Assembly: GCA_963823655.1 (NCBI GenBank)
Contig: CAWGMK010000005.1
Coordinates: 25,439 to 89,438, forward strand
Direction: 5' to 3'
DNA from: an uncultured Bacillota bacterium
GTDB taxonomy: Bacteria > Bacillota > DTU025 > MWDF01
Length of the DNA stretch: 64,000 nt
The notes below the pieces were generated by a model. It did not search any database. It was not told where the DNA came from and was given only the letters and a program-made list of their open reading frames with translations. Position 1 is the first letter of the stretch. The number at the start of each line of letters is the position of its first letter. A program made the translations under genes and the position numbers. Positions 1 through 64,000 of this stretch are shown here, in pieces.

Positions 1-38
1 TCAAGTACAGGGCTCCATATTTCCAAGGGGGCATTAAA

Positions 39-1559
39 GTGGATACAGCACCGATCCTTGAGGCCAGAAACATAAGCAAGGAATTTCCCGGCGTAAAGGC
101 GCTGGACAATGTATCGATTCAGATAAGGCGCGGCGAGGTGCACGTGCTCATCGGCGAGAACGGCGCGGGCAAGAGCACCCTATCCAAGATACTTATGGGA
201 GTCTATACGGCGGACCAGGGCGAGATACTGTTCGAGGGCAAGCCTATAAATGTAAGAAACCCTCATGATGCAAGATCCCACGGGATCTGTGGAGTCCATC
301 AGGAGTTCATGCTTGTGCCCTGGATGAACGTGGCGCAGAACATTTTCATCAACCGTGAACCCAAGAAATGGCCCGGCCTTCCCTTCATAGACCACAAGAA
401 GATGCACGAGGACAGCCGCAAGCTGCTGGCATCCTTCAACGTGGACATCAACACGAAGCAGCCGGTGAAATACCTGGATACGGCGCTGCAGCAGATGGTG
501 GAGATAGTAAAGGCCCTTTCCACCGACCCTAAGGTGCTGATCCTGGACGAGCCGACCGCAGTGCTGACCGAAAGGGAAGTCAACAACCTCTTCTCCCACA
601 TAGAAAGCCTGAGGAGCAGAGGGGTCTCCATCATCTACATCTCCCACAGGCTGCCGGAGATAAGGCGAATTGGCGACAGGGTCACAGTCCTGAGAGACGG
701 CAAATATGTTGCCACGGTTGATATTAAAGATACGACGGATGAGGAGCTCATCCGCATGATGGTAGGACGCGATGTGTCGCAGCTTTATCCTCGCAACAGG
801 CAGGTGCCGGGCAAGGAAGCCCTCAGGCTCGAGAACTTCTCGGTCAAGGGGGGCCCACAGTGCGTAAACCTTGAGCTGCATTACGGTGAGATAATCGGTT
901 TAGCAGGCCTTATCGGCTCCGGCAGGACCGAGCTTGTCAGGGGCATAATGGGAATAGACCAGAAGGAGGGCGGCAAGCTCTTCCTTGAGGGCAAAGAAGT
1001 GACCATCGGGAGCCCGGACAGAGCGATAAGCCTGGGGCTGGGGCTTCTGCCTGAAGACAGGAAGCGCTACGGCCTCGCACTGAAGACCAACATTGCTTGG
1101 AACACCGTTATGGCCAGCCTGAAGCACGAATTCCCGAAGAACATCGTCAGCGAGAAGAAGGTCAACAGCATTGCCCAGGAATATGTAAAGAAGCTCAAGA
1201 TCGCAACCGACTCCGTGGGCAAGATAGTAGGCTTCTTGAGCGGCGGCAACCAGCAGAAGGTCGTCGTGGCCAAGTGGATAAACACCAAGGCCAAGATACT
1301 CATATTCGACGAGCCGACCAGAGGCATAGACGTAGGAGCAAAGGCCGAAGTGCACGCTCTTATGGATAAGCTTGTGGCCGATGGCGCAGCGATTATCATG
1401 ATATCGTCCGACCTTCCCGAGGTGCTCGGAATGAGCGACCGCGTCTATACGATATTCCAGTGCAAGTCGGTCGGGGAGTGCTGCTTTGCAGATGCGAGCC
1501 AGCAGAGGATCGGGTCCCTGATGCTCGGAGTGGGGGTGAACACCGATGCGAAACAATAA
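39..1559 (+). CDS. Sugar (CUT2 family, RbsA/MglA-like) ABC transporter ATP-binding protein
   Basis: Walker A GENGAGKST, LILDEPT, second half LSGGNQQK...FDEPTRGIDVGAK; GGGGG RBS before GTG. The operon probably begins upstream of the window, since no binding protein is visible. Confidence 0.95.
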   Translation: MDTAPILEARNISKEFPGVKALDNVSIQIRRGEVHVLIGENGAGKSTLSKILMGVYTADQGEILFEGKPINVRNPHDARSHGICGVHQEFMLVPWMNVAQNIFINREPKKWPGLPFIDHKKMHEDSRKLLASFNVDINTKQPVKYLDTALQQMVEIVKALSTDPKVLILDEPTAVLTEREVNNLFSHIESLRSRGVSIIYISHRLPEIRRIGDRVTVLRDGKYVATVDIKDTTDEELIRMMVGRDVSQLYPRNRQVPGKEALRLENFSVKGGPQCVNLELHYGEIIGLAGLIGSGRTELVRGIMGIDQKEGGKLFLEGKEVTIGSPDRAISLGLGLLPEDRKRYGLALKTNIAWNTVMASLKHEFPKNIVSEKKVNSIAQEYVKKLKIATDSVGKIVGFLSGGNQQKVVVAKWINTKAKILIFDEPTRGIDVGAKAEVHALMDKLVADGAAIIMISSDLPEVLGMSDRVYTIFQCKSVGECCFADASQQRIGSLMLGVGVNTDAKQ

Positions 1560-2511
1560 GCTGGCATCGATACTCAGAAAGATACCGCCCGCGACCTACA
1601 TAATACTGCTGATGATTGCCATATACGGCTTCGCAGCCCCCGGCTTCTTCACCATCGGCAACCTGATTAACGTCGGCAACCAGGCGGCACCGCTTCTCAT
1701 CGTCTCCATCGGCGTGACCATGGTTATCATGACCGAGGGAACGGACCTTTCCATAGGTTACGTGATGGGAATGGTAAGCGTCGTGGTATCGCTAATGCTA
1801 AGGGCGGGCATATGGGTGGGCTGGGCCTTCATGGCGGGCTTAGCTACAGGGACTTTGTGCGGCTTCATCAACGGCTTTGCGGTGGCGAAGCTCAAATTGC
1901 CGCCGTTCATCGCAACACTTGGAACCGGCAACGTGATCTTCGGCATAGGGCTCGTCCTTACCGAAGGGTACTCCATACAGGCGCTCGACCCGGCCCTGCT
2001 ATTTTTAGCCAACGGTAAAGTACTGGGCTTCAGCATGCCGATACTGATGGCAATAGTGGTCTTCGCGGTCTGCTGGGTCATCTTCTATTACACGCCGTTC
2101 GGAAGGAACATCGTGTCCTTGGGCGGCAACTCCGAAGCCTTAAGAGGAGTCGGGCTAAACGTGGGCAAGGCCTCGATCTCCGTTTATATGGTCTGCGGCT
2201 TCCTTGCTGCAATCGGAGGCCTCATCATCGCATCCAGGACCGGCTCAGGCTACTCCGCAGCCGCGATGGGATGGGAGTTTGACGCCATCGGCGCTGCGAT
2301 AATCGGAGGCACATCCTTCGAAGAGGGCAACGGCTCGATAGGTAGGACGGTAATCGGCGTGGCCCTTATATCCATACTTAGAAACGGCCTTAACGTCGTA
2401 GGCGTGCCCAACATGTACCAGTACGCGTTGATAGGAGCGATCGTGCTAACGGCCATCATCCTCGATGTCCGCTTCCGTCAGGCTGCCAGAGGAGGTTTGA
2501 AGAGGGCATGA
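1546..2511 (+). CDS. Sugar ABC transporter permease (RbsC family)
   Basis: Hydrophobic; GTDLSIG, KLPPFIATLG, TPFGR...GGN.EA, AIIGGTSFEEG.G motifs; overlaps the previous gene. Confidence 0.93.
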   Translation: MRNNKLASILRKIPPATYIILLMIAIYGFAAPGFFTIGNLINVGNQAAPLLIVSIGVTMVIMTEGTDLSIGYVMGMVSVVVSLMLRAGIWVGWAFMAGLATGTLCGFINGFAVAKLKLPPFIATLGTGNVIFGIGLVLTEGYSIQALDPALLFLANGKVLGFSMPILMAIVVFAVCWVIFYYTPFGRNIVSLGGNSEALRGVGLNVGKASISVYMVCGFLAAIGGLIIASRTGSGYSAAAMGWEFDAIGAAIIGGTSFEEGNGSIGRTVIGVALISILRNGLNVVGVPNMYQYALIGAIVLTAIILDVRFRQAARGGLKRA

Positions 2512-3506
2512 AGGATAATGGAGTAAAGACACCCGAAGTCTCCAAGATCGGGACCGTGGTAAATGAGAGGCTCAAGGCGAGGGATACGATAGCCCCCCTG
2601 TTCCGCCTCACATTCCTCATTGTGCTCATGATAGCGCTGTCATTTTTAAGCGAGGACTTCCTTACCTGGAGCAATATAATCAACGTGCTCAGGCAGTCCA
2701 CATTCCTCATCGTAATCGGCCTGGGGCTTACTGGCGTGCTGCTTACGGGCGGAATTGACCTGTCAGTAGGCGGTGTGCTCGCATTCGTCGGCTGCGCCAC
2801 CGGACAGATGATGAGATCTGGCGTGCCGCTAGTGCTTGCTGTGATCATAGGCCTTGCGCTGGGCGCCGGCGTCGGCTTCTTCAACGGGTTGCTGGTAGGC
2901 TACGTCAAGCTGCCCCCGTTCGTTGCAACATACGGCTCGAAGTGGATCGCAGAGGGAATGGCATTGGCCCTTATGCAAGGGCAGGTCATCTACGGCTTCC
3001 CCAGAGTATACAGGTGGATTGGAATAGGCTACATCGGCCCGATACCTGTGCCGATCATCATCGCTGCCATACTGGCCGTAATAATGAACTTCCTTTATGT
3101 GAAGACGGTATTCGGACGGCAGGTATATGCCCTGGGGGCGAACAAGGAAGCTGCCTTCTACTCGGGCATTAAGGTGAAGAAGAACATCACCATAGTCTAT
3201 ACACTTGCAGGCCTTATGGCCGGCATAGCAGGCCTTCTCATGCTAGCGCGCCTTGACGCCGCCGAAGTCAACATGGGCGAGGCGCTGCAGCTGCAGTCGC
3301 TTGCCGCCGTAATCATCGGAGGCGCGTCGCTAAGAGGCGGCGAAGGCAGCATGTTCGGCACCATAATCGGCGCCATAACACTGACACTGGTCGTAAACGG
3401 CCTGAACCTGCTCGGCGTTAAATCCCTGTGGCACCCGGTCGTGCTGGGCGGTGTAATACTGATATCGGTAATCATCGACCTCAGGATGAAGAAGATGTCG
3501 CATTAG
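2508..3506 (+). CDS. Second sugar ABC transporter permease (RbsC family)
   Basis: GGIDLSVG, KLPPFVAT, TVFGRQVYALGANKEAA, AVIIGGASLRGGEG; ATGA overlap. Confidence 0.93.
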   Translation: MKDNGVKTPEVSKIGTVVNERLKARDTIAPLFRLTFLIVLMIALSFLSEDFLTWSNIINVLRQSTFLIVIGLGLTGVLLTGGIDLSVGGVLAFVGCATGQMMRSGVPLVLAVIIGLALGAGVGFFNGLLVGYVKLPPFVATYGSKWIAEGMALALMQGQVIYGFPRVYRWIGIGYIGPIPVPIIIAAILAVIMNFLYVKTVFGRQVYALGANKEAAFYSGIKVKKNITIVYTLAGLMAGIAGLLMLARLDAAEVNMGEALQLQSLAAVIIGGASLRGGEGSMFGTIIGAITLTLVVNGLNLLGVKSLWHPVVLGGVILISVIIDLRMKKMSH

Positions 3507-3551
3507 CAAAGTTTAGATAGTTTTATTACCAACAAACAAGGAGGAAAACCG

Positions 3552-4361
3552 ATGGCAAATCTCACAATCAGGCCCATAAACACGGGCTACGCGGAAACTT
3601 TCAAGAAGCAGTACCAGTATCATCATTCGACCCATAAGTTCCACAAGGTGGACGACGGCACATTGGTGCTGCCCTGCATGGCATTCCTAATCGAGGGCGG
3701 CGACAAGCTCATCCTGGTGGACACCGGAATGTCCAACACCGAAATCGCCAACAAGTACCATCATCCGGGCTCATACCAGCCTGAGGGAATGGCAATACAC
3801 GAGCAGTTCGCCAAGCTCGGCATCAAGCCCGAGGATGTGGACATCGTAATCTTCACCCATTTGCATTGGGACCACATGCACAACATGGGCAAGTTCAAGA
3901 ACGCCAGATTCATAGCCCACAAGAAGGAGTGGGAGTTCTGCCAGAATCCGATCCCGCTATATTACAAGTCCTATGAGTACCCCGTACTCGGCATCACGCC
4001 CCCTTACACCGGCCTTAAGATGGAGACGGTCGAAGGCGAGCAGGAGATAGCCCCCGGAGTGCGCGTGTTCGAGAGCCCCGGCCATTCTCCGGGCCATATG
4101 TCGGTCGAAGTCGACTGCGCGGACGGCTCATACATACTCTGCGGCGACGCAGTGTTCATTTACGACAACCTTAAGCCCGTGCCGGATATGTTCTATGACA
4201 TCACTCCTCCGGCGAGGTTCGCCAACATGATAGAGTGCTGGCACAGCATAGTCGACATGAAGAAGAGGGCCAAGGAACAGCGCTTCATCCTCCCCTCGCA
4301 CGAGCCCGAAATCGAGGAGCTCGCGAAGAAATACGGGACATTCCCCATACCCAAGAAGTAG
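3552..4361 (+). CDS. Metallo-beta-lactamase-fold hydrolase, AHL-lactonase-like (probable sugar lactonase)
   Basis: ILVDTG, THLHWDH, PGHSPGH, GDA, PSH metal-ligand motifs; strong GGAGG RBS. Confidence 0.85.
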   Translation: MANLTIRPINTGYAETFKKQYQYHHSTHKFHKVDDGTLVLPCMAFLIEGGDKLILVDTGMSNTEIANKYHHPGSYQPEGMAIHEQFAKLGIKPEDVDIVIFTHLHWDHMHNMGKFKNARFIAHKKEWEFCQNPIPLYYKSYEYPVLGITPPYTGLKMETVEGEQEIAPGVRVFESPGHSPGHMSVEVDCADGSYILCGDAVFIYDNLKPVPDMFYDITPPARFANMIECWHSIVDMKKRAKEQRFILPSHEPEIEELAKKYGTFPIPKK

Positions 4362-4386
4362 AACTACGCTTTTCTAGGGGGTGAGT

Positions 4387-4476
4387 GCCGGGGGTGTAGG
4401 GTCCGTAAGAGCTTGAGGCCGTTTGACCTCGCCCGGGCTAATGTTTGGGCGCTCGAAGGACAGTGCATCCTCCGGC
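4387..4476 (+). other. Branched (Y-shaped) structured intergenic element in front of the Tm-1-like gene
   Basis: Nested pairings: GCCGGGGGTGTA 4387-4398 with TGCATCCTCCGGC 4464-4476; GTCC/GGAC; GAGC/GCTC; hairpins GAGG..CCTC and GCCCGGGC-TAAT-GTTTGGGC; followed by CTTTTT. Confidence 0.5.
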
Positions 4477-4483
4477 CTTTTTC

Positions 4484-5707
4484 ATGAAGAAACCGATTGC
4501 AGTTATCGCTTCATTGGACACGAAGGGCATAGAGACCCTGTACGTAAAAGAGAAGATCGAGCGCCTTGGGCAAAGGGCGCTTGTCATAGATGTGGGAGTC
4601 AAGGAACCTGCCTTCTTCACGCCGGACATACGCAGAGATGAGGTGGCAAGCGCTGCGGGCATCATCTGGGACGATGTGAAGGGCAAGGAGAAGAAGGACA
4701 GGATAAACGCCATGATAGCGGGCCTTGAGAGGCTCATCCCGTCCCTATATGCAAAGGGCCTGATCTCGGGCGTCTTCTCCATGGGAGGGTTGCAGAACAC
4801 AACCATGGGGACTTCAGCAATGAAGACGCTGCCAATTGGCGTACCCAAGCTGATGCTTTCCACCATGGCGTCCAGTACCAGGCCCTTCGGCCCGTTCGTA
4901 GGGTCAAAGGATGTTACCATGATGCATTCGGTGGGGGACATCTTGGGCATCAACCCCGTCACCAGGGTGGTCATAGATAACGCCATAGGGGCGATCGTCG
5001 GAATGGTCGAGCACGCCGGCGAGCAGGTCAGAAAGCCGGAAGGGCACCTGGTCGGATGCACGATGCTCGGCGTGACCAACGACGGGGTGAGCAGGGCGGT
5101 ATCCTACCTCGAGCAGAAGGGCGTAGGAGTTGTGACATTCCACGCCAACGGGGCGGGCGGCCCGGCAATGGAAGAGCTCATAGAGCAGGGCATACTGACG
5201 GCCGCGATGGACCTTACGCTTCATGAGATAGACGCCGAGTTCTACGGCGGGCATTGTTCGGGGGCTACGGGAAGGCTACTTGCCGCGGCGAAAAAGGGAG
5301 TGCCCCAGGTTGTATCATTGGGCGCCTCCGACGTTATCGATTACGAAGTCATACACCTCTCCCAGGTGAAGGATTACCCTCGCCGCAAGTTCGTCTACCA
5401 GCACCCGACCATACAGCACATCAAGCTCATTGAAGAAGAGGCCATACATGTGGGCAAGACCATAAACGAGAGGCTCAACACCGCCACGGGCCCCGTTACT
5501 CTGATAATCCCGTGGGGAGGCTTCCATCAGAGCTCTCATAAGGCGGGACCCATATGGGATCCGGAGATAGACAAGCTCATAGTGGGCAATGTGCTCAACG
5601 GGCTCAATCCGGCGATCAAGATAGTCGAGACAGACGCGCATATAAATGACGTGAAGTTCAGCCGCCTTGCGGCGGATGAGATGCTAAAGCTCCTCGGAGT
5701 GGAATAA
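4484..5707 (+). CDS. Tm-1-like ATP-binding domain protein (UPF0261)
   Basis: SLDTKG.E N-terminus, LPIGVPKLMLST, SVGDILGIN, TMLGVT, FHANGAGGPAME, HIND..F; ATG 4484 matches the usual family N-terminus. Confidence 0.88.
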   Translation: MKKPIAVIASLDTKGIETLYVKEKIERLGQRALVIDVGVKEPAFFTPDIRRDEVASAAGIIWDDVKGKEKKDRINAMIAGLERLIPSLYAKGLISGVFSMGGLQNTTMGTSAMKTLPIGVPKLMLSTMASSTRPFGPFVGSKDVTMMHSVGDILGINPVTRVVIDNAIGAIVGMVEHAGEQVRKPEGHLVGCTMLGVTNDGVSRAVSYLEQKGVGVVTFHANGAGGPAMEELIEQGILTAAMDLTLHEIDAEFYGGHCSGATGRLLAAAKKGVPQVVSLGASDVIDYEVIHLSQVKDYPRRKFVYQHPTIQHIKLIEEEAIHVGKTINERLNTATGPVTLIIPWGGFHQSSHKAGPIWDPEIDKLIVGNVLNGLNPAIKIVETDAHINDVKFSRLAADEMLKLLGVE

Positions 5708-5750
5708 TCGGCCTGACAGGGCTTTTAATGTCGGAAGGGGTGGGTAAATT

Positions 5751-7005
5751 ATGTATTTCGGACTGCCGTTCGACCACGCGGAATCCCTTACAACTGGGGA
5801 CTACGTGCTCGGTACATACCTGGTGACAGGCGTCACCGGTGAGAATTCGCTAAACAAGCTGGGGATGTTCGCAATAGGACAGTCGACCGGCACCTGGATG
5901 CCCGTGCCCGGGATCACGAAGAAAATGGTGGAGGAGCATCAGGGCAGGGTGGTTGGCTGCTATCCCGTGCCTTCCGAGTCAAATGATTCATATATCCTGA
6001 GAGTCGCCTTTCCGTTCAGCAACATAGGCGGGTCGATTTCCATGATGCTCACGACGCTCGCCGGAAACGACGCATCTACCGCGCTTTGCGCAAGGCTAAT
6101 TGATGTGGAGCTCATAGGAAAGGCCGCGTCCGCCTTCGCCGGCCCGCGCTTCGGTGTGGACGGTATCAGGGAGCTCACAGGAGTGAAGGACCGCCCCGTA
6201 GTCATGAACATGATCAAGCCCTGCACGGGCTTTCCGGCCGAAGCAGGTGCCGAGTTCTTCTATGCGTCAGGCTCCGGCGGAGTCGATCTGATCAAGGACG
6301 ACGAGCTCATGGGCAATACGAGCTTCAGCAGCGTCGCGTCCAGGGTCAGGGAGTACGGCAAGGCGGCGGCCCGCATAAAGCAGGAGACCGGCAAAGCCCC
6401 CCTCTATATACCCAATGTGACCGACAGGCACGACAGGATGAGGGACAATATTAAAGCGGCAATCGACGGCGGGGCGAAAGGCGTAATGGTGAACTTCGTG
6501 TTCACAGGGTTGGACAGCCTTGCAGCGCTTACCGACGAGTTCGGCGGGAAAGTGATGTTCCTTGCGCACGGAGCAGGCATCGGCGTCATGACGGGCTCGC
6601 CCCAGGGGCTTAAGCGTCCCGCTGCTTCTAGGGCGCCTGGGAAGGCTTGCCGGCGCGGATGCAGTAGTCACGCTCTACCCTCTGGGACTGGGTGGAGAGG
6701 GCTTCCTCGACTTGCAGTTCACGGTGCAGAGGCATAAGCTCCCCATGTCGGGGCTGAAGCCGGTCATGAGCGTAGTAGGCGGCGGCGTAACGCCACTTAC
6801 CGTGCCTTTCGCCGTCAAGAACTTCGGAGCCGACATAATCATCGCGGTCGGCGGCGGCATACAGGGCCATCCCAACGGCGCGACGGCCGGGGCCAAGGCC
6901 ATGATGCAGGCAGTGGACGCCACGATGAAGGGCCAGTGCCTGGAGGATGCCGCGAAGGACCATGCGGAGCTTGCGGCCGCCCTGAAGCGCTGGGGCGCCA
7001 AGTAG
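5751..7005 (+). CDS. Form IV RuBisCO-like protein (RLP); one frameshift at ~6611
   Basis: QSTGTW, FAGPRFGVDGIR, MIKPCTG, GGVDLIKDDE, PNVT, LAH; removing one base at ~6611 restores GRLGRLAGAD...VVGGG...GGGIQGHPNGATAGAKA. Confidence 0.9.
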
Positions 7006-7055
7006 GGCGCGGTAGCTATTAATTCATGTTGATTAACTCGACTGGAGGGTTTGAT

Positions 7056-7670
7056 ATGGAAGACAAGATTCTAAACCTCAAAAAGCAAGTGGAGCTCGCC
7101 TGCAGGAGGGCTTACACGAGAGGGATACAGACCGGAAGCGGCGGAAACGTCAGCGCCAGGATCCCCGGCACCGACCACATGATAGTAAAGCCCAGCAAGG
7201 TTTCCCTGATCGAATGCGATCCGGAGACCCTGATTATAACGGACTTCGACGGCAACGTAGTGGAGGGGAAGCTGCCCCCCACTCGCGAGGCCGTCCTTCA
7301 CGGCTGGCTCTATAAGAAGTACGAGAAGATCGGCGCCGTTGTCCACGTGCATGCGCCCTGGGCCATAGCCTGGTCCTTTACCAAGAAGGACCTTCCCTGC
7401 ATCACGATGCATACGCAGCTGAAGCTCGGCTGCCCAACACCCGTCAGGTTCTTCTCCAGCCCCAAGGGCGTGCTGAAGGAGGAGATGCCGGAAGTGTACG
7501 GCCTTTTCGAGGCTGAGCCTGAGCTTTCGGCCTTCATACTCGGCGCGCACGGCATAGTGGCGGTGGGCAAGGACATCATCGAGGCGGAGCATACAGCAGA
7601 GCTAATCGAGGAGACGGCGCAGATCGCATACCTCAACGAGATAGGAAAGAAGCTGAACATAGTACCATAG
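7056..7670 (+). CDS. Class II aldolase/adducin family protein (FucA/AraD/OtnC-like)
   Basis: GGNVSAR, PTRE..LH, VVHVH, AHG, IEETA; GGAGG RBS favours ATG 7056. Confidence 0.88.
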   Translation: MEDKILNLKKQVELACRRAYTRGIQTGSGGNVSARIPGTDHMIVKPSKVSLIECDPETLIITDFDGNVVEGKLPPTREAVLHGWLYKKYEKIGAVVHVHAPWAIAWSFTKKDLPCITMHTQLKLGCPTPVRFFSSPKGVLKEEMPEVYGLFEAEPELSAFILGAHGIVAVGKDIIEAEHTAELIEETAQIAYLNEIGKKLNIVP

Positions 7671-7721
7671 GCTCCCTGGCAGGGGGGCAAGCCTTAATAT
7701 TGTTGGATAAGGGGTGTTAGC

Positions 7722-8183
7722 ATGCATAGGAAGATGGTCGTAGGGTGCGACGAAGCGGCCTGCGATTTGAAGGATTACCTGATAGGGGTACTTAAGAAGG
7801 AAGGCGTCGAAGTAGAGGACGTCGGAGTGGCCGATGCAAGCGACAAGACCGTATATCCGCTCGTCGCCGAGCGCGTGGCCAAAGCAATAATCGACAGCGG
7901 CTACGAGAAGCACGGCATGCTCATATGCGGCACAGGCATCGGCATGGCGATTTCCGCCAACAAGTTTCCCGGCATCTATGCTGCGGTTTGCCACGACCAG
8001 TTCTCGACCGAGAGGGCGAAGCTGAGCAACAACGGCAATGTGATTTGCATGGGCTCAAGGGTAATAGGCCCTGAGCTTGCCAGAGTGAACCTTCTGCAGT
8101 GGATCGGCCTTACTTTCAAGGACGGCTCATCGACGCCGAAGGTGAATGCTATCAAGGAAATCGAAAGAAGGAATATGAAATAA
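7722..8183 (+). CDS. RpiB/LacAB family sugar-phosphate isomerase (DerI-like, D-erythrulose-4-phosphate isomerase candidate)
   Basis: ICGTGIGMAISANK, NNGNVICMGSRVIG; GCDEA instead of the DH usual in RpiB; adjacent to a LerI-like TIM. Confidence 0.85.
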   Translation: MHRKMVVGCDEAACDLKDYLIGVLKKEGVEVEDVGVADASDKTVYPLVAERVAKAIIDSGYEKHGMLICGTGIGMAISANKFPGIYAAVCHDQFSTERAKLSNNGNVICMGSRVIGPELARVNLLQWIGLTFKDGSSTPKVNAIKEIERRNMK

Positions 8184-8184
8184 G

Positions 8185-8967
8185 ATGGGCCCTCTTATAA
8201 TTGGGACCAACCTCAAGATGTACAAGGGCGTGCAGGATACGCTCGCCTTTTTGAGAAAGCTCAGGGACAACGTCAGCGACATAGGGCCAAATGAGATGAC
8301 GCTGTTCGTTATCCCCTCATACCTCGCCCTTCCCGCCGCATGCTCGGAATTCTCGGGTGGCAGGCCTCTCATCGGCGCACAGAACATGCACTACGAGGAC
8401 AGCGGCCAGTTCACTGGGGAAGTATCGCCCGTCATGCTCAAGGAAGTGGGCGTTTCGATTGCGGAACTGGGACACTCAGAGAGAAGGCAGCTGTTCGGGG
8501 AGACCGACGACGGGGTGAACAGGAAGGCGAAGGCCGCGCTCAAACATGGTATGAGGGCGCTTATATGCATAGGCGAGACTGCAGACGACAAGGAGAAGGG
8601 CATCACTTACGAGAAGCTGAGGCTGCAGGCGAAGGTCGCGTTCAGGGGCATATCCGAGGACCAGCTCGACAGGGTATGGGTGGCCTACGAGCCCGTATGG
8701 GCGATAGGCGTCCAGGGAGTGCCCGCCGAGCCCTCATATGCGAGCATGAGCCACAGGATCATCCACGAGGTGATCGAAGAGCTCTATCCCGGGAAGGGAG
8801 CAAGCGTCCCGGTGCTCTACGGCGGAAGCGTAAACCCCGGCAATGCGAAGGAATTGATAGTGCAGCCATTCATAGACGGGCTTTTCATCGGCCGCTCGGC
8901 ATGGGAGGCGGATGCCTTCAACGCTATCATCCGCGATGTCCTGCCTTTGTGGAAGGGTAAGGCCTAA
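8185..8967 (+). CDS. Triosephosphate-isomerase family protein, LerI/EryH-like (L-erythrulose-1-phosphate isomerase candidate)
   Basis: GTNLKMYK instead of GNWKM, GHSERR, AYEPVWAIG, VLYGGSV, GLFIGRSAW instead of LVGGASL. Confidence 0.8.
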   Translation: MGPLIIGTNLKMYKGVQDTLAFLRKLRDNVSDIGPNEMTLFVIPSYLALPAACSEFSGGRPLIGAQNMHYEDSGQFTGEVSPVMLKEVGVSIAELGHSERRQLFGETDDGVNRKAKAALKHGMRALICIGETADDKEKGITYEKLRLQAKVAFRGISEDQLDRVWVAYEPVWAIGVQGVPAEPSYASMSHRIIHEVIEELYPGKGASVPVLYGGSVNPGNAKELIVQPFIDGLFIGRSAWEADAFNAIIRDVLPLWKGKA

Positions 8968-9046
8968 GCGATATTTTGTGGCGGAAGGAATAGAAAGCAT
9001 AATCCTCGGCATTGACGCCGCAGCGATATAAGGAGGCCAGTCCGTT

Positions 9047-9709
9047 ATGTCCAACGACATCTTAAAGACCAAAAAAGAGCTCATAGAGATCGGTAGGCAG
9101 ATCGCCGCAAAAGGGCTCGTAATAGGCCCCGGCGGCAACATAAGCGCAAGGACCGGCGGGAGCATGGTGATATCAGCCAGCGGCTCGTCGTTCGAGACTT
9201 CGACTGAGGATGATTACGTCGCGGTGGACATAGCTACCGGCAAGGCGGAGGAGGGCGCGAAAAGGCCATCGTCCGAAGTGCTGATGCACCTTGAATGCTA
9301 TCGCAGGCGCCCTGAGATCAACGCCGTGGTGCACACGCACCCGACATGGTCCACATCCGTTGCCAGCGCTGGCATAAAGATGCCCCCGATGTTCCCCGAT
9401 TACGTCGTGTTCGTGGGGGATCCTGCGACGCTCGATTACGTGATACCCACAACGAAGCTGCTGGCAGACGCTGTGGGCGGAGTCATCGCCGACCACAACG
9501 TCGTGCTCATGAGCAACCACGGAGTGCTCACTGTTGCGGGCGATCTGAACATGGCGCTTTTAAGGGTGGAGCTGGCGGAGGAGAATGCCAGGATGCTGAT
9601 AGCCGCCAAAACGCTCGGCATACCCAGGGTGCTTTCCGAGGCCGAGGTCAAAGCCATACACGACTTGGAGTCCGAGAAATACAGGCAGAAGCTTCTAAAG
9701 CAGGGATAA
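9047..9709 (+). CDS. Class II aldolase/adducin family protein
   Basis: GGNISAR, PSSE..MH, VVHTH, NHG, AEENA. Confidence 0.88.
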   Translation: MSNDILKTKKELIEIGRQIAAKGLVIGPGGNISARTGGSMVISASGSSFETSTEDDYVAVDIATGKAEEGAKRPSSEVLMHLECYRRRPEINAVVHTHPTWSTSVASAGIKMPPMFPDYVVFVGDPATLDYVIPTTKLLADAVGGVIADHNVVLMSNHGVLTVAGDLNMALLRVELAEENARMLIAAKTLGIPRVLSEAEVKAIHDLESEKYRQKLLKQG

Positions 9710-9728
9710 AAACGGGCCGGCAGTAAGC

Positions 9729-11234
9729 GTGCAGTTGCCGGAGGGAGCTGGGATTTTGGGCGATTTGATATTCATGGGGATAGACGTCGGCACAAGCGGA
9801 GCACGAGCAGTGCTTGTGGACGAAGAGGGTAGGATGCTCCACGAGGCATCGCTCGGCTTCAGCCTGCAAAATTCGCTCGTCGGCGGGGAGCCGGGCTGGT
9901 TCCAGCAGTCCCCGCAGATGTGGTGGGAGAGCCTTGTAAGCTGCATTTCGGATTGCGTGCTCCACCTAAAGGCGAAGGGCATCGCGGCCGACAGGATCAA
10001 ATGCGTATCGGTTACGTCCACCTCAGGCACAGTCATACCTCTTGATGGCGACTTTAAACCCCTGCACGATGCCGTAATGTACAACGACAGCCGCTCGGCG
10101 AAACAGGCGCAGGCCGCAAACGTTGAGCTGGGCTCCCTTACAAAAAGGCTCGGCTATAAGTTCGACGCCTCCTTCGGGCTATCGAAGATGCTGTGGTTCA
10201 AGGATGAGCTCCCGGGCGTCTTCGAGAGGACAAAAATGTTCGTCCATGCGGGCGATTACATAATCGGCAAGCTGTGCGGTATTTACGGCGTGACGGACTA
10301 CACGAATTCCCTCAAAAGCGGGTATGACCTGGAGAATCTCAAGTGGCCTGAGGAAATGGCAGGCCGCCTGGGAGTGGGCGCGGACAAGCTTCCCGAGGTG
10401 CTCCCTCCTGGGACCCCGATCGGGCATATAAGCCCAGAGTGCTCGGCTGCGACCGGGCTTTCGGTATCGACCGCAGTCGCATTGGGCATGACGGACGGTT
10501 GTACTTCCCAGATTGCATCGGGCGCCGCCTCATTGCAGCAATGGAACACCACGATCGGCACGACGCTTGTCATTAAAGGCGTGACCGAGAAGCTGATATT
10601 GGACCCTCAAGGGCGCATATACAGCCACAGGCATCCCGAAGGATATTGGATGCCGGGCGGCGCGAGCAATGTCGGCGGCGACTGCCTGAAGAACAACTTC
10701 AAGCCGGAGTCTTTCGATGAGCTGAACGCCAAGATCAAGGGGCGTGGCCCTTCCGGCATGATCGTATATCCTCTTGAGCGCAAGGGGGAGCGCTTCCCTC
10801 TGCGCAATGCGGACGCGACCGGCTTTAGAAAGGGCGAGCCTGCGGATGAGGCAGAACTTTATCAGGCCTATCTTGAGGGCGTAGGTTATGTTGAAAGGCT
10901 CGCCTACGATGTGCTTGAGGAGCTGGGGGCGGTTATTGGAGGCAGCATCTATTCAGCGGGCGGCGCTACAAAGAGCAAGGAATGGCTCAGGATCAGGGCC
11001 AACATAATGGGAAAAGAGATGCTTGTGCCAGAGGTCCCGGGAGGGCACATGGGGGCAGCGATACTTGCGGCCTCGAAGTCGTACTGGGGCTCGCTTGAGA
11101 CCGCGGCGAAGAATATGGTGCGGATAAAGGAATCCTTCATGCCGGATGCGCGCCAAACATCCCTTTACAAGGAGAAATACCTGGAATTCATACATGAAAT
11201 GACCGTCAGGGGATACATCGGAGGCGTTTTGTAG
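9729..11234 (+). CDS. FGGY family carbohydrate kinase
   Basis: GIDVGTSG, MYNDSR, TDG, IGTT, GERFP, EG, GG..K; the true start may be slightly downstream (TTG 9756). Confidence 0.9.
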   Translation: MQLPEGAGILGDLIFMGIDVGTSGARAVLVDEEGRMLHEASLGFSLQNSLVGGEPGWFQQSPQMWWESLVSCISDCVLHLKAKGIAADRIKCVSVTSTSGTVIPLDGDFKPLHDAVMYNDSRSAKQAQAANVELGSLTKRLGYKFDASFGLSKMLWFKDELPGVFERTKMFVHAGDYIIGKLCGIYGVTDYTNSLKSGYDLENLKWPEEMAGRLGVGADKLPEVLPPGTPIGHISPECSAATGLSVSTAVALGMTDGCTSQIASGAASLQQWNTTIGTTLVIKGVTEKLILDPQGRIYSHRHPEGYWMPGGASNVGGDCLKNNFKPESFDELNAKIKGRGPSGMIVYPLERKGERFPLRNADATGFRKGEPADEAELYQAYLEGVGYVERLAYDVLEELGAVIGGSIYSAGGATKSKEWLRIRANIMGKEMLVPEVPGGHMGAAILAASKSYWGSLETAAKNMVRIKESFMPDARQTSLYKEKYLEFIHEMTVRGYIGGVL

Positions 11235-11236
11235 CC

Positions 11237-12641
11237 ATGAGCATATACAAGGCATGTGACATCAGAGGCGTATATCCGACGCATCTTGATGAGGACCTCT
11301 CAAGGAAGATCGGCTCGGCGCTGGGCACGATGCTGGAATCCAGTCCGGTGCTGGTTGCTGGCGACGTTAGAACGAGCACCCGGTCATTGAAGGACGCGCT
11401 AATCGAAGGCCTCAGAGGGGCGGGCTGCGACGTAACTGATGTCGGCATAGTCCCGACTCCAGTCTTCTATTACGCGGTCCAGAAGCTGGGCATCCCTTCA
11501 GGAGTAACCGTCACTGCCTCGCACAACCCGGCCAAGTACAACGGCTTCAAGATTGCGCCCTTCGGGCAGCCCATAACCCTGGAGCTCATGGATGTACTCA
11601 AAAACACCGTGGAGTCAGGCAAATTCATCACCGGCAAACATGGCTCTCTAAATAAGAGGGAAGTCATTGAGGATTATAAGAGGTTCGTCGCCGAGAAGAT
11701 CGGCTGCATGTTCAAGGAAAGCGGCCCAAAACAGGCGGGCAAGGCGAAGCCACTGAAGCTGGTCGTAGACTGTGGAAACGGATGCTACAGCGCAATCGCC
11801 CCCGGGGTCCTAAGGGATGCGGGGTTTGAGGTTGAGGAGCTCTTCTGCGAGGAGGACGGATCCTTCCCGAACAGGGAGCCCAACCCTGCGGTCGCTGCAA
11901 ACCTTACGGCGCTTACAGAAGCGGTAGTGGAGAAGGGTGCGGACCTTGGGATCGCCTTCGACGGCGACGGCGACAGGGTCGTCTTCGCGGACGAGACAGG
12001 GGAGATAGTCCCGAGCGACAATGTCAATAGCCCTCTTCGCCCGCCATCTGCTTTCCATCTACCCCGGCTCCAAGGTCGTCTTCGACATCAAGTGCTCTAG
12101 CATTGTGCCCGATACGGTCAGGGCAGCCGGCGGCATCCCTGTGATGGAGAAGTCGGGGCATGCCTACATCAAGTCGAACCTGCTGAGAAACGGCGCAGTA
12201 TTCGCTGGCGAGATCAGCGGGCACTTCTTCTTCGACGCCCTGAAAGGCGACGACGGCCTGTTCGCATCGCTATTGATGGCGAGGATGCTTCAGGAGGGCG
12301 GAAAGTCGCTTAAGCAGCTAATCGACGCCCAGCCGAAATACTTCATCACCAAGGACCTTAGGATACCTTACGCGGAAGATCCTGCGGAGCTGCTTGATGA
12401 GATAAAGAGGAATTTGGCAGGGCAAAAGGGCTGTGAACTAGTCTTCCTGGATGGGATTAGGGCAGAATATGAGGCGGGTTGGGGACTGATAAGATCGTCT
12501 GTAACCGAGCCTCTTGTGACTTTGAGGTTCGAGGGCAGAACTCTGGCAGGCCTGTATGAAGTGAGGGATAAATTCCTTTCGTCCTCCACAAGGCTCAAGG
12601 GGCTTGTTGAAGCTGTGTGGGATAAGTATTCACCGAAATAG
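11237..12641 (+). CDS. Phosphomannomutase/phosphoglucomutase family protein; frameshift at ~12020
   Basis: DIRG, TASHNP, FDGDGDR in the first frame; GEISGH and RSSVTEP in the second frame. Confidence 0.88.
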
Positions 12642-12688
12642 GAAGCAGTAAACTCGGGATGTATGGCAGGGCTTAGGACTCAGATAGT

Positions 12689-13375
12689 CTATATTTGAGA
12701 GAAGCCCTTCATATATTCCTCATATTTAATGGCATCTACCTGAACCCTCCTGTTAATGCTCCTTATGAAGCCTTCGCTCATCAGCTCGTTCATCAGCTTG
12801 CTGATTGTGACCCGCGCGGCTCCTACGATTACGCCCAGCTCATAGTGCGTATATTTGACCTTGAGGCTGTACCAGCCAGGATCGGTCAAATCTTCCTTGT
12901 CCACGGACGAGCATAAAAGACGGACAATCCTGTCCTTGCAGGAGTTGAAAGTTAGGTTCTCGATTTCGTATCTGGTGATCAGCAGCTTCTGCGCAAGGCA
13001 CCTTATGAAGGCGTCCCTGAAATGGGGATTTTCATCTATGAGTATCCTGCACTTCTCGGGAGGAATCCTATAGAGCACAGTGTCGACTTCAGCCTGTGAA
13101 TAAAGTCCCGTCTTCTTGCCCAAATAGAAGCCCATTTCGCCGAAAAGCCAGCCGGGGGTGAGAGTATATAGGACTTTCTCCAGCCCATCCTCGTTTGCCA
13201 TGTAGTGCTTCGTCCTTCCGGACTTGATGTAAAGTACTCCGCCGAAATCATTGCCGGGCACAGAAAAAATCGTCTTCGCGGGGTAGGAGACCTTTACAGC
13301 ATTGCGCTCGATGAGAAGCTCAAGCTCCTCACTATGATGATGAGGCAACGTAAGATAAGAGTTCTCAAGGCCCAT
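12689..13375 (-). CDS. Crp/Fnr family transcriptional regulator
   Basis: cNMP-like domain (YIKSG, PGWLFGE) and C-terminal HTH THYELGVIVGAARVTISK; divergent from the DapA operon; RBS favours ATG 13375. Confidence 0.88.
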   Translation of the reverse strand: MGLENSYLTLPHHHSEELELLIERNAVKVSYPAKTIFSVPGNDFGGVLYIKSGRTKHYMANEDGLEKVLYTLTPGWLFGEMGFYLGKKTGLYSQAEVDTVLYRIPPEKCRILIDENPHFRDAFIRCLAQKLLITRYEIENLTFNSCKDRIVRLLCSSVDKEDLTDPGWYSLKVKYTHYELGVIVGAARVTISKLMNELMSEGFIRSINRRVQVDAIKYEEYMKGFSQI

Positions 13376-13548
13376 CCTCAACCCCCCCTCCCTCATGTAT
13401 TCATCTTATGTTTTATCAGCCGCCTTTTCAAACCGGCCGCAGTACTTCAAATATATATTTCTGCAAGCGGTAGCAGAAAATCCTGCCCGCCTAAAGAAAT
13501 CTTGTGATAACGCCAGTAATACATCGTTTTGGCTGCTCGCGGCGAACG

Positions 13549-13568
13549 ATTGTAGCATTTTATACAAT
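13549..13568. promoter_or_regulatory. Probable Crp/Fnr-family operator ATTGTA-N8-TACAAT
   Basis: Perfect inverted repeat with GTA-N8-TAC core (NtcA-type spacing), located between the divergent Crp/Fnr and DapA-family genes. Confidence 0.6.
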
Positions 13569-13648
13569 AAGTAAACTTATACAGACACGAATCGCCTCTT
13601 ATCCTATATTGAAGCTGTGACAGTAGAATACTTTCTGACTTAGGAGGG

Positions 13649-14569
13649 ATGAACTTGATCAAACCTACCGGATCCTGGGTAGCCATGCCCACGCCCTTCA
13701 ACAAAGACGAGTCAGTGGACTTCAAGGGCTTCAAAGTACTAATAGACAGGCAGATACAATACGGCACATCCTTGCTTTTCATGCTCGGCTCCTGCGGCGA
13801 GACTACCCTGCTTACACTAGATGAGAAGAAGCAAATCGTCAAACAGGTTGTGGCGATGACCAAGGGTCGCATACCGGTCTTCTTCAACGCATCTGCGGCC
13901 ACAACTGCGCAAAGCGTGGATTTTGCCAGGTTCTGCGAGGCGGAATCTGCGGACGGGGTAATCTTCACCGTCCCTCCCTATGTGCTCATACCCCAGAATG
14001 CAGTCCTTGAGCATCTGAATACATGTATGAGCGCCACGAAACTGCCCTGCGGGATATACAACAATCCCTCAAGGGTGGGCGTGCACATCGAACCCGAAAC
14101 AATTGCGAAGCTCTCGGAGGACAATCCCAACTTCATAGTCGACAAGGAGGCTATGCCCAGCGTAAAGCAGCTTGTGGAAGTAAAGAGGAAATGCGGCGAC
14201 AAAATCAATATTCTCTGCTGCGACTTCCCCCAGTATTCCATAGTGCTGCCGACGCTTGCAGTAGGAGGCAACGGGACGGCCAACATCGGAGGAAACGTAA
14301 TACCTGAGGAGATGGCGACGATTTCAAGGCCCTGGGACAGCATAGACAAGATGTTCACGGCCCGTGAGTTGTACTTCAAGTACTTCCCGGTCCTTCAGGG
14401 GCTTTACATGTTTTCGAATCCCATCGTGGTTAAAGCTGCAATGAAGATCCTGGGACTTCCGGGCGGGCCTCTGAGGAAGCCTTACCTGGACCTGACCGGG
14501 CAGAAGTTCGACGAGTTTGCGGCCTTACTAAAAGAGATGGGAATAATCGAGAAGTACGGCGTTAAGTAG
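13649..14569 (+). CDS. DapA/DHDPS-family class I aldolase or dehydratase
   Basis: TPF, GSCGE (instead of GTTGE), PPY, IYNNPSR, catalytic K in DKEA, NPIVVKAA. Confidence 0.85.
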   Translation: MNLIKPTGSWVAMPTPFNKDESVDFKGFKVLIDRQIQYGTSLLFMLGSCGETTLLTLDEKKQIVKQVVAMTKGRIPVFFNASAATTAQSVDFARFCEAESADGVIFTVPPYVLIPQNAVLEHLNTCMSATKLPCGIYNNPSRVGVHIEPETIAKLSEDNPNFIVDKEAMPSVKQLVEVKRKCGDKINILCCDFPQYSIVLPTLAVGGNGTANIGGNVIPEEMATISRPWDSIDKMFTARELYFKYFPVLQGLYMFSNPIVVKAAMKILGLPGGPLRKPYLDLTGQKFDEFAALLKEMGIIEKYGVK

Positions 14570-14732
14570 GCGAGGCCGAAGGCTTTAGAGCAAGCGCCTG
14601 TGCCAATGAACGGTTGTTTAAGTAAACATCGGAAATAGGGAACATAAAGCGATATGGATACTACAGAGTAATCACTGGGAGATATGGAAGCCCAATAGAG
14701 CAGAAGACAAATATGAAGGAGGAAAACCGGAA

Positions 14733-15706
14733 ATGAAGAAGACAGCCATGCGTTTCCTGATTGCAAGCGCGCTAGTATTCCTCATGATGTTCTCCGCCAT
14801 AGCTGCGGCCCCCAAGTTCCTGACAGTATCGACCGGGCCGGTCGGCGGCGAATGGTACATCCTCGGCGGCATTCTCTCCGAGCTTCTCAAACCCGTATTG
14901 CCTGATACGAAGATTACGGCGACTACCGGCGGCGGCGTTGCCAACCTGAGCACGGTTGCGTCCGGCAAGAGCGATATAGGCACCACTCAGGACCAGCTGC
15001 TCTTTGATGCGAGGAATGGCACGACGGACTTCACAACCGGCAAGCTCACAAACGTTGTGGCCCTAGGATACCTTGCTGACATCTATATGAGCGTGTTCCT
15101 CGTTCGCGAGGATTACGACATAGCTTCCCTTGATGACCTCGCCGCTAAAAAAATGGGCATCAAGATTTTGACAGCGCCTACAGGTTCAACCCCCTCCAGA
15201 GCGGCTACGAGAATGCTTAGCGAATATGGCGTAACTCCCGACCTTCTCAAGTCATGGGGAGGAAGCATCAGCTACGTCGCATACGCGGACGCAAGCTCGA
15301 TGATCAGGGATGGCCATGCCGACGCCTACTGCGGACCTATAATGCCGGCAATCATAGAGCTGACGGTATCGCGCAAGATGAAGATGCTACCGGTAAAAGA
15401 TGTAGTACTCAAGGCGATGACTGCCAAGTATGCATACGGCCGCGCCACGATACCGGCCGGCGCCTACGATTTTGTTAAGTCCAATACCCCCGTCATGACC
15501 GAATCGCCATTCTTATCGTCAGGGATGACGTTGATGAGCAGACTGTATATGCGATAACCAAGGCAATTGCAGAGAATCCGGACAAGATCAAAGGCGCCGG
15601 TGCGACGTACGCAAAGTTCGACCCTAAGATGATGCCAAACATCTCCGGCGGCCCGATACATCCGGGCGCCCTCAAGTATTACAAGGAAGTAGGCTGGGTA
15701 AAATAA
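14733..15706 (+). CDS. TAXI family TRAP transporter solute-binding protein; frameshift at ~15508
   Basis: Signal peptide, TGPVGGEWY, TGGGVANL; adding one C restores ILIVRDDVDEQTVYAITKA...PIHPGALKYYKE, with stop at 15704-15706. Confidence 0.88.
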
Positions 15707-15723
15707 GCTAACAGTCGATGGGC

Positions 15724-15751
15724 CGGGGGGTTGGCTAATTCCAGCCCCCCG
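15724..15751 (+). terminator. Stem-loop after the SBP gene (mRNA stabiliser or partial terminator)
   Basis: CGGGGGGTTGG-CTAATT-CCAGCCCCCCG, no long U tract. Confidence 0.5.
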
Positions 15752-15775
15752 ACAGTAATTTGGGGGTAATCAGCC

Positions 15776-17644
15776 ATGAAGGATAACAAGATACTAAAGT
15801 ACATCCTGGCGGTTCTTTCAGTGGCCTATGTAAGTTTCCACATGTACACTGCCGTCTACGGGACATATATCCCTCAGCTGCAAAGGCCATTGCACCTGGC
15901 ATTCGCAGTTGTCATCGGCTTCCTGGCTTACCCCATGATACAAAAGAGGGATTTTAAATGGCTTGATACCATATTCGCGGCCATTTCCCTGGGCGCATTC
16001 GGCTACATAGCCTACAAGTCCCAGGAGATATCGCTTAGGCAGACGATGGTTAGCCCACTGTCGACCCTCGATCTCATAGTTGGTGCAGTAATCATCGTGC
16101 TGCTTCTGGAGCTCACAAGAAGAGCTGTGGGATGGATAATGAGCCTTGTGGCCGTAATATTTCTGATATATGCCTACGTAGGCCCTTACCTTCCGGATTT
16201 GATATCACACAGAGGTTTTACGATAATCGACATAATCGATTACCAGGTCTTCGGGCTTGACGGTATCTATTCAATTCCACTTAGCATATCCGCGACCTAT
16301 ATTGTGCTGTTCATAATCCTGGGCACCCTCATGGAATTTTCTGGTGCGGGCGATGTGATCATGGACATAGGCAAGAGGGTGGCAGGAGGGTTCCGTGGGG
16401 GCCCCGCCAAAGTGGCCACGATTTCGTCAGCGCTCTTCGGTTCGATATCGGGAAGTGCTGCGGCTAATGTCTACGCGACGGGCACCTTCACCATACCGAT
16501 GATGAAGAAGATCGGCTACAGCCCGGCCTTCTCGGGAGCAGTCGAGGCAGTTGCATCTACGGGCGGTCAGATCATGCCACCTGTGATGGGCGCTGCCGCA
16601 TTCCTGATGGCAGAACTGCTCGGTATGCCATACATTGAAATCTGCAAAGTAGCGCTCATCCCGGCGCTCCTGTACTATATTTCCTTGTTTATAGTCCTGG
16701 ATTTTGAAGCTGCCAGGATCGGCATCAAGGGGCTAGACCGAAAGGAGCTTCCCAAGTGGAAAGACATACTTCCTAGGCTCTACCTTATGCTGCCCCTGGT
16801 AGTGCTGGTAGTAATCCTGATGCAGGGCTACACCCCCTTCAGGTCTGCTTACTATGCCATAGTCCTCACATTCGTACTGAGCTTCTTCAGCAAGAAGACA
16901 AGGTTTACTCTTGCAACTTTCCTTGACGCTATAGTTATCTCGGCGAAGAGGACGGTTATGATCGCTGCGGCATGCGGCGCCGCAGGCATAGTAATAGGCG
17001 TAATCACGCTTACCGGTGTAGGCCTTTCGCTATCGAGCGTCATTATTTCGCTCTCAGGCGGCGTGAAGATCCTCGCCCTGATAATGGTAATGATATCGGC
17101 GATAATCATGGGGATGGGGACTCCGACTACGGTGGCATATATAGTAGTATCGACGCTTGCTGTGCCTATAATGAAGGATCTTGGCTATGCGGCATTGCCG
17201 TCGCACCTTTTCGTGTTCTATTTCGCAGTATTATCAATGATTACGCCGCCGGTGGCGCTTGCGGCATATGCTGCCGCAGACATCGCGAAGGAAAGCTCAA
17301 TGAAGATAGGCTTCACCGCGATGCGTATAGGAGCCATTGTATTTACCATCCCGTTTATATTCCTGTTTGATCCGCCGTTGCTCATGCAGGGCAGTTGGTG
17401 GATGATAGCATTCAGGTTCATCATGACGGTGTTCTCGGCTATTGCCTTCGCAGGTGCGGCAACGGGCTGGTTCGGAAGAAACATCAACATGATAGGCAGA
17501 ATAATCCTGCTTGGTGTTTTCGGATTGATAATCGCACCTGAGCTCGTAACTACATTCATAGGATTGGGAATGCTGGTGGGAATGTGGTTTCTTAAGGACG
17601 TATTCGCGTCAAAAAGAGTTGAAATCGCCCATAAAGCCAGCTAA
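15776..17644 (+). CDS. TRAP transporter fused 4TM/12TM permease (TAXI type)
   Basis: GGPAKVA, GSISGSAAANV..TGTFTIPMMK, ASTGGQIMPPVMGAAAF, ITPPVA. Confidence 0.93.
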   Translation: MKDNKILKYILAVLSVAYVSFHMYTAVYGTYIPQLQRPLHLAFAVVIGFLAYPMIQKRDFKWLDTIFAAISLGAFGYIAYKSQEISLRQTMVSPLSTLDLIVGAVIIVLLLELTRRAVGWIMSLVAVIFLIYAYVGPYLPDLISHRGFTIIDIIDYQVFGLDGIYSIPLSISATYIVLFIILGTLMEFSGAGDVIMDIGKRVAGGFRGGPAKVATISSALFGSISGSAAANVYATGTFTIPMMKKIGYSPAFSGAVEAVASTGGQIMPPVMGAAAFLMAELLGMPYIEICKVALIPALLYYISLFIVLDFEAARIGIKGLDRKELPKWKDILPRLYLMLPLVVLVVILMQGYTPFRSAYYAIVLTFVLSFFSKKTRFTLATFLDAIVISAKRTVMIAAACGAAGIVIGVITLTGVGLSLSSVIISLSGGVKILALIMVMISAIIMGMGTPTTVAYIVVSTLAVPIMKDLGYAALPSHLFVFYFAVLSMITPPVALAAYAAADIAKESSMKIGFTAMRIGAIVFTIPFIFLFDPPLLMQGSWWMIAFRFIMTVFSAIAFAGAATGWFGRNINMIGRIILLGVFGLIIAPELVTTFIGLGMLVGMWFLKDVFASKRVEIAHKAS

Positions 17645-17662
17645 CATACCGAATGCGGAGGA

Positions 17663-18055
17663 TTGGAAATGTCGCAGCTTAGAAAACTGATAGGAGCTAT
17701 ACCGGCGGTGCTTCATCTTGAAGAGCATACTGACCTCTTCGAGGAACTGAGGAAGTTCCTTAAGGAAGGTGGCTGGGATGAGGTAGTTATAATGGGCTGC
17801 GCCGGATCACTTGAGAGGGCTGTCGCCAACTACCCCAGGGATATGACTTTGCCGCCCATTGTGGATCATGTGGTAATGGAGGGGGCATATGAAGTGTGCA
17901 CCCTTAACGGCAATGTCACATGGCAGGAAGACCAACCCAAGGTACATATTCACGGCTCCTTCGCAGAGAAGGGGACCAGGGTGTACGGCGGCGCGATAGG
18001 CGACGGGACCAGGATATTCAAATCGGCGGACCTGTTCGTGCTCTGCCACAAGTAG
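17663..18055 (+). CDS. PPC/DUF296 domain protein
   Basis: GCAGSL, YEVCTLNGNV, VHIHGS, VYGG. Confidence 0.75.
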   Translation: MEMSQLRKLIGAIPAVLHLEEHTDLFEELRKFLKEGGWDEVVIMGCAGSLERAVANYPRDMTLPPIVDHVVMEGAYEVCTLNGNVTWQEDQPKVHIHGSFAEKGTRVYGGAIGDGTRIFKSADLFVLCHK

Positions 18056-18107
18056 AAGTCATCGGGCGATTGCCCCTGGGTTAATAAGGATAAGGCGCTT
18101 CATCATA

Positions 18108-18136
18108 AAGGGCCGCAGTGAGTTGCTGCGGCTCTT
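18108..18136 (+). terminator. Probable intrinsic terminator
   Basis: AAGGGCCGCAGT...GCTGCGGCTCTT hairpin after the operon. Confidence 0.55.
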
Positions 18137-18371
18137 ATCTATCCCATTCGGCACCAGGGCAATAATTCACAAGAATTTCCGCATGCTCCGTGGATTGGAT
18201 TTTGCCGCAATCTAGAATTGATTAACTTCAAGCTTGACGAACGTGCAGGGCATGTTAAGAGCGGGAGCTGATGGATATCATAAGCCCTCCGTGAGCACTA
18301 TCGCCCATGGGAGCTCAAACAACAGTTCTAGCAGCCGAAAGAATGAGTCGATCGGACATCAGATACAATCT

Positions 18372-19034
18372 CTATAAACGTAGATACTGGCCTCCTGAGA
18401 ATTGAACTTCAATGCTTCTGAATAGAATTGAACGATCCGTCATGTTCTGATAACACCAGACATTGGGGCAAAACATGTCAAAATCATATCCAGTTATAGC
18501 AAAACCGTCGCCAATGCTAATACCGTTGATTTTGAAAGATAGCCAGCTGCCGGCCTTGATGATTTGTACTTCATTCAGGCCTGTTTCATCAAGAATTCCG
18601 TCATATGATATTTCGAAGTCCGGATACGTAAGGTCTCCTCCGGGATTATAGTATATTGAATATACAGCGGAGGGGGTCCCCATGCTCCAGAAAGCGATCC
18701 CTCCATACCAATCGGCGCCTGACCATCCAGCTTTGGAGGAAAGGAATATTTCTAGAGTCTCTGTAGTACTGTCGACAACATCAAGCGAGAATTTCCAAGT
18801 CACTGTGAAATCACCATCATAGAAATGCGGGGCTGCTGCCCAACACTCGCTGCTTAGAAGGCCAGCGCTGCCAAACTCATAATTACTGTTTTGCGTCTCC
18901 CAAGTCCCATCACCCCTTGCGAAGTCATCCTCGGTTCTGAAGTTGAAGAAGTATCCATTATTAATGCATCCTGATGCGAATGCGAGCACTGATATCAGGA
19001 TTATTAGAATGACGAACTTCATTGTCTTCATCAA
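18372..19034 (-). CDS. Hypothetical lipoprotein, beta-rich (paralog of 41173-41854)
   Basis: Basic N-terminus, hydrophobic core, ASGC lipobox; GGAGGT RBS; shares YxFNF, AP....GDFTVT and IxKxG......NG with its paralog. Confidence 0.7.
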   Translation of the reverse strand: MMKTMKFVILIILISVLAFASGCINNGYFFNFRTEDDFARGDGTWETQNSNYEFGSAGLLSSECWAAAPHFYDGDFTVTWKFSLDVVDSTTETLEIFLSSKAGWSGADWYGGIAFWSMGTPSAVYSIYYNPGGDLTYPDFEISYDGILDETGLNEVQIIKAGSWLSFKINGISIGDGFAITGYDFDMFCPNVWCYQNMTDRSILFRSIEVQFSGGQYLRL

Positions 19035-19191
19035 TAATCACCTCCGGATCAGAATTCGCTTCATATACAAATAATCCTTTATTGGAATAATTCGATGTAC
19101 AAATTAAAACCCTTTAACTACTGGTGAACAAAGATGGCAAAGGGTACCAATATCGCCAGAATCCAGAATTTTGTACGATTTCGAAATTCCC

Positions 19192-19222
19192 TTGACAGAT
19201 CATTGAATCGGCAGCTTATAAT
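19192..19222 (+). promoter_or_regulatory. Possible sigma70 promoter TTGACA-N19-TATAAT
   Basis: Both hexamers match consensus, but the spacer is 19 nt. Confidence 0.35.
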
Positions 19223-19585
19223 AATGGCGTCAACCGATGCCCGACCCTCAGGGCAGCACCAGTGTTCAATAAATACCAGGATGGCTGTGTCATCCAATAC
19301 CCACGCTGCCGCAAGCGCTACCTGTTTTATTAATCCGGCAAAGGCCGCTGTTTACTAACTTTTACTAGGGGGTGTTTACTATCATTAGCGCCGGAATTTA
19401 CACTTACGGGCCATTTCGCGCCCGGGAATGCCAACTCACAGAAAACAATCGTGGAATATCTCCGAACAATGCATCTTTTAGTACAGGTGCCACTTTGTCA
19501 TGCAGTCAGCATGCCGGTCGCCCTGAAGCAGAAGGGGCCTCTCGTTTAAGCATGCAGACATGCGCTTATTTGTGGTGCCAAGACG

Positions 19586-19843
19586 GTGTCGGTCTATAGG
19601 TTCACGGATGAGCTTCAATGCCTTGAGCTTGATGAGGCTATGGCTCTTTCGGAAAGGCAGGAGTGCCCCTTCTCGGACAAGGCTTGGCACAGGGAAGTAG
19701 AGGTGCTTGAGACCGCGGCGGGCGAAACTGCCGGTGCAGATTTGAAAAGACGCCTTTGGGCCAGGGTTGTCTCAATAATCGGGGCACATTACAAAGAAGT
19801 GGCATCGCATAACAAGGAACTGGAGACAGAGTTCGACTTCTGA
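19586..19843 (+). CDS. Hypothetical protein
   Basis: 85-aa ORF, no recognisable motif, weak RBS. Confidence 0.35.
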   Translation: MSVYRFTDELQCLELDEAMALSERQECPFSDKAWHREVEVLETAAGETAGADLKRRLWARVVSIIGAHYKEVASHNKELETEFDF

Positions 19844-19954
19844 GGAAATAGGCGGAGCGGCTGTCCGGGCGGCAGCGGATGGCATCCTTTTAAGAACGAG
19901 GCTCCTTAATGGACAAGAGAGACTATCTGTTTACGAAAGGAAGGGTGATTAACA

Positions 19955-20332
19955 ATGCGTTTCATTGGATCTACTGTTTTCATTACAAAACCCGGGGAGT
20001 ACAAAGAGCTTAGGTGCGCGGTATGCGGCAGCATATGCAATGTCAAAAGGAATGTCATGGGCCCTAGGTGCTATGCTGAGGCAGTAGGTAAGCGGGAAGG
20101 GCTCCACGACAAGTATGAGTGCCCGCATGTCGAAGAGGATTGGCATGAGGAGTGTTTCGATCTGAGCTCGCAGTGCAGAGGCATGAGCGGCCCTACACTG
20201 AGGTGGATTGCCGCGAAGGACCTATTTGATAGTTTGGATGGGCACGTAGATGCTCAAAGCAAGGAGTGGTTGAAGAGCAAGCTCTTCGGCAAGAGGCAAA
20301 CCAAAGAGCCTATCGAAGATCAGACCGAATAG
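19955..20332 (+). CDS. Hypothetical Cys/His-rich protein (possible zinc ribbon)
   Basis: AAGGGTGA RBS; CAVCGSIC...HDKYECPH..EDWH; followed by a terminator. Confidence 0.6.
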   Translation: MRFIGSTVFITKPGEYKELRCAVCGSICNVKRNVMGPRCYAEAVGKREGLHDKYECPHVEEDWHEECFDLSSQCRGMSGPTLRWIAAKDLFDSLDGHVDAQSKEWLKSKLFGKRQTKEPIEDQTE

Positions 20333-20339
20333 GCGCATA

Positions 20340-20380
20340 GGGAGTTCTGCCCATACTCAATCGGGCAGAGCCCCCCTTTT
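20340..20380 (+). terminator. Intrinsic terminator
   Basis: GGGAGTTCTGCCC...GGGCAGAGCCCCCC followed by TTTT. Confidence 0.6.
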
Positions 20381-20569
20381 AAGCTACCGGCCTGATACTA
20401 TTAGAAGTCGGATCATGATTATCATAGATATTCATTGTTTTAGGGATATCGATGCACTATATTTATATAAAACGTCCTAGAGGTTCAGGTGCTATGCGTA
20501 TTAGTGCATGGGCCGGTTGATAGGATAATGCATGACCCGAATAGCACTTAGAGCTGATGGAGGACTTTT

Positions 20570-21517
20570 ATGGCGATAAGTCGCAACGAGAAACTTGGTT
20601 ACACTGCATTCCTGGCTGCCTCAATGATTTGGGGCTTCTCATTCATGTTCACAAAGAGGGCGCTGGTGCATCTGGACGGCAGATTGTTCGACCTCCTGTC
20701 CTACAGGTTCGTCATCAGCTCTGTCGTAATGCTTCTGCTATGGGCCTTCCGGCTCATCAAGATAGATTTCAGGGGCAAGGACATAAAGACATTGGTGATA
20801 ATGTCGCTCTTGCAGCCAGGCATTTACTTTATAGTGGAGACCATGGGCATAGCCAGGGTGGCAACTTCGGAAGTGGGCCTTATACTGGCGATGTTCCCTA
20901 TCGTCACCACGGTATTCGGGGTAGCCTTCCTCAACGAGAAGGTCACGACCAAACACTGGGGTTTCATCGTTTTCTCCGTCCTTGGCGTGCTTCTGATAAA
21001 CGGGTTCGGCTATGTGCCGGGCAGCAGCACCAACCTGGGAAGGCTCTTCCTGATAACCGCCGTACTGGTAGGCTCGACCTTCAACATGCTGTCCAGGAAG
21101 CTCTCGACGCAGTTCTCTGCAGAAGAACGTACCATCGCAATGATGTTGATGGGAGCGGTCGTCTTCAGCGCGATTTCGCTTATTAACCACATCGGAGCGG
21201 GCACCATGAGCCTGTACGTCTCAAGCCTTCTGGACCCTGCGTTCACCTTCTCCATATTCTATCTGTCCATAGGCTGCTCGCTCCTGGCATTCTTCTTCAT
21301 GAGCTTCTCGTCGACGCACCTTGAGATGTCGAAGTCATCGGTGCTAGGAAACGCCAATACGCTCGTATCGGTGCTTGCTGGCGTGTTCATATTGCATGAG
21401 CCGTTCTACTGGTATCACATCGTCGGCGGTCTGATCATCGTTGCAGGCGTCGTTGGGGCCGCTCTGGCCTCAAGGGCGATGGTGGATGATACGAAGAGGC
21501 TCATGAGGGCAAGGTAG
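20570..21517 (+). CDS. DMT/EamA family transporter
   Basis: IWGFSF, about ten TM segments, FLNEK and ILHEP repeats; GGAGG RBS. Confidence 0.9.
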   Translation: MAISRNEKLGYTAFLAASMIWGFSFMFTKRALVHLDGRLFDLLSYRFVISSVVMLLLWAFRLIKIDFRGKDIKTLVIMSLLQPGIYFIVETMGIARVATSEVGLILAMFPIVTTVFGVAFLNEKVTTKHWGFIVFSVLGVLLINGFGYVPGSSTNLGRLFLITAVLVGSTFNMLSRKLSTQFSAEERTIAMMLMGAVVFSAISLINHIGAGTMSLYVSSLLDPAFTFSIFYLSIGCSLLAFFFMSFSSTHLEMSKSSVLGNANTLVSVLAGVFILHEPFYWYHIVGGLIIVAGVVGAALASRAMVDDTKRLMRAR

Positions 21518-21559
21518 AACCGAAAGGGAGCCTTGTAGTGATACAGGTCCACATTGATT

Positions 21560-21595
21560 AAGGGAGAGGTTACGATTTGTTCGCCTCTCCCTTTT
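21560..21595. terminator. Intrinsic terminator between convergent genes
   Basis: AAGGGAGAGGT...GCCTCTCCCTTTT. Confidence 0.6.
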
Positions 21596-21626
21596 CGCAT
21601 CCATAGAGCGTATAACCCAGGCAGGA

Positions 21627-22994
21627 CTATATGTGCGTCCTGACTTCAGTGGATACAGCTGAAGGCTTTCCTGCCCTGCCTTCGGCCAGTATGGGGCCAT
21701 AGACCTCCCTGTCTTTTATAGGGCAGCCCGCCTGCATCCTGTCACGCATCAGAACTGTGCAGTTGGAGCAGGAGATGCAGGATTTCTTGGGATCCATGGA
21801 GCCGGTCTCAATCAGATCCTTGGCGAAGTCGGGGTAGGCGAAAGCCATGCGGCCGAAACCGATAATATCGGCCCAGCCATTCTTGAGGACCGCAGCCCCC
21901 ACATAAGGCGCGAATTGCCTGAGCCAGGAGTAGCCCGTCGCGACAATCGTCATGCCCGGCACTGCTTCCTTGATTTGCCTCGTAAGGCCGATCATGGCCG
22001 CGATACGCTCAAGCGGGTGTTCGGGCGGCAGGTACGAACCCGTATCGAAGGGCCGCCCAATATGAGGGTTGTAGTAGGGGTTCCCGAAGGTTACATCCAC
22101 AAGCCCGACGCCCTTATCGTACAGCTTCTTAATCAGCTCAATGGGCTCGGAAAGGTCGGGCACAGGATGGCCTTCTGTTTCATCCGACGTTCCCCAGCCA
22201 TATGGGAACTGGATTGCATCGTACACATTCATCCTTGTGGCGATCTCAATTCTGCCCCCGACAGCAGAGCTAATAGCGTCTAGCGCCTCCATGAAGAGCC
22301 TCGTCCTGTTCTCGAGGCTTCCGCCATACCTGCCGGGCCTCATCCTTGCGCCGAACAGCTCCGACATGAGGTATCTATGACAGGCCTTGATGTCTATCGC
22401 GTCGAAGCCTGCCTCCATCGCGATAGATGCAGCCTCTGCATATTTCTCCGGAAGCGACGCCAGGTATGAATCGGTCAATAACTCTGCATTATCAGGGATC
22501 TTCATGAAATTATCCAGCTCAGGGACCCTTGCACCCAACAAAGGTTCCGGCTTCGAGTACCTTCCAGAGTGGGTCAGCTGCTTCACCGTGAACGGTCTTG
22601 TACCCGTGGACTTCGCCGCTTCATCCAAGGAGGAATCGAGCATCTGCTTAAGGCTGCCCAGAGTATCCTTGGAGGCAACCAGCTGTCTGGGATTGGCCCT
22701 GCCCTCGCTCACTACCGCGGTGGCCTCGAACCAAAGAAGTCCTGCCCCGCCCGCCCCGAAGCGCCTGTAGCGGCGCAGCGTAAGCTCGCTAGGCCTGCCA
22801 TCAGCGGTGCCGTCGCAACCTTCCATGGGCTGAATCGCAAGCCTGTTGGGCATAATATGCGACCTGAAAGAAAAGGGCTCTAAAAGAGGGGAAATATCAT
22901 CCTGTACTGGTATCTTGTCATCCAAGCCCAGGTTATGGATGCCCATCTTCAGATCATCCAGGCTCTTATATGCGAATTTGCCGTGTTCGCTCAT
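21627..22994 (-). CDS. NADH:flavin oxidoreductase (Old Yellow Enzyme family) with C-terminal Cys cluster
   Basis: NRLAIQPMEG, QLTHSGR, AGFDAIDIKACHRYL, YGGSLENR.R, CISCSNC...GC. Confidence 0.88.
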   Translation of the reverse strand: MSEHGKFAYKSLDDLKMGIHNLGLDDKIPVQDDISPLLEPFSFRSHIMPNRLAIQPMEGCDGTADGRPSELTLRRYRRFGAGGAGLLWFEATAVVSEGRANPRQLVASKDTLGSLKQMLDSSLDEAAKSTGTRPFTVKQLTHSGRYSKPEPLLGARVPELDNFMKIPDNAELLTDSYLASLPEKYAEAASIAMEAGFDAIDIKACHRYLMSELFGARMRPGRYGGSLENRTRLFMEALDAISSAVGGRIEIATRMNVYDAIQFPYGWGTSDETEGHPVPDLSEPIELIKKLYDKGVGLVDVTFGNPYYNPHIGRPFDTGSYLPPEHPLERIAAMIGLTRQIKEAVPGMTIVATGYSWLRQFAPYVGAAVLKNGWADIIGFGRMAFAYPDFAKDLIETGSMDPKKSCISCSNCTVLMRDRMQAGCPIKDREVYGPILAEGRAGKPSAVSTEVRTHI

Positions 22995-23068
22995 GTTTTG
23001 CTCCTCGGCCGTAAGAATTGGATCCCAGAGAACCTTTCGTCCATTTGCCCCAGATTATTAGTCCTATC

Positions 23069-24175
23069 TCAGCCCTGGATTACCGCTTTAACCGCGAGCC
23101 TGTCGCGTATCGCCCCCAGCGCCTCGTTCGCCTGCTCAAGCTTGAACCTGTGTGTAACAAGCTTGGAATAGGGAAGGGGATTTGCGGCAACCAGGCTGAA
23201 CGCCTGGTCCAGATGCCTTGTGTCGCTCACCCATGATCCCTGAAGGCTCACTGTCGGCCTTACTAGGGATGAGAAGATGTCTATCTCCATCTTTCCTGCA
23301 GGCACGCCGAAACCCGGAAGGCTGACCGTGCCGCCCGTAGCGACCATGCCAAGCGCTTCGGCTACTATCTCATGATGCCCGGCTGCGTCGAATACTACTT
23401 CTGCCCCGCGCCCTCCCGTTATATCCATTACGGCTTCAAGCCGCTGCTTCGCGGTAGTCTGCCCCCTGTTGATCGTATGGTTTGCCCCCAGCTCCCGGCA
23501 TATGTCCAGGCGAAGGCCGGTGCCCCCTATTACGATTACGTCTTGAGCGCCTCGCGCCTTTGCGAAGCCCGTAAGGAATGCGCCCAGCGGCCCTGGGCCG
23601 AAGACTATCACGGTATCGCCGATGCTAATGTTTGCCATCTCTATTGCATGTGCCGCCGTGGCGCCCGAGCAGGAGGCAGCGACCAATACTGCAGGGTCTA
23701 TCCCTTCTGCCCCCCTGGACTTCAGCTTAATAATCTTGGTGCCGGGCCTCAGGATGATGTGGGAGGCGTAGCAGCCGTTCAAATGTGGCGGCTCATTGAA
23801 GCCGAAGTGCACCCCGTATGCCTTCCTCGTCTTGCATAGGGCCTGGCGCCTCTTGACAGTGCATTCGCGGCATATTCCGCACGATAATCCGCGGTCCCAG
23901 ATGATCGCATCGCCCTCTTCTAACAGGTGGCCGTCCATGTCGATAACTCTGCCCTGGACCTTCTCCGCTATTCCCACGCCTTCATGGCCGATGACGATGG
24001 GAAGCTTGGTCCTCGGGTCCTTGCCCTCGCAAGTGTGAAGGTCGGAGCCGCATACGCCGGATGCCGTAAGGCGGACTAGGACTGTGCCCTCATCAAGGCT
24101 TTCAACGGGCACCTCGCGCATCACTAGAGGCTCCTTGAACTTCTCGAGCACCATCGCCCTTGCCACGGTGATCAT
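23069..24175 (-). CDS. Zinc-dependent (MDR) alcohol dehydrogenase
   Basis: GVCGSD, GHEG, CGICREC...C, GPGPLG; ATG 24175 overlaps the upstream stop (ATGA). Confidence 0.9.
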   Translation of the reverse strand: MITVARAMVLEKFKEPLVMREVPVESLDEGTVLVRLTASGVCGSDLHTCEGKDPRTKLPIVIGHEGVGIAEKVQGRVIDMDGHLLEEGDAIIWDRGLSCGICRECTVKRRQALCKTRKAYGVHFGFNEPPHLNGCYASHIILRPGTKIIKLKSRGAEGIDPAVLVAASCSGATAAHAIEMANISIGDTVIVFGPGPLGAFLTGFAKARGAQDVIVIGGTGLRLDICRELGANHTINRGQTTAKQRLEAVMDITGGRGAEVVFDAAGHHEIVAEALGMVATGGTVSLPGFGVPAGKMEIDIFSSLVRPTVSLQGSWVSDTRHLDQAFSLVAANPLPYSKLVTHRFKLEQANEALGAIRDRLAVKAVIQG

Positions 24176-26010
24176 CCTCTGGCACCTACCTTCTCGGGCC
24201 GGGCGTCCGACTTGTCGGGCTCCCTGACTACAATTTCGTCCTTGCTTACCACTATATATTTCCTCCATTGGGCGTTGTCGCCGGGCAGAGGCATCTTGTC
24301 ATCGATGTCCGCGAACATGAGATGGGGGCCTCGGCTTTCGGTGCGCAGGGCTGCAGATCTTAGTATCGAAAGGCCCACTTCGAACATAAGGCGCGTTTCC
24401 GCCGCGTGCAAAGGGCCCTGCTCGTCCTCGGCGACTCCGGAGGATCTCAATACCTCCAGCTCCGCGGCCGCGCTGCGTAGCCTGTCCGCAGTCCTCAGAA
24501 CCCCGCATGACGATGACATGATGCGCCTAAGATGTGCCCTGGCATCGGTCGAGGGAATGCCTTCAAAGAAGCTCCCCGGGGTGGATGAAGGTGCGATGAA
24601 GGAAGGTTCACACGAAGCCTCGCTTCTTCCGCCCTTGATGATGCTCGCGGCGGCACACTCTCCCGCCATCCTGCCGAATACCTGGCCGTCCAAAAGGGCG
24701 TTGCCTCCGGGCCTGTTGGCCCCGTGCTGTCCTCCTGCGGCCTCTCCCGCCGCGAACAGCCCTTTTATGCAAGTCTCACCGTCCTGGTCGATCTTGATGC
24801 CGCCCTGAAAGTGCTGTATGCAGGGGGCAAGGCGTATCTTGTCGCCTTCTATAAGGTCTATTTGCCTGTCCTTGAACCACTTGATGACCGGAGGGTTGAT
24901 CTCCCTAAGCCTCCAGATGGGCGATTCGTCCCTGGCACCGAATAAGGGTTCCTTTATCTCGGCCTTATATCTGGCAACGATGTCCTCGGGAAAACGCAAG
25001 AAGTCGAAGCCCTCGGGGTTCTCCATGAAGCTGAGATATATGCTGTGGCCGGCTTCAATCTCCCTTGCCACTGCCACATCTATCAGGAAGGTCCTGTGCT
25101 CAACAGAGGTGGGCCACGTGGCGCCCTTCCTGAACACCAGCTCATAGACCTTCATCGGGTCCTCGCCGGGGAAGTACTTGAGCAGGAACTGCTCGCCCAG
25201 TTCGTTCAGAAACTGCGGCACGCATCTCATCATGCTTCCTGAGCAGGCAAGCTTGGTATCCAGCGACGCGAGGCCTATTTGAATGAATTCCATGTTCACA
25301 AGCTCGGCGCCTGCCAGAAGGGCGGCGCCTGTCGCAGAGCCTGTTGACTCCTCTGGGAAGAGGTTCGTTTCGAATAGCTGCCCCGGGCCTCCGGTCGCGA
25401 GCACAACGGCCCCCGCGCATATAGTAAGAGGCAATTCATCATCGCCTGAGCCCGGTTCGCCAAGGAAAACCGCACCGCACGCCCTGCCATCAGCTGTCAG
25501 CACTTCAATCAGGCAGACATCCTCGATTATCCTCACAGGGAGGGACTTTAAATGACGGACAAGGGCTGCCTCGATGTGCACGGCAGTATAGGGGCCGGTA
25601 TAACAAGCCCTAGGGTATTCAGAGCCATCCGTTACGAACTGGTGGGGTCTGCCCGACTCATCCTTGGAGAAAGGCACTCCGAGCGCGTCCAGGTAGTCGA
25701 AGGCTTCAGCAGAGCGTGCGGCCAGTATCTGCGCAAGCGGCACGTCCGAGACTTGGCCTCCGATTTCGAAAATGTCCTGGGCGTGATATTTCCAGCTATC
25801 AGACCCGCCCGGCTCGGTTGTGGGCAGCGTGGCATGGAAGGCCATGCGGTCAGAGCAGGCTTTTGAAGTGACGCCGCTGACGCCTAGCTTTCCCCTTGTG
25901 GCCAGCATTACTTCTAAATCGGGCCTGGATTCGATAGCGGCGATTGCAGCCCTAAGAGCGGCACCTCCGCTTCCTACTACCAGAACGTCGGTTTTTATGG
26001 TTTTCTCCAT
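24172..26010 (-). CDS. FAD-binding protein, SdhA/FrdA/NadB superfamily, unknown substrate
   Basis: DVLVVGSGGA, VLATGG, NMEFIQ, HFQGG, GLFAAGEAAGGQHGANRPGGNAL, ESRGPH; no Fe-S or membrane subunits adjacent. Confidence 0.85.
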   Translation of the reverse strand: MEKTIKTDVLVVGSGGAALRAAIAAIESRPDLEVMLATRGKLGVSGVTSKACSDRMAFHATLPTTEPGGSDSWKYHAQDIFEIGGQVSDVPLAQILAARSAEAFDYLDALGVPFSKDESGRPHQFVTDGSEYPRACYTGPYTAVHIEAALVRHLKSLPVRIIEDVCLIEVLTADGRACGAVFLGEPGSGDDELPLTICAGAVVLATGGPGQLFETNLFPEESTGSATGAALLAGAELVNMEFIQIGLASLDTKLACSGSMMRCVPQFLNELGEQFLLKYFPGEDPMKVYELVFRKGATWPTSVEHRTFLIDVAVAREIEAGHSIYLSFMENPEGFDFLRFPEDIVARYKAEIKEPLFGARDESPIWRLREINPPVIKWFKDRQIDLIEGDKIRLAPCIQHFQGGIKIDQDGETCIKGLFAAGEAAGGQHGANRPGGNALLDGQVFGRMAGECAAASIIKGGRSEASCEPSFIAPSSTPGSFFEGIPSTDARAHLRRIMSSSCGVLRTADRLRSAAAELEVLRSSGVAEDEQGPLHAAETRLMFEVGLSILRSAALRTESRGPHLMFADIDDKMPLPGDNAQWRKYIVVSKDEIVVREPDKSDARPEKVGARG

Positions 26011-26094
26011 CAGAACCCTCCTTGTTAAAGGCGGTTAAGGGCTTATGTTTGGCGTTTTTGGGGCCTTCGCCGTCTTCTCTTAAGGGGTCGGGCC

Positions 26095-27129
26095 TCAGCG
26101 CTGCACTCTTCCCGAAGCATCCCCTGCGGCGAGGGCTTTGACCTCAGCCACGCTCACCAGGTTGAAATCCCCCGTTATGGTGTGCTTAAGGCAGGAGGCG
26201 GCAGCTGCGAAATCGATTGAGGGCTGCGGCCCCATCTCTGACAATATGGAGTAGATAAGGCCGGCCGCGAAAGAGTCTCCTCCGCCTACGCGATCCACGA
26301 TATGAACATCATAGTGCTTTGAGAAGAAGGATTTGCCGCCCTCAAAGAGCATGCCGCCCCAGCCGTTATCTGAGGCCGACCTGCTTTCTCGAAGGGTGAT
26401 GGCTACTTTATCGAAGCCGAACTTGTCGGTCAGCTTCTTTGCCACTTCAACGTAGGCTTCGCTGGACAGCTCCCCCTTGGTGACGTCCGTGCCTGTGGCT
26501 TTGATGCCGAACACGCTGTCAGCGTCCTCCTCGTTTCCGATGAGCACATCGACGTAGGGCATTAGGTTCTCCATGACGCTCCTGGCCTTCTCCTTGCTCC
26601 AGAGCTTCTTTCTGTAGTTGAGGTCGGCGCTAACTCTTATGCCGAGCTCCTTGGCCACTTCAAGGGCCTCTAGGGTGACTTCTGCTGCCGAGTCTCCGAG
26701 AGCCGGCGTAATGCCTGTGAAGTGGAACCAGTCAGCGTCCTTGAAAATCTTCTCCCAGTCGAAGTCCCCAACTTTGACCTGGGATATGGAGGAGCCGGCG
26801 CGGTCATATATCACCTTGGAGGCGCGCTGGGAGGCGCCGTTTTCACAGTAGTAGAGCCCGAGCCGGTCGCCTGCGCGCAGAATGGAGTCGGTTTTCACGC
26901 CATAGTTGCGCACAGAATTGATGGCGCACTGGCCGATCTCGTGGTCCGGCACGCTGGTTACGAAGTGAGAATCCAGACCGAAATTAGCCAAAGATACGGC
27001 AACGTTGGCCTCGCCTCCGCCGTATGTGGCATCAAACGAATTCGACTGGACAAAGCGGCCGTAGCCGGGAGGGGAGAGGCGGAGCATTATCTCACCGAAA
27101 GTGACTACTTTAGCAGGTTTGCCGTTCAT
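26095..27129 (-). CDS. kdgK: PfkB family sugar kinase, 2-keto-3-deoxygluconate kinase-like
   Basis: FGEIMLRL, YGGGEANVA, YDRAGS, DLNYRKKLW, DRVGGGDSFAAG; AGGAGG RBS before ATG 27129. Confidence 0.8.
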   Translation of the reverse strand: MNGKPAKVVTFGEIMLRLSPPGYGRFVQSNSFDATYGGGEANVAVSLANFGLDSHFVTSVPDHEIGQCAINSVRNYGVKTDSILRAGDRLGLYYCENGASQRASKVIYDRAGSSISQVKVGDFDWEKIFKDADWFHFTGITPALGDSAAEVTLEALEVAKELGIRVSADLNYRKKLWSKEKARSVMENLMPYVDVLIGNEEDADSVFGIKATGTDVTKGELSSEAYVEVAKKLTDKFGFDKVAITLRESRSASDNGWGGMLFEGGKSFFSKHYDVHIVDRVGGGDSFAAGLIYSILSEMGPQPSIDFAAAASCLKHTITGDFNLVSVAEVKALAAGDASGRVQR

Positions 27130-27326
27130 ATATGCCTCCTGATTAAACGCCGAAGGCGGAATTGTCCTGTCACAAATCAATTATGCCATCTAAATGACCT
27201 TTAACCAAACCCTGAAGGGCTTAGAAAGAGTACGATTATTTGATAGCAGCAGGTTATGCTTAATAAATGATAGTATTGAGATATTCCACAACAAGTATCA
27301 AACAATAACAATTACAAGTTGAGTCT

Positions 27327-29748
27327 ATGTTGGGAGGGTCTCGATTGTCCTTGCCGGATGCTGGCGCAATTATCGGCGGCGACGACCACCTGTTACCTTA
27401 TCTGGAGGAAGCCTTTTCGAAAGCGCACGATGTTAGGATCATCGTCTCTTTCCTTATGGAATCAGGGGGCGAAGATTATACTTCCCAAGCTTCAAGAAGC
27501 TGCAGGCAGAGGAACCAGCATAAAGATAGTTACCAGCACATATCTATCCGTTACAGAGCCACCTGCGTTGTATCTTCTTATGGATGGACTGGGAGAAAGT
27601 GCCGACATAAGACTTTTCAACGAACCGGGTCGGTCATTCCATCCAAAAGCGTACCTCTTCGACTACGGCGATTTCAAAGAAGCGTTCATCGGTTCATCCA
27701 ATCTTTCAAGATCAGGCCTGACGACAGGGATTGAGTGGAATTACAGGATCAGGAGCTCCGAAACAGAGTCAAACCACAGCGACATATCCAAGTTTAAAGA
27801 GGAATTTGACAACATCTATTCCCACAGATCCAGAGTCATGACAGAGGACCTGCTCAAGCAATATGCTATCTCCTGGAAGCAGCCCCAGCTCAGATTCGAT
27901 CCGATTGCGGGGATGCCGATGAGCCCCATTTTCAAAGGGAAGATTGAGCCCAGGGGAATGCAGATAGAAGCACTGTATCATCTTAAAAAATCACGGGAAG
28001 ATGAAGTAAGAAAAGGCCTAGTTGTTGCCCCTACCGGGATTGGGAAGACATACATTGCGGCTTTCGACTCAAGAAAGTTTAAAAAAGTCCTGTACATTGC
28101 CCACCGGGAAGAGATTTTGGCGCAGGCCAAGGAGTCTTTCGAGAGAATAAGGCCAGGTAACTCGACTGGTATCATTATGGGCAATCTTAATCAAGCAGAT
28201 TCCGATATATGTTTTGCGAGCGTCCAGACTTTAAGCAAAGACGACAGGCTCAAGTCAATTCCCGAGGATAAATTTGACTATATTGTTGTAGATGAGTTCC
28301 ATCATGCTGCTGCAGACAGCTATACCAAAGTGTTAGGGCACTTCAAGCCTCAGTTCACTTTAGGGCTTACTGCGACGCCTTACAGAATGGACAACAGGGA
28401 TATCTTTACGCTATGTGATGACAACGTTATCTACGAATTGTACCTGAAGGAGGCAATAAACAGAGGATACCTCGCTCCTTTCAGGTATTACGGCATATAC
28501 GACGAGGAAGCACATTACGAAAATATCCAGATAAGAAACGGGCAATATGACGTAAACCAACTTGAAAAGGAGCTGTCCACTCAAAATAGAGCCGATCTTG
28601 TACTTCAAAAATACAGGACCTTAGCAGGCGTCTCTACTTTAGGCTTCTGCGTCAGTATAGCTCATGCTGAGTATATGGCAGAGTATTTCACTGACAACGG
28701 GATAAGGGCCGTCTGCTGCCATAGCGGCGCCGAAAGAGGACGCTGTTACGTTGATAGGTCTCAAGCAATCAAGGGGCTCAAAGACAGGACAACTAGTGTT
28801 GTTTTTGCAGTCGACATATTCAATGAAGGTGTCGATGTTCCTTCATTGGACACGGTAATGTTCCTGAGGCCCACAGAATCTTTTGTGGTTTTCCTTCAGC
28901 AGCTGGGTAGAGGGCTGAGGAAAGATAAGGACAAGCCATTCCTTACGGTATTGGATTTCATAGGTAATTACAGAAAGGCCCACTATATACCATCTCTGCT
29001 TGCCGGGGAGAACCCATCTGCTGAGCGCGCCAAAGGGGTCAGGCCGACGGATTTGGAATTTCCGGAACTATGTCAGGTCAATTTCGATTTAAGGGTTTTG
29101 GATTTGTTCGATACATTGGCTAAGAACGATCCCTTACCTAAACGGATGAAGGACGAATACTTCAGGATCAAGTCATTTCTGAAAAGAAAGCCGACCAGAA
29201 CAGACATTTATGAGGGATCGGACATACCTTTTAGGGTATTTGTAAAAGAAGGCTGGCTTAGATTCCTGGAAAGCTGCGAGGAGTTGGACGTTACTGAAGC
29301 AGAGTGGCTTAACAGCCCAGTCGAGGAATTCCTAAAGAGCGTGGAGAAGACATCATTCACAAAAGCATATAAAGTTCCGACGATACTCTCGTTCGTGGAT
29401 GAGAACGGAGATATGAGGGGCGATGCCGCCCTAGATGCGATAGGCGCGAAGATGAAGGCATTTTACGAAAGCAATCCAATCTACGGAAGGGATATGACTG
29501 ACGCAAAGAACAAGGATTGGCGCAGATGGGACATTAAGAAGTTCGCCAGGCACGCTGAGGAGAACCCTGTCCACTTCCTTTCCTCATCGGAAGACAGCTT
29601 CTTCCACTATGATAAGGTTAACAAGGTGTTAGCATTGGATGAGTCGCTGGTCCCGTTCATAGGTAGGAAGCTTGCAGCGCACATCTTGGACATTTTAAAG
29701 CAGAGGACAATAAATCATTTTGCCACTAGGTACAGAGAGAATGGCTGA
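27327..29748 (+). CDS. PLD-nuclease + SF2 (ResIII-like) helicase fusion, SauUSI-like; frameshift in GGGGG run 27465-27469
   Basis: IVSFLMESG joins AKII after removing one G; FHPKAY...GSSNLS...EWN (PLD); APTGIGKT, DEFHH, TATP, EGVDVP, QQLGRGLR (helicase). Confidence 0.87.
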
Positions 29749-29764
29749 GCCTTGAGGAGGGCAT

Positions 29765-30082
29765 ATGTCTACGATAATCTTTAAGAAGCTTGTCAGGGAC
29801 AGGGTACCCGAAATTATTAGAGAATCAGGCAAAGCATGTTGTGTTGAGCAATTGAGCGAAGAGGATTACATTACTGAGCTGTACAGGAAGTTAGATGAGG
29901 AGACTTCAGAATTCAAACAGAGCAGGAGCACTGATGAGCTCGCAGACATATTAGAAGTGATTTTTGCGATTTCTGAAGCGAGAGGGATTTCGGTCCGTGA
30001 GCTTGAGCAGAAAAGGCTGGACAAGGCGGAGGTAAGGGGAGCATTCAAGAAGAGGGTCTTTTTGATATCGGTGGAGGAATAA
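29765..30082 (+). CDS. MazG-like/phosphoribosyl-ATP pyrophosphohydrolase-like nucleotide pyrophosphatase
   Basis: KLVRDRVPEII, KLDEE..EF, ELADILEV, K...RGAF; GAGGAGG RBS. Confidence 0.83.
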   Translation: MSTIIFKKLVRDRVPEIIRESGKACCVEQLSEEDYITELYRKLDEETSEFKQSRSTDELADILEVIFAISEARGISVRELEQKRLDKAEVRGAFKKRVFLISVEE

Positions 30083-30083
30083 A

Positions 30084-30449
30084 ATGCAAACATGTCCATT
30101 CTGCCAGAAGAGGGAAGTTATTGTTCAAAATGAGCTGGCTGAGGCTTTCTACGATGGCTATCCTGTATCGCCGGGCCATATGTTAATAGTCCCCAAGAGG
30201 CATATCAAATCTCTGTTTGAGGCCACAGTGGAAGAGAGAACTGCCCTTTGGGTACTGCTGTCCGAATGCAAGCGCATTTTGACAGAGGAACGCCAGCCTG
30301 ATGGCTTCAACATCGGCATCAACGACGGAATCGCAGCAGGGCAGACAGTAATGCACCTACATATTCACCTTATCCCGAGATTTCTGGGAGACATGGATAA
30401 TCCAAAAGGCGGAGTCAGAGGAGTAATACCATCTAAGCAAAAGTATTAA
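30084..30449 (+). CDS. HIT family nucleotide hydrolase
   Basis: CPFC, PVSPGHMLIVPKRH, AAGQTVMHLHIHLIPR (HxHxH), GGVR. Confidence 0.92.
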   Translation: MQTCPFCQKREVIVQNELAEAFYDGYPVSPGHMLIVPKRHIKSLFEATVEERTALWVLLSECKRILTEERQPDGFNIGINDGIAAGQTVMHLHIHLIPRFLGDMDNPKGGVRGVIPSKQKY

Positions 30450-30481
30450 TCTGAATTCCCATTTTCTTGGTATAAATGGAC

Positions 30482-30529
30482 ACGCTCCGCCGAAGAAGGA
30501 CAACTTCAAGGCGGAGCGTTTGTTTTATT
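30482..30529. terminator. Intrinsic terminator
   Basis: ACGCTCCGCC...GGCGGAGCGT followed by TTGTTTTATT. Confidence 0.7.
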
Positions 30530-30542
30530 AACGTGATTGCGA

Positions 30543-32063
30543 CTATAGGCTCTTGGCGAACGCCTCATAAACCCCGCCCTTGTTCAAAGCGCGGTACAGC
30601 TGTTGCTTCCTTGCCTGCAACTTATTATATTTGAGCACATCCTCCGCCACAGGAGAGAATATCCTCGGCTCGTCGCTAATCATGCCCTTGAATGCCGCTT
30701 CTATATCGCTGTGAACTCCAAGCGTAACCCAGGCTATCATTGCAGCTCCAAGGGATGACGCCTCGCTGTTCTGGTACCTAGCAACCCTCTTGTCGTAGAT
30801 ATTTGACTGCATCTGGCAGAACAGGTCGGACCTGACCATGCCGCCCGCCACACTAACCTCCTCGAACTCACCGATCATCTTCTCGATGAGCCCCAAGTCA
30901 TCGGAGATCTCCATGCCGATGCCCTCCTGAATTGCCCTGGCAAGTCCTCCCCTCTTGGTGTTCAGCCCTAGGTTGAAGAACAATCCCTTGGCAAGCGGGT
31001 TCCAGTATGGGGCGGCGCTTCCCTCGAAGTGGGGGATGAGCATCACCCCGTTTGCCCCGACCGCCGACTTTGCAGCATCTTCGTTCATCATCGGATAGGG
31101 GTTATCATATCCCTTAAGTTCTGGGTAGAACTGCTCCTTGAACCAGCGGTAGATGGAACCCGTGTTGAATATGCCGGCCTCAAGTATCCATTTTCCTGCC
31201 ACGGCCGATGCCTGGCACAGCACTCTGCACTGCTTGTCGAATGCAGGTTTGGACGAATAAGCTATTACGAAAGAGCCCGTCCCTGTATTCGCCTCTGCGT
31301 AGCCCTGCCTAATTACATTAAGCGCGACTGCCGCGTTCTGCTGATCGCCGCCGCACATTATTACGGGAATCCCAGCCTTAAGGCCGGTCCTTTTTGTTAA
31401 AGGCTCGAGCAGCCCTCCCGCGATGCTGCCCGGGGGCAACAACCTCGGAAGCTTATCCTGGTCTATGTCCGCAATCGCCAGAAGGTCCGAATCCCATGAG
31501 AACGTCTTGATGTTCATGAGCATAGTGCGGCAGGCCTGGCTCCAGTCCGTCTTGAACTCACCGGTGAGGAAGCTTACGACGTAATCCTGCACGCCGACCA
31601 GCTTCGCCGCCTTCGCATATATGTCAGGCCTGTTGGCTTTGAGCCACATGATCTTGGGAAGCACGAAATATGGGTTGATCCTAAGGCCTGTCTTTTTGTA
31701 GAGCGCCGGCAGGCCATATGTCTCATCAAGCCTTGCGCACTCCTTGATCGTCCTCTTATCCTGCCACATCATCGCGTTAGAGATGTGCTTCCCGTCCGCA
31801 CCGACCGGGATGAGGGACGATCTTTGGGATGTTACCGCAATGGCCTCGATTTCAAGCTTATGCTTTTTCGCATATTCCGCCGCATCCTTGAGCACCAGTG
31901 CCGAGGAATCAAGCCAGGTCTGAGGGTCCTGCTCTACATGGCCTGGCGCGGGGAATGTAGTGTGGTATTCGTAGCTGAAACTTTCCAACAATGAGCTGTC
32001 ATCCGCATAGATGACGGCTCTCATGCTGGAGGTCCCAATATCGAGGGTAATCAGGTGCTTCAC
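30543..32063 (-). CDS. FGGY family carbohydrate kinase
   Basis: LDIGTSS, EQDP, QRSS, MWQDKR, GDQQ, GTGS, APYWNP. Confidence 0.9.
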   Translation of the reverse strand: MKHLITLDIGTSSMRAVIYADDSSLLESFSYEYHTTFPAPGHVEQDPQTWLDSSALVLKDAAEYAKKHKLEIEAIAVTSQRSSLIPVGADGKHISNAMMWQDKRTIKECARLDETYGLPALYKKTGLRINPYFVLPKIMWLKANRPDIYAKAAKLVGVQDYVVSFLTGEFKTDWSQACRTMLMNIKTFSWDSDLLAIADIDQDKLPRLLPPGSIAGGLLEPLTKRTGLKAGIPVIMCGGDQQNAAVALNVIRQGYAEANTGTGSFVIAYSSKPAFDKQCRVLCQASAVAGKWILEAGIFNTGSIYRWFKEQFYPELKGYDNPYPMMNEDAAKSAVGANGVMLIPHFEGSAAPYWNPLAKGLFFNLGLNTKRGGLARAIQEGIGMEISDDLGLIEKMIGEFEEVSVAGGMVRSDLFCQMQSNIYDKRVARYQNSEASSLGAAMIAWVTLGVHSDIEAAFKGMISDEPRIFSPVAEDVLKYNKLQARKQQLYRALNKGGVYEAFAKSL

Positions 32064-32086
32064 TGGTAAACCTCCAAATAATCTTA

Positions 32087-33470
32087 CTAGACCAGGCCGG
32101 GCAGCACGCCGCTTAGCAGATGGAGGATGACGATCATCACCAGAGCTACTAGGCCTGCTATCGTTCCGCCTATCGTCCAGGTCTGGAAGGTCTGCTTAAT
32201 ATCGAATTTCGAGAAGCGGTTCACTACCCAGAAGCCGGAGTCGTTCGGAAGTGATACTCCGATGCCGCCTGCGCATATCGCAAGGCCGACGAGCACTGGG
32301 GATACTCCGGTAAGACCGCCAACGAGAGGTCCCATAAGAGCGGAGGTTGTTACTAGAGCAACGGTTGTCGAACCCTGTGCTGCGCGCAGTACCTGGCTGA
32401 TCACCCATGCCGAGATGATGAACAGCAGGCCGATGCTCGCGCCTGTTGCCATGCCCTGCATCTTCTCGAGCAGGAGCTTGCCGATGCCGGTCTCGTTAAT
32501 GACTTTGCCGAATGCTCCGCCTGCGCCGGTGATTGCGAGGATTACGCCAGACTGGGTGCAAGCGTCGGTGATGACTTCGCCGAAACCGCGCTTGAGGTAG
32601 GGGCTGAGCATGAAGTAGGCCACTAAGACACCGATGAGAAGGGCGATGTTCTTGTTGCCAAGGAAGTTAAGGACATTGTAAGCTGTGCTGCCCTTCGTGA
32701 GGAATACCTGAGGAGACGGTGCCGAGAAGGATTATCGCGATGGGAAGGAAGATAAGGAACAGGCCCAGGGCGCCGGACGGGCGCTTCTCTTTCTTCGAGG
32801 CGGGCTTTACTTCCTCTTCGTCAGCGAAAGCATCGGCGAAATCTGTTGCGTACTTCTTGTTCTTGCCCAGCATCTTGCCGTATAAGACGCCGCCAATGAG
32901 CGCTGCGGGCAAGGATACTACAATCGAATAAAGGACGAACCAACCGAGGTTTACTCCCATGTTGCCTGCGACCGCCAGAGGTCCGGGTGTCGGGATGACC
33001 AATGCATGTGTCGTGATAAGGCCTATTGCAAGGGCAGTTACCAGGGATATGAACGGGATCTTGCCCTTCTTGGACATCTGCTTTACCAGGTTGATGAGGA
33101 TGACGAATGCCGCATCGAAGAACACGGGGATCGATACCACATATCCGGTGAGGTTGATTGCGGTAACGGCGCCCTTCTGGCCCGTCATCTTGAGCATAAG
33201 GCCTGCAATCTCCTCGGTGCATCCCGTCTCATACAGAAGCTGTCCGAGAGCGACGCCGAGCACGATAATTATGCCGATGCCCTCCATCGTGCCTCCGAAG
33301 CCGGTGGCAAGGAACTTGTTGATGTCCCCGAGGGCCATCTTGCTCAGAAGACCCATCAGGATTGCGCCCAGTACCAGCGAGAGGAACGGGTGCATCTTGA
33401 ACTTGATAATCGTCACTAGGACGAACAGGATGGAGACTGCGAAAGCTACGAGCAACCAGGTGAGTGACAT
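32087..33470 (-). CDS. GntP family gluconate/sugar-acid permease; frameshift at ~32708
   Basis: KFKMHPFLSL, IPVFFD, PTPGP; second frame ITGAGGAFG, AQGSTTVA, NDSGFW. Confidence 0.87.
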
Positions 33471-33517
33471 GAAATTACCTCCTTAATTTACTCTATATGA
33501 ATGCGGGTTCGCGAAAC

Positions 33518-34355
33518 CTAGTTGAAGAAGAGCATGTACTTCTTTACTACTTCTTTTACGTACTTTGACCTGGTTAAGGCATACGGAGGAGAGGTGCGGC
33601 TGCTTGGCCTTTAGAAGCTCCGTTGTCTTCTCGACAGCGTATACGGAGATCTCGGTATTAACATTTATCTTGGTAATGCCGTTTTGGATGCACTCCTTTA
33701 TGGTCCCCTCCGGGAGTGCCGGAGCCGCCGTGCAGCACAAGCGGGATGCCGCAAGCTGCGTTGATCTTCTTGAGTATGTCTACTCTTATGTTAGGTTCGC
33801 CCTTGTAGAGGCCGTGCACCGTGCCGATCGAAACCGCGAGGGCATCGACACCGGTGATCTCCACGAATTCGCGCGCGCTATCGGGGTCGGTGTAGACCTG
33901 CTTGTCGTCCGTGCTGCCCTCATGTGATTTCTCGCCGGCGGCAAGGCTTCCAAGCTCTGCTTCAACGCTCACGCCGCAGGCATGGGCGACATCGCATACG
34001 GCCCTTGGTATTCTTGGCGTTCTGGGCGAAAGGAAGCGCCGATCCGTCATACATGACAGATCCGAATCCGGCCTTGATAGCCTGGAACACAACGTTCATG
34101 TCGGGGCAGTGGTCCAGGTGCATGCACACGGGTACAGAGTGATTTCTTGGCGAGGCTTTTGACAATGGCCACGAAAGTGTCGAGTGACATATTCTCCAGG
34201 TACTTGGCGCCGAATGCGAGGATTACAGGCCTGTTTAGCTCCTCGGCCGCCTCTATCGCGCCTTTTACCGTCTCGTAGCTGTATACATTGAAGGAGCCTA
34301 CAGCGTAATGTCCTTTTAGGGCATCATCGAGCATCCCCTTGAAGTTGGTAAGCAA
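33518..34355 (-). CDS. Class II fructose/tagatose-bisphosphate aldolase; about four frameshifts
   Basis: YAVGSFN, HLDH, SVMYDGS, VEAELG, T.VDALAVSIGTVHG, PLVLHGGSG, KINVNT spread over successive frames. Confidence 0.82.
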
Positions 34356-34483
34356 GTATCCATACCTCCATCACGTTGAGTTTGAATGCTATTAAACGCC
34401 TTTGAAGGGAACTGCTGTGGTTGATTACACAATGACTGCCGGTATGATAGGTATTCACTAATTTTCTAAAATTTCCTATATCT

Positions 34484-34520
34484 GCGGGCCCGCTTGAATA
34501 TCTAATTCGCGCGGGCCTGT
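34484..34520 (-). terminator. Intra-operon stem-loop
   Basis: GCGGGCCCGC...GCGGGCCTGT. Confidence 0.45.
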
Positions 34521-34531
34521 CAATCTGAGGC

Positions 34532-35626
34532 TTACTGAACGCTCTTAAGCCATGCCTTGAATGCGGGGTTCTCCAGCACTTCGGGGTTGACTATGAAGCG
34601 CGCTTTGCCGCCGGTAAGCAGGGCTGCGATGTCTTCTGCGAGCATATAGGGGGAATTTGTCAGCGCGTCGGCCGTCGTGCCGGCGATATGTGTTGTAAGG
34701 GTTACATTGTCCAGCTTGAGGTAGGGGCTGTTGGGGTCTATCGGCTCGGTGGTGAACACGTCGAGGGCCGCTCCCATGATCTTCCTCTCCTCAAGGGCCT
34801 TCGCGAGAGCGTCCTGGTCCACCAGGCCGGCCCTGCCGGTGTTAATGAGGTATGCAGTGGGCTTCATGAGGGCGATCTCCTTGGCACCGATCATCTTCTT
34901 GTTGTCCTCTGTCAGGCGAGCATGTATCGTGACGAAGTCTGATTCCTTCATCAGCTGGTCGAGCTCGACCTTCTTGCAGCCTGTGGCCTCGACGGACTCC
35001 TTGCTTGCGTACGGATCATAGACTATGGCGTTTACTTCGAAGCCGGAGAGCTTCTTTGCTACCAGGCGGCCGATATAGCCGAAACCGACTATGCCGACTG
35101 TCCTTCCGCCAAGCTCAGGCACCACGTCGGAGTTTACGAACTCCTTGCGCCATTTGCCGTTCTGTATAGCGTTGTGTGCCCTGGCGATATTGCGGCACTC
35201 GGCCAGCATCATGCCCACTGCGAAGTCCGATACCGCGTGCGAGTTGCGGCCCTGAACGTTGAACACGAGCACGCCGCGCTTGGTGGCCTCAGCTACGTTT
35301 ACGTTCTCGACGCCCGCACGGGAAACGCCTGCGATCTTAAGCTTGGGCATCGCGTCCATAACCTTGCTGGAAACGGGCAGGAAAAGGCCCATAAGAATTT
35401 CGGCGTCCTTGCCCTTGGCGAGGGATGCTTCGTCTATTGTGTCGACCTCAGGCCCGCGCTTTTCGATCTCAAGCCTTCTGTACTGCAGCTTATCCCAATT
35501 GGACTCCCAATCGCCTACTACTACGTCATCACCGAATGCGCTAAGGTGCTTTTTCCAGGCTTTGCCGAAACCGGCGCCCGGGATCATAGCGTCGCCTAGC
35601 AGGATAGCCTTGATATTCTTTGACAT
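34532..35626 (-). CDS. D-isomer-specific 2-hydroxyacid dehydrogenase (YoaD-like)
   Basis: RAGVEN, GIVGFGYIG, INTGRAG, GAALDVF..EP, TTHIAG. Confidence 0.9.
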   Translation of the reverse strand: MSKNIKAILLGDAMIPGAGFGKAWKKHLSAFGDDVVVGDWESNWDKLQYRRLEIEKRGPEVDTIDEASLAKGKDAEILMGLFLPVSSKVMDAMPKLKIAGVSRAGVENVNVAEATKRGVLVFNVQGRNSHAVSDFAVGMMLAECRNIARAHNAIQNGKWRKEFVNSDVVPELGGRTVGIVGFGYIGRLVAKKLSGFEVNAIVYDPYASKESVEATGCKKVELDQLMKESDFVTIHARLTEDNKKMIGAKEIALMKPTAYLINTGRAGLVDQDALAKALEERKIMGAALDVFTTEPIDPNSPYLKLDNVTLTTHIAGTTADALTNSPYMLAEDIAALLTGGKARFIVNPEVLENPAFKAWLKSVQ

Positions 35627-35703
35627 AGAAATCCACCTCCGCCATATATTCTTATGTGTTGGATTATCTTAATCGCTTGAGATGCCGCGACTTAGCTGAA
35701 AGC

Positions 35704-35754
35704 GTAGTAAAATTACTACAAGAAGAATATAGCGCGTAGTAAAACTTCTGTCAA
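35704..35754 (-). promoter_or_regulatory. Sigma70 promoter TTGACA-N17-TATATT with two RpiR/HexR-type operator copies
   Basis: Minus-strand -35 at 35749-35754 and -10 at 35726-35731; palindrome GTAGTAAAATTACTAC 35704-35719 and variant CGTAGTAAAACTTCTG 35735-35750. Confidence 0.75.
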
Positions 35755-35824
35755 CGGAATCTGGAAAAATCATACAGCCTTTGTGCAGGCACTATGATTG
35801 TGAAATAATTAATTAATGAAGTAA

Positions 35825-36683
35825 CTAGACTTTGTTAACCGCAACGGCGATCCTGGACTTCCTTATGTTCTCGGCTGCTTTTTCGCCCAACTTTACCATC
35901 ATGCTTATGTGCAGGATATCGATGATTACCAGCTGTATTATGCGGGAAGTCATGGCATCGGACCGAAATTCCGTCTCGAGCGAGGAGCTCAGGATAACGC
36001 AGTCTGCCCTGGTAGACAGGCTGGAGCGGGGATAGCTCGTAATTGCGCCCACAGGGCACTTCTGCTCCCTGGCGAAAGAGACGCCGCTTAATATTTCGCG
36101 GCTTTCGCCCGAGTGCGAGATTGCAATAAGCAGGTCGCGGTTAGTGAGGTTCATCGAGATTATGTTGATGAGGTGGGGGTCGTTGCAGCATATCACGTTT
36201 AGGCCGAGCTTGAGCATCTTGTGGTAGAAATCGTTGGCGATCGCAGCCGACGCCCCGACGCCTATTATGAGGACCTTCTTGGCCTTCATTATCATTTCTA
36301 TCATCTTCTCGACATCGGCAAGCTGTATGACCTGTCTGACTGTCGGTTATCGAGCGGACGGTCGACTGAAAAACCTTCTTCATTATGGTCTCGGTGCTGT
36401 CCTCCTGGGACACTTCCTCATATACGCCTGCCGACTTGCCGCCGGAGGTCTCCTGGGCGAGGTTTACGCGGAAGATCTGGTATGAGGAGTAATCGAGCTT
36501 GTGAAGGAAGCGGATTATCGTGGTCTCGCTTACATTGCATGCCGTTGCCACGTCGTTGAGGCTGCCCAGCATCACTGTCTTGGGGTTATTGAGAACATAG
36601 TCCGCAATCGTCTTCTGATTGGGAGAAAGCGTATTGTATCTGGTCCTGATAAGGCCGAAAACGGAAGTTGGCATGGACATCAT
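35825..36683 (-). CDS. MurR/RpiR family transcriptional regulator; frameshift at ~36335
   Basis: LSPNQKTIADY, VSETTIIRF (HTH); second frame GVGAS, ISHSGES, AITS (SIS). Confidence 0.88.
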
Positions 36684-36699
36684 CGCAACATTAGGTTAA

Positions 36700-36715
36700 C
36701 AGAAGTAAAACTACG
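36700..36715. promoter_or_regulatory. Third copy of the RpiR-type operator (autoregulation)
   Basis: CAGAAGTAAAACTACG; its reverse complement CGTAGTTTTACTTCTG matches the 35735 site at 13/16 positions. Confidence 0.6.
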
Positions 36716-36931
36716 GGGTAAATAGCAATGATAGAAATAATACAATTTTTGCCGTTAATTAGCCAAGTTAAGCCAAGAATTGTGCAGAATGGCCCTCCCC
36801 GATCTTATACGAAGGACAAAAGGCCGCCTTTCAAATATAATTGAATGAACGCGAAATTCCGGGTGCCGGCTCAAAGTGGCAATTGCCCTGCCGGCAGACT
36901 GAAATGACACAACAAAGCTTCGGAGGAAAAT

Positions 36932-38785
36932 GTGAAGACAGATGTGATAGTAATCGGAGCCGGCCTATCAGGCCTTGCTGCTGCGAGCTTGCTTGCAAAA
37001 CGGGGGCTCAAAGTGACAGTAGTGGAGCACACATTCAAGCCGGGCGGCTCATGCGGCATCTTCAAGCGCAATGGTGCGATATTCGACCAGGGCTCTGCAA
37101 TGATGTACGGCTTCGGCAAGAGAGGTTTCAACTCTCACCGCTTCATCTTCAACGCTCTTGAAGAGCCGATAGACGTAATAAAGAACGATTTCCTCTACGA
37201 TGTCTACTACAAGGGGAAGAGGATAAGATTCCACCACGACATCGACAAATACATAGATGAGCTGGCCCAGGTCTTCCCTCGCGAGAAGAATAACCTCAAG
37301 CGCTTCTATAAGGATATGCAAGCACTTTACGAAAACGTAATAGCCGGGGATCCGAACTTCACCACGCCCGACCAGACGGACCCCAAGGACGGGCTCAGAC
37401 AGGTAATGAAGCATCCCGTATCCTTTGCCAAGTTTCTGAGCTTCCTTAATAGAAGCACCAAGAGCGTACTCAAAGCCTATTTCAAGGATGATGAGATCCT
37501 TTCATACTTCAACAAGCTCACCTCTACATACTGCTACACTGACGTGGCCGAGACGCCCGCCGTTATGGCTGCCGTCATGTTCGTGGACAATCACATGGGA
37601 GGAAGCTTCTACCCGAAGGGCTCCACCATGTTCGTTCCTGGCAAGCTCGAAAAGTCGATCGAGGAGAACGGCGGCCTTATGCTCTACGAAAAGACCGTCA
37701 CCAAGATCATAATCGAGGACAACCGCGCCAAAGGCGTCGTGCTTGACGACGGGAGCGAGATTAGGGCCGATTACGTGGTCTATTCCGGCACCGTATGGAA
37801 CCTGTACGGCAAGCTTTTGGACAAGGCAGTAGTCACCGAACGCAGGGCTAAATGGGCCGCCCGGATGAGGGCATCATATCCGAGCGTGGTCATGTACACG
37901 ATAGTCAAAAAGGACGTTATCCCTGCTGGTACAAGCCCGATAACGCTCTTTTCGAACGATAAGGACGGCCTCGACGACAGCGAGGTCACCACCTACATAT
38001 TCAGCATAGACGAGCCTGGGCTTTGCCCTTCCGACTGCCATGTCGTCACCGCAATCGGGCCCACCTACAAGGGCTGGCCGGAATACTCCGAAGGATATGA
38101 GAAGTCAGAGCACTACAAGGCCATGAAGAAGGCCGAGGAGGAGCGCCTGCTTGCGCTTCTTGAGTCGAAATTCCCCGGCTTCAGGAAAGCAGTGGTCCAC
38201 AAGGAAGTGTCGACTCCGCTTACCATAGAGAAGTACGCCATGAAGAACAAGGGCAGCGTGGCGGGCCCTTTGCAGGCAATGGGACAGCACATGTTCCGCA
38301 GGCTTCACATAAAGTCAGAGTACGCAGGGCTTTTCTGCTGCGGCGAATCTACGATCCTGGGAACGGGCACCCCGACTGTAACGGTATCTGGCATCAGCGC
38401 AGCAAATGCGATATTGAAAGAGAAGGGCCTTGAGCGGTTCAAGTTCCATGAAGGTATGAAGGATTACGTGAAGGAGCTTCCAGCTCACAGGCCTGGCGAA
38501 AAGGCAGCGCCTCTGTTGGCATCGGACGCGCCGGAGCTAACCCGGAAGGCGTTCAGGTGCGAATACTGCGATAAGCCGTCGTGCATGGTCGGTATCGAGC
38601 TTGATATAAGGGGCATAAACAGAAGGCTGTCTGTGGGCAACCTCGTAGGGGCAAGAAGGCTTCTTGAGGGCAAATCCCCAAGCGCCCAGGAACTGACCGA
38701 TGCCGAGGACAGGTGCATCCTGGCCTCAAGCGGAAAGCCTGTCGAGATTTCGGAAATAGTTGTCGGCCTCAAATCCCTTGGCTAG
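36932..38785 (+). CDS. Phytoene desaturase/CrtI-like FAD oxidoreductase with C-terminal Cys-rich extension
   Basis: VIVIGAGLSGL, PGGSCG, FDQG, YPKG, TPLT, GLFCCGES..GTG; tail RCEYCDKPSC. Confidence 0.82.
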   Translation: MKTDVIVIGAGLSGLAAASLLAKRGLKVTVVEHTFKPGGSCGIFKRNGAIFDQGSAMMYGFGKRGFNSHRFIFNALEEPIDVIKNDFLYDVYYKGKRIRFHHDIDKYIDELAQVFPREKNNLKRFYKDMQALYENVIAGDPNFTTPDQTDPKDGLRQVMKHPVSFAKFLSFLNRSTKSVLKAYFKDDEILSYFNKLTSTYCYTDVAETPAVMAAVMFVDNHMGGSFYPKGSTMFVPGKLEKSIEENGGLMLYEKTVTKIIIEDNRAKGVVLDDGSEIRADYVVYSGTVWNLYGKLLDKAVVTERRAKWAARMRASYPSVVMYTIVKKDVIPAGTSPITLFSNDKDGLDDSEVTTYIFSIDEPGLCPSDCHVVTAIGPTYKGWPEYSEGYEKSEHYKAMKKAEEERLLALLESKFPGFRKAVVHKEVSTPLTIEKYAMKNKGSVAGPLQAMGQHMFRRLHIKSEYAGLFCCGESTILGTGTPTVTVSGISAANAILKEKGLERFKFHEGMKDYVKELPAHRPGEKAAPLLASDAPELTRKAFRCEYCDKPSCMVGIELDIRGINRRLSVGNLVGARRLLEGKSPSAQELTDAEDRCILASSGKPVEISEIVVGLKSLG

Positions 38786-38870
38786 GCTCTGTTGCCTGGG
38801 TGGGGCGTAAGGCCCGGGGTGCTGGGCTTGAAACGCGGATGGGGACCGGCTTTCGCGCTTCTAGTGGACA

Positions 38871-38890
38871 TATTGCAATCATGTGCAATA
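38871..38890. promoter_or_regulatory. Inverted repeat TATTGCA-N6-TGCAATA, possible operator
   Basis: Perfect 7-bp inverted repeat about 75 nt upstream of the aldolase gene. Confidence 0.4.
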
Positions 38891-38966
38891 ATGAATAGGT
38901 CAGGGCAGCGGACATTTCCACAGAGTGGATTTGCGATGTCCCTTACAATCAACGGAGGTAATCAAA

Positions 38967-39623
38967 ATGGCAGCGGATCCAAGGCATGATATAGTCACAA
39001 CCGGGCAGTACCTGCTCTCTCACCAGCTTGCATGGGGAAGCACCGGCAACATCAGCGCCCGCTTCGACGACCACTCCTTCTTCATCAGCGCATCAGGCGC
39101 GGGGCTGGGCACGCTGGCAGTTGACAGCCTTGCGTTATGCAGGGTCAACGGCGAGAAGATAGCGACTACGGTCACCCCCTCCAAGGAGTTCAAGGTGCAC
39201 GCCGCGATCTACCGCAACGACCCCAAGGCCAACGCCGTAATACACACCTCGCCGCCCTACACGTCCCTAATAGCTGCGGCCCAGGCGGGGCCGAAGCTTT
39301 CTGTGGCGTACTTCATCGAAGCTGCCGTGATGCTTCAGAGGATCGCATGGATCCCGTTCATGCTCCCCGGAAGCCCGGAGATCGAGGAAGCAGTGGGCGA
39401 GGCGTCAAAGACATGTGACGTAATCGTAATGCAGAACCATGGGATAATGGTCACTGCCGATTCGATACGCAAAGCCCTCAACAAGGTGGATACGATGGAG
39501 TTTCTCTGCAAGATGCTCATAACCGCCAAGTCCGCGGGCATAGAGCTGAGGCAGATGACGCCCGAGGAAGTCGAGAGGCTGCTTACGGACTCAAGGCAGA
39601 GGAATCTGAATTACGGCTCCTAA
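38967..39623 (+). CDS. Class II aldolase/adducin family protein (HTS variant)
   Basis: GNISAR, PSKE..VH, IHTS, NHG; GGAGGT RBS before ATG 38967. Confidence 0.85.
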   Translation: MAADPRHDIVTTGQYLLSHQLAWGSTGNISARFDDHSFFISASGAGLGTLAVDSLALCRVNGEKIATTVTPSKEFKVHAAIYRNDPKANAVIHTSPPYTSLIAAAQAGPKLSVAYFIEAAVMLQRIAWIPFMLPGSPEIEEAVGEASKTCDVIVMQNHGIMVTADSIRKALNKVDTMEFLCKMLITAKSAGIELRQMTPEEVERLLTDSRQRNLNYGS

Positions 39624-39697
39624 TCGATATAATTACCCTCATGTCAGGGCGTACCTCTGCAGGACGCTGCACAGGATGGCCTGATAACGATTACTAT

Positions 39698-39737
39698 CGC
39701 CGCTGCGGCAGTTCACAGGGAAATTGCGGCAGCGGCG
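39698..39737 (+). terminator. Probable terminator hairpin
   Basis: CGCCGCTGC...GCAGCGGCG followed by TTATGTTTT. Confidence 0.5.
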
Positions 39738-39776
39738 TTATGTTTTAGAAGCTGCAGCTGGCAGGCAGATAAGGCG

Positions 39777-41042
39777 GTGGGGATGATCGAAAAGAAACGC
39801 TTTGGAGCGGGCAGGGGAGAAGTCCTGGTCTATATGGGGCTTCTTGCGGCCTTTTTCCTCACCTACTTCTTCAGGGTATCGGCCTCTGTGGTGATGCCTA
39901 TGCTCACCTCTGAATGGGGCATGACCGCTACGATGACCGGGCTGCTCTCCTCCACATATTTCTACACTTATGCGCTTATGCAGCCGATCAGCGGTGCGCT
40001 AAACGACAGCTTCGGGCCGACCAGGGTAGTATCTGCTGGGCTGGTCGTAGCAGGTATTGGCGCACTTCTTACAGCTTTCGCAAAAGGTATATTCGTGCTT
40101 GGGTCGGGCCGCCTTCTTATGGGGCTGGGGCTTGCGCCCATGTTCTCCGGTGCGCTTGTCTTCCAGGGAGCTACTTTCGATCCTGCCAGGTATTCGACCT
40201 ATTCCGGGCTGGTGCTGTTCATTGGCAACCTGGGCGCCGTAAGCTCAGTCGTCCCTTTGGAGAATGCGCTTAACCGATGGGGAAGGGCCAGCGTATTCAC
40301 CGGCCTATTCCTGATTACCCTGCTGATCGCCGCCTTCCTGGTCATGGGCAGAGGCCACGATAGGATTGCGGTACGAGGGAAGGGCGGATACTCCTCGCTG
40401 GAAAATGCCATAAAGAGCCTGGGCCCCGCATTCAAAACGATATTCTCCTCCAGGGTGCTGACTGCGCTTACTTTCATCTGGTGTGCCTCGATGAGCGCGC
40501 TTATGTCATTGCAGGGGCTTTGGGCGGTTACATGGAGCAGGCTGATTTACGGGCTTGAAGGTGGCCTTGCAGGGCTCTGGGCGACTCTTATCGGAATTGG
40601 CGTAATGTCAGGAAGCCTGCTGGGCGCGTTCGTTCTCATGGACAAGAATAGGCGAAGGAAGGCGCTGGCGCTGCTGCAGGTTTTCATCGTAGCCCTGTGG
40701 GCGGCCCTTCTTGCGGGAATGTACTATGCGCTTGCCTTCTGGTTCACCGCAATGCTCTGCTTCCTAATCGGTGCGCTTACGGGATTCTTGTGGACGCACA
40801 TTACAACGGCGGTAAATGAGCTCTCCCCGAAAGGGCAGGGAGGGTCGGTGTTCGGGGCCGTGAATATGCTCATATTCGCCTCGATTATAGTTACACAATC
40901 GCTTACCGGGGTGATCATAACGAGGATTTCCGGCGGCGGGGGATACAGCTCGAAGGCCTTCCTTGGGGCTTTCGGCATGCTGGGACTAGTGCTGCTGCTC
41001 GGTTTGACCTGCATACCTGCGCTGTTAAGCGAAAAGCAATAG
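39777..41042 (+). CDS. MFS transporter
   Basis: About 12 TM segments, YALMQPISGALNDSFGPTR (motif A-like), GRLLMGLG. Confidence 0.88.
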   Translation: MGMIEKKRFGAGRGEVLVYMGLLAAFFLTYFFRVSASVVMPMLTSEWGMTATMTGLLSSTYFYTYALMQPISGALNDSFGPTRVVSAGLVVAGIGALLTAFAKGIFVLGSGRLLMGLGLAPMFSGALVFQGATFDPARYSTYSGLVLFIGNLGAVSSVVPLENALNRWGRASVFTGLFLITLLIAAFLVMGRGHDRIAVRGKGGYSSLENAIKSLGPAFKTIFSSRVLTALTFIWCASMSALMSLQGLWAVTWSRLIYGLEGGLAGLWATLIGIGVMSGSLLGAFVLMDKNRRRKALALLQVFIVALWAALLAGMYYALAFWFTAMLCFLIGALTGFLWTHITTAVNELSPKGQGGSVFGAVNMLIFASIIVTQSLTGVIITRISGGGGYSSKAFLGAFGMLGLVLLLGLTCIPALLSEKQ

Positions 41043-41172
41043 GAAAGCGTTGTGCAGAGATGATTTGCCGTCCTCATGCTAACCTTGATGCGACAAGAAC
41101 GTTATTATAGAGGGAAAGGCGATAAATTCGTAGAAGATATATATCAAGGATGATGGTTAAGGAGATGTTCGT

Positions 41173-41854
41173 ATGAAGCTTATGAGAGCGGCGAAGATCC
41201 TGTTTGTGATTGCACTGGCAGTCATGCTGGCCGGCTGTTTCGATGCCAGCTATTACTTCAATTTCGCAGATGAGCAGGCTACTTCCAATGCTGAAGGCGC
41301 ATGGCTCCTCGGAGGGGAAGGCGTTACCGGGTTCAATGATTTCGGCTTGTTCGATAGCGGAGTGTTCTTTACCGCCCCGTTGGAATTCGGAGGCGACTTC
41401 ACGGTCACCGCCAATTTCTGGCTTGGAGTTACCGCAGAGTATCCGGGCTATGTTGAAGTTCGCACTCTCGGACTTACCGTTCAACGGCGAGCCCGGCAAT
41501 TGGGTTGACATCGAATTCCTCGATTTGGCCACTGAAAATGAAACGCTGAGGATCACTGACAGCGACGGCACCGATGTCGCCACCCATGAGGACGTTTTGG
41601 GTGAGATAAAATCGCTCAACAAAACGCATTGGAACAGGATAGAGATAAAGAAGAAGGGCGACAGGATCACCCTTATACTGAACGGCAGAAGGCTATCGGT
41701 GTTCGACATCACTTATTGCTCGGCCGATTACTTCTGCATAAGCATGATAGCCGGTACCGATGCGGTTGTGGAACCTACTGAGCCGTCCCTTGGCTTTATA
41801 ATCAAGGACGTCAAGGTGGAATACATGGAAGGCCAGGCAATACCCCTCATATAG
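41173..41854 (+). CDS. Hypothetical lipoprotein (paralog of 18372-19034); frameshift at ~41457
   Basis: LAGC lipobox; YYFNF, APLEFGGDFTVT; second frame WNRIEIKKKGDRITLILNG, DYFC. Confidence 0.7.
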
Positions 41855-41875
41855 CATTCCCCGCACTAATAACTT

Positions 41876-41908
41876 GCCGGCCCTCTTTTGTTAGGGGGCC
41901 GGTTTTTT
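41876..41908 (+). terminator. Intrinsic terminator
   Basis: GCCGGCCCTCT...AGGGGGCCGGT followed by a T run. Confidence 0.75.
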
Positions 41909-41934
41909 ATGGCGAATTGTTCCGGATTTCACCA

Positions 41935-41947
41935 TTGGTAGGACCAA
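41935..41947. promoter_or_regulatory. FadR-subfamily operator TTGGT-AGG-ACCAA
   Basis: Perfect match to the LldR/PdhR/GlcC-type box; related copies at 42140-42150 (TTGTCATACCA) and 42929-42941. Confidence 0.7.
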
Positions 41948-42195
41948 GCAAGAAATTCTTCGACGGCCGTGCCGACATTTCTAAGACACAATTTTCCGCC
42001 TACTTTGCCATAATGTCCTATAGCTGTGGTAATGCCTGCATTATTGCACATAATCCCATGCTCGCCACATCCTAAGGGAAGTATGTGAAAAAAATATAAA
42101 TGTTTCGGAATCGCGAAATCTTGGGTATTATTTAGTTGATTGTCATACCATCATACAAAGCGGGCCGTAATGCTAACAAGGATTATGGTGAACTG

Positions 42196-42891
42196 ATGAG
42201 GATACAGCCGATAGAGCGCAGCACATTGCCGGACGCCATTATCGAGCGGATCAAAGGTATGATCATCGACGGGAATCTAAAGCCCGGCGACAAGCTCCCT
42301 CCCGAAAGGGACCTGGCAACCAGCATGCAAGTAGGAAGGGCCACCGTTAGGGAGGCTCTAAAGGCGCTCACTTCCATCGGGCTTCTGCAAAGGAGCACCG
42401 AGGGCACATATATTAAAGAGAAGATCGAATACTTCCAGCAGCCCCTCACTTACAGCCTTATAATGGACCACATCACCCTCAAGGAGCTAATCGAGGCCAG
42501 AAGGATTCTTGAAGTCAAGATCTCCGAGCTGGCGGCTCTTAGGGCCACCGATGAGGAAATCGCCGGCATCGCAGAGGCCGTAATGATACAGCAGATGCAT
42601 CCCAGCGACACGGATTACCTATTCTACGAAGCGGACTTGAAGTTCCATCTGACCCTGGCGGCAGCCGCGAAGAACAGGGTCCTCAGCGAAACCATGGTTT
42701 GTACCAGGCATCTATTGATCAAGGCGCAGCAGGCGGTGGGCAAACTGCCCGGCATGACCGATAAGGCCCTGGTAAGCCACTCGGCCCTTCTTGAAGCAAT
42801 CAAGGGCAAGGACGCCGAGAAAGCGAAAAGCGTAATGGAAGACCACATAAATGACGTGGAAGAAGGCTTCAGGAAGCTAAACCTGCTGTAG
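42196..42891 (+). CDS. GntR family, FadR subfamily regulator
   Basis: LKPGDKLPPERDLA...VGRATVREAL HTH; FCD domain EARRILE, D.KFH, N..L. Confidence 0.92.
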   Translation: MRIQPIERSTLPDAIIERIKGMIIDGNLKPGDKLPPERDLATSMQVGRATVREALKALTSIGLLQRSTEGTYIKEKIEYFQQPLTYSLIMDHITLKELIEARRILEVKISELAALRATDEEIAGIAEAVMIQQMHPSDTDYLFYEADLKFHLTLAAAAKNRVLSETMVCTRHLLIKAQQAVGKLPGMTDKALVSHSALLEAIKGKDAEKAKSVMEDHINDVEEGFRKLNLL

Positions 42892-42928
42892 GTTAGCCAC
42901 CGGCCTTCTTGTTTATTTGGACCAAGCG

Positions 42929-42941
42929 TTGGTAGGACAAT
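42929..42941. promoter_or_regulatory. FadR-type operator upstream of the catabolic operon
   Basis: TTGGTAGGACAAT, near-identical to the 41935 site. Confidence 0.6.
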
Positions 42942-43094
42942 GCGACCATTGGGAAATTATTCACTAATGAATGGCCGCATTTGACCTACGAGCACAACGG
43001 GCCGTTCGAACGAAATACGACACAAGAGCATCCTGAAATCCGCAAAGCAAGAGAGCGAGCATCGAATATTCCATCATGTTAGGAGGAGTATCAA

Positions 43095-44063
43095 ATGAGC
43101 GGGGTTAAGAAAGTACTCGTTACAGACCACGTATTCCCCAACCTCGAACCGGAGAAGGCCATCATCGGAGCCGCCGGCGGTGAAGTCATATTCGCCGGAA
43201 AAGACGCCGACGCGGCCACGATCCTGGAGCTGGCGAAAGACGCCGACGCCATCCTCAACTGCTACAAGAAGATACCCGCGGAGCTTTACTCGACGGCAAC
43301 AAAGTGCAAGCTGATAGTAAGGTACGGCATCGGCACCGACACGATCGACATTCCCGAGGCCACGAAGTACAAGATCGCGGTAAGCAATATGCCCGACTAC
43401 TGCATAGACGAAGTCTCCGACCACGCCATGACCCACATCCTCAGCAGCATAAGGAAGATCACCACCGCCAACAAGCTCATAAAGGGCGGCACCTGGAGCC
43501 TCGGACCCCTCAAGCCGATAAGAAGGCTTAAGACCCTCACCCTCGGCCTGCACGGCTTCGGCCGCATCCCCAGGATGGTTGCCGAAAAGGCCAAGGCATT
43601 CGGCTTCAAGATCATCGCCTGCGACCCGTACATCAACAAGGAATTGGCCGACAAGATGGGAGTCCAGTCGGTGAGCTTCGATGAGCTTTGCGCGATGTCC
43701 GACGTCATATCCATCCATGCTCCCCTTACGAAGGAGACCAATGAGATATTCAACAGCGCGGCCTTCGCCAAGATGAAGGACGGCGTAGTCATAGTCAACA
43801 CCGCAAGAGGCGGCCTGATAAAGGAAGCCGACCTGGTAGAGGCCCTCAAGTCCGGCAAGGTGGGCGCCGCCGGCATCGACGTGACCAACCCCGAGCCTCC
43901 GGCGAAGGACAATCCGCTCTTCGCGTTCGACAATGTAACCCTTACACCGCACGAAGCCTGGTACAGCGAGGAAGCCCTAGTGGAGCTCCAGGACAAGGCA
44001 GCCGGCGAAATCGTCCGCTCGCTCAAGGGAGAGCCGCTGAAGTACCAGCTAAATAAGTTCTAG
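43095..44063 (+). CDS. D-isomer 2-hydroxyacid dehydrogenase (CtBP-like subfamily)
   Basis: RYGIGTD, PDYC.DEVSDH, GFGRI, NTARG, DV...EP, TPHEAWYSEE. Confidence 0.9.
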   Translation: MSGVKKVLVTDHVFPNLEPEKAIIGAAGGEVIFAGKDADAATILELAKDADAILNCYKKIPAELYSTATKCKLIVRYGIGTDTIDIPEATKYKIAVSNMPDYCIDEVSDHAMTHILSSIRKITTANKLIKGGTWSLGPLKPIRRLKTLTLGLHGFGRIPRMVAEKAKAFGFKIIACDPYINKELADKMGVQSVSFDELCAMSDVISIHAPLTKETNEIFNSAAFAKMKDGVVIVNTARGGLIKEADLVEALKSGKVGAAGIDVTNPEPPAKDNPLFAFDNVTLTPHEAWYSEEALVELQDKAAGEIVRSLKGEPLKYQLNKF

Positions 44064-44074
44064 GAAGGGCAAAG

Positions 44075-45283
44075 ATGTACAAAACCGCCTGGAAGATAGC
44101 GCCCAGGGAGTATCCCGGGGTGAAGAACATAGGAGAGGCCGTCAAGGAGGCGCTCAAAAAGCCCTTCGGCACGGCTTTGTCCGAACTGGTCAAGCCCGGC
44201 GACAAAGTTGCGATCGCCGTGGATGACCTGACCAGGCCCACGCCCCAGTCGGAGCTGCTTCCCGTCGTTGTGGACGAGCTGGCAAAACTCGGCATCAAAG
44301 AGAAGGACATCACTGTCATCATCGGCCTTGGCGCGCACAGGCGCATGAGCCCGGCCGAGATAGATGCCCGTTTCGGCTCTGTTGCAAAGAGGGTCGGCGC
44401 CGTTGTAAACCACGACACTGACGACTGCGTAGTCATAGGCAAGACCTCCACCGGCGGCGAGATAGCGGTGAACAGGCTCTTCTGGGAGTCCGATGCCAAA
44501 ATCGCAGTCGGCTGCATCCTCCCCCACATTTATGCGGGATGGAGCGGCGGGGCGAAGATGATACAGCCCGGCATATCCAGCGTAAAGACCACAACGCATG
44601 TGCACAGGATCGCCAATCTGCACCTGTACGACATACTCGGCAACACCGAGAACCTGGTAAGGACCGAGATGGAACAGATAGCCGCAGTTGCCGGTCTTAA
44701 ATTCATAGTGAATGTCGTGCTAAACGACAGGAACGAAGTAATATCGGTAGTCGCGGGGGACACGGTGCTTGCCCACAGGGCAGGCGTCAAAGAGGCCGAG
44801 AAGATATATGGCTGGAACGGCCTTAAACCCGTGGACGTGGCAATAGCCTATGCACCCGGAGTCGCAACCGACCTCTGGCAGAGCGCAAAAAGCCTCACAG
44901 TAGGCGCTATGGCAATAAAGCAGGGCGGAACTGTGATACTAGTCGCTGCCTGCCCGGAGGGGATCGCGCCGGGACATCCGATAATCAAGAGCCTTGGCAC
45001 CGTCTCTTTCGATGAGGCCCTGCACAGGGTGGACAATGGGCTACTAGATGACACGGTGGGCGCGCTCGTCTACATGACGGTCGCCAAATGCCGTGAAAAG
45101 GGCAGGATAATACTGGTTTCTTCCGGCATTTCCAAGGAAGACGCGACCTGCCTGGGATTGGAGTCAGCAGCCGATGTGGACGAGGCGATGAGGATGGCCC
45201 TTGGCCATGCAAACGCCGAAGCCGAGGTCGGCATTATAGAGTGTGCTGGTGAACTGTCTATTTCAATTAAGGAGGAACTGTAA
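44075..45283 (+). CDS. Nickel-pincer-dependent LarA family hydroxyacid racemase/epimerase
   Basis: DDLTRP, GLGAH, NHD, PHIYAGWSGGAKMIQPG, H200-like TTHVH, DLWQSAK, CPEG. Confidence 0.88.
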   Translation: MYKTAWKIAPREYPGVKNIGEAVKEALKKPFGTALSELVKPGDKVAIAVDDLTRPTPQSELLPVVVDELAKLGIKEKDITVIIGLGAHRRMSPAEIDARFGSVAKRVGAVVNHDTDDCVVIGKTSTGGEIAVNRLFWESDAKIAVGCILPHIYAGWSGGAKMIQPGISSVKTTTHVHRIANLHLYDILGNTENLVRTEMEQIAAVAGLKFIVNVVLNDRNEVISVVAGDTVLAHRAGVKEAEKIYGWNGLKPVDVAIAYAPGVATDLWQSAKSLTVGAMAIKQGGTVILVAACPEGIAPGHPIIKSLGTVSFDEALHRVDNGLLDDTVGALVYMTVAKCREKGRIILVSSGISKEDATCLGLESAADVDEAMRMALGHANAEAEVGIIECAGELSISIKEEL

Positions 45284-46534
45284 ATGAGCGAGTGGAAAAA
45301 AGAGGAACTTAACGGCAAGCCTTGGTTCGACAACGAGAAATTCTGGGGATCCCCGCACAACTACTCCCCGAGCATCACGAAGCTGCTTCCGAAGAGCATC
45401 TATATCCATGATGTAACTCTTCGCGACGGCGAACAGACCCCAGGCGTAGCATTCAAGGCCGACGAGAGGATCATCATCGCCGAAGCCCTTAGCGAATTGG
45501 GAGTGGCGAGGATCGAAGCCGGCATGCCCATAGTCTCCAAGGACATCGCCAACGGAATCAAGAAGCTCGTCAACATGAACCTCAAGTCCCAGGTCGTTGC
45601 CTTCGCAAGGGCCCACAAGGACGACATCAACGCCTCCCTCGACTGCGGCGTAAAGGCGATCGTTGTTGAGCATACAGTTAACCCCTACCTTTGCAGATGG
45701 GGCTATGACCTCACCGAGGACAAGGTAATCGAGAGGCTCATTTCGAGCGTACAGATGGCCAAGGAGAACGGCCTGCACACCACGTTCATGGGCTGGGACT
45801 TCTTCAGAGCCCCGCTCGAATTCTCCAAGAAGATCTACACCGAAGTCGTAAAGCATGCCCATCCCGACGCGCTCACCCTCGTCGACACCCTCGGCGTCGC
45901 GACCCCTGCGGCAGTACAGGAGACCTTCGTCGAGTTCAGGAAGATGTTCCCCGACATGACCCTCGAGTTCCACGTGCATAACGACTACGGCATGGCAGTA
46001 GGCGCAGTGCTCGCAGCAGTAATGGGCGGAGCCAACGGCATCCACACCGCCATGAACGGCATAGGCGAGAGGACCGGCAACGTCGCGACCGAGGAAGTCT
46101 GCATGGCGCTTGAAATGCTCTGGGGCATCAAGACCGGCATTGACACCACGAAGATAATGTACGTCAGCAAGATAGTAGAGGAGATCTCCAAGTTCAAGCT
46201 CGCCAAGAACAAGCCCATCGTCGGCGAGCACCTCTTCGACATCGAGAGCGGCGTCGTCACCCACATCGTCAACGAGATGAACAAGCAGGGCTTCAAGCCC
46301 GTTATGACCCCGTTCACCCCCGAGATGGTAAACCAGAAGCCCGTACGTTTCGTCCTGGGCAAGGGATCCGGAAAGGTCACAATCCTGCAGCATCTGGACA
46401 AGCTCGGCATCAAGTGCACAGATGAGCAGGCTGACGAGATAACCGAAGAGATCAAGGCTTACGGAAGAACCATGAAGGCAGTACTCAGCGATGACGACCT
46501 CGTAAGGATATCCAAGCGCGTATTGGCCAAGTAA
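45284..46534 (+). CDS. DRE-TIM metallolyase, LeuA/homocitrate/citramalate synthase-like, without regulatory domain
   Basis: DVTLRDGEQTPG, FHVHNDYGMA, GIGERTGN, KPIVG...F..ESG, LGKGSG; 416 aa. Confidence 0.85.
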   Translation: MSEWKKEELNGKPWFDNEKFWGSPHNYSPSITKLLPKSIYIHDVTLRDGEQTPGVAFKADERIIIAEALSELGVARIEAGMPIVSKDIANGIKKLVNMNLKSQVVAFARAHKDDINASLDCGVKAIVVEHTVNPYLCRWGYDLTEDKVIERLISSVQMAKENGLHTTFMGWDFFRAPLEFSKKIYTEVVKHAHPDALTLVDTLGVATPAAVQETFVEFRKMFPDMTLEFHVHNDYGMAVGAVLAAVMGGANGIHTAMNGIGERTGNVATEEVCMALEMLWGIKTGIDTTKIMYVSKIVEEISKFKLAKNKPIVGEHLFDIESGVVTHIVNEMNKQGFKPVMTPFTPEMVNQKPVRFVLGKGSGKVTILQHLDKLGIKCTDEQADEITEEIKAYGRTMKAVLSDDDLVRISKRVLAK

Positions 46535-46600
46535 GGGCCAAAAAATAAGAGCACAAGGCAAATCAATGTCCTAGCAAAATAAGAAAGGAGTCCTAAAAGA

Positions 46601-47740
46601 ATGAAGCTAACCAGAGTTCTAGTTGCATTCTCGATCCTGGCGCTAGTGATGGTAGCGACAGTAGGAGCAGCAGCTCCGAAGACCTACAAAATCGCCCATC
46701 TATCGCCGCTGACCGGCTCCGCATCATCGTATGGTTATTACATGGTAAACGCCGCCAAGATGGCCGTTGAAGAAATCAACGCCAAGGGCGGAGTCAACGG
46801 CGTCCTGCTCGAGTACATGGAAATCGACGAGACTTCCAACTCGGCCCAGGCCATTGACGCAGCATACAAGGCAGTCGCATGGGATCCGCTAGTAATCCTC
46901 GGCCCCAACCGCTCCGGTGGCGTACTTGCCGCCGAGTTCGTATGGAAAGAAGCCAAGATCCCCACAATAACCGACGGAACAAGCGCAGAGACCACCAGGA
47001 AGGGCAACCCTTACACATTCAGAATGCAGATCTCCTCCGAGTTCTGGATTCCGCTACTCGTCCGCACAGCCGTTGAAGTATACAAGTCGAAGAAGATCGC
47101 CGTTATGTACGGCCTCAACGACTACTCCAAGGCCAACTGGGTAGCCACCGAGCCCGCGATGAAGAAGTACGGCATCACCCCCGTAACAGTACAGACGTTC
47201 AACGACGGCGACCAGGACTTCACAGCCCAGCTGCTGAAGGTCAAGGCCTCCGGCGCCGACGCCCTCTTCGTATACTCCTACACACCGGAAGTCGGCATGA
47301 TCCTCAAGCAGAGGGCCGAGCTCGGTATGCCCAACCTTCTCGTGTTCTCTGAGCGCGCGGCAAGCGTCCCCTCAGTCGAGGACCTTTCCGGCACCAAGAA
47401 CTACGAGGGCCTCGTCTGCACAACCACCCTGTCCCCTGGCGACCCGAGGCCGGGCGTGCAGAAGTTCATAAAGGACTACGAAGCCAAGTACAAGCACATC
47501 GTATCCTCGACCCACATCAACCACTATGACTCCGTATACATCGTGGCCGACATCCTCAAGAGGGTCGGTCCCGACCGCGAGAAGATCAGACAGGAACTCG
47601 CCAAGCTTGATTACGTAGGAGTACTCGGTCACTATGTGGCCGACAAGGAAGGCAACTTCGTACACACCATGTACACCCAGGTCCGCGAGAACGGCAAGTG
47701 GAAGCTTCTGCTGACCGAGGAGTATCCGGTAATAAGGTAG
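46601..47740 (+). CDS. HAAT (Liv-type) ABC transporter substrate-binding protein
   Basis: Signal peptide, PLTG, AVEEINAKGGVNG, DQDFTAQLLK. Confidence 0.9.
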   Translation: MKLTRVLVAFSILALVMVATVGAAAPKTYKIAHLSPLTGSASSYGYYMVNAAKMAVEEINAKGGVNGVLLEYMEIDETSNSAQAIDAAYKAVAWDPLVILGPNRSGGVLAAEFVWKEAKIPTITDGTSAETTRKGNPYTFRMQISSEFWIPLLVRTAVEVYKSKKIAVMYGLNDYSKANWVATEPAMKKYGITPVTVQTFNDGDQDFTAQLLKVKASGADALFVYSYTPEVGMILKQRAELGMPNLLVFSERAASVPSVEDLSGTKNYEGLVCTTTLSPGDPRPGVQKFIKDYEAKYKHIVSSTHINHYDSVYIVADILKRVGPDREKIRQELAKLDYVGVLGHYVADKEGNFVHTMYTQVRENGKWKLLLTEEYPVIR

Positions 47741-47754
47741 TCTAGACACAGTCG

Positions 47755-47778
47755 CCCGGCGCGGGTAACCGCGCCGGG
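47755..47778 (+). terminator. Perfect stem-loop after the SBP gene (mRNA stabiliser)
   Basis: CCCGGCGCGG-GTAA-CCGCGCCGGG with a GNRA loop. Confidence 0.55.
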
Positions 47779-47810
47779 TAACCTTGCTTATCGTAAGGAG
47801 GCTATAGCCC

Positions 47811-48698
47811 TTGAACCTCACAACTTTGATTCAATTGGTTATCAACGGACTGGCCATGGGCCTTCTCTATGCGCTTCCCGCGCTGGGCATCTCCCTTATC
47901 TGGAACGCTTCCGGGCTTTTCAACTTCGCGCAGGGGGATTTGCTCACTTTCGGGGCATACATCATGCTATCGCTCTTCAGCAAAGTGGGCCTGCCTTACG
48001 TAGTATCGTTTTTGCTCACATTCCTGATTATGGGCTCGATAGGCTACATACTCAGCTCGATTTACTTCTACCCGATGTTCAGGGCCAGGATCAACCCCCA
48101 GATCATCCTCATCGGTACGGTCGCTCTGTCCGTATTCATAAGGAACGCGATCCTTCTCATCTGGGGCCCCCAGGCTCAGTCCTACCAGAACCCGTTCGGC
48201 TCGTCCGCCATCCAGTTCGGCGAAATATATGTTATGCCGCACATATTCGGCATATTCATAATAGTCGCCCTGTTGCTTGGCGCTTTGCAGTTGTTCCTTA
48301 GAGGCACGATCACCGGCATCGGCATGAGGGCCGTTGCTCAAAGGCCCGTAGCCTCGTCCCTTATGGGGATCAAGAACAACAGGATGGTAGCCCTCACATT
48401 CTTCATGTCGACCGGCATAGCTGCCGTGTCAGGCATACTGATCGCACCCATACTTCCCCTGACCCCCGAGACCGGCGGCATGATAGCGATCAAAGCTTTC
48501 GCCGCGGTCCTGATAGGAGGCCTCGGAAGCTTCTCGGGCGCGCTCGTGGGAGGCATAGCCGTGGGCATTACAGAGATGGTTTTCGCCACCTTGCTGGCTC
48601 CGACCTACAAGGACGTCTTCATATTCATAGTCCTTGCGATATTCCTGGTATTAAGGCCCGGCGGCATATTCAGGGCCCAGATATCAGAGAAAGTGTAG
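47811..48698 (+). CDS. HAAT ABC permease (LivH-like)
   Basis: NGLAMG..YAL.ALG, NFAQG, GIGMRAVAQ, KAFAAVLIGGLGS. Confidence 0.9.
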   Translation: MNLTTLIQLVINGLAMGLLYALPALGISLIWNASGLFNFAQGDLLTFGAYIMLSLFSKVGLPYVVSFLLTFLIMGSIGYILSSIYFYPMFRARINPQIILIGTVALSVFIRNAILLIWGPQAQSYQNPFGSSAIQFGEIYVMPHIFGIFIIVALLLGALQLFLRGTITGIGMRAVAQRPVASSLMGIKNNRMVALTFFMSTGIAAVSGILIAPILPLTPETGGMIAIKAFAAVLIGGLGSFSGALVGGIAVGITEMVFATLLAPTYKDVFIFIVLAIFLVLRPGGIFRAQISEKV

Positions 48699-48708
48699 GA
48701 GGGGTCAC

Positions 48709-49662
48709 ATGCGTGCAGTGTTAAAGTTTTTGAAGGACAAAGCATTCTACGCCCTGGCGCTGTTACTTGTGATCGCGCCCTATGTGCTGCAGCGCTATCA
48801 GTTCTACATCCTGCAGCGCGGCGTACAGAACTCCATCCATGTGCTGGGGCTTGTCATACTGGTCGGCTTCACGGGCCTTCTGTCATTGGGCCACGCGGGC
48901 TTCGTGGCGCTGGGCGCCTACGCCTACGGCATAGCGATGGTCAAGTTGGGCCTTCCCGTATGGGTCGCCCTAATAATCGCACCGCTCTTCTCGATGCTAA
49001 TAAGCATGCTGCTGGCCTATCCTTCCTTCAAGCTCTCAGGCCCGTTCCTCGTGGTTATCACGATAGCCTTCGGCGAGATAGTGAGGATATTGATACTGAA
49101 CCTGCAGGGCATCACGGGAGGCCCGTACGGGCTCACTGGGTACAAAGTGCTATTTACAAACGGCAAGGTGCTCTACTATGTGATGCTGGCCACGCTCTTC
49201 CTGCTTGCCATATTCGTAAGAAGGCTGGGCAACTCCAGGATCGGCCTTGCCTTCAAGGCGATCAAGGAGGACGAGATCGCGGCTGACGTCATGGGCGTAA
49301 ACGTAAGGAAGCACAAGCTCATGGCATTCATGCTCAGCTCGGCGCTTGCAGGCCTCTCAGGCGTGTTCATGGCGAGCCTGACAAGGTACATCAACCCCGA
49401 CTCTTTCACATTCGCCGAAAGCTCGACCTACCTGCTGATGGTGGTCATGGGCGGAATGCAGAATGTGTTCGGCGCGATAACCTCTACCATCGTCATCACG
49501 GCGCTTCCCGAGGTGTTGAGGTTCCTTGCGCGCAGCAGGCTGCTCATATACTCCCTTACGCTGCTGGTATATCTCAGGATGTACGGCAACAAGGGCGGGC
49601 TTCTGCAGATGTTAGGCATAAAGCCCAAGAAGGCAAATCCAAATACAGGGTCGAGGAGCTGA
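48709..49662 (+). CDS. HAAT ABC permease (LivM-like)
   Basis: GFTGLLSLGHAGF, ITIAFGEI, SRIGLAFKAIKEDE, VVMGG. Confidence 0.9.
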   Translation: MRAVLKFLKDKAFYALALLLVIAPYVLQRYQFYILQRGVQNSIHVLGLVILVGFTGLLSLGHAGFVALGAYAYGIAMVKLGLPVWVALIIAPLFSMLISMLLAYPSFKLSGPFLVVITIAFGEIVRILILNLQGITGGPYGLTGYKVLFTNGKVLYYVMLATLFLLAIFVRRLGNSRIGLAFKAIKEDEIAADVMGVNVRKHKLMAFMLSSALAGLSGVFMASLTRYINPDSFTFAESSTYLLMVVMGGMQNVFGAITSTIVITALPEVLRFLARSRLLIYSLTLLVYLRMYGNKGGLLQMLGIKPKKANPNTGSRS

Positions 49663-49666
49663 GACT

Positions 49667-50449
49667 ATGGAACTACTAAGAACTGAGGGCATAGTCAGGA
49701 AGTTCGGCGGCCTTGTGGCCGTGAGCGAGCTTTGCGTTAGCGTCAATGAGGGTGAGATCGTAGCCCTGATAGGTCCCAACGGCTCGGGCAAGACCACCGC
49801 CCTGAACCTCATCACGGGCATCTACTCCTGCGACGAGGGAAAGATACTTCTAAAAGGCGAGGAGATCCAAAGCGCCGCCCCTTATGCCATAACGCAGAAG
49901 GGCATAGCCAGGACCTTCCAGAACATAAGGATACTCGAAACCCTTTCAGTCTTCGACAACGCGAGGCTTGGCACCATATTCTCCACCAAGTCCAACCTTC
50001 TGGACATCGCCCTCGAAACTCCGAGGTTTAAGAAGGAGAAGAAGACGGTAACCGAGGAGGTTAACAAGGTCCTTGAATTCGTGGGCCTTCTGGACCAGGC
50101 GGACGAGATAGCTGCGAACCTGCCCTACGGCAAGAAGAGAGCGCTTGAGATTGCAAGGGCGCTTGTAACGAAGCCCAGCCTGCTCCTATTGGACGAGCCC
50201 GCGGCCGGCCTGAACACGCAGGAAGTCTACAACCTCATGGAGCTCATCAAGAAGATAAGAGGCCTTGGCGTAACGATATTCCTGGTAGAGCACAGGATGG
50301 AGCTCGTCGGCGGCCTTGCTGACAGGGTCTATGTGCTCAACTACGGCAAGAAGATATGCGAGGGCCCGTTCTGCGACATCAAGGAGGACAGCTCCGTCAT
50401 CGAGGCGTATCTTGGCAAGAGGAGGCAGGTCGATGCTAAAGGTAGATAA
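49667..50449 (+). CDS. HAAT ABC ATP-binding protein (LivG-like)
   Basis: FGGLVAV, GPNGSGKT, RTFQN, LPYG, LLDEPAAG. Confidence 0.92.
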   Translation: MELLRTEGIVRKFGGLVAVSELCVSVNEGEIVALIGPNGSGKTTALNLITGIYSCDEGKILLKGEEIQSAAPYAITQKGIARTFQNIRILETLSVFDNARLGTIFSTKSNLLDIALETPRFKKEKKTVTEEVNKVLEFVGLLDQADEIAANLPYGKKRALEIARALVTKPSLLLLDEPAAGLNTQEVYNLMELIKKIRGLGVTIFLVEHRMELVGGLADRVYVLNYGKKICEGPFCDIKEDSSVIEAYLGKRRQVDAKGR

Positions 50450-51158
50450 AGTCGTAGTAGCCTACGGCGTAGCCCCGGTAATTCACGAAGTCTCGCTAAC
50501 TGTCCCCGACGGCAAGATCGTAACGCTCCTCGGTGCCAACGGCGCCGGCAAGTCCACGATATTGAAGACCATATCGGGCCTTCTGAAGCCCATAAGCGGA
50601 GAGGTCACATTCGACGGGACGGTAATATCCAAGCTGCCGCCTGAGGAGATAGTGAAGAAGGGCATCGCCCACGTCCCGGAGGGAAGGCTGGTATTCCCAG
50701 GGTTAACCGTTCTGGAGAACCTCAAGATGGGCTCCTATGTGATAAGGCAGAAGAGGAAGAACCTCAAGGAGAACCTCGACAAGGTATATGAGCTGTTCCC
50801 AAGGCTTCTTGAGAGGAAGAACCAGACAGCGGGCACGCTGTCCGGCGGAGAGCAGCAGATGCTTGCGATAGGCAGGGGCCTTATGAGCGAGCCGAAGCTT
50901 CTTATGCTCGACGAGCCTTCATTAGGACTTGCTCCTGTTATCATCGACAGCATCATCGACAAGATAATCGAGATCAACAAGCAGGGGATGACCATCCTCC
51001 TGATAGAGCAGAACGCGCATCTGGCCCTTGAAGTCTGCGACTATGGCTACCTGCTATCCGTCGGCAACATAATGATGCACGGCGAGAAGCAGAAGCTGGT
51101 GAGCGAAGAGGGCATGATCAATGCCTATCTGGGCGGAGGCAAGCAGGAGGCCGTCTGA
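50433..51158 (+). CDS. HAAT ABC ATP-binding protein (LivF-like)
   Basis: GANGAGKS, VPEGR, LSGGEQQMLAIGR, LDEPSLGLAP; GGAGG RBS before ATG 50433. Confidence 0.92.
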   Translation: MLKVDKVVVAYGVAPVIHEVSLTVPDGKIVTLLGANGAGKSTILKTISGLLKPISGEVTFDGTVISKLPPEEIVKKGIAHVPEGRLVFPGLTVLENLKMGSYVIRQKRKNLKENLDKVYELFPRLLERKNQTAGTLSGGEQQMLAIGRGLMSEPKLLMLDEPSLGLAPVIIDSIIDKIIEINKQGMTILLIEQNAHLALEVCDYGYLLSVGNIMMHGEKQKLVSEEGMINAYLGGGKQEAV

Positions 51159-52345
51159 TGAAGATCCTTATATGCAATGTGGGCAGCACTTCGCTGAAGT
51201 ACCGCCTGTTCGAGGACACTGCATGGGAATGCATATCAAAAGGCAAGGTGGAGAGGATCGGTGGCGATAGCTCCACCTTCCAGTTTTCGTTGCTTGACGG
51301 TGCGGTCGTTAGCGGCACCACCGTCATAAAAGACTATGAGTCCGCAATATCCCTCATGCTTGAGCATTTGGTGGGGCCCACAGCGCCGCTTAAGAGCCTC
51401 AACGAGCTTTCTGCCGTTGGCTTCAAGGTCGTCCACGCGAAGGGCGTAACAGGCGTGCAGCTTCTGGATGAGCGGGTTATAAAGGCCATGGAGGACTACA
51501 ACTCCATAGCGCCTGCGCACAATCCCCCCTATATAAAGGCCATAAGGATATTCTCGAAGCTCCTGCCGTCAATACCGATGGTTGGAAGCTTCGAGACGGG
51601 CTTCCATTCCAGGATGCCAAGGCGCGCCTATCTCTACGGCATACCCTATGAGTGGTATGAGAAGTACGGCATAAGAAGGTACGGCTTCCACGGAGCCTCG
51701 CACCAGTATGTGTCGGAGAGGGTGGCTGCCATCCTCGGGGCGATGCCCAAGAGGCTCATCACATGCCACCTTGGCGGCAGCGCGTCTCTTTGCGCCATCA
51801 AGGACGGCGTATCCATAGACACAAGCCTGGGCTTCTCGCTGCAAAGCGGCGTCGAGCACCAGTACAGGTGCGGGGACGTCGACTCGTTCATAATGCCTTT
51901 TCTTATGAAGAGCGCCGGCATGAGCGAGGAAGAAGTGGAAATCGGCATGACGAAGAAGGGCGGCTTAGCCGGGATTTCGGGGCTGTCAGGAGATATAAGG
52001 GACCTGGAGGAGGCCTCGGAGGCGGGCAACGACCGCGCCCTTGCGGCGCTTGAAGTGTTCTCCTATGAGGTGAAGAAGTACATAGGGGCTTATGCTGCGG
52101 CTTTGGGCGGGGTTGATGTGATCTGCTTTGCCGGCGGGATCGGCGAAAACGGGGCCAAGATGCGCTCAAGGATACTGGAAGACATGGAGTATCTAGGTGT
52201 GGAGCTGGACGCGAAGAAGAACCTCGAGCTCAGGGGCGAGGGTGAGATCTCGGCGCCGGGCTCGAAGGTGAAGGTCTTCGTGATCCCCACCGATGAGGAA
52301 CAGATAGTAGCGAAGCTTACGATAGGCCTCGTGAAGAAGGGTTAG
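51158..52345 (+). CDS. Acetate/propionate kinase family protein, atypical subfamily
   Basis: NVGSTSLKY, APAHNP, FETGFH, RRYGFHGASH, CHLGG, GGIGEN, PTDEE; canonical HRVVHGG and MGTRSG replaced by FKVVHAKG and HQYRCG. Confidence 0.87.
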   Translation: MKILICNVGSTSLKYRLFEDTAWECISKGKVERIGGDSSTFQFSLLDGAVVSGTTVIKDYESAISLMLEHLVGPTAPLKSLNELSAVGFKVVHAKGVTGVQLLDERVIKAMEDYNSIAPAHNPPYIKAIRIFSKLLPSIPMVGSFETGFHSRMPRRAYLYGIPYEWYEKYGIRRYGFHGASHQYVSERVAAILGAMPKRLITCHLGGSASLCAIKDGVSIDTSLGFSLQSGVEHQYRCGDVDSFIMPFLMKSAGMSEEEVEIGMTKKGGLAGISGLSGDIRDLEEASEAGNDRALAALEVFSYEVKKYIGAYAAALGGVDVICFAGGIGENGAKMRSRILEDMEYLGVELDAKKNLELRGEGEISAPGSKVKVFVIPTDEEQIVAKLTIGLVKKG

Positions 52346-52386
52346 AAAAGGGCTAGTCAGGCTGGCTTACGCCAAAGGAGCATCAG

Positions 52387-52676
52387 ATGGACAAGCGCAT
52401 ATTGAAGATCAAAGAGGAAGACAACGTCGCGACCGCGATGCAGAAGATAACGCCCGGCGAAGATGATGGATGGGCTAATCAGCCCTTCAGGAGATACCTT
52501 TCGGGCACAAGATCTCGGTGGTGCCCATCAAAAAGGGCGGAATGATACTCAAATATGGCGAAGTAATTGGCGCCGCCAGCCGCGATATTAAGGCCGGCGA
52601 GCATGTGCACATACACAACATGGAGGGGACCAGGGGAAGAGGGGACATCCACTCAGATCCTGCCCACAAGGAGTAG
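52387..52676 (+). CDS. UxaA-family small (SAF domain) subunit; frameshift at ~52470; not in the ORF track
   Basis: MDKRILKIKEEDNVATA, then after the shift IPFGHKIS...ILKYGEVIG...IKAGEHVHIHN..GTRGRGD. Confidence 0.8.
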
Positions 52677-52679
52677 AGC

Positions 52680-53852
52680 ATGAGCGGTATCAAGAATGAA
52701 TTTATGGGCTATCTTAGGGAGAACGGCACGGTCGGCGTAAGGAACTATGTATTGATACTGCCCACCGTAGTCTGCGCTAACGCCACCGCAAGGTCCATCG
52801 CCTCCATGGTGCCAGGCACCACCGTTGTGACCCACCAGCACGGCTGCGCCCAGCTGGGTGCGGATTTCGTGCAGACCCAGAGGACTTTGATAGGCCTTGG
52901 CAGGAACCCGAACGTCAGGGCGGTCCTAGTCGTCGGGCTCGGCTGCGAGAACATGGAGGGCGAGACCGTAGCGGCGGCGATCGCAGCCACCGGCAAAAGG
53001 GTTGAGCTCATCACGATACAGAAGCTGGGCGGCACATTGAAGGCCACAGAGCTGGGAGTGCGCATAGCATCAGAGATGATGAGGGCCCGCTCCACCGATG
53101 TAAGGGTGCCGGCCAGCATAGAGAAGCTGACGCTTGCGCTTGAGTGCGGCGCTTCCGATGCGACCTCCGGCATAACCGCAAACCCTGCTACGGGCCTTGC
53201 GGTCGACATGCTTGTTGATATGGGAGGTTCGGCCATCCTCTCGGAGACTCCGGAGATGATAGGCGCTGAGCACATACTCGCAAAAAGGTGCTGCTCATCT
53301 GGCGTGAAAGACGACCTGTACGGCATCATCGGGGACGCCGAGAGGGGCATAAGCGGCATGGGCGTGGACATCAGAGGGTCTAACCCGACGCCGGGCAATA
53401 TGGCAGGAGGCCTGAGCAGCATTGAGGAGAAGTCGCTAGGCTGCATCTACAAGGCTGGGATCAGCCCTATAAAGCAGGTAGTAAAGTATGCCGAGACTCC
53501 TACAGAGAAGGGCCTCGTTATAATGGACACGCCGGGCCACGATGTTGAATCCATGACAGGGATGGCCGCAGGCGGCGCTCAGGTATGCGTGTTCACGACG
53601 GGCCTGGGAGCTGTTACCGGCTTTCCTATAATGCCCGTGATAAAAGTGTGCGGAAACCCCAGGACCAGCGCGTTCATGAGCGACAATATCGACATAGACG
53701 CAGGCCAGGTCCTGGACGGAAGGGCGAGCCTGCAGCAGGTGGCAGAGCAGATACTAGGTGAGGTCATGGAAGTCTCCACCGGCAAGGCCACGAAGGCGGA
53801 GAGCCTCGGCTACTCCGACATCGCGATAAACAGGATCGGGCCCACCACATAA
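52680..53852 (+). CDS. UxaA/GarD family dehydratase, large subunit
   Basis: GYLRENGTVGVRN, HQHGC, VGLGCE, ECGASD..SG..ANP, NPTPGN..GGLSSIEEKSLG, FTTG.G. Confidence 0.9.
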   Translation: MSGIKNEFMGYLRENGTVGVRNYVLILPTVVCANATARSIASMVPGTTVVTHQHGCAQLGADFVQTQRTLIGLGRNPNVRAVLVVGLGCENMEGETVAAAIAATGKRVELITIQKLGGTLKATELGVRIASEMMRARSTDVRVPASIEKLTLALECGASDATSGITANPATGLAVDMLVDMGGSAILSETPEMIGAEHILAKRCCSSGVKDDLYGIIGDAERGISGMGVDIRGSNPTPGNMAGGLSSIEEKSLGCIYKAGISPIKQVVKYAETPTEKGLVIMDTPGHDVESMTGMAAGGAQVCVFTTGLGAVTGFPIMPVIKVCGNPRTSAFMSDNIDIDAGQVLDGRASLQQVAEQILGEVMEVSTGKATKAESLGYSDIAINRIGPTT

Positions 53853-53896
53853 CCTCGGAATTCACTATCAATAGCAACTGAAAGGCCTGAAAGCCT

Positions 53897-54838
53897 ATGC
53901 ATAAGTTCAATACCTGGGCTTTGGAGAACGGATACAGGACTGCATGGTTCCGGGGGGCGGATATCGATAGGGCCGTTCGCAGAGTGCGAGACCTTGAGCC
54001 AGCCATAGATCCCGGTATCTACGGGAGGTATTTCGAAAGCTTCAAAACGGCCCGCGAGCTCGGCTTATCCCCGGGCGAGCTGGGCCTGATAATCTATCTG
54101 CCCAAGAAGGTCCGCACCGCCTCATTCAAGCTGAGAGGCAAAGCTTACGAGGCGGCAATACCGCCTCCGATCTACTGCGACGAGCCCTCCGATATCGACG
54201 GTTTCGACTCGGAGGTAAACGAAAAGCTCGGCGGCCTGGCGAGGCCGATCAGGTTCCCTATGAAATCCATGAGCGTATTGCTCGGCATCTCCCGCTACGG
54301 CAGGAACAACATCACATACATCGAAGGCCTGGGCAGCCTTTTCATCATGCGCGCATACGCGGTAGAAGGCGTTGCCGAAGCCAATGTCGAACTGAGCGCC
54401 CCCATGGCGGTATTCGATGAGAAGGATGTGCTGTGTCCCGAATGCGACGGCTGCTTCGCATGCCTTGCTTCTTGCCCGACCGCCGCAATTTCGGACGACC
54501 GCTTCCTGCTTCACGCCGAGAGGTGCCTGACCTACTTCAACAAGAACGGCGGGCCGTTCCCTGCCTGGGTCGATAAAGGCTCCCATAACTGCCTTTTGGG
54601 GTGCCTGCACTGCCAGTCGTGCTGCCCCATGGACGAGGGAAAGCTTGTATTCGAAAGCTCTGGCATATGCTTTGAAGAAGACGAAACAAAGCATATACTA
54701 GGACTAACCATGGACGGGGAGCAGAGCGGCATCGAGGTCAGGATAGAGGATAAATACGCGAAGCTTGGAATAGGATATATGAGGGAGCATGTGGCAAGAA
54801 ACCTTGGCGCCCTCTTGGATAGCGGGAACCTCAAGTAA
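53897..54838 (+). CDS. QueG/reductive-dehalogenase-like 2x[4Fe-4S] protein
   Basis: PMK...GISRYGRNNI, CDGCFACLASCPTAA, RCLTY, GCLHCQSCCP. Confidence 0.7.
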   Translation: MHKFNTWALENGYRTAWFRGADIDRAVRRVRDLEPAIDPGIYGRYFESFKTARELGLSPGELGLIIYLPKKVRTASFKLRGKAYEAAIPPPIYCDEPSDIDGFDSEVNEKLGGLARPIRFPMKSMSVLLGISRYGRNNITYIEGLGSLFIMRAYAVEGVAEANVELSAPMAVFDEKDVLCPECDGCFACLASCPTAAISDDRFLLHAERCLTYFNKNGGPFPAWVDKGSHNCLLGCLHCQSCCPMDEGKLVFESSGICFEEDETKHILGLTMDGEQSGIEVRIEDKYAKLGIGYMREHVARNLGALLDSGNLK

Positions 54839-54865
54839 GCGGTACTAAAAATGCGGAGGAATTTG

Positions 54866-55769
54866 ATGTCGAATAACAAGAACAGACAGCTTCTGGGCTA
54901 TCTCTTCATAGCGTTCACAGGTGTAATGTTCGGGTCCTTGGAAGTTGCCTCGAAGCTCGTACCCCATATTCGGCCATTGCAGATGAACTTCGTTCGTTTC
55001 CTAATCGGAGCGATTGTGTTAGCCCCTTTTCCGTTTCTTGAGTTGAAAGCAAGAAAGATCAGGGTAAACATAAAAGATGTTATACAAACAGCACTGCTTG
55101 GAATTCTACTAGTAGGGTTCTCCATGACATTGATGCAAATCGGCATCTCCAAAGTGCCAGCGTCTCAAGTGGCGTTCATATTTGCCTCCAATCCAATGAT
55201 AATTGCAATTCTGGCAACTTTTATACTTAAAGAGAAGCCTGGTTTTCTAACATATGTGTTTATAATCCTTGGAATGACAGGCATGGTATTCATCGTAGAT
55301 CCATTTAGAGGCGCCTTTAATATTGATGTCCTATATCCAATTGCTGCCGTGATCCTGCAGGGGACATACATAGTCCTATCTAGGAAGACTCTCCATGAGG
55401 GTTGGAACCGTATTTGTTACTGGAGTTGGAATACTTTTCGGTTCTATAGCACTAGGGATCTTCAATTTGGTCTCTGGAGCGGGGCTTATCTCCGATATTA
55501 GGCCTGGTGATATTCCGATTATATTGTTTATAGGAGCTTGCATTTCTGGCTTCGCATACCTTTCGTACTTTAAAGGAATGGAGTTAACAAATACTAGCAC
55601 AGGGAGCGTAGTATTCTTTTTGAAGGCGATGACGGCTACTGTACTCTCCATACTAATCCTTAAAGATGCCCCGTCGATGTCCACATACATAGGGGCTGCA
55701 TTCATACTGGCCGGCACCGTGGTCCTGATAATTTCGAACAACCGGAAGAGCAGTCCGGTGAAAAAGTAG
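54866..55769 (+). CDS. DMT/EamA family transporter; frameshift at ~55388
   Basis: RFLIG, NP, ILKEK; second frame FAYLSYFKG, ILKD; more AT-rich codon usage. Confidence 0.8.
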
Positions 55770-55811
55770 CGCAAAACGCCTACTGACTAATAAAGACTGG
55801 AGGTAATCTAA

Positions 55812-55997
55812 ATGCCAATCATCGACATCAAGGTCCTAGAGGGAAAGACGCTCGATCAGAAGCGCAAGGTAGCCGCAGGAGTCACAAAGGTATGCTGTGA
55901 CGAGTTCGGCGTAACCCCGGACGCGGTGAGGGTCATCTTCACGATCATGAGGAAGGAAGACTTCGCAGTCTCCGGCAAGCTCAAGAGCGACAGCTAG
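55812..55997 (+). CDS. 4-oxalocrotonate tautomerase family protein
   Basis: N-terminal Pro (MPII), EGKTLDQKR, AVRV, FAVSG; 61 aa; GGAGGT RBS. Confidence 0.88.
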   Translation: MPIIDIKVLEGKTLDQKRKVAAGVTKVCCDEFGVTPDAVRVIFTIMRKEDFAVSGKLKSDS

Positions 55998-56032
55998 TAG
56001 AACTGCAAGCTCAAGGCAACTCAAGGCAAGCG

Positions 56033-56061
56033 AAGGGTGTGGTTCATATCACACCCTTTTT
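56033..56061 (+). terminator. Intrinsic terminator
   Basis: AAGGGTGTGG-TTCATA-TCACACCCTTTTT. Confidence 0.7.
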
Positions 56062-56109
56062 GAGATTATTCGTGAGCCATTTTCATGAAATCCCGAAGGA
56101 GAAGGCCAT

Positions 56110-56901
56110 TTGAGGATAATCGTTTGCGTCAAACAGGTCCCGGGCAGCAGCAAGGTGGAAGTTGACGAGAAGACCGGGGTGCTTAAAAGGGCGGGCGTCG
56201 AGGCTAAGCTCAACCCTTATGACCTTTATGCGCTTGAGGCCGCGGCAAGGCTTAAGGATGCGTGCGGCGGCGGCAGCATCATAGCTCTAACCATGGGCCC
56301 CCCGCAGGCGAGGGAGGCCCTTGAAGAGGCCTATATGATGGGCGCCGACGAGATGGTGCTCCTGACAGATCGAAGGTTCGGCGGCTCCGACGTTCTTGCC
56401 ACATCGTATGCGCTAGCCCAGGCTATCGGCAAAGTCGGCGGCTACGATCTGATCATCTGCGGCAAACAGACCACAGACGGGGACACCGCCCAGGTCGGCC
56501 CCGAAATCGCCGAGCTGCTGGGCATACCCAACGTCTCGAATGTTTTGAATGTGCTCTCTTGCGCATGCGGCGTACTCAAGATCGAGCACGATTCCCCGGA
56601 CACGGTCTACACCGCGGAGGTTTCCATGCCGTGCCTTATATCGGTCGAGAAGACCAGAAGGTCGCCCAGGCTCCCCTCTTACAAGAGGAAAAAGATGCTC
56701 AAAGACGCGCCGTTTACTCAGCTTACGCTCGATGATCTCGATGACAGGGACGAGGCGAAGTACGGGCTGGACGGCTCTGCCACGCGCGTGGACAGGATTT
56801 TCCCGCCCGAAAGGCGCACGGACCGCGCGCTGTTCAAAAGCGGCGCCGATGATGCCGCCCGCCACATCTTTGACGAGCTCATCGAAGGAAAGCAGGTGTA
56901 G
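56110..56901 (+). CDS. etfB: Electron transfer flavoprotein beta subunit (LctB-like)
   Basis: VCVKQVP, NPYD, TMGPP, DRRFGGSD, GKQTTDGDTAQVGP. Confidence 0.92.
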   Translation: MRIIVCVKQVPGSSKVEVDEKTGVLKRAGVEAKLNPYDLYALEAAARLKDACGGGSIIALTMGPPQAREALEEAYMMGADEMVLLTDRRFGGSDVLATSYALAQAIGKVGGYDLIICGKQTTDGDTAQVGPEIAELLGIPNVSNVLNVLSCACGVLKIEHDSPDTVYTAEVSMPCLISVEKTRRSPRLPSYKRKKMLKDAPFTQLTLDDLDDRDEAKYGLDGSATRVDRIFPPERRTDRALFKSGADDAARHIFDELIEGKQV

Positions 56902-56903
56902 GC

Positions 56904-58094
56904 ATGGCAAAACTTGTCGTACACGATGAGCTGGTAATAGAGCCGTCAAAGCTCGCCTTACTGTGCCCCTTTGGCGCGATTGACGCATCGTCGGGTGGCG
57001 TTTCGATAAACGCTGCCTGCCGCATGTGCATGATATGCGTGAAGAAGTCGGCAGGCGCAATCACCCTGGAGGAGGATGGCGCCCAAGGATTAGAGGACAG
57101 GACCGGCATCGCCGTATTCACGGAGCTTGAGGGAGGGCTAATCCACCCGGTCTCCTTGGAGCTGGCGGGCAAGGCCAGGTCGCTTGCAAACAAGCTGGGA
57201 TGGCCGGTATATGCCGCGGTCATCGGGCATGGGGCCGCAAAAGCCGCCGCAGAGATGCTGCATTACGGCGTGGACCAAGCATATGCTTATGACAGTCCTG
57301 CTTTCGAGCACTTCAGGATCGAGCCCTACACAGCAGCCTTCTGCGACTTCCTGGAGAAGGTCAGACCCTCTGCCGTCCTGGTGGGAGCCACACATGTGGG
57401 ACGAAACCTTGCGCCCAGGACCGCAGCGAGGCTCAATACTGGCCTTACTGCCGATTGCACGGGGCTGGAGCTTGAGGCGGATGGGTCCCTGATACAGACC
57501 AGGCCTGCCTTCGGCGGCAACATCATGGCAAGGATAAAAACGCCCTCCCACAGGCCTCAGATGGCCACGGTGAGGTATAAGGTGATGCAGGCGCCGGAAA
57601 GGGCCATAGAGCCCTCAGGAAGCGTCAAAATCGTTGAAGTCACCGAGGAGATGCTCCATTCGGGAATCAAGATCACCGGGTCCAGGCCGAAGGAGAAGGT
57701 GATAGACCTTACCGAGGCTGACAGGATAATAGTGGCAGGCAGGGGAGTCAGGGGACCCAAGGACATGGCTATGATTCAAGCCCTCGCCGACGCGCTTGGC
57801 GCCCAGGTGGCGACCACAAGGCCGCTGATCGAGGCCGGCTGGCAGGATCCCAGGCGGCAGATAGGCCTGTCAGGCAGGACAGTAAAGCCGAAGCTGATAA
57901 TCACCTGCGGCGTGTCCGGATCGGTGCAGTTCGTGGCCGGTATGGCGAGTGCCGACAGGATCATCGCAATTAACACTGATGAGGACGCCCCGATATTCTC
58001 GGTCGCGCACCTTGAAATCGTCGGCGACATCTACGAGGTGGTGCCGAGGTTGACCGAGCTCATCAAAAGGAGGAGAGCGGATGCCGGTATTTGA
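56904..58094 (+). CDS. etfA: Electron transfer flavoprotein alpha subunit with N-terminal Fe-S domain (LctC-like)
   Basis: CPFGAI...CRMCMIC, GLTADC, TRPAFGGN, QIGLSGRTVKP, GVSGSVQF. Confidence 0.92.
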   Translation: MAKLVVHDELVIEPSKLALLCPFGAIDASSGGVSINAACRMCMICVKKSAGAITLEEDGAQGLEDRTGIAVFTELEGGLIHPVSLELAGKARSLANKLGWPVYAAVIGHGAAKAAAEMLHYGVDQAYAYDSPAFEHFRIEPYTAAFCDFLEKVRPSAVLVGATHVGRNLAPRTAARLNTGLTADCTGLELEADGSLIQTRPAFGGNIMARIKTPSHRPQMATVRYKVMQAPERAIEPSGSVKIVEVTEEMLHSGIKITGSRPKEKVIDLTEADRIIVAGRGVRGPKDMAMIQALADALGAQVATTRPLIEAGWQDPRRQIGLSGRTVKPKLIITCGVSGSVQFVAGMASADRIIAINTDEDAPIFSVAHLEIVGDIYEVVPRLTELIKRRRADAGI

Positions 58095-59499
58095 GAAGCT
58101 GTCGGGCACTGACAAAGACACCCTCATCGCCATATTCGGCAGTGATAGGGTCAAATTCGCGGGCCACTTCAGCGAGGAGTTCTGCCACGATGAGCTGGGC
58201 GGCATCTCATGTCCGCCGGAGGCTGTTGTCTTCCCCTTGAGCACAGGTGAGGTCTCAGCCGTCATGAAGCTAGCTTTTAAGAGGCGCATCGCCGTTACGC
58301 CCAGGGGCCAGGGGACGGGGCTTGTTGGCGGGTGCGTGCCTGTATATGGCGGCATTCTTATGGACATGTCGAGGATGAACAGGATACTTGAGTTGGACGA
58401 GGCCAACATGGCGCTAACGGTAGAGCCGGGAGTGCTCCTCATGGAGATAGTAGAATACACCACGAACCGCGGTTACATGTATCCGCCGGACCCCGGGGAG
58501 AAGTCGGCAACGATCGGGGGCAACATCTCCACGAACGCGGGGGGGATGAGGGCGGTCAAGTACGGCGTGACGCGCGACTATGTAAGAGGGCTGGAAGTGG
58601 TGCTCGCGGACGGCGAGGTGCTTGAGCTGGGCGGAAAGGTGGCCAAGAACAGCTCTGGCTACTCCCTGAAGGATATGATGGTGGGCTCCGAGGGCACGCT
58701 TGGCATAATTACCAAGGCCGTTTTAAAGCTCATACCCTTGCCCAAGAGGGTGGTAAGCCTTCTGGTACCCTTCGAGTCCCTTGAGCAGGCGATAGGGCTG
58801 GTCCCAGAGATTACTAGGTCGGGTGGGGCTCCACAGGCGGTGGAGTTCATGGAGCGCTCCGTAATCAAGGCGGCCGAAGATTTCCTGGGCAAGGAATTCC
58901 CGGACAGCTCGGCTCCCTGTTATCTGCTGATTTCATTTGATGGGTCCGGCAAGAAGGAAGTCGAAAACGCCTATGAGTCCGTAGCCGAGCTCTGCCTGGC
59001 AAAGGGCGCGACCGACGTCTTCATATCTGCCACCGAGGAGCGGCAGGAGATAATCTGGAAGGCGCGCGGCGCGTTTTTGGAGGCTATCAAGTCTTCGACC
59101 ACCCAGATGGACGAATGCGACGTCGTGGTGCCAAGAGACAGGGTGGCCGAGCTTATTTCATTCACACATTCGCTTGAAAGCAGGCATGGTGTGAGGATCA
59201 TGAGCTTCGGGCATGCGGGAGACGGCAATTTGCATGTGTATGTGCTGAAAGACGCGCTTGATGAGAAGTCTTGGATCGAGCGCCATGATGCGGTCATGAA
59301 GGCGCTTTACGGCAAGGCTAACGAGCTGAGAGGGCAAGTTTCCGGGGAGCATGGCATTGGGTACGACAAGCAGGCCGAGCTTTGCGGTTCGCTCGGATCA
59401 AGGGCGATTGAGATCATGAGTGGGATTAAACAGGCATTTGACCCTGAGGGAATATTGAACCCGGGCAAGGTCATTTGCGGGGGAAGGGCCGGCAAGTAG
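58081..59499 (+). CDS. FAD-linked 2-hydroxyacid dehydrogenase (LctD/GlcD-like)
   Basis: RGQGTGLVGG, PPDPG, TIGGN..TNAGG..AVKYG, GSEGTL, GHAGDGNLH, SGEHGIG, NPGK. Confidence 0.88.
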   Translation: MPVFEKLSGTDKDTLIAIFGSDRVKFAGHFSEEFCHDELGGISCPPEAVVFPLSTGEVSAVMKLAFKRRIAVTPRGQGTGLVGGCVPVYGGILMDMSRMNRILELDEANMALTVEPGVLLMEIVEYTTNRGYMYPPDPGEKSATIGGNISTNAGGMRAVKYGVTRDYVRGLEVVLADGEVLELGGKVAKNSSGYSLKDMMVGSEGTLGIITKAVLKLIPLPKRVVSLLVPFESLEQAIGLVPEITRSGGAPQAVEFMERSVIKAAEDFLGKEFPDSSAPCYLLISFDGSGKKEVENAYESVAELCLAKGATDVFISATEERQEIIWKARGAFLEAIKSSTTQMDECDVVVPRDRVAELISFTHSLESRHGVRIMSFGHAGDGNLHVYVLKDALDEKSWIERHDAVMKALYGKANELRGQVSGEHGIGYDKQAELCGSLGSRAIEIMSGIKQAFDPEGILNPGKVICGGRAGK

Positions 59500-59526
59500 T
59501 AAAAGCCTGGCTTGTGAGCTGATTTT

Positions 59527-59567
59527 AGGGCCCTGTTTGCAGCTTAATCGATGCAAGCAGGGCCTTT
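59527..59567. terminator. Terminator between convergent genes
   Basis: AGGGCCCTGTTTGCA...TGCAAGCAGGGCCTTT. Confidence 0.6.
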
Positions 59568-59574
59568 CTTCTCG

Positions 59575-60390
59575 TCATTTGAGAATGATGTTTATCTCGT
59601 CATAGGAAGTTATGGGCACCAAGCCGCATGCCAGGGCCGTTCTGTAGGAGGCGACATTATCGCGGTAGCAGTGCCAGCCTACGCGCAAGATGCCCTTGTT
59701 CGCAGTCTTTTGCAGATACTCGTCGGCCATGGCCTTGGCGAGCCCCAGGCGCTTATGGCCCCCCAGGACTTCGATGCCGATCTCAGCGCCGGCCGAGCAG
59801 GTAAACTCGGAAAGGCACCATCCCACGATCTCATTGCCCATCATAGCTGCAATGCCCAGATAATTCGAGCCCTTGGTGCCGATGCAGTCATACCTGTAGG
59901 CGCACTCGCCCCTTAAGAGCTCAATATTGCCGACATTCTCGTCTGATAGCAGCCAGTCGTCGACGTCTATCAAGTTGTAACCTTTGGCAACGGGGAAGCC
60001 CTTACGAGCAACTGGCGGCGCTGTTTCAAGATACTCGCTCTTTTTAATGAGCAAGTCCAACCCCGAAAGCAAGGGTAGCACCGCCTCGGTGAGGGCGGGG
60101 TCGAATATCCTCACGGGTATCCGGCTTGCTGCATGCCCTTCCAGCCTGTTGGTAGCCACCGGCCCGTTCAAAAAAACCCTTAGCAGATCCGAACGGCGGG
60201 CATCCTTTATGCTGCCTGCAATGTAAAGCCTGTCCTCATACCTGATGGCGCCAAGGCCGGGCGAGGAGGGTTCATCAAGCCAGGCGTCGCAGTTACCGAG
60301 CCCTTCGGCGGTTGCAACAAAGCGGATGATGCCGGAATGCTCTCCTAGCAGGCTAACAGCTGCACCAACTTGCTCTTTTTTGAAATTCAC
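59575..60390 (-). CDS. GNAT family N-acetyltransferase
   Basis: C-terminal EIGIEV...HKRLGLA, W.C...NVASYRTA..CG; AGGAGG RBS before GTG 60390. Confidence 0.78.
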   Translation of the reverse strand: MNFKKEQVGAAVSLLGEHSGIIRFVATAEGLGNCDAWLDEPSSPGLGAIRYEDRLYIAGSIKDARRSDLLRVFLNGPVATNRLEGHAASRIPVRIFDPALTEAVLPLLSGLDLLIKKSEYLETAPPVARKGFPVAKGYNLIDVDDWLLSDENVGNIELLRGECAYRYDCIGTKGSNYLGIAAMMGNEIVGWCLSEFTCSAGAEIGIEVLGGHKRLGLAKAMADEYLQKTANKGILRVGWHCYRDNVASYRTALACGLVPITSYDEINIILK

Positions 60391-60561
60391 AATGGAACCT
60401 CCTTGAGCAGCGATTTGTTCATGAGACAACAGATCAAACTGAATCCGCTGTAATTATGGCGCGACAGAGAGACGTCGTCAATGAAGACCGGAGATGGAAA
60501 GGAGCCCGGCTTTCCGGACTCCTCTAAGCTGCTATTGTTGTGTTTGCGACTAATCTTAGCG

Positions 60562-61014
60562 TTACTTGCCTTCAGTCGCGCCCGCGCCCATCATGCCCTT
60601 GATGTCAATGCCTTCGTAGGCTTTAAGCAGGGCATCAAGCTCTGTTGAAACCTTCTTGAGCTTGCCCATCCATGACTCCAGGTGCATAAGGCCGTCCTCG
60701 CTAATCGTGTAGATCCTTTTTGCGGGACCTGCTCCGCTAGTATCCCATTCGGAGTAGGTGAAGCCCATCATATCCAGGCGCCTCAGGGCCCTGTAAACCG
60801 CTGCCTGGTCGAGTTCAGTCTCCGTAACAGACAGCTTCGCCGCCTCCTGCGCAATCTGATAGCCGTGGGCCTTTCCCAATTTTGCAAGCGCTACCGCTAC
60901 CACTGGCATCATGAATCTATACATATTTCCAAATCCAGGTCCGCCCTCGCCGCCTCCGCCGAACCTGTGTCCCATGTGGCCGCCGAATCCGAAACCTTCT
61001 CTTCCGCCGTGCAT
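60562..61014 (-). CDS. PadR family transcriptional regulator with Gly/His-rich N-terminus
   Basis: HGYQI, VYRALRRL, SEW...GPAKRIYTIS..G. Confidence 0.88.
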   Translation of the reverse strand: MHGGREGFGFGGHMGHRFGGGGEGGPGFGNMYRFMMPVVAVALAKLGKAHGYQIAQEAAKLSVTETELDQAAVYRALRRLDMMGFTYSEWDTSGAGPAKRIYTISEDGLMHLESWMGKLKKVSTELDALLKAYEGIDIKGMMGAGATEGK

Positions 61015-61026
61015 ATTATCGCCTCC

Positions 61027-61076
61027 ATAAGTGTAACTTGCACTTATATATTACTAACATGAATATGTGATGTCAA
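61027..61076 (-). promoter_or_regulatory. Sigma70 promoter TTGACA-N17-TAATAT plus palindrome ATAAGTG-N7-CACTTAT
   Basis: -35 at 61071-61076, -10 at 61048-61053, inverted repeat at 61027-61047 over the predicted start site; probably PadR autoregulation. Confidence 0.65.
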
Positions 61077-61125
61077 TAGGGCTGCTTTATCGTTGAATAC
61101 ATTTTTAGATGAGGCAACGAATAGG

Positions 61126-61155
61126 AAGGCCGCCGGACGATTGCCCGGCGGCTTT
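61126..61155 (-). terminator. Terminator of the ATPase gene
   Basis: AAGGCCGCCGG...CCGGCGGCTTT. Confidence 0.5.
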
Positions 61156-61181
61156 GCTGCCTGTTGCATGCGGCATTGGGA

Positions 61182-63801
61182 CTATATTGGCCTCTTCCTG
61201 CTAGCGGCCTTGAAGGCCTCGAACCAGAGAGTACCGAGCATAGACACGCCCGCCGCGATTAGAAGGTCGACGGCGTGAAGGGCGTCGAAATGGAAGAGCA
61301 AGTTCAATGCGGGCAGGTACAGGGCGAGGACCAAAAACGAAAGGGAGCCGATAAGGACCCATCTGAATGCTGGGTTTCTTCTCTTAAAGGCGGTGAAACC
61401 TCCGCTGGTCCATGACCTGTTGACTGTGATCAGCCCCAAGTTCGAGAACACCAGGGCGGTAAAGGTCAAAGCCCTCGTATCGGCCTCGGGCTTCTTCAGG
61501 ACGAGCGTTGAAATCAAAAATACTGCAAGGACCGCGAGCAGTACAGCCAGGCCCTGCATTACGCCTATTCTTATTAGATCGCTGCCGAAAAGGGGCTTTG
61601 CCGGATCCCTGGGCGGCTTGTCCATTATGCCGGGCTCCTCCTGCTCCATCTCGAACACTACCGAGCATGAGGGGTCAATGATGAGCTCAAGGAATGCGAT
61701 GTGAACCGGCATGAGCACCAACGGCAGCTTGAACAGCACCGGTATAAGGGAAAGGCCTGCTATCGGGATGTGGACTGCGAAAATATAGGCCATTGCTTTC
61801 TTGAGGTTGTCGAATACCCTGCGCCCCTGGCGGACGGCTGCGACTATGGATGAGAAGTCGTCGTCCAAAAGAACAAGGGATGCCGCTTCCCTGGCCACGT
61901 CCGTGCCGCGAGCACCCATGGCTATGCCGATGTTTGCGGCTTTAAGGGCGGGTGCGTCATTTACGCCGTCCCCCGTCATGGCGACGATCTCGCCCTGAGC
62001 AATAAGTGCCTCGACTAGCTTGAACTTCTGTTCCGGCACCATGCGGGCATATATTGAACAGAGCTTGACCTTCTGCTTCAGCTCATCTTCGCCCATTACG
62101 CTAAGCTCAGGCCCTGTGATTACCATATCTGCCGGTGTAAGGCCAATCTGCCTTGCGATGTTCAGAGCGGTGCCCGGATAGTCGCCCGTAATCATGACGA
62201 CCCTGATGCCCGCCTTGTAGCATTCCGCGATGGCAGACGGCACAGATGGCTTTACCGGATCTGCCAAGCCTATCAGCCCGATGAATGAAAACTCGAATTC
62301 ATGCTGGCTCTCAGGCAGGCCCTTCTTGACCTTGGATACTGCCCTCGCAACTCCTAATACCCTCAGCCCGTCCGCAGCCATCTCAGTTACTGCCCTCATT
62401 ATCGGCTCTGCGCCTTCGGCTTCCATATGGCACAGGTCGAGTATGGCTTCAGGGGCACCCTTCGCCGCGACGACGTAGCTTCCTCCGTTGCCGTCGGGGC
62501 TCACCCAAACGTGGGAAAGGGCCAGCAGCTGGCTCGAAAGCGCGTACTCCTCAACAAGCTTCCAGTCGTCATGCAGGTGTTCGGTCTTGATCAGGCAGCT
62601 TCTGCCGAAGCTTGTAAGCGCCTTTTCCATAGGGTCGAACGGGTCGCGCTCGCTTGCAAGAAGCCCATATTCGACTACTTCATGGAATTTCTCCGGTATG
62701 CGGCTTTGTGCTGCGCCCTGTTTGGGATCCTTCCCATCGGTATCGGTGGTCTTCTCTGGGCTTGGGCATCCATTCGGCGCGAAGAAGCTGCCCTCGGCAT
62801 ACAGGCGCTCTACAGACATGCGGTTTTGAGTAAGCGTTCCCGTTTTGTCTACGCAAAGCACTGTCGCGGCGCCAAGCGTCTCGATAGCGGGCATGCGCCT
62901 GGTAAGCACGTTCTTCTTGGACAGCCTCCAGGCTCCGAGCGCCATGAATATGGTGAGCACAACAGGAAACTCCTCGGGCAACATCGCCATTGCAAGGGTA
63001 ATTCCGGCAAGCAATCCATGTACCCAATCGCCCCTGGTAAGCCCGTAGACGACAACGATAACTATAAATAGGCCAAGGCCCAGCAGGGCTAGGTTTCGGA
63101 CCAGCTTTCCGGTCTGCTTGTTCAGGCTGGTCTGCTCGGGCTGCAGGGTTTCCAGGGCCTTTCCTATCTTGCCCAGCTCGGTAGAGGAGCCCACCGCCTT
63201 TACGACGTATATGCCCTGGCCGCGGACAATAAGGGTGCCAGAGAAGACATATGGGGTCAGATCACCCCCGGGCGCGCCAACATCGGCCTTCAAATAGTCA
63301 GCGGCGTATGATTTCATGACGTGAAGAGACTCTCCGGTGAGCAGTGATTCGTCAGCTGAAAGGTTGTTGCACCAGATAACAACTCCGTCGGCAGGCACCC
63401 TGTCGCCCTCGGACAGCAGGACGAAATCGCCTGACACAACGTCTTTGCCCGCAATTCTAGATGCGCGCCGTCACGGATGACAAGTGCTCTGGGGCTGGAC
63501 AAATCCCTAAGCGCGTCGAGCGCCTTTTCTGTCTTCTGCTCCTGATATATGGTGATGCCCATGACTACGAAGACGAAGCCGAGGAGCATCAAGGCTTCCT
63601 GCCTGTCCCCGAGCACTAGATAGATGGCGCCGCAGGCCACTGAAGCAGGAACATCGGTTCCTTGATTACATCGAAGGCCGTCTGGAATATCGAGCGCCGC
63701 TTTCCTTCCGGAAGTTCGTTCGGGCCGAATTTCTGCCTGCTCTCCAGGACTTCAGCAGAGCTTAAGCCCTTCAGTTTCCTTACGTCGATTTCGTTTGGCA
63801 T
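61182..63801 (-). CDS. Cation-transporting P-type ATPase (type IIA-like); frameshifts at ~63640 and ~63455
   Basis: GLS...GPNEL, PEEFP, DKTGTLT, KGAPE, MITGD, TGDGVNDAP. Confidence 0.9.
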
Positions 63802-64000
63802 AGCCTCTCCTTTTGCCCGGCCGAGGTAAACAAAAACCTGCGGAGCCGGAACTTTCTCAAGTTTCGGTCCCGCAGGCTGTAAAAATCCTGCTGCTTATCG
63901 CCCAGCCCCACCTTCGGCGCTTTGTCCGCCGAAAATCGCCTGTTCCTACTTTCAATATTGGGTATGTGCATAAAATAACAGCTATCCGGGCATAAGTCAA

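Follow-up and report, generated by a model that had tools for sequence, protein, structure and literature searches.

D-Apionate catabolism reportedly proceeds via ApnO, OiaK, the RuBisCO-like protein (RLP) OiaX, LerI and DerI, as Carter and co-workers are said to have described in 2018. The D-apionate routes are summarised in PMC13753588, which also gives the conversion of a keto-pentonate to an erythrulose phosphate and the pair EryH and EryI as a route to erythrose-4-phosphate. In addition, the UPF0261 family gained its first activity in 2025 with MarK, an ADP-forming kinase whose activity rises about 1600-fold upon an E16K change (PMC12624787). Here, we describe an operon that sets an RLP beside a UPF0261 protein and a pair of TIM-like and RpiB-like isomerases. 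A literature search found no paper on this cassette, which probably degrades a sugar-derived compound by an undescribed route and whose gene combination occurs in several bacterial phyla. The window (the whole stretch of 64,000 nucleotides analysed, from an uncultured Bacillota bacterium) contains the following genes:

39..1559, + strand: CUT2-type sugar ABC transporter ATPase (Pfam ABC_tran in 2 stretches, two ABC domains)
1546..3506, + strand: two ABC permeases, 1546-2511 and 2508-3506 (Pfam BPD_transp_2 each)
3552..4361, + strand: putative lactonase, an MBL-fold hydrolase from the lactonase-like branch (Pfam Lactamase_B, PF00753)
4445..5707, + strand: UPF0261 (Tm-1/MarK family) protein, putative ATP-dependent kinase (Pfam UPF0261 and UPF0261_C, PF06792 and PF23189)
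5751..7005, + strand: form IV RLP, split by a +1 frameshift (Pfam RuBisCO_large_N and RuBisCO_large, PF02788 and PF00016)
7026..7670, + strand: class II aldolase/adducin-family protein Aldo1, a conserved partner (Pfam Aldolase_II)
7722..8183, + strand: RpiB-like sugar-phosphate isomerase, putative DerI/EryI-like role (Pfam LacAB_rpiB)
8185..8967, + strand: TIM-like isomerase, putative LerI/EryH-like role (Pfam TIM, PF00121, 242 bits)
9047..9709, + strand: second class II aldolase-family protein Aldo2, genus-specific add-on (Pfam Aldolase_II)
9729..11234, + strand: FGGY-family sugar kinase, genus-specific add-on (Pfam FGGY_N and FGGY_C)
11237..12641, + strand: alpha-D-phosphohexomutase-family mutase, split by one extra base (Pfam PGM_PMM domains)
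12689..13396, - strand: CRP/FNR-family regulator, convergent with the operon end (Pfam cNMP_binding and HTH_Crp_2)

ORF calls together with Pfam and NCBIfam searches recovered on the plus strand, where the first-pass annotation had placed them, all the gene families that it listed; the frames are not all intact, and the splits in the RLP and phosphomutase genes had been missed. That the operon begins before position 1 was also borne out, as the gene of an RbsB-like substrate-binding protein (SBP; L001:18965-19972) lies 28-1035 bases before the window and is the only upstream co-oriented gene. Before it stands a third class II aldolase-family gene, in divergent orientation, and an aldehyde oxidoreductase-type (AFOR) gene lies about 8 kb upstream. 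As to the suggestion that missing pathway enzymes might be encoded upstream, that sequence brought the SBP and the divergent aldolase and no ApnO or DUF1537 kinase. We propose, with a probability of roughly 55%, that positions 39-8967 and the SBP gene constitute a conserved catabolic cassette that holds no redox enzyme and would perform a redox-neutral route from a lactone to erythrose-4-phosphate.

Conservation was counted in 80 loci holding relatives of the RLP. UPF0261 genes neighbour it in 35 of these, MBL genes in 26, Aldo1 in 23, RpiB in 33 and TIM in 39, and all five partners occur together in 13 of the 80, in records labelled Bacillota and Acidobacteriota; the conserved partners are usually accompanied by an ABC transporter. 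The RLP of the window belongs to a 23-row clade (SH-aLRT 100), and the UPF0261 gene adjoins the RLP gene in 21 of the 22 other members, being the exception a contig that starts at the RLP. The conserved cassette is made up of the ABC transporter, MBL protein, UPF0261 protein, RLP, one aldolase-family protein and the RpiB-like and TIM-like proteins, and the conserved core of the 13 complete cassettes contains neither a dehydrogenase nor an oxidoisomerase. Among other RLP relatives, a Zn-ADH with a lyxose-isomerase-type cupin, or an AFOR, replaces the MBL protein. A conserved neighbourhood does recur across the RLP loci, contrary to the possibility that homologues would show none, and embraces the Tm-1-like protein, the putative lactonase and the isomerases, whereas the FGGY kinase, the second aldolase and the mutase are not conserved partners.

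These three genes (9047-12641), which had been taken as part of the RLP pathway, make up a module of their own, which is joined to the cassette only in this genus. Within the 80 RLP loci, the phosphomutase (PMM) is found in 0, Aldo2 in 5 and an FGGY kinase in 17 at just 21-27% identity. Orthologue-like matches of the FGGY kinase (49-64% identity) are present in four genomes (G002, G004, G006 and G021), and in G021, a genome with no RLP, the phosphomutase follows the FGGY gene. The 14-gene order is complete in the congener G004, which keeps Aldo2 and, by synteny (L095), the position of the CRP/FNR-family regulator. The best NCBIfam match of Aldo2 is L-fuculose-phosphate aldolase (128.6 of 264 bits), and the FGGY kinase reaches 213.5 of 380 bits with the XylB model.

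In the window, frame 0 of the RLP gene spans 5751-6737 and the rest is in frame +1, ending at 7005. Comparison with G004 and with P0001, an intact RLP homologue of 417 aa and 99% identity, traces the frameshift to a single surplus G in the run at 6605-6608. The phosphomutase is divided into 11237-12100 and 12021-12641 by an extra base near 12024-12026, the first ORF carrying PGM_PMM domains I-II and the second domains III-IV (Pfam). As neither gene is intact in the given sequence, and the phosphomutase insertion stands outside any long homopolymer, the cassette might be a decaying remnant with real mutations, which would mean that the pathway is dead in this organism. We consider this very unlikely. 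The RLP insertion falls in a G-run, and the frames are undamaged apart from the single bases, with RLP pieces that abut on the MtnW profile (positions 4-271 and 273-403). Moreover, 18 of 81 genes are split in this assembly when compared with G004 and only 3 of 80 in the reverse comparison, a rate that is implausible as decay when 97% of marker genes are present in the genome. The RLP gene is unbroken in G002 and G004 and the phosphomutase in G004; both related contigs spanning the RLP site have one base less there, and so does every related contig spanning the phosphomutase site in runs X1, X2 and X3. Given that close relatives carry neither insertion and that so many compared genes are broken here, the two one-base insertions are most likely assembly errors.

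With P0001 as query, the RLP scored below the NCBIfam cut-offs of the following models: 143.8 of 700 bits for the OiaX equivalog NF042437 (99.6 and 48 bits for the split pieces of the window), 278.2 of 409 and 226.2 of 513.6 bits for the MtnW models NF007095 and TIGR03332, and 221.8 of 497 bits for form III RuBisCO. The nearest solved structures are those of MtnW/YkrW (PDB 2OEK, 2ZVI and 4NAS; 212.5 bits to 4NAS). It is a form IV RLP, as both RuBisCO domains match, K182, D184 and E185 are kept and the carboxylation residues are lost; across 16 members of the family, K156, K182, D184, E185, H273 and the glycine motifs of the phosphate site do not vary. Asn106 aligns with the catalytic Lys (G. 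kaustophilus K98) of MtnW 2OEK, so this hallmark of MtnW is absent. Imker and co-workers in 2007 reportedly assigned Lys98 of MtnW as the general base. Also, Cys158 occupies the K177 position and neither His nor Lys is found at the H327 and K334 positions, equivalences which we take from spinach numbering. Both the P1 phosphate site and the Mg-carbamate machinery for enolisation are retained in the protein, which has neither the second phosphate site nor the loop-6 Lys. On these grounds, the RLP most likely enolises a 2-ketose monophosphate and then reprotonates it, being a 3-epimerase or a carbonyl-shifting isomerase. An OiaX-like role, in which a phospho-3-keto acid would be decarboxylated, is a less likely alternative, because close RLP relatives have only a Gat-type PTS, RpiB and TIM nearby, with no kinase, lactonase or dehydrogenase, and such clusters thus carry just two isomerases. 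In the tree, long branches part this PTS-linked clade from that of the window, which makes the transfer of function uncertain. The new RLP reaction proposed by the first-pass annotation keeps its non-apionate context, while an OiaX-like decarboxylation is now less favoured than isomerisation or epimerisation; its mention of RLPs acting in tetronate routes found no support in the accessible literature.

The upper half of the pathway had been judged to differ from the apionate route, and this was confirmed over a larger region: no ApnO or DUF1537 kinase (OiaK) gene, the partners to which OiaX is linked, occurs in the 64 kb window or the 25 kb of sequence that precede it. A variant of D-apiose or D-apionate catabolism would have the MBL protein as apionolactonase, UPF0261 in place of OiaK and the RLP as an OiaX-type decarboxylase feeding LerI and DerI, with ApnO elsewhere or replaced. 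Indeed, the set of putative lactonase, putative kinase, RLP, TIM-like and RpiB-like proteins fits the outline of route 1 (PMC13753588; NCBIfam OiaX name), and the SBP is of a pentose- or furanose-binding type. Nevertheless, the intact RLP scores lower with OiaX than with MtnW (278) or form III RuBisCO (222), the conserved core of the complete cassettes offers no dehydrogenase or oxidoisomerase, and the genome's only PF07005 (DUF1537) gene is alone among unrelated genes on contig C4, unlinked to the cassette. The same contig carries a split transketolase and a sugar ABC system, which counts in favour of the variant and which we take to be reminiscent of a non-oxidative apiose route. Altogether, we regard the apionate variant as rather improbable.

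Regarding uptake and the first enzymatic steps, the ABC ATPase obtained 488-517 bits with the NCBIfam xylose, multiple-sugar and ribose models, all under cut-offs, and the SBP matches Pfam Peripla_BP_4 and has ribose-binding proteins as nearest solved structures. The best NCBIfam matches of the MBL protein, 4-pyridoxolactonase (95 bits, cut-off 325) and AiiA (89 bits), are far under cut-offs, and among solved structures it comes closest to AiiA lactonases and 4-pyridoxolactonase (61-77 bits). The UPF0261 protein exceeds the NCBIfam model NF002674 (394.4 bits, cut-off 335) and its nearest solved structure is 9MPY (162 bits). It has both domains and the ATP-contacting Lys of the UPF0261/MarK family: its Lys27 falls at residue 16 of 9MPY, which is the contact to the alpha-phosphate of ATP (K20 in Tm-1). 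The first-pass annotation was right about the presence of a Tm-1-like protein, whose role we would now revise, with MarK as precedent, from accessory protein to probable pathway kinase.

Aldo1 is more difficult to place. Every NCBIfam model remains under its cut-off, whether for epimerases, aldolases, OtnC or MtnB, being the best an L-ribulose-5-P 4-epimerase subfamily (119 of 251 bits); its nearest solved aldolase is 6BTD, to which the His-x-His motif, the third His and the Glu can be aligned. None of the three aldolase-family proteins reaches the 250 bits of NF043034 (90.3 for Aldo1, 96.9 for Aldo2 and 97.5 for the divergent one). Aldo1 could be an aldolase, a decarboxylase, an epimerase or a dehydratase. 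The epimerase matches, and the three aldolase-family genes in or beside the operon, would suit a pathway analogous to that for ascorbate (Ula/Sgb) but fed by an ABC transporter. There, the MBL protein would hydrolyse a reductone lactone, for example L-ascorbate, UPF0261 would phosphorylate the product, and decarboxylation would give a pentulose-5-phosphate, from which 3-epimerisation by the RLP and 4-epimerisation by the aldolase-family protein would lead to xylulose-5-phosphate. Such a pathway is redox-neutral, as the core demands, and a bona fide UlaG (590 bits, cut-off 306) exists in one RLP cluster (L052). However, that is just 1 of 80 loci, the MBL protein of the window has no match to the UlaG model, the PTS permeases of related clusters fit the galactitol model with no UlaA match, and no role would be left for the strongly conserved TIM-like and RpiB-like paralogues. 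We therefore consider it unlikely.

The two isomerases are paralogues, as better-scoring copies exist elsewhere in the genome, a TIM on contig C13 (290 bits vs 242, Pfam) and a second RpiB on contig C10. The RpiB-like protein passes the RpiB subfamily model NF004051 (149 bits, cut-off 135) and falls short of the DerI equivalog NF051858 (144.6 bits, cut-off 240). The TIM-like gene begins one base after it, and in adjoining an RpiB-like gene and being a paralogue apart from the housekeeping TIM it agrees with LerI/EryH. With 292.5 bits for the ordinary triose-phosphate isomerase model (cut-off 293), the protein could still be an ordinary TIM acting on DHAP that an aldolase sets free. This near match is one argument for an aldolase-centred route, where UPF0261 would make a pentulose-1-phosphate, the RLP would epimerise it and the class II aldolase would yield DHAP and glycolaldehyde, the TIM-like protein handling DHAP and an AFOR oxidising the aldehyde in some genomes. 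The Glu and the three His residues typical of true aldolases are conserved in Aldo1, ribulose-1-P aldolase models match all three aldolase-family proteins (76-137 bits), and AFOR genes are co-oriented in 4 loci, besides the one upstream here. Yet DHAP requires no dedicated TIM paralogue, the MBL and RpiB-like proteins would lack a role, and the minimal PTS-linked clusters L078 and L080 have no aldolase near the RLP, so we give this route little credit.

In the lactone-to-erythrose-4-phosphate route that we prefer, the enzymatic steps and the end product are what we infer from the observed gene content, conservation, family placement and residue conservation. The CUT2 ABC system with its ribose-binding-protein-like receptor would import a neutral compound derived from a sugar and most probably a lactone, which the MBL-fold enzyme would open. 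UPF0261 would phosphorylate the opened product with ATP, taking the slot that DUF1537 kinases, FGGY kinases or a PTS fill in related clusters. The class II aldolase-family protein and the RLP would turn the phosphorylated intermediate into a tetrulose phosphate, the RLP acting as an enolising 3-epimerase or isomerase that may do the job of EryC in Brucella, and the dedicated TIM-like and RpiB-like paralogues would lead to D-erythrose-4-phosphate, as LerI/EryH and DerI/EryI do. The product of a lactonase is an acid. To our knowledge, the RLP substrates known so far all carry a carbonyl. As the core has no dehydrogenase, the model needs a lactone that is already oxidised (keto-acid or reductone). 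More tentatively, the RLP clade may represent a new enzyme type, a ketose-1-phosphate 3-epimerase or carbonyl-shifting isomerase using only the enolisation of RuBisCO, UPF0261 the first carbohydrate kinase of its family and the MBL protein a lactonase. The redox-neutral pathway that they would form, hitherto undescribed, would lead from a keto-sugar lactone to erythrose-4-phosphate and may have passed horizontally between anaerobes of several phyla, cultured Lachnospiraceae of the gut among them.

The cassette resembles four described systems. The OiaX route likewise joins an RLP with a lactonase-type step, a kinase and TIM-like and RpiB-like isomerases leading to erythrose-4-phosphate, but it has ApnO and a DUF1537 kinase, whereas the cassette has neither, presents UPF0261 as kinase candidate and includes a class II aldolase-family protein as an extra conserved member. 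MtnW/YkrW RLPs (DK-MTP-1-P enolase) share with the cassette RLP the Mg-carbamate triad and a monophosphate-type active site, although the latter is under both MtnW cut-offs, has Asn for Lys98 and lacks methionine-salvage neighbours. MarK (Saro_1862, Novosphingobium aromaticivorans; PMC12624787; PDB 9MPY) has in common with the UPF0261 protein the two-domain family and the ATP-contacting Lys, but phosphorylates aromatic phenolic ketones, while the protein of the window sits beside an RLP in a sugar context. Finally, the lower erythritol pathway of Brucella converts tetrulose-1-phosphate to erythrose-4-phosphate in three isomerase-type steps (EryC racemase, TIM-like EryH and RpiB-like EryI). TIM-like and RpiB-like paralogues are side by side in both systems; the cassette has no gene of the EryC family (xylose-isomerase-like barrel) and an RLP in its place, and in the upstream steps a putative lactonase and UPF0261 stand where Brucella has EryA and EryB.

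The operon lies on the + strand of the window (G000:C5:25439-89438) from 39 to 12641, where the ORF calls give eleven co-oriented genes (the permease pair counted as one entry) with short gaps, and their Pfam matches bear out the gene families named in the first-pass annotation.

Operon genes, all assigned by Pfam
39-1559, + strand, two-domain ABC ATPase
1546-2511 and 2508-3506, + strand, two permeases (BPD_transp_2)
3552-4361, + strand, metallo-beta-lactamase-fold (MBL) hydrolase (Lactamase_B)
4445-5707, + strand, two-domain UPF0261 protein (Tm-1/MarK family)
from 5751, C-terminal part to 7005, + strand, RuBisCO large-subunit homologue (RuBisCO-like protein, RLP)
7026-7670, + strand, first class II aldolase-family protein (Aldo1)
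7722-8183, + strand, RpiB-like protein (RpiB/LacAB family)
8185-8967, + strand, TIM-like protein (TIM family)
9047-9709, + strand, second class II aldolase-family protein (Aldo2)
9729-11234, + strand, FGGY kinase
from 11237, domains III-IV to 12641, + strand, phosphohexomutase-family protein

Enzymes missing from this set, according to the first-pass annotation, might lie upstream. Within 25 kb upstream, the sole co-oriented operon gene encodes a Peripla_BP_4 substrate-binding protein (SBP) which ends 28 bases before the window and whose closest solved relatives are ribose-binding proteins. It is preceded by a third, divergent, class II aldolase-family gene and, farther upstream, by an unrelated amino-acid-type ABC system and an aldehyde:ferredoxin oxidoreductase (AFOR), and no ApnO-like or DUF1537 gene was found in these 25 kb. 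A consensus scan of 1-13700 for promoters and terminators gave sites no commoner than in shuffled sequence (5 vs 7.7; 11 vs 11.3), and carries no information on operon boundaries.

Several other loci were recorded around the operon. Directly 3' of it, a DHDPS-family lyase, an NMT1_3-type binding protein, a long DctM-type TRAP membrane protein (622 aa) and a PCC-domain protein stand in a row (13649-18055). A second cluster of sugar-acid type on the - strand (30543-36683) holds an FGGY kinase, a split GntP permease, a split class II FBP/tagatose-type aldolase, a D-2-hydroxyacid dehydrogenase and an RpiR-type regulator fragment. A further pathway for hydroxy acids or sugar acids may be encoded at 36932-45283, by genes for an FAD amine-oxidase-like protein, a fourth class II aldolase-family member and an MFS transporter, followed by a GntR/FCD regulator, a D-2-hydroxyacid dehydrogenase and a LarA-family protein (nickel-pincer racemase/epimerase). 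DUF1537, the four-carbon acid-sugar kinase family, has a single gene in the genome (G000:C4:111442-112720; L102:7440-8720), which lies alone beside a MarR regulator and ABC exporters; near it, on the opposite strand (L102:10886-15184), are a transketolase split into N and C subunits and a CUT2 sugar ABC system, reminiscent of the transketolase route for apiose.

The RLP gene is read in two frames: frame 0 stops at 6737 and the C-terminal third continues in frame +1 to 7005. The two pieces match positions 4-271 and 273-403 of the profile of MtnW, the methionine-salvage RLP, and since they abut there, a single base is the only fault. The phosphomutase is split likewise (domains I-II on 11237-12100, domains III-IV on 12021-12641). 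An intact homologue of 417 aa (P0001) is 99% identical to the window RLP, the RLP frame is free of stops in two congeners, and in one of them, G004, both genes are intact; alignment with G004 locates one surplus G in the run 6605-6608 and one surplus base at ~12024-12026. Every related-strain contig from public metagenome runs that spans one of these sites carries one base fewer than the window there: run X2 supplied both contigs over 6605/6612 and one over 12024/12026, where X1 and X3 supplied two each; the remaining runs lacked cover at these sites. The frameshifts were judged against relatives only. Window parts without contig cover in X1-X4 are uninformative; no public run shared more than 0.20 of the sampled words, and none of the runs listed was RNA.

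Broken frames are found all over this genome. Of the 81 ORFs of at least 150 aa on contig C1 of G004 that have an orthologue-like match in the genome studied here, 18 are broken there into pieces in different frames; the comparison made the other way round gives 3 of 80. Further instances are the following.

Other split genes
32087-33470 of the window, - strand, GntP permease with a frame break
33658-34355 of the window, - strand, class II FBP aldolase with a frame break
54851-55769 of the window, split EamA transporter
L001:10501-12395 (locus upstream of the window), split AFOR
L001:14269-15232, split permease
G000:C10:33570-34307, TIM copy in four pieces

As a genome holding 97% of marker genes is unlikely to bear so many true breaks, the frameshifts in the RLP and phosphomutase genes are probably assembly indels, and the assembly looks like an unpolished long-read one. 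True inactivation of both genes is very unlikely, given the intact relatives and the genome-wide occurrence of split genes. Gene calls from this genome thus need care, and these split frames should not be taken for pseudogenes. Also in the upstream locus, a DUF1177 domain and an ABC ATPase domain share a single open frame of 572 aa (L001:15988-17706), which may be two genes fused through a lost stop or frame, given the indels of the assembly.

A scan of one genome per species returned 513 RLP relatives among 600 matched stretches, and neighbours were scored by tblastn of the window proteins against the best 80 loci. The neighbourhood listed in the first-pass annotation was conserved only for part of the operon: UPF0261 (35/80 loci), MBL (26/80), RpiB-like (33/80), TIM-like (39/80) and one aldolase, Aldo1 (23/80), recur, whereas Aldo2 appears at 5/80, FGGY at 17/80 with an identity of only 21-27%, and the phosphomutase at 0/80. 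Transport genes also recur (SBP 22, ATPase 23, the two permeases 20 and 24 of the 80 loci). The five core partners occur together at 13 loci, in records labelled Bacillota and Acidobacteriota; where at least 6 kb are available on either side of the RLP (44 loci), UPF0261 is present in 23, RpiB-like or TIM-like in 29, all five in 9 and none in 5. A maximum-likelihood RLP tree of 75 rows including P0001, with no characterised outgroup and leaving out six loci (RLP ORFs of <380 aa at 3/80, and mis-extended ones of >470 aa at 3/80), places the window RLP within a 23-row clade (SH-aLRT 100). UPF0261 adjoins the RLP in 21 of the 22 other clade members, the exception being a contig that starts at the RLP, and MBL plus UPF0261 contexts appear in two further parts of the tree.

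Within a set of 41 genomes of relatives, the RLP is confined to this genus (G000, G002 and G004), with none at E ≤1e-30 in the 34 genomes outside it, which fits a horizontally moving cassette. The cassette is also present in the cultured strains Muricomes intestini DSM 29489 (L079) and Bariatricus massiliensis AT12 (L070), so that the questions of substrate and enzymes are directly testable in cultured Lachnospiraceae. Additional genes near the RLP encode a GntR/FCD regulator (18/80), an MtaA-like URO-D-family protein (6/80) and a co-oriented AFOR (4/80), and the second cassette of two Christensenellaceae adds a Zn-ADH and a lyxose-isomerase-type cupin. In Chloroflexota (L056:2739-9435; also L027, L035 and L041), MBL-UPF0261-RLP lies amid several URO-D/MtaA-like proteins, a B12-binding protein and a DeoC/LacD-type aldolase, which suggests a corrinoid methyl-transfer step in this variant.

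P0001 scores 278 bits against the MtnW model NF007095 (cut-off 409), 226 against TIGR03332, also MtnW (513.6), 222 against form III RuBisCO TIGR03326 (497) and 143.8 against OiaX NF042437 (700). With all scores under the model cut-offs, the RLP is classed by sequence as a form IV protein that belongs to none of the curated functional families. This OiaX score, together with the lack of an oxidoisomerase in the core, makes a modified apionate route less likely; the earlier suggestion that the upper half differs from that route agrees with the upstream gene content. The closest solved structures are 4NAS and the MtnW structures 2OEK and 2ZVI. In an alignment of 16 members, K156, K182, D184, E185, H273 and the glycine motifs 343-345 and 367-368 are invariant; by motif equivalence we take them to correspond to RuBisCO K175, K201, D203, E204, H294 and the P1 phosphate site. 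In the same alignment (RuBisCO numbering by the same equivalence) a Cys is invariant at the K177 position, and the R295, H327 and K334 positions are not kept as in RuBisCO. This pattern suggests that the active site retains the machinery to enolise a 2-keto sugar phosphate on a Mg-carbamate and has apparently lost the second phosphate site and the CO2-handling residue. Methionine salvage was also considered: Asn106 aligns with a Lys of 2OEK that we take to be K98, the general base of MtnW, and that role was rejected on this position, the sub-cut-off scores and the gene context. We give an epimerase or isomerase role about one chance in two; a decarboxylase is a more doubtful assignment, and some other activity is unlikely. 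To our knowledge, known RLP reactions are few (enolase, 1,3-isomerase, decarboxylase, transcarboxylase/hydrolase and oxygenase), and every newly found one has revealed a re-use of the RuBisCO active site.

UPF0261 is a very widespread family. Its member MarK was reported in 2025 to perform an ATP-dependent, ADP-forming phosphorylation of aromatic compounds, called the family's first catalytic activity, and E16K at its ATP site raised the rate ~1600-fold (PMC12624787). In the window UPF0261, which aligns with 9MPY, the structure of MarK, at 162 bits, Lys27 occupies the E16K position. The FGGY protein had been taken as the only visible kinase; on these grounds UPF0261 is the better candidate for the pathway kinase, and a sugar-linked member would widen the chemistry known for the family. 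As regards the isomerases, adjoining TIM-like and RpiB-like paralogues are a signature of the route from tetrulose-1-P through D-erythrulose-4-P to D-erythrose-4-P. EryH/EryI and LerI/DerI are named for these steps in PMC13753588. The RpiB-like protein scores above the RpiB subfamily cut-off and below the DerI equivalog cut-off. Since a better-scoring TIM lies on contig C13 and a better-scoring RpiB on C10 of the same genome, the cassette copies appear to be dedicated paralogues.

Close RLP relatives also occur in minimal clusters holding only a Gat-type PTS, RpiB-like, TIM-like, RLP and a small unknown protein (L078, L080; also L055 and L077), where the PTS would deliver a sugar phosphate and isomerase-type enzymes alone would follow. 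As the same RLP subclade is also found with MBL, UPF0261 and Aldo1 (L037, L052, L070, L079), both upper modules probably deliver the same intermediate. RuBisCO abstracts the C3 proton of ribulose bisphosphate. For the cassette we infer a pathway in which, after import, the MBL enzyme would open a ring, UPF0261 would phosphorylate the product and Aldo1 would convert it, perhaps by an OtnC-type decarboxylation; the RLP would then take the C3 proton from a 2-ketose-1-phosphate and either put it back on the opposite face or move the carbonyl, and TIM-like and RpiB-like would lead to erythrose-4-phosphate. No oxidoreductase is present in the core of the 13 complete cassettes, so the conversion of the imported compound into a central metabolite would be redox-neutral, and, with no oxidation available in the core, the substrate lactone would be expected to enter at the keto-acid level, as a reductone or keto-aldonolactone. 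Precedent for such keto-acid/decarboxylation chemistry is the conversion of D-ribonate to D-erythrulose-4-P via 2- and 3-oxo intermediates and decarboxylation, as given in PMC13753588.

Two other routes were weighed. An ascorbate-like one would explain Aldo1 as a 4-epimerase, and in an Erysipelotrichaceae MAG (L052:5307-7229) a true L-ascorbate-6-phosphate lactonase UlaG (590 bits, cut-off 306) and an esterase lie directly upstream of Aldo1-MBL-UPF0261-RLP; however, UlaG is found at this one locus of 80, the PTS permeases match the galactitol model with no UlaA match, and the TIM-like and RpiB-like paralogues would be left idle, so we keep it as a rival only. A ketose-1-phosphate route centred on an aldolase would give a place to the AFOR genes as well as the TIM-like protein, but leaves the MBL and the RpiB-like protein unexplained.

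Congener G004 keeps the whole order (divergent aldolase, SBP, ATPase, two permeases, MBL, UPF0261, RLP, Aldo1, RpiB, TIM, Aldo2, FGGY, mutase, a convergent CRP regulator and a DHDPS-family gene), and G021, a genome of a different family in the same phylum, shares the FGGY-mutase pair, which sits there next to a xylose-isomerase-like barrel protein and an ABC system of another kind. No RLP was found in the G021 genome. We therefore regard 9047-12641 as a putative module in its own right, which this genus combines with the cassette. This module may supply the same lower pathway, and an FGGY acting as an erythrulose kinase like LerK, which is named in route 3 in PMC13753588, would fit.

No description of an RLP linked to UPF0261, or of this cassette, was found in the literature searched (subscription journals and preprint supplements were outside its scope), where RLPs together with erythrulose gave a general review only; the cassette thus appears undescribed there. 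The window RLP does not show the defining features of MtnW on which it was examined. In outline the cassette recalls both the OiaX route and the erythritol lower pathway but belongs to neither, and the OiaX features searched for were absent. The minimal PTS clusters follow the same logic as the EryC/EryH/EryI trio of Brucella erythritol catabolism, with the RLP in the place of EryC.

Follow-up and report, generated by a model that had tools for sequence, protein, structure and literature searches.

The stretch of DNA analyzed here (the window, 64 kb in full) belongs to the 97% complete genome assembly of an uncultured anaerobic Clostridia bacterium (G000), and many sugar and sugar-acid genes lie in the remainder of the window. 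An ORF listing together with Pfam and NCBIfam scans over positions 41935-59499 located every gene named in a preliminary description of this region, all on the forward strand. An intrinsic terminator of the upstream gene (41876-41903, forward strand; an 11-pair stem with 8 GC pairs, then a T run) bounds the unit on the left. It is followed by genes for a GntR regulator of the FadR (FCD) subfamily (42136-42891; PF00392, PF07729), a D-isomer-specific 2-hydroxyacid dehydrogenase (D-2-HADH; 43095-44063; PF02826, PF00389), a LarA homologue with the NPN-type 2-hydroxyacid racemase/epimerase fold (44075-45283; Lar_N, LarA_C), and a LeuA-like DRE-TIM metallolyase (HMGL-like/HCS_D2; 45284-46534; PF00682, PF22617). 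Five genes then encode a Liv/HAAT-type ABC importer recognized by Pfam (46601-51158): a Peripla_BP_6 binding protein (46601-47740), two BPD_transp_2 permeases (47811-48698 and 48709-49662), and two ABC ATPases (49667-50449 and, for LivF, about 50451-51158). An acetate-kinase-family paralogue (51158-52345; TIGR00016), the SAF-domain small subunit (52387-52676) and UxaA/GarD-family large subunit (52680-53852; PF04295, PF20629) of a dehydratase, a Fer4_16 (QueG-like) Fe-S protein found in the Pfam/NCBIfam scans (53897-54838), an EamA/DMT permease (54851-55769), and a 4-oxalocrotonate-tautomerase-family (4-OT) protein (55812-55997; PF01361, NCBIfam matches below cut-offs) complete the series ahead of EtfBA and LctD-like genes. 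As previously described, there is a 0-nt gap between the LarA homologue and LeuA-like genes (45283/45284), and the LivF stop and kinase start share 1 nt. Apart from the kinase with its family-level model, no enzyme reached a curated NCBIfam equivalog cut-off.

All listed genes are present, but the SAF and DMT genes are each split over two frames in the assembly (52387-52545 and 52518-52676; 54851-55501 and 55395-55769). Each lies in one frame in a genome of the same genus, G004. For the SAF gene, one nucleotide each is missing at 52465 and 52481 in the contigs of all three covering runs.

Of the three FadR-type boxes reported earlier, one is an exact operator-like palindrome, TTGGTAGGACCAA (41935-41947), upstream of the regulator gene; the others, both ahead of the catabolic genes, are the spacer-less TTGGACCAA (42917-42925) and a 2-mismatch copy of the palindrome, TTGGTAGGACAAT (42929-42941). 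The number of boxes alone is not unusual, as 29 of 100 shuffles also reached two matches when up to 2 mismatches were allowed. Support for the boxes comes from their position in both intergenic regions flanking the regulator gene, their identical copies in G004, and a related sequence, GTGGTAAGACCAA, upstream of the operon in G068, a genome from a distant family. The regulator is 92% identical in G004 and 35% and 38% identical in G068 and the closed genome G039, respectively, next to the same enzymes.

We defined a core set consisting of the GntR/FCD regulator, D-2-HADH, LarA homologue, LeuA-like DRE-TIM enzyme, Liv ABC importer, acetate-kinase paralogue, and SAF and UxaA subunits. The G004 cluster is colinear from the regulator to the 4-OT gene at 66 to 98% identity, with dN/dS values of 0.03 to 0.09 in 12 of the 13 genes compared; for the Fe-S gene, dS was saturated. 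In G068, the core set recurs in shuffled order, SBP-LivHMGF-Ack (55% identity)-SAF-UxaA (54%)-LarA homologue (44%)-HADH (47%)-HMGL (40%)-GntR (35%), with a binding protein 68% identical to that of G000. Part of the set recurs in G039 as SAF-UxaA (57%)-LarA homologue (41%)-GntR (38%)-HMGL (37%). Matches to the LarA homologue at E<=1e-75 were found in 7 of 401 genomes of the phylum; HMGL and UxaA genes adjoin in four of these and are not beside it in G023, G164, and G350. We also counted genes at metagenome loci flanked by 8 kb or more, splitting the loci at 43% HMGL identity. The 13 loci at or above this value included a LarA homologue in 9, UxaA in 8, both in 8, and a Liv ABC importer in 8, while the 35 loci below it included a LarA homologue in 1 and UxaA in 0. 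The shuffled recurrence in G068, the partial recurrence in G039, and the metagenome contigs indicate that these genes belong together, and joint conservation, on which the preliminary description had staked its proposal, extends from G004 to all of these. Across G004, G068, G039, and the metagenome loci, the Fe-S, DMT, and 4-OT genes were seen in this genus only. The Fe-S protein, only 66% identical in G004 and without a counterpart gene in G068, G039, or the metagenome loci, is a genus-specific accessory.

The LeuA-like enzyme had been described as a nominally biosynthetic synthase that works catabolically. Its relatives are all named "homocitrate synthase" or "2-isopropylmalate synthase" in databases, its closest solved relative is the homocitrate synthase 6ktq, and its profile scores are 1.7e-88 for LeuA and HCS, 1.6e-24 for DmpG-type aldolases, and 2.3e-23 for HMG-CoA lyase. 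With LeuA, homocitrate synthase, and MAMS (6ktq, 3rmj, 6e1j), it shares the fold, the post-barrel subdomain, the metal ligands, and the equivalents of MAMS Arg89, Asp90, Gln93, Thr257, His288, and His290. In contrast to these enzymes, the equivalent of the general base His388 is Val and that of its positioning Glu227 is Trp or Ile, with Val and Trp in this enzyme. In PMC11532901, the MAMS variants H388A, H388D, H388E, H388Q, E227A, and E227D had no activity, and the Gln, invariant in our alignment, is placed adjoining the CoA thiol. Further differences are an extra conserved N-terminal W-x-S-P-x-N-Y motif, the lack of a regulatory domain, and the lack of LeuCD or LeuB partners, which had been noted for the locus and extends to the whole genome: neither the aconitase family (PF00330) nor the Iso_dh/LeuB family (PF00180) had a match in the 97% complete assembly. 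Only one other HMGL-like gene is found in the genome. The enzyme thus keeps the metal and 2-oxo-acid site without the His and Glu of acetyl-CoA condensation, and we propose this member of an uncharacterized subfamily as the C-C lyase. The database names and 6ktq would fit a homocitrate, citramalate, or isopropylmalate synthase with unrelated neighbors, but we consider such a role extremely unlikely given a score under every curated cut-off, the lost His and Glu, the missing aconitase and Iso_dh families, and a gene kept beside catabolic genes even where order is shuffled.

The LarA homologue has a shorter N-terminus than its relatives, and R75, H108, H174, K184, and H200 (numbering of PMC11770544) are invariant in 10 aligned homologues; its dN/dS relative to G004 is 0.08. 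At the specificity positions given in section 6 of PMC11770544, H/Q and K are replaced by I, Y, and Val, and the residue before this Val, in a weakly aligned stretch, is Leu in G000, Ser in G068, and Ala in G039. The protein does not carry the specificity residues named there for lactate racemase and is not of that type, in keeping with the preliminary description. According to Table S1 of Desguin 2020 (PMC7583248), the association of LarA homologues with COG2721 characterizes group 5, that of Mar1 of Desulfitobacterium hafniense, for which the authors doubt malate as the true substrate. Like this group, the LarA homologue is near malate racemases and linked to an "altronate dehydratase" gene. 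However, its scores fall short of the two malate-racemase cut-offs (305 of 500 bits and 249 of 462 bits), it differs at specificity positions, and the group as tabulated is accompanied by Tct transporters, not Liv ABC, LeuA-like, or kinase genes. LarB, LarC, and LarE, which make the NPN cofactor, were not found in the G000 assembly, G004, G001, or G039, leaving the nickel-type epimerase without a known source of its cofactor there.

Aldolases of the HpcH/HpaI, DHDPS, or KDPG kinds, or further acid-sugar enzymes, are encoded next to relatives of the SAF-UxaA pair. Within the dehydratase superfamily, Watanabe et al. 2019 (PMC6336799) give SuyAB as the only two-subunit case and report four Cys that are conserved except in SuyAB. 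The split pair could thus be a SuyAB-type sulfolactate sulfo-lyase, with the LarA homologue as a sulfolactate racemase. Also in line with a sulfonate route, the G039 module adjoins a glycyl-radical enzyme with sulfopropanediol dehydratases among its matches (630 bits versus a 1000-bit cut-off), and an Ldh_2 protein at locus L099 best matches L-sulfolactate dehydrogenase (236 versus 500 bits). However, all four Cys are present in the large subunit, aligned with those of GarD (6u7l), the genome gave no match to the NIR_SIR sulfite reductase family, a literature search for LarA and sulfolactate returned nothing relevant among the papers listed, and the DRE-TIM enzyme is left without a role, making this route very unlikely.

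The kinase, previously called atypical, is a divergent paralogue, but it clears the curated acetate/propionate kinase cut-off (TIGR00016; 369.5 versus 293.4 bits) and is therefore a true family member. A canonical AckA is encoded elsewhere in the genome (C13:236412), and in the motifs of the paralogue HR is replaced by FK and FDT by FET in G000, G004, and G068 alike. Pta is missing from the cluster, as reported, but the genome encodes a phosphotransacylase of the PduL type elsewhere. In all seven annotated relatives' loci (L051, L055, L058, L059, L061, L064, and L099), a butyrate-kinase-type gene directly adjoins HMGL, accompanied by a PTA_PTB gene in six and by a PduL-type gene instead in L051, which strengthens the proposed link to substrate-level phosphorylation. 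The kinase here is an acetate-kinase paralogue while most relatives' loci carry the butyrate-kinase type, and this cluster is perhaps not a strict counterpart of theirs. The LarA homologues at those loci are only 25-39% identical to ours. Adjoining kinase, PTA_PTB, and HMGL-like genes would also suit a logic resembling ATP-citrate lyase, in which kinase and phosphotransacylase would activate the acid, or a derived 2-substituted malate, to a CoA ester from which an HMG-CoA-lyase-type DRE-TIM enzyme would release acetyl-CoA and an oxo acid. In favor of this logic, HMG-CoA lyases belong to the family, and the substrate-site motifs of the kinase paralogue are altered. We find this improbable, as the dehydratase and D-2-HADH are left without a role, acetyl-CoA leaving-group chemistry again needs a base near the thioester, and the profile resembles LeuA/HCS far more than HMG-CoA lyase.

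The results show which genes are present, that they are conserved and under purifying selection, and that the synthase residues and the LeuCD and LeuB families are missing. The operon most probably serves the uptake and fermentation of a sugar-acid-like hydroxy acid, and there is a good chance that it is a dedicated hydroxy-acid catabolic operon with the broad roles given here. As the best explanation (probability of about 0.4), we favor a GntR/FCD-repressed operon for fermentative breakdown of an imported 2,3-dihydroxy-type carboxylic acid, with sugar acids or hydroxy-dicarboxylates as the proposed substrate class. From family membership and gene linkage, the Liv-type system would import the acid and the LarA homologue would invert C2, so that one stereoisomer pool supplies stereospecific enzymes. 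The split dehydratase would then remove water to yield a 2-oxo-3-deoxy acid, and a 2-hydroxyacid dehydrogenase would perform a redox step on a carbon adjoining a carboxylate (D-2-HADH, possibly LctD-Etf, here; Ldh_2 or LctD-Etf in relatives). D-2-HADH best matches PGDH in NCBIfam (255 versus 454 bits). The LeuA-like enzyme would hold the 2-oxo acid on its metal and cleave the C-C bond with CoA as acceptor to pyruvate and acyl-CoA, which a phosphotransacylase (PduL from elsewhere in the genome; Ptb inside the cluster in relatives) and the acetate/butyrate-type kinase would convert to free acid and ATP. The CoA-dependent (thiolytic) form of cleavage is tentative and less likely than not; we know of no DRE-TIM enzyme with this activity and infer the reaction here. 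The route of the preliminary description is thus supported in part, by gene linkage, a nonbiosynthetic synthase, a LarA without the lactate-racemase residues, and the kinase link, but its chemical steps are proposals from family assignments. The best solved relatives of the binding protein are Leu/Ile/Val binders, and Liv/HAAT binding proteins usually bind amino acids. We counted this against the favored explanation, together with the missing LarB, LarC, and LarE, the frame-shifted SAF and DMT genes, a cluster without its own phosphotransacylase, the differing kinase type and distant LarA homologues at relatives' loci, and the lack of equivalog-level matches.

Alternatively, the same operon and early steps could lead to a DRE-TIM enzyme acting as a CoA-independent aldolase or decarboxylase, converting a 4-hydroxy-2-oxo acid to pyruvate and an aldehyde or glyoxylate, or oxaloacetate to pyruvate and CO2. 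The carbonyl fragment would serve as an electron sink, reduced by D-2-HADH, which scores 194 bits with a glyoxylate reductase model. The kinase would harvest only the acetyl phosphate that housekeeping enzymes form from pyruvate. The lack of a phosphotransacylase in the cluster also speaks for this reading. The site for 2-oxo acid and metal is retained and the acetyl-CoA base lost, and because HpcH/HpaI or DHDPS aldolases follow SAF-UxaA relatives (Peptococcaceae, Desulfosporosinus loci), the DRE-TIM enzyme could take the aldolase slot. We nevertheless regard this alternative as doubtful, since it leaves unexplained both the butyrate kinase and PTA_PTB genes directly beside the enzyme gene in relatives and the invariant Gln near the CoA thiol, and since the DmpG-type match is far weaker than that to LeuA/HCS.

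The proposed pathway resembles the nonphosphorylative acid-sugar pathways as outlined in PMC6336799, in which a regulator and ABC transporter cluster with a COG2721 dehydratase forming a 2-keto-3-deoxy acid, followed by a redox step and C-C cleavage to pyruvate, as proposed here. There, Route I uses an aldolase and Route III a 4-dehydrogenase and FAH-family 2,4-dioxo-acid hydrolase, whereas here the dehydratase is split in two, C-C cleavage is assigned to a LeuA-like DRE-TIM protein, a LarA-type epimerase and acyl-phosphate kinase are added, and the host is a strict fermenter, for which energy-conserving CoA-dependent cleavage is a proposal only.

A terminator had been placed before EtfBA, and a hairpin with a T run indeed lies on the forward strand at about 56033-56062, between the tautomerase and EtfB genes; a consensus terminator scan did not list it. 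Behind it are genes for EtfB (56110-56901), EtfA with an N-terminal Cys-rich extension (56904-58094), and a GlcD/LctD-like FAD dehydrogenase/oxidase (58081-59499), all on the forward strand. LctBCD is a lactate dehydrogenase-Etf complex, and the lct operon of Acetobacterium woodii includes a GntR regulator and lactate racemase. The locus is similar in that genes for EtfB, a GlcD-like dehydrogenase, and an EtfA whose N-terminus carries an Fe-S-type Cys motif lie close to those for a LarA homologue and GntR regulator. It differs in that the LarA homologue is not of the lactate-racemase type and the Etf-LctD unit lies behind a terminator. Table S1 of Desguin 2020 (PMC7583248) associates LarA group 1 with COG0277, COG2086, and COG2025. 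The earlier assignment of EtfBA-LctD to the pathway is a possibility only: the unit is missing downstream of the G004 cluster and at the G068 locus, but it accompanies the module at 3 of the 13 metagenome loci with sufficient flank (adjoining it in L061, L064, and L075). EtfBA-LctD is a separate unit, linked to the module only in some cases, with a possible role in the same pathway.

All of the genes named in the preliminary description were present on the + strand at 42136-59499, as determined from the ORF list and from Pfam and NCBIfam scans. The order begins with a GntR/FCD regulator, a D-2-hydroxyacid dehydrogenase (D-2-HADH), a LarA homologue (LarAH; 44075-45283), and a LeuA-like HMGL/HCS_D2 enzyme (45284-46534), continues with a five-gene Liv-type ABC importer, an acetate-kinase-family protein, a SAF small subunit, and a UxaA/GarD large subunit, and closes with a Fer4_16 Fe-S protein, an EamA/DMT permease, a tautomerase, and EtfB-EtfA-LctD-like genes. 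The ORF list also verified the claimed 0-nt gap at the junction of the LarAH and LeuA-like genes and an overlap, of 1 nt, between the last ABC gene and the kinase start. A strong terminator at 41876-41903 in the terminator scan ends the upstream gene, and the terminator proposed between the tautomerase and EtfB corresponds to a hairpin and its trailing T run (~56033-56062), which the consensus scan missed and only folding revealed. A protein atlas search with the Fe-S protein returned only unnamed Fer4_16 clusters.

Three FadR-type boxes had been proposed. We observed an exact palindrome, TTGGTAGGACCAA, at 41935-47 ahead of the regulator gene, and both a degenerate copy of it at 42929-41 and a TTGGACCAA box at 42917-25 ahead of the dehydrogenase gene. 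Operator-like boxes have identical placement in a relative of the same genus (G004), and GTGGTAAGACCAA lies upstream of the related operon of a genome from another family (G068). The number of boxes alone does not exceed chance, since 2 matches to TTGGTAGGACCAA were reached in 29 of 100 shuffles. With its GntR HTH and FCD domains and candidate palindromic operators near its own and target promoters, the regulator belongs to the FadR subfamily of GntR proteins.

The SAF and DMT genes are each spread over two frames in the window assembly. Because each occupies a single frame in G004, because contigs from sequencing runs lack two bases of the window's SAF gene, and because other genes of this genome (G000) are split, we consider both breaks to be probable assembly indels. 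In the SAF gene, one base is missing at 52465 and one at 52481 in all three wastewater runs covering it (one contig each), and no run contig spanned 55083-55687 in the DMT region. The share of the window in wastewater and unlabelled metagenome runs was at most 0.14 of sampled words. The other interrupted genes are PGM (11237-12100/12021-12641), the GntP permease (32667-33470/32087-32623), a class II FBA fragment of 144 aa (33658-34092), an RpiR gene cut down to its HTH (36141-36683), and a PTA_PTB gene in three frames (G000:C13:284116-284987). Split and truncated genes across G000 would be consistent with either an indel-rich assembly or a decaying genome.

The proposal had been made to depend on the genes being conserved together, and the set indeed recurs. 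The G004 locus is colinear with the window from the regulator through the tautomerase. The G068 cluster holds homologues of the binding protein (68% identity), kinase (55%), UxaA (54%), HADH (47%), LarAH (44%), LeuA-like enzyme (40%), and GntR regulator (35%), together with LivHMGF and SAF, in an order that differs from that of the window and with unrelated genes thereafter. A chance mosaic of unrelated genes was rejected because G068 keeps the set in this shuffled order. The closed genome G039 (locus L014, G039:C1 12424-18685) encodes a TRAP system, a glycyl-radical enzyme with its activase, SAF, UxaA (57%), LarAH (41%), GntR (38%), and the LeuA-like enzyme (37%). Its glycyl-radical enzyme belongs to the PFL2-3 subfamily and falls short of every curated equivalog (HypD, 652 bits against 1100; HpsG, 631 against 1000). 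Of 13 genes compared between G000 and G004, 12 gave dN/dS values of 0.03-0.09; LarAH, at 0.08, is still subject to purifying selection, and the Fe-S gene had a saturated dS.

When 401 genomes of the phylum were searched, only seven, with G000 among them, had a LarAH match at E<=1e-75, and the module accompanies it in four of these seven; in the remaining genomes (G023, G164, and G350) it has other neighbors. A metagenome scan with the alignment of the LeuA-like enzyme recovered at least 520 relatives, and we counted neighborhoods at the 48 loci with at least 8 kb of flank among the 80 kept. At identities of at least 43% (13 flanked loci), LarAH was found in nine, UxaA in eight, both in eight, and Liv ABC genes in eight. 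Below 43% (35 flanked loci), LarAH occurred once and UxaA never. The distant relatives (36-41% identical) adjoin genes for FAH hydrolases, cupins, E1 dehydrogenases, hydantoinases, and M24 peptidases, and these varied neighbors gave no single substrate hint. EtfBA and LctD are linked to the module only in part: EtfB-EtfA-LctD genes accompany three of the 13 close loci, and EtfBA/LctD were not found within 12.5 kb downstream of the G004 cluster. Both LarAH and the LeuA-like enzyme occur in only 2 of 31 UxaA-relative loci of species genomes (L014 to L044, that of G039 included), so that the operon cannot be recognized from the dehydratase pair by itself. In searches of the literature on LarA homologues and SAF/UxaA dehydratases, we did not encounter the wider operon.

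The LeuA-like enzyme scored under all curated NCBIfam cut-offs (347 bits against 517, 315 against 485, and 283 against 463). It was aligned, singly and in a 22-sequence profile, with the structures 6ktq (homocitrate synthase), 3rmj (isopropylmalate synthase), and 6e1j (MAMS, the synthase relative that supplies the residue numbering). D48, the Asp adjoining R47 in its RDGEQ motif, H230, H232, R47, T202, and Q51 align with MAMS D90, H288, H290, R89, T257, and Q93, respectively. R47, D48, Q51, H230, and H232 are invariant in 22 subfamily sequences, and T202 is invariant only in the 4-sequence alignment. The enzyme thus retains the metal Asp/His/His set, the substrate Arg and Thr, and the Gln near CoA of a Claisen synthase. 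By the same alignments, it lacks the general-base His and the Glu at MAMS position 227. Glu227 is replaced by Trp or Ile (GCED to MGWD, or PID in G068 and G039), and the general base His388 is replaced by Val (HESGIH to (I/V)ESG(I/V)V; IESGVV in G000, with a profile consensus of ESGIVV). PMC11532901 reports that the MAMS variants H388A, H388D, H388E, H388Q, E227A, and E227D are inactive and that this His/Glu arrangement is conserved in IPMS.

Judged by these residues, the enzyme is not a canonical synthase. A biosynthetic role as LeuA, CimA, or NifV was rejected given the scores below curated cut-offs, the loss of the His and Glu, and the lack of PF00330 and PF00180 partners in G000. Neither the aconitase-family PF00330 nor the Iso_dh-family PF00180 matched in G000, which is 97% complete, in agreement with the absence of LeuCD and LeuB noted earlier. 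Only one other HMGL-like gene, at 77 bits, is present in G000. The subfamily shares a specific N-terminal motif, [FW][WF][GV]SP[HW]NY, and is large, with 5298 of 8000 scored candidates matching at E<=1e-40; the source names of its members are automatic (homocitrate or isopropylmalate synthase), the exceptions being two "hypothetical protein" entries.

LarAH contains PF09861 (Lar_N; 1.3e-51) and PF21113 (LarA_C; 6.2e-09), and it is N-terminally short, since the match begins at profile position 19. The LarAH start in G000 and G004 lies about 20-45 residues later than in relatives (window 44075-44140; 4057 in locus L011), the first conserved stretch (L-x-Y-G ... L-P) is missing from both, and the upstream gene is only 11 nt away. 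Equivalents of LarA1 H108 and H174 (catalytic) and R75, K184, and H200 (NPN binding), as these residues are designated in PMC11770544, all align in LarAH and are invariant in 10 homologues. Malate racemases are its nearest families, and its racemase equivalog scores are below cut-offs (305 bits against 500, 249 against 462, and 248 against 460), so that by sequence LarAH would be classed as neither a malate nor a lactate racemase. At LarA1 positions 175, 176, 358, and 359, LarAH has I, Y, ~L, and V, with the 358/359 stretch weakly aligned. The same paper gives F, F, W, and E/Q for lactate racemases and H/Q and K for malate racemases; allowing for the weak alignment at 358/359, the LarAH residues fit neither of these patterns nor any other set out there. 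In Desguin 2020 (PMC7583248), Table S1 links LarAH group 5 to COG2721 genes, so that a LarAH-dehydratase association is already in print, and the authors propose tartrate or 2-hydroxysuccinamate as the real substrates.

We detected no match over cut-off to LarC (PF01969, TIGR00299), LarB (NF033503), or LarE (TIGR00268) in G000, in the relatives G004 and G001, or in the closed G039, which has 10 Lar_N matches. G000 would accordingly be predicted not to encode NPN synthesis by larB, larC, and larE. In G068, larE-larB-larC are present. Lar_N matched at E<=1e-30 in 26 of 41 relatives, and 15 of these 26 had no LarC match, including G039 and all six Lar_N-positive genomes of the genus of the window. 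The reverse situation, larBCE without larA, is mentioned in an mBio 2024 paper. A second LarA homologue is encoded in G000 (C7:9892-10866). Tandem LarA-family genes occur in locus L013 of G023 (7945-10573), where they adjoin genes for an FGGY kinase, an SDR, a D-2-HADH, and RpiR, and in metagenome locus L051 (7393-9972).

The large dehydratase subunit has GD_AH_second and GD_AH_C domains, and its C32, C56, C89, and C156 align with Cys residues of GarD (6u7l), which places it in the UxaA/GarD (COG2721) superfamily. According to PMC6336799, SuyAB is the single superfamily member known to have two subunits and also the one exception to conservation of the four Cys. The window dehydratase resembles SuyAB in consisting of two subunits but differs from that published description in keeping the four Cys. 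Because these are retained, the pair looks like an acid-sugar dehydratase despite its SuyAB-like split. A reading as a sulfolactate sulfo-lyase was rejected on the four retained Cys and on the failure of NIR_SIR sulfite reductase to match in G000.

SAF-UxaA relatives that are 45-56% identical occur in several other contexts, including TRAP-IlvD-IclR-SAF-UxaA-GlcD-GlcF-AOR-DHDPS in Desulfosporosinus and housekeeping neighbors in Synergistaceae. Four Peptococcaceae/Bacillota loci (L019, L027, L031, and L044) share MaoC-IclR-SAF-UxaA-HpcH/HpaI aldolase-2-oxoacid:ferredoxin oxidoreductase-HpaB/AbfD-like-ACAD-EtfBA, another uncharacterized split-dehydratase context.

The window kinase scored 369.5 bits to TIGR00016, above the 293.4 cut-off for the acetate/propionate kinase family. 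In G000, G004, and G068, it is an acetate-kinase paralogue rather than a butyrate-kinase type, with GFKVVHAK and FETGFH motifs in place of the GHRVVHAG and FDTAFH of the canonical AckA of G000. The GHR-to-GFK and FDT-to-FET changes fall at what we take to be the Arg91 and Asp148 positions of Methanosarcina acetate kinase. A PduL phosphotransacylase is encoded elsewhere in G000. In seven metagenome loci (L051, L055, L058, L059, L061, L064, and L099), a butyrate-kinase-type gene directly adjoins that of the LeuA-like enzyme (for the L061 kinase, TIGR02707 gave 342 bits against 289), and a PTA_PTB gene accompanies it in all except L051, which has a PduL type instead. Also present in the seven loci are GntR/FCD, SAF-UxaA, a TIM-barrel gene of the AP_endonuc_2 type, one of Ldh_2, D-2-HADH, or EtfBA-LctD, and often an M20 deacylase.

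Because the 2-oxo-acid/metal site is kept, the acetyl-CoA base is lost, the Gln near the CoA thiol is retained, and a kinase and phosphotransacylase flank the gene, the LeuA-like enzyme fits best with breakage of a C-C bond such that the 2-oxo-acid half departs as pyruvate enolate, with CoA favored as the acceptor. Such CoA-dependent cleavage would parallel the hydrolytic 2,4-dioxo-acid step in Route III, a known acid-sugar pathway, while conserving energy. A role as a plain aldolase or decarboxylase is nearly as likely for this enzyme. Three 2-hydroxyacid dehydrogenase families replace one another from locus to locus, which suggests that the redox carbon is adjacent to a carboxylate, and this placement hints at a possible hydroxy-dicarboxylate (aldarate-like) substrate.

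Returning to CoA-dependent cleavage, we give roughly one chance in five to the joint reading that the LeuA-like subfamily catalyzes a new DRE-TIM reaction type and that LarA-type enzymes function in genomes without NPN synthesis. The new reaction would be a CoA-dependent retro-Claisen reaction that splits a 2,4-dioxo (or related) acid into pyruvate and acyl-CoA. If this reading is true, anaerobes gain an ATP-yielding version of Route III via phosphotransacylase and kinase, and LarA enzymes under purifying selection would have to scavenge their cofactor or be matured by an unknown route. The subfamily is named a biosynthetic synthase everywhere, yet its members lack the base used in synthase catalysis and are accompanied by catabolic genes; a reaction assignment would correct thousands of annotations and could show how fermenters obtain ATP from the breakdown of acid sugars or hydroxy-dicarboxylates. 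The operon also supplies a native setting in which one of the many LarA homologues without a known substrate could be tested, and the missing LarB, LarC, and LarE, in the closed G039 as well, raise the question of the source of the nickel-pincer cofactor.

Other sugar genes lie elsewhere in the window. An island at 39-12641 encodes a ribose-type ABC system, a metallo-beta-lactamase-fold protein, UPF0261, a RuBisCO-like protein (RLP; 5751-6737), two class II aldolases, RpiB, TIM, an FGGY kinase, and PGM, and is presumably similar to clusters with an RLP that salvage acid sugars or deoxy sugars. Further acid-sugar modules are marked by a DHDPS-family aldolase (13649-14569) adjoining a TRAP system and by a second D-2-hydroxyacid dehydrogenase (34532-35626) adjoining FBA, GntP, FGGY, and RpiR.
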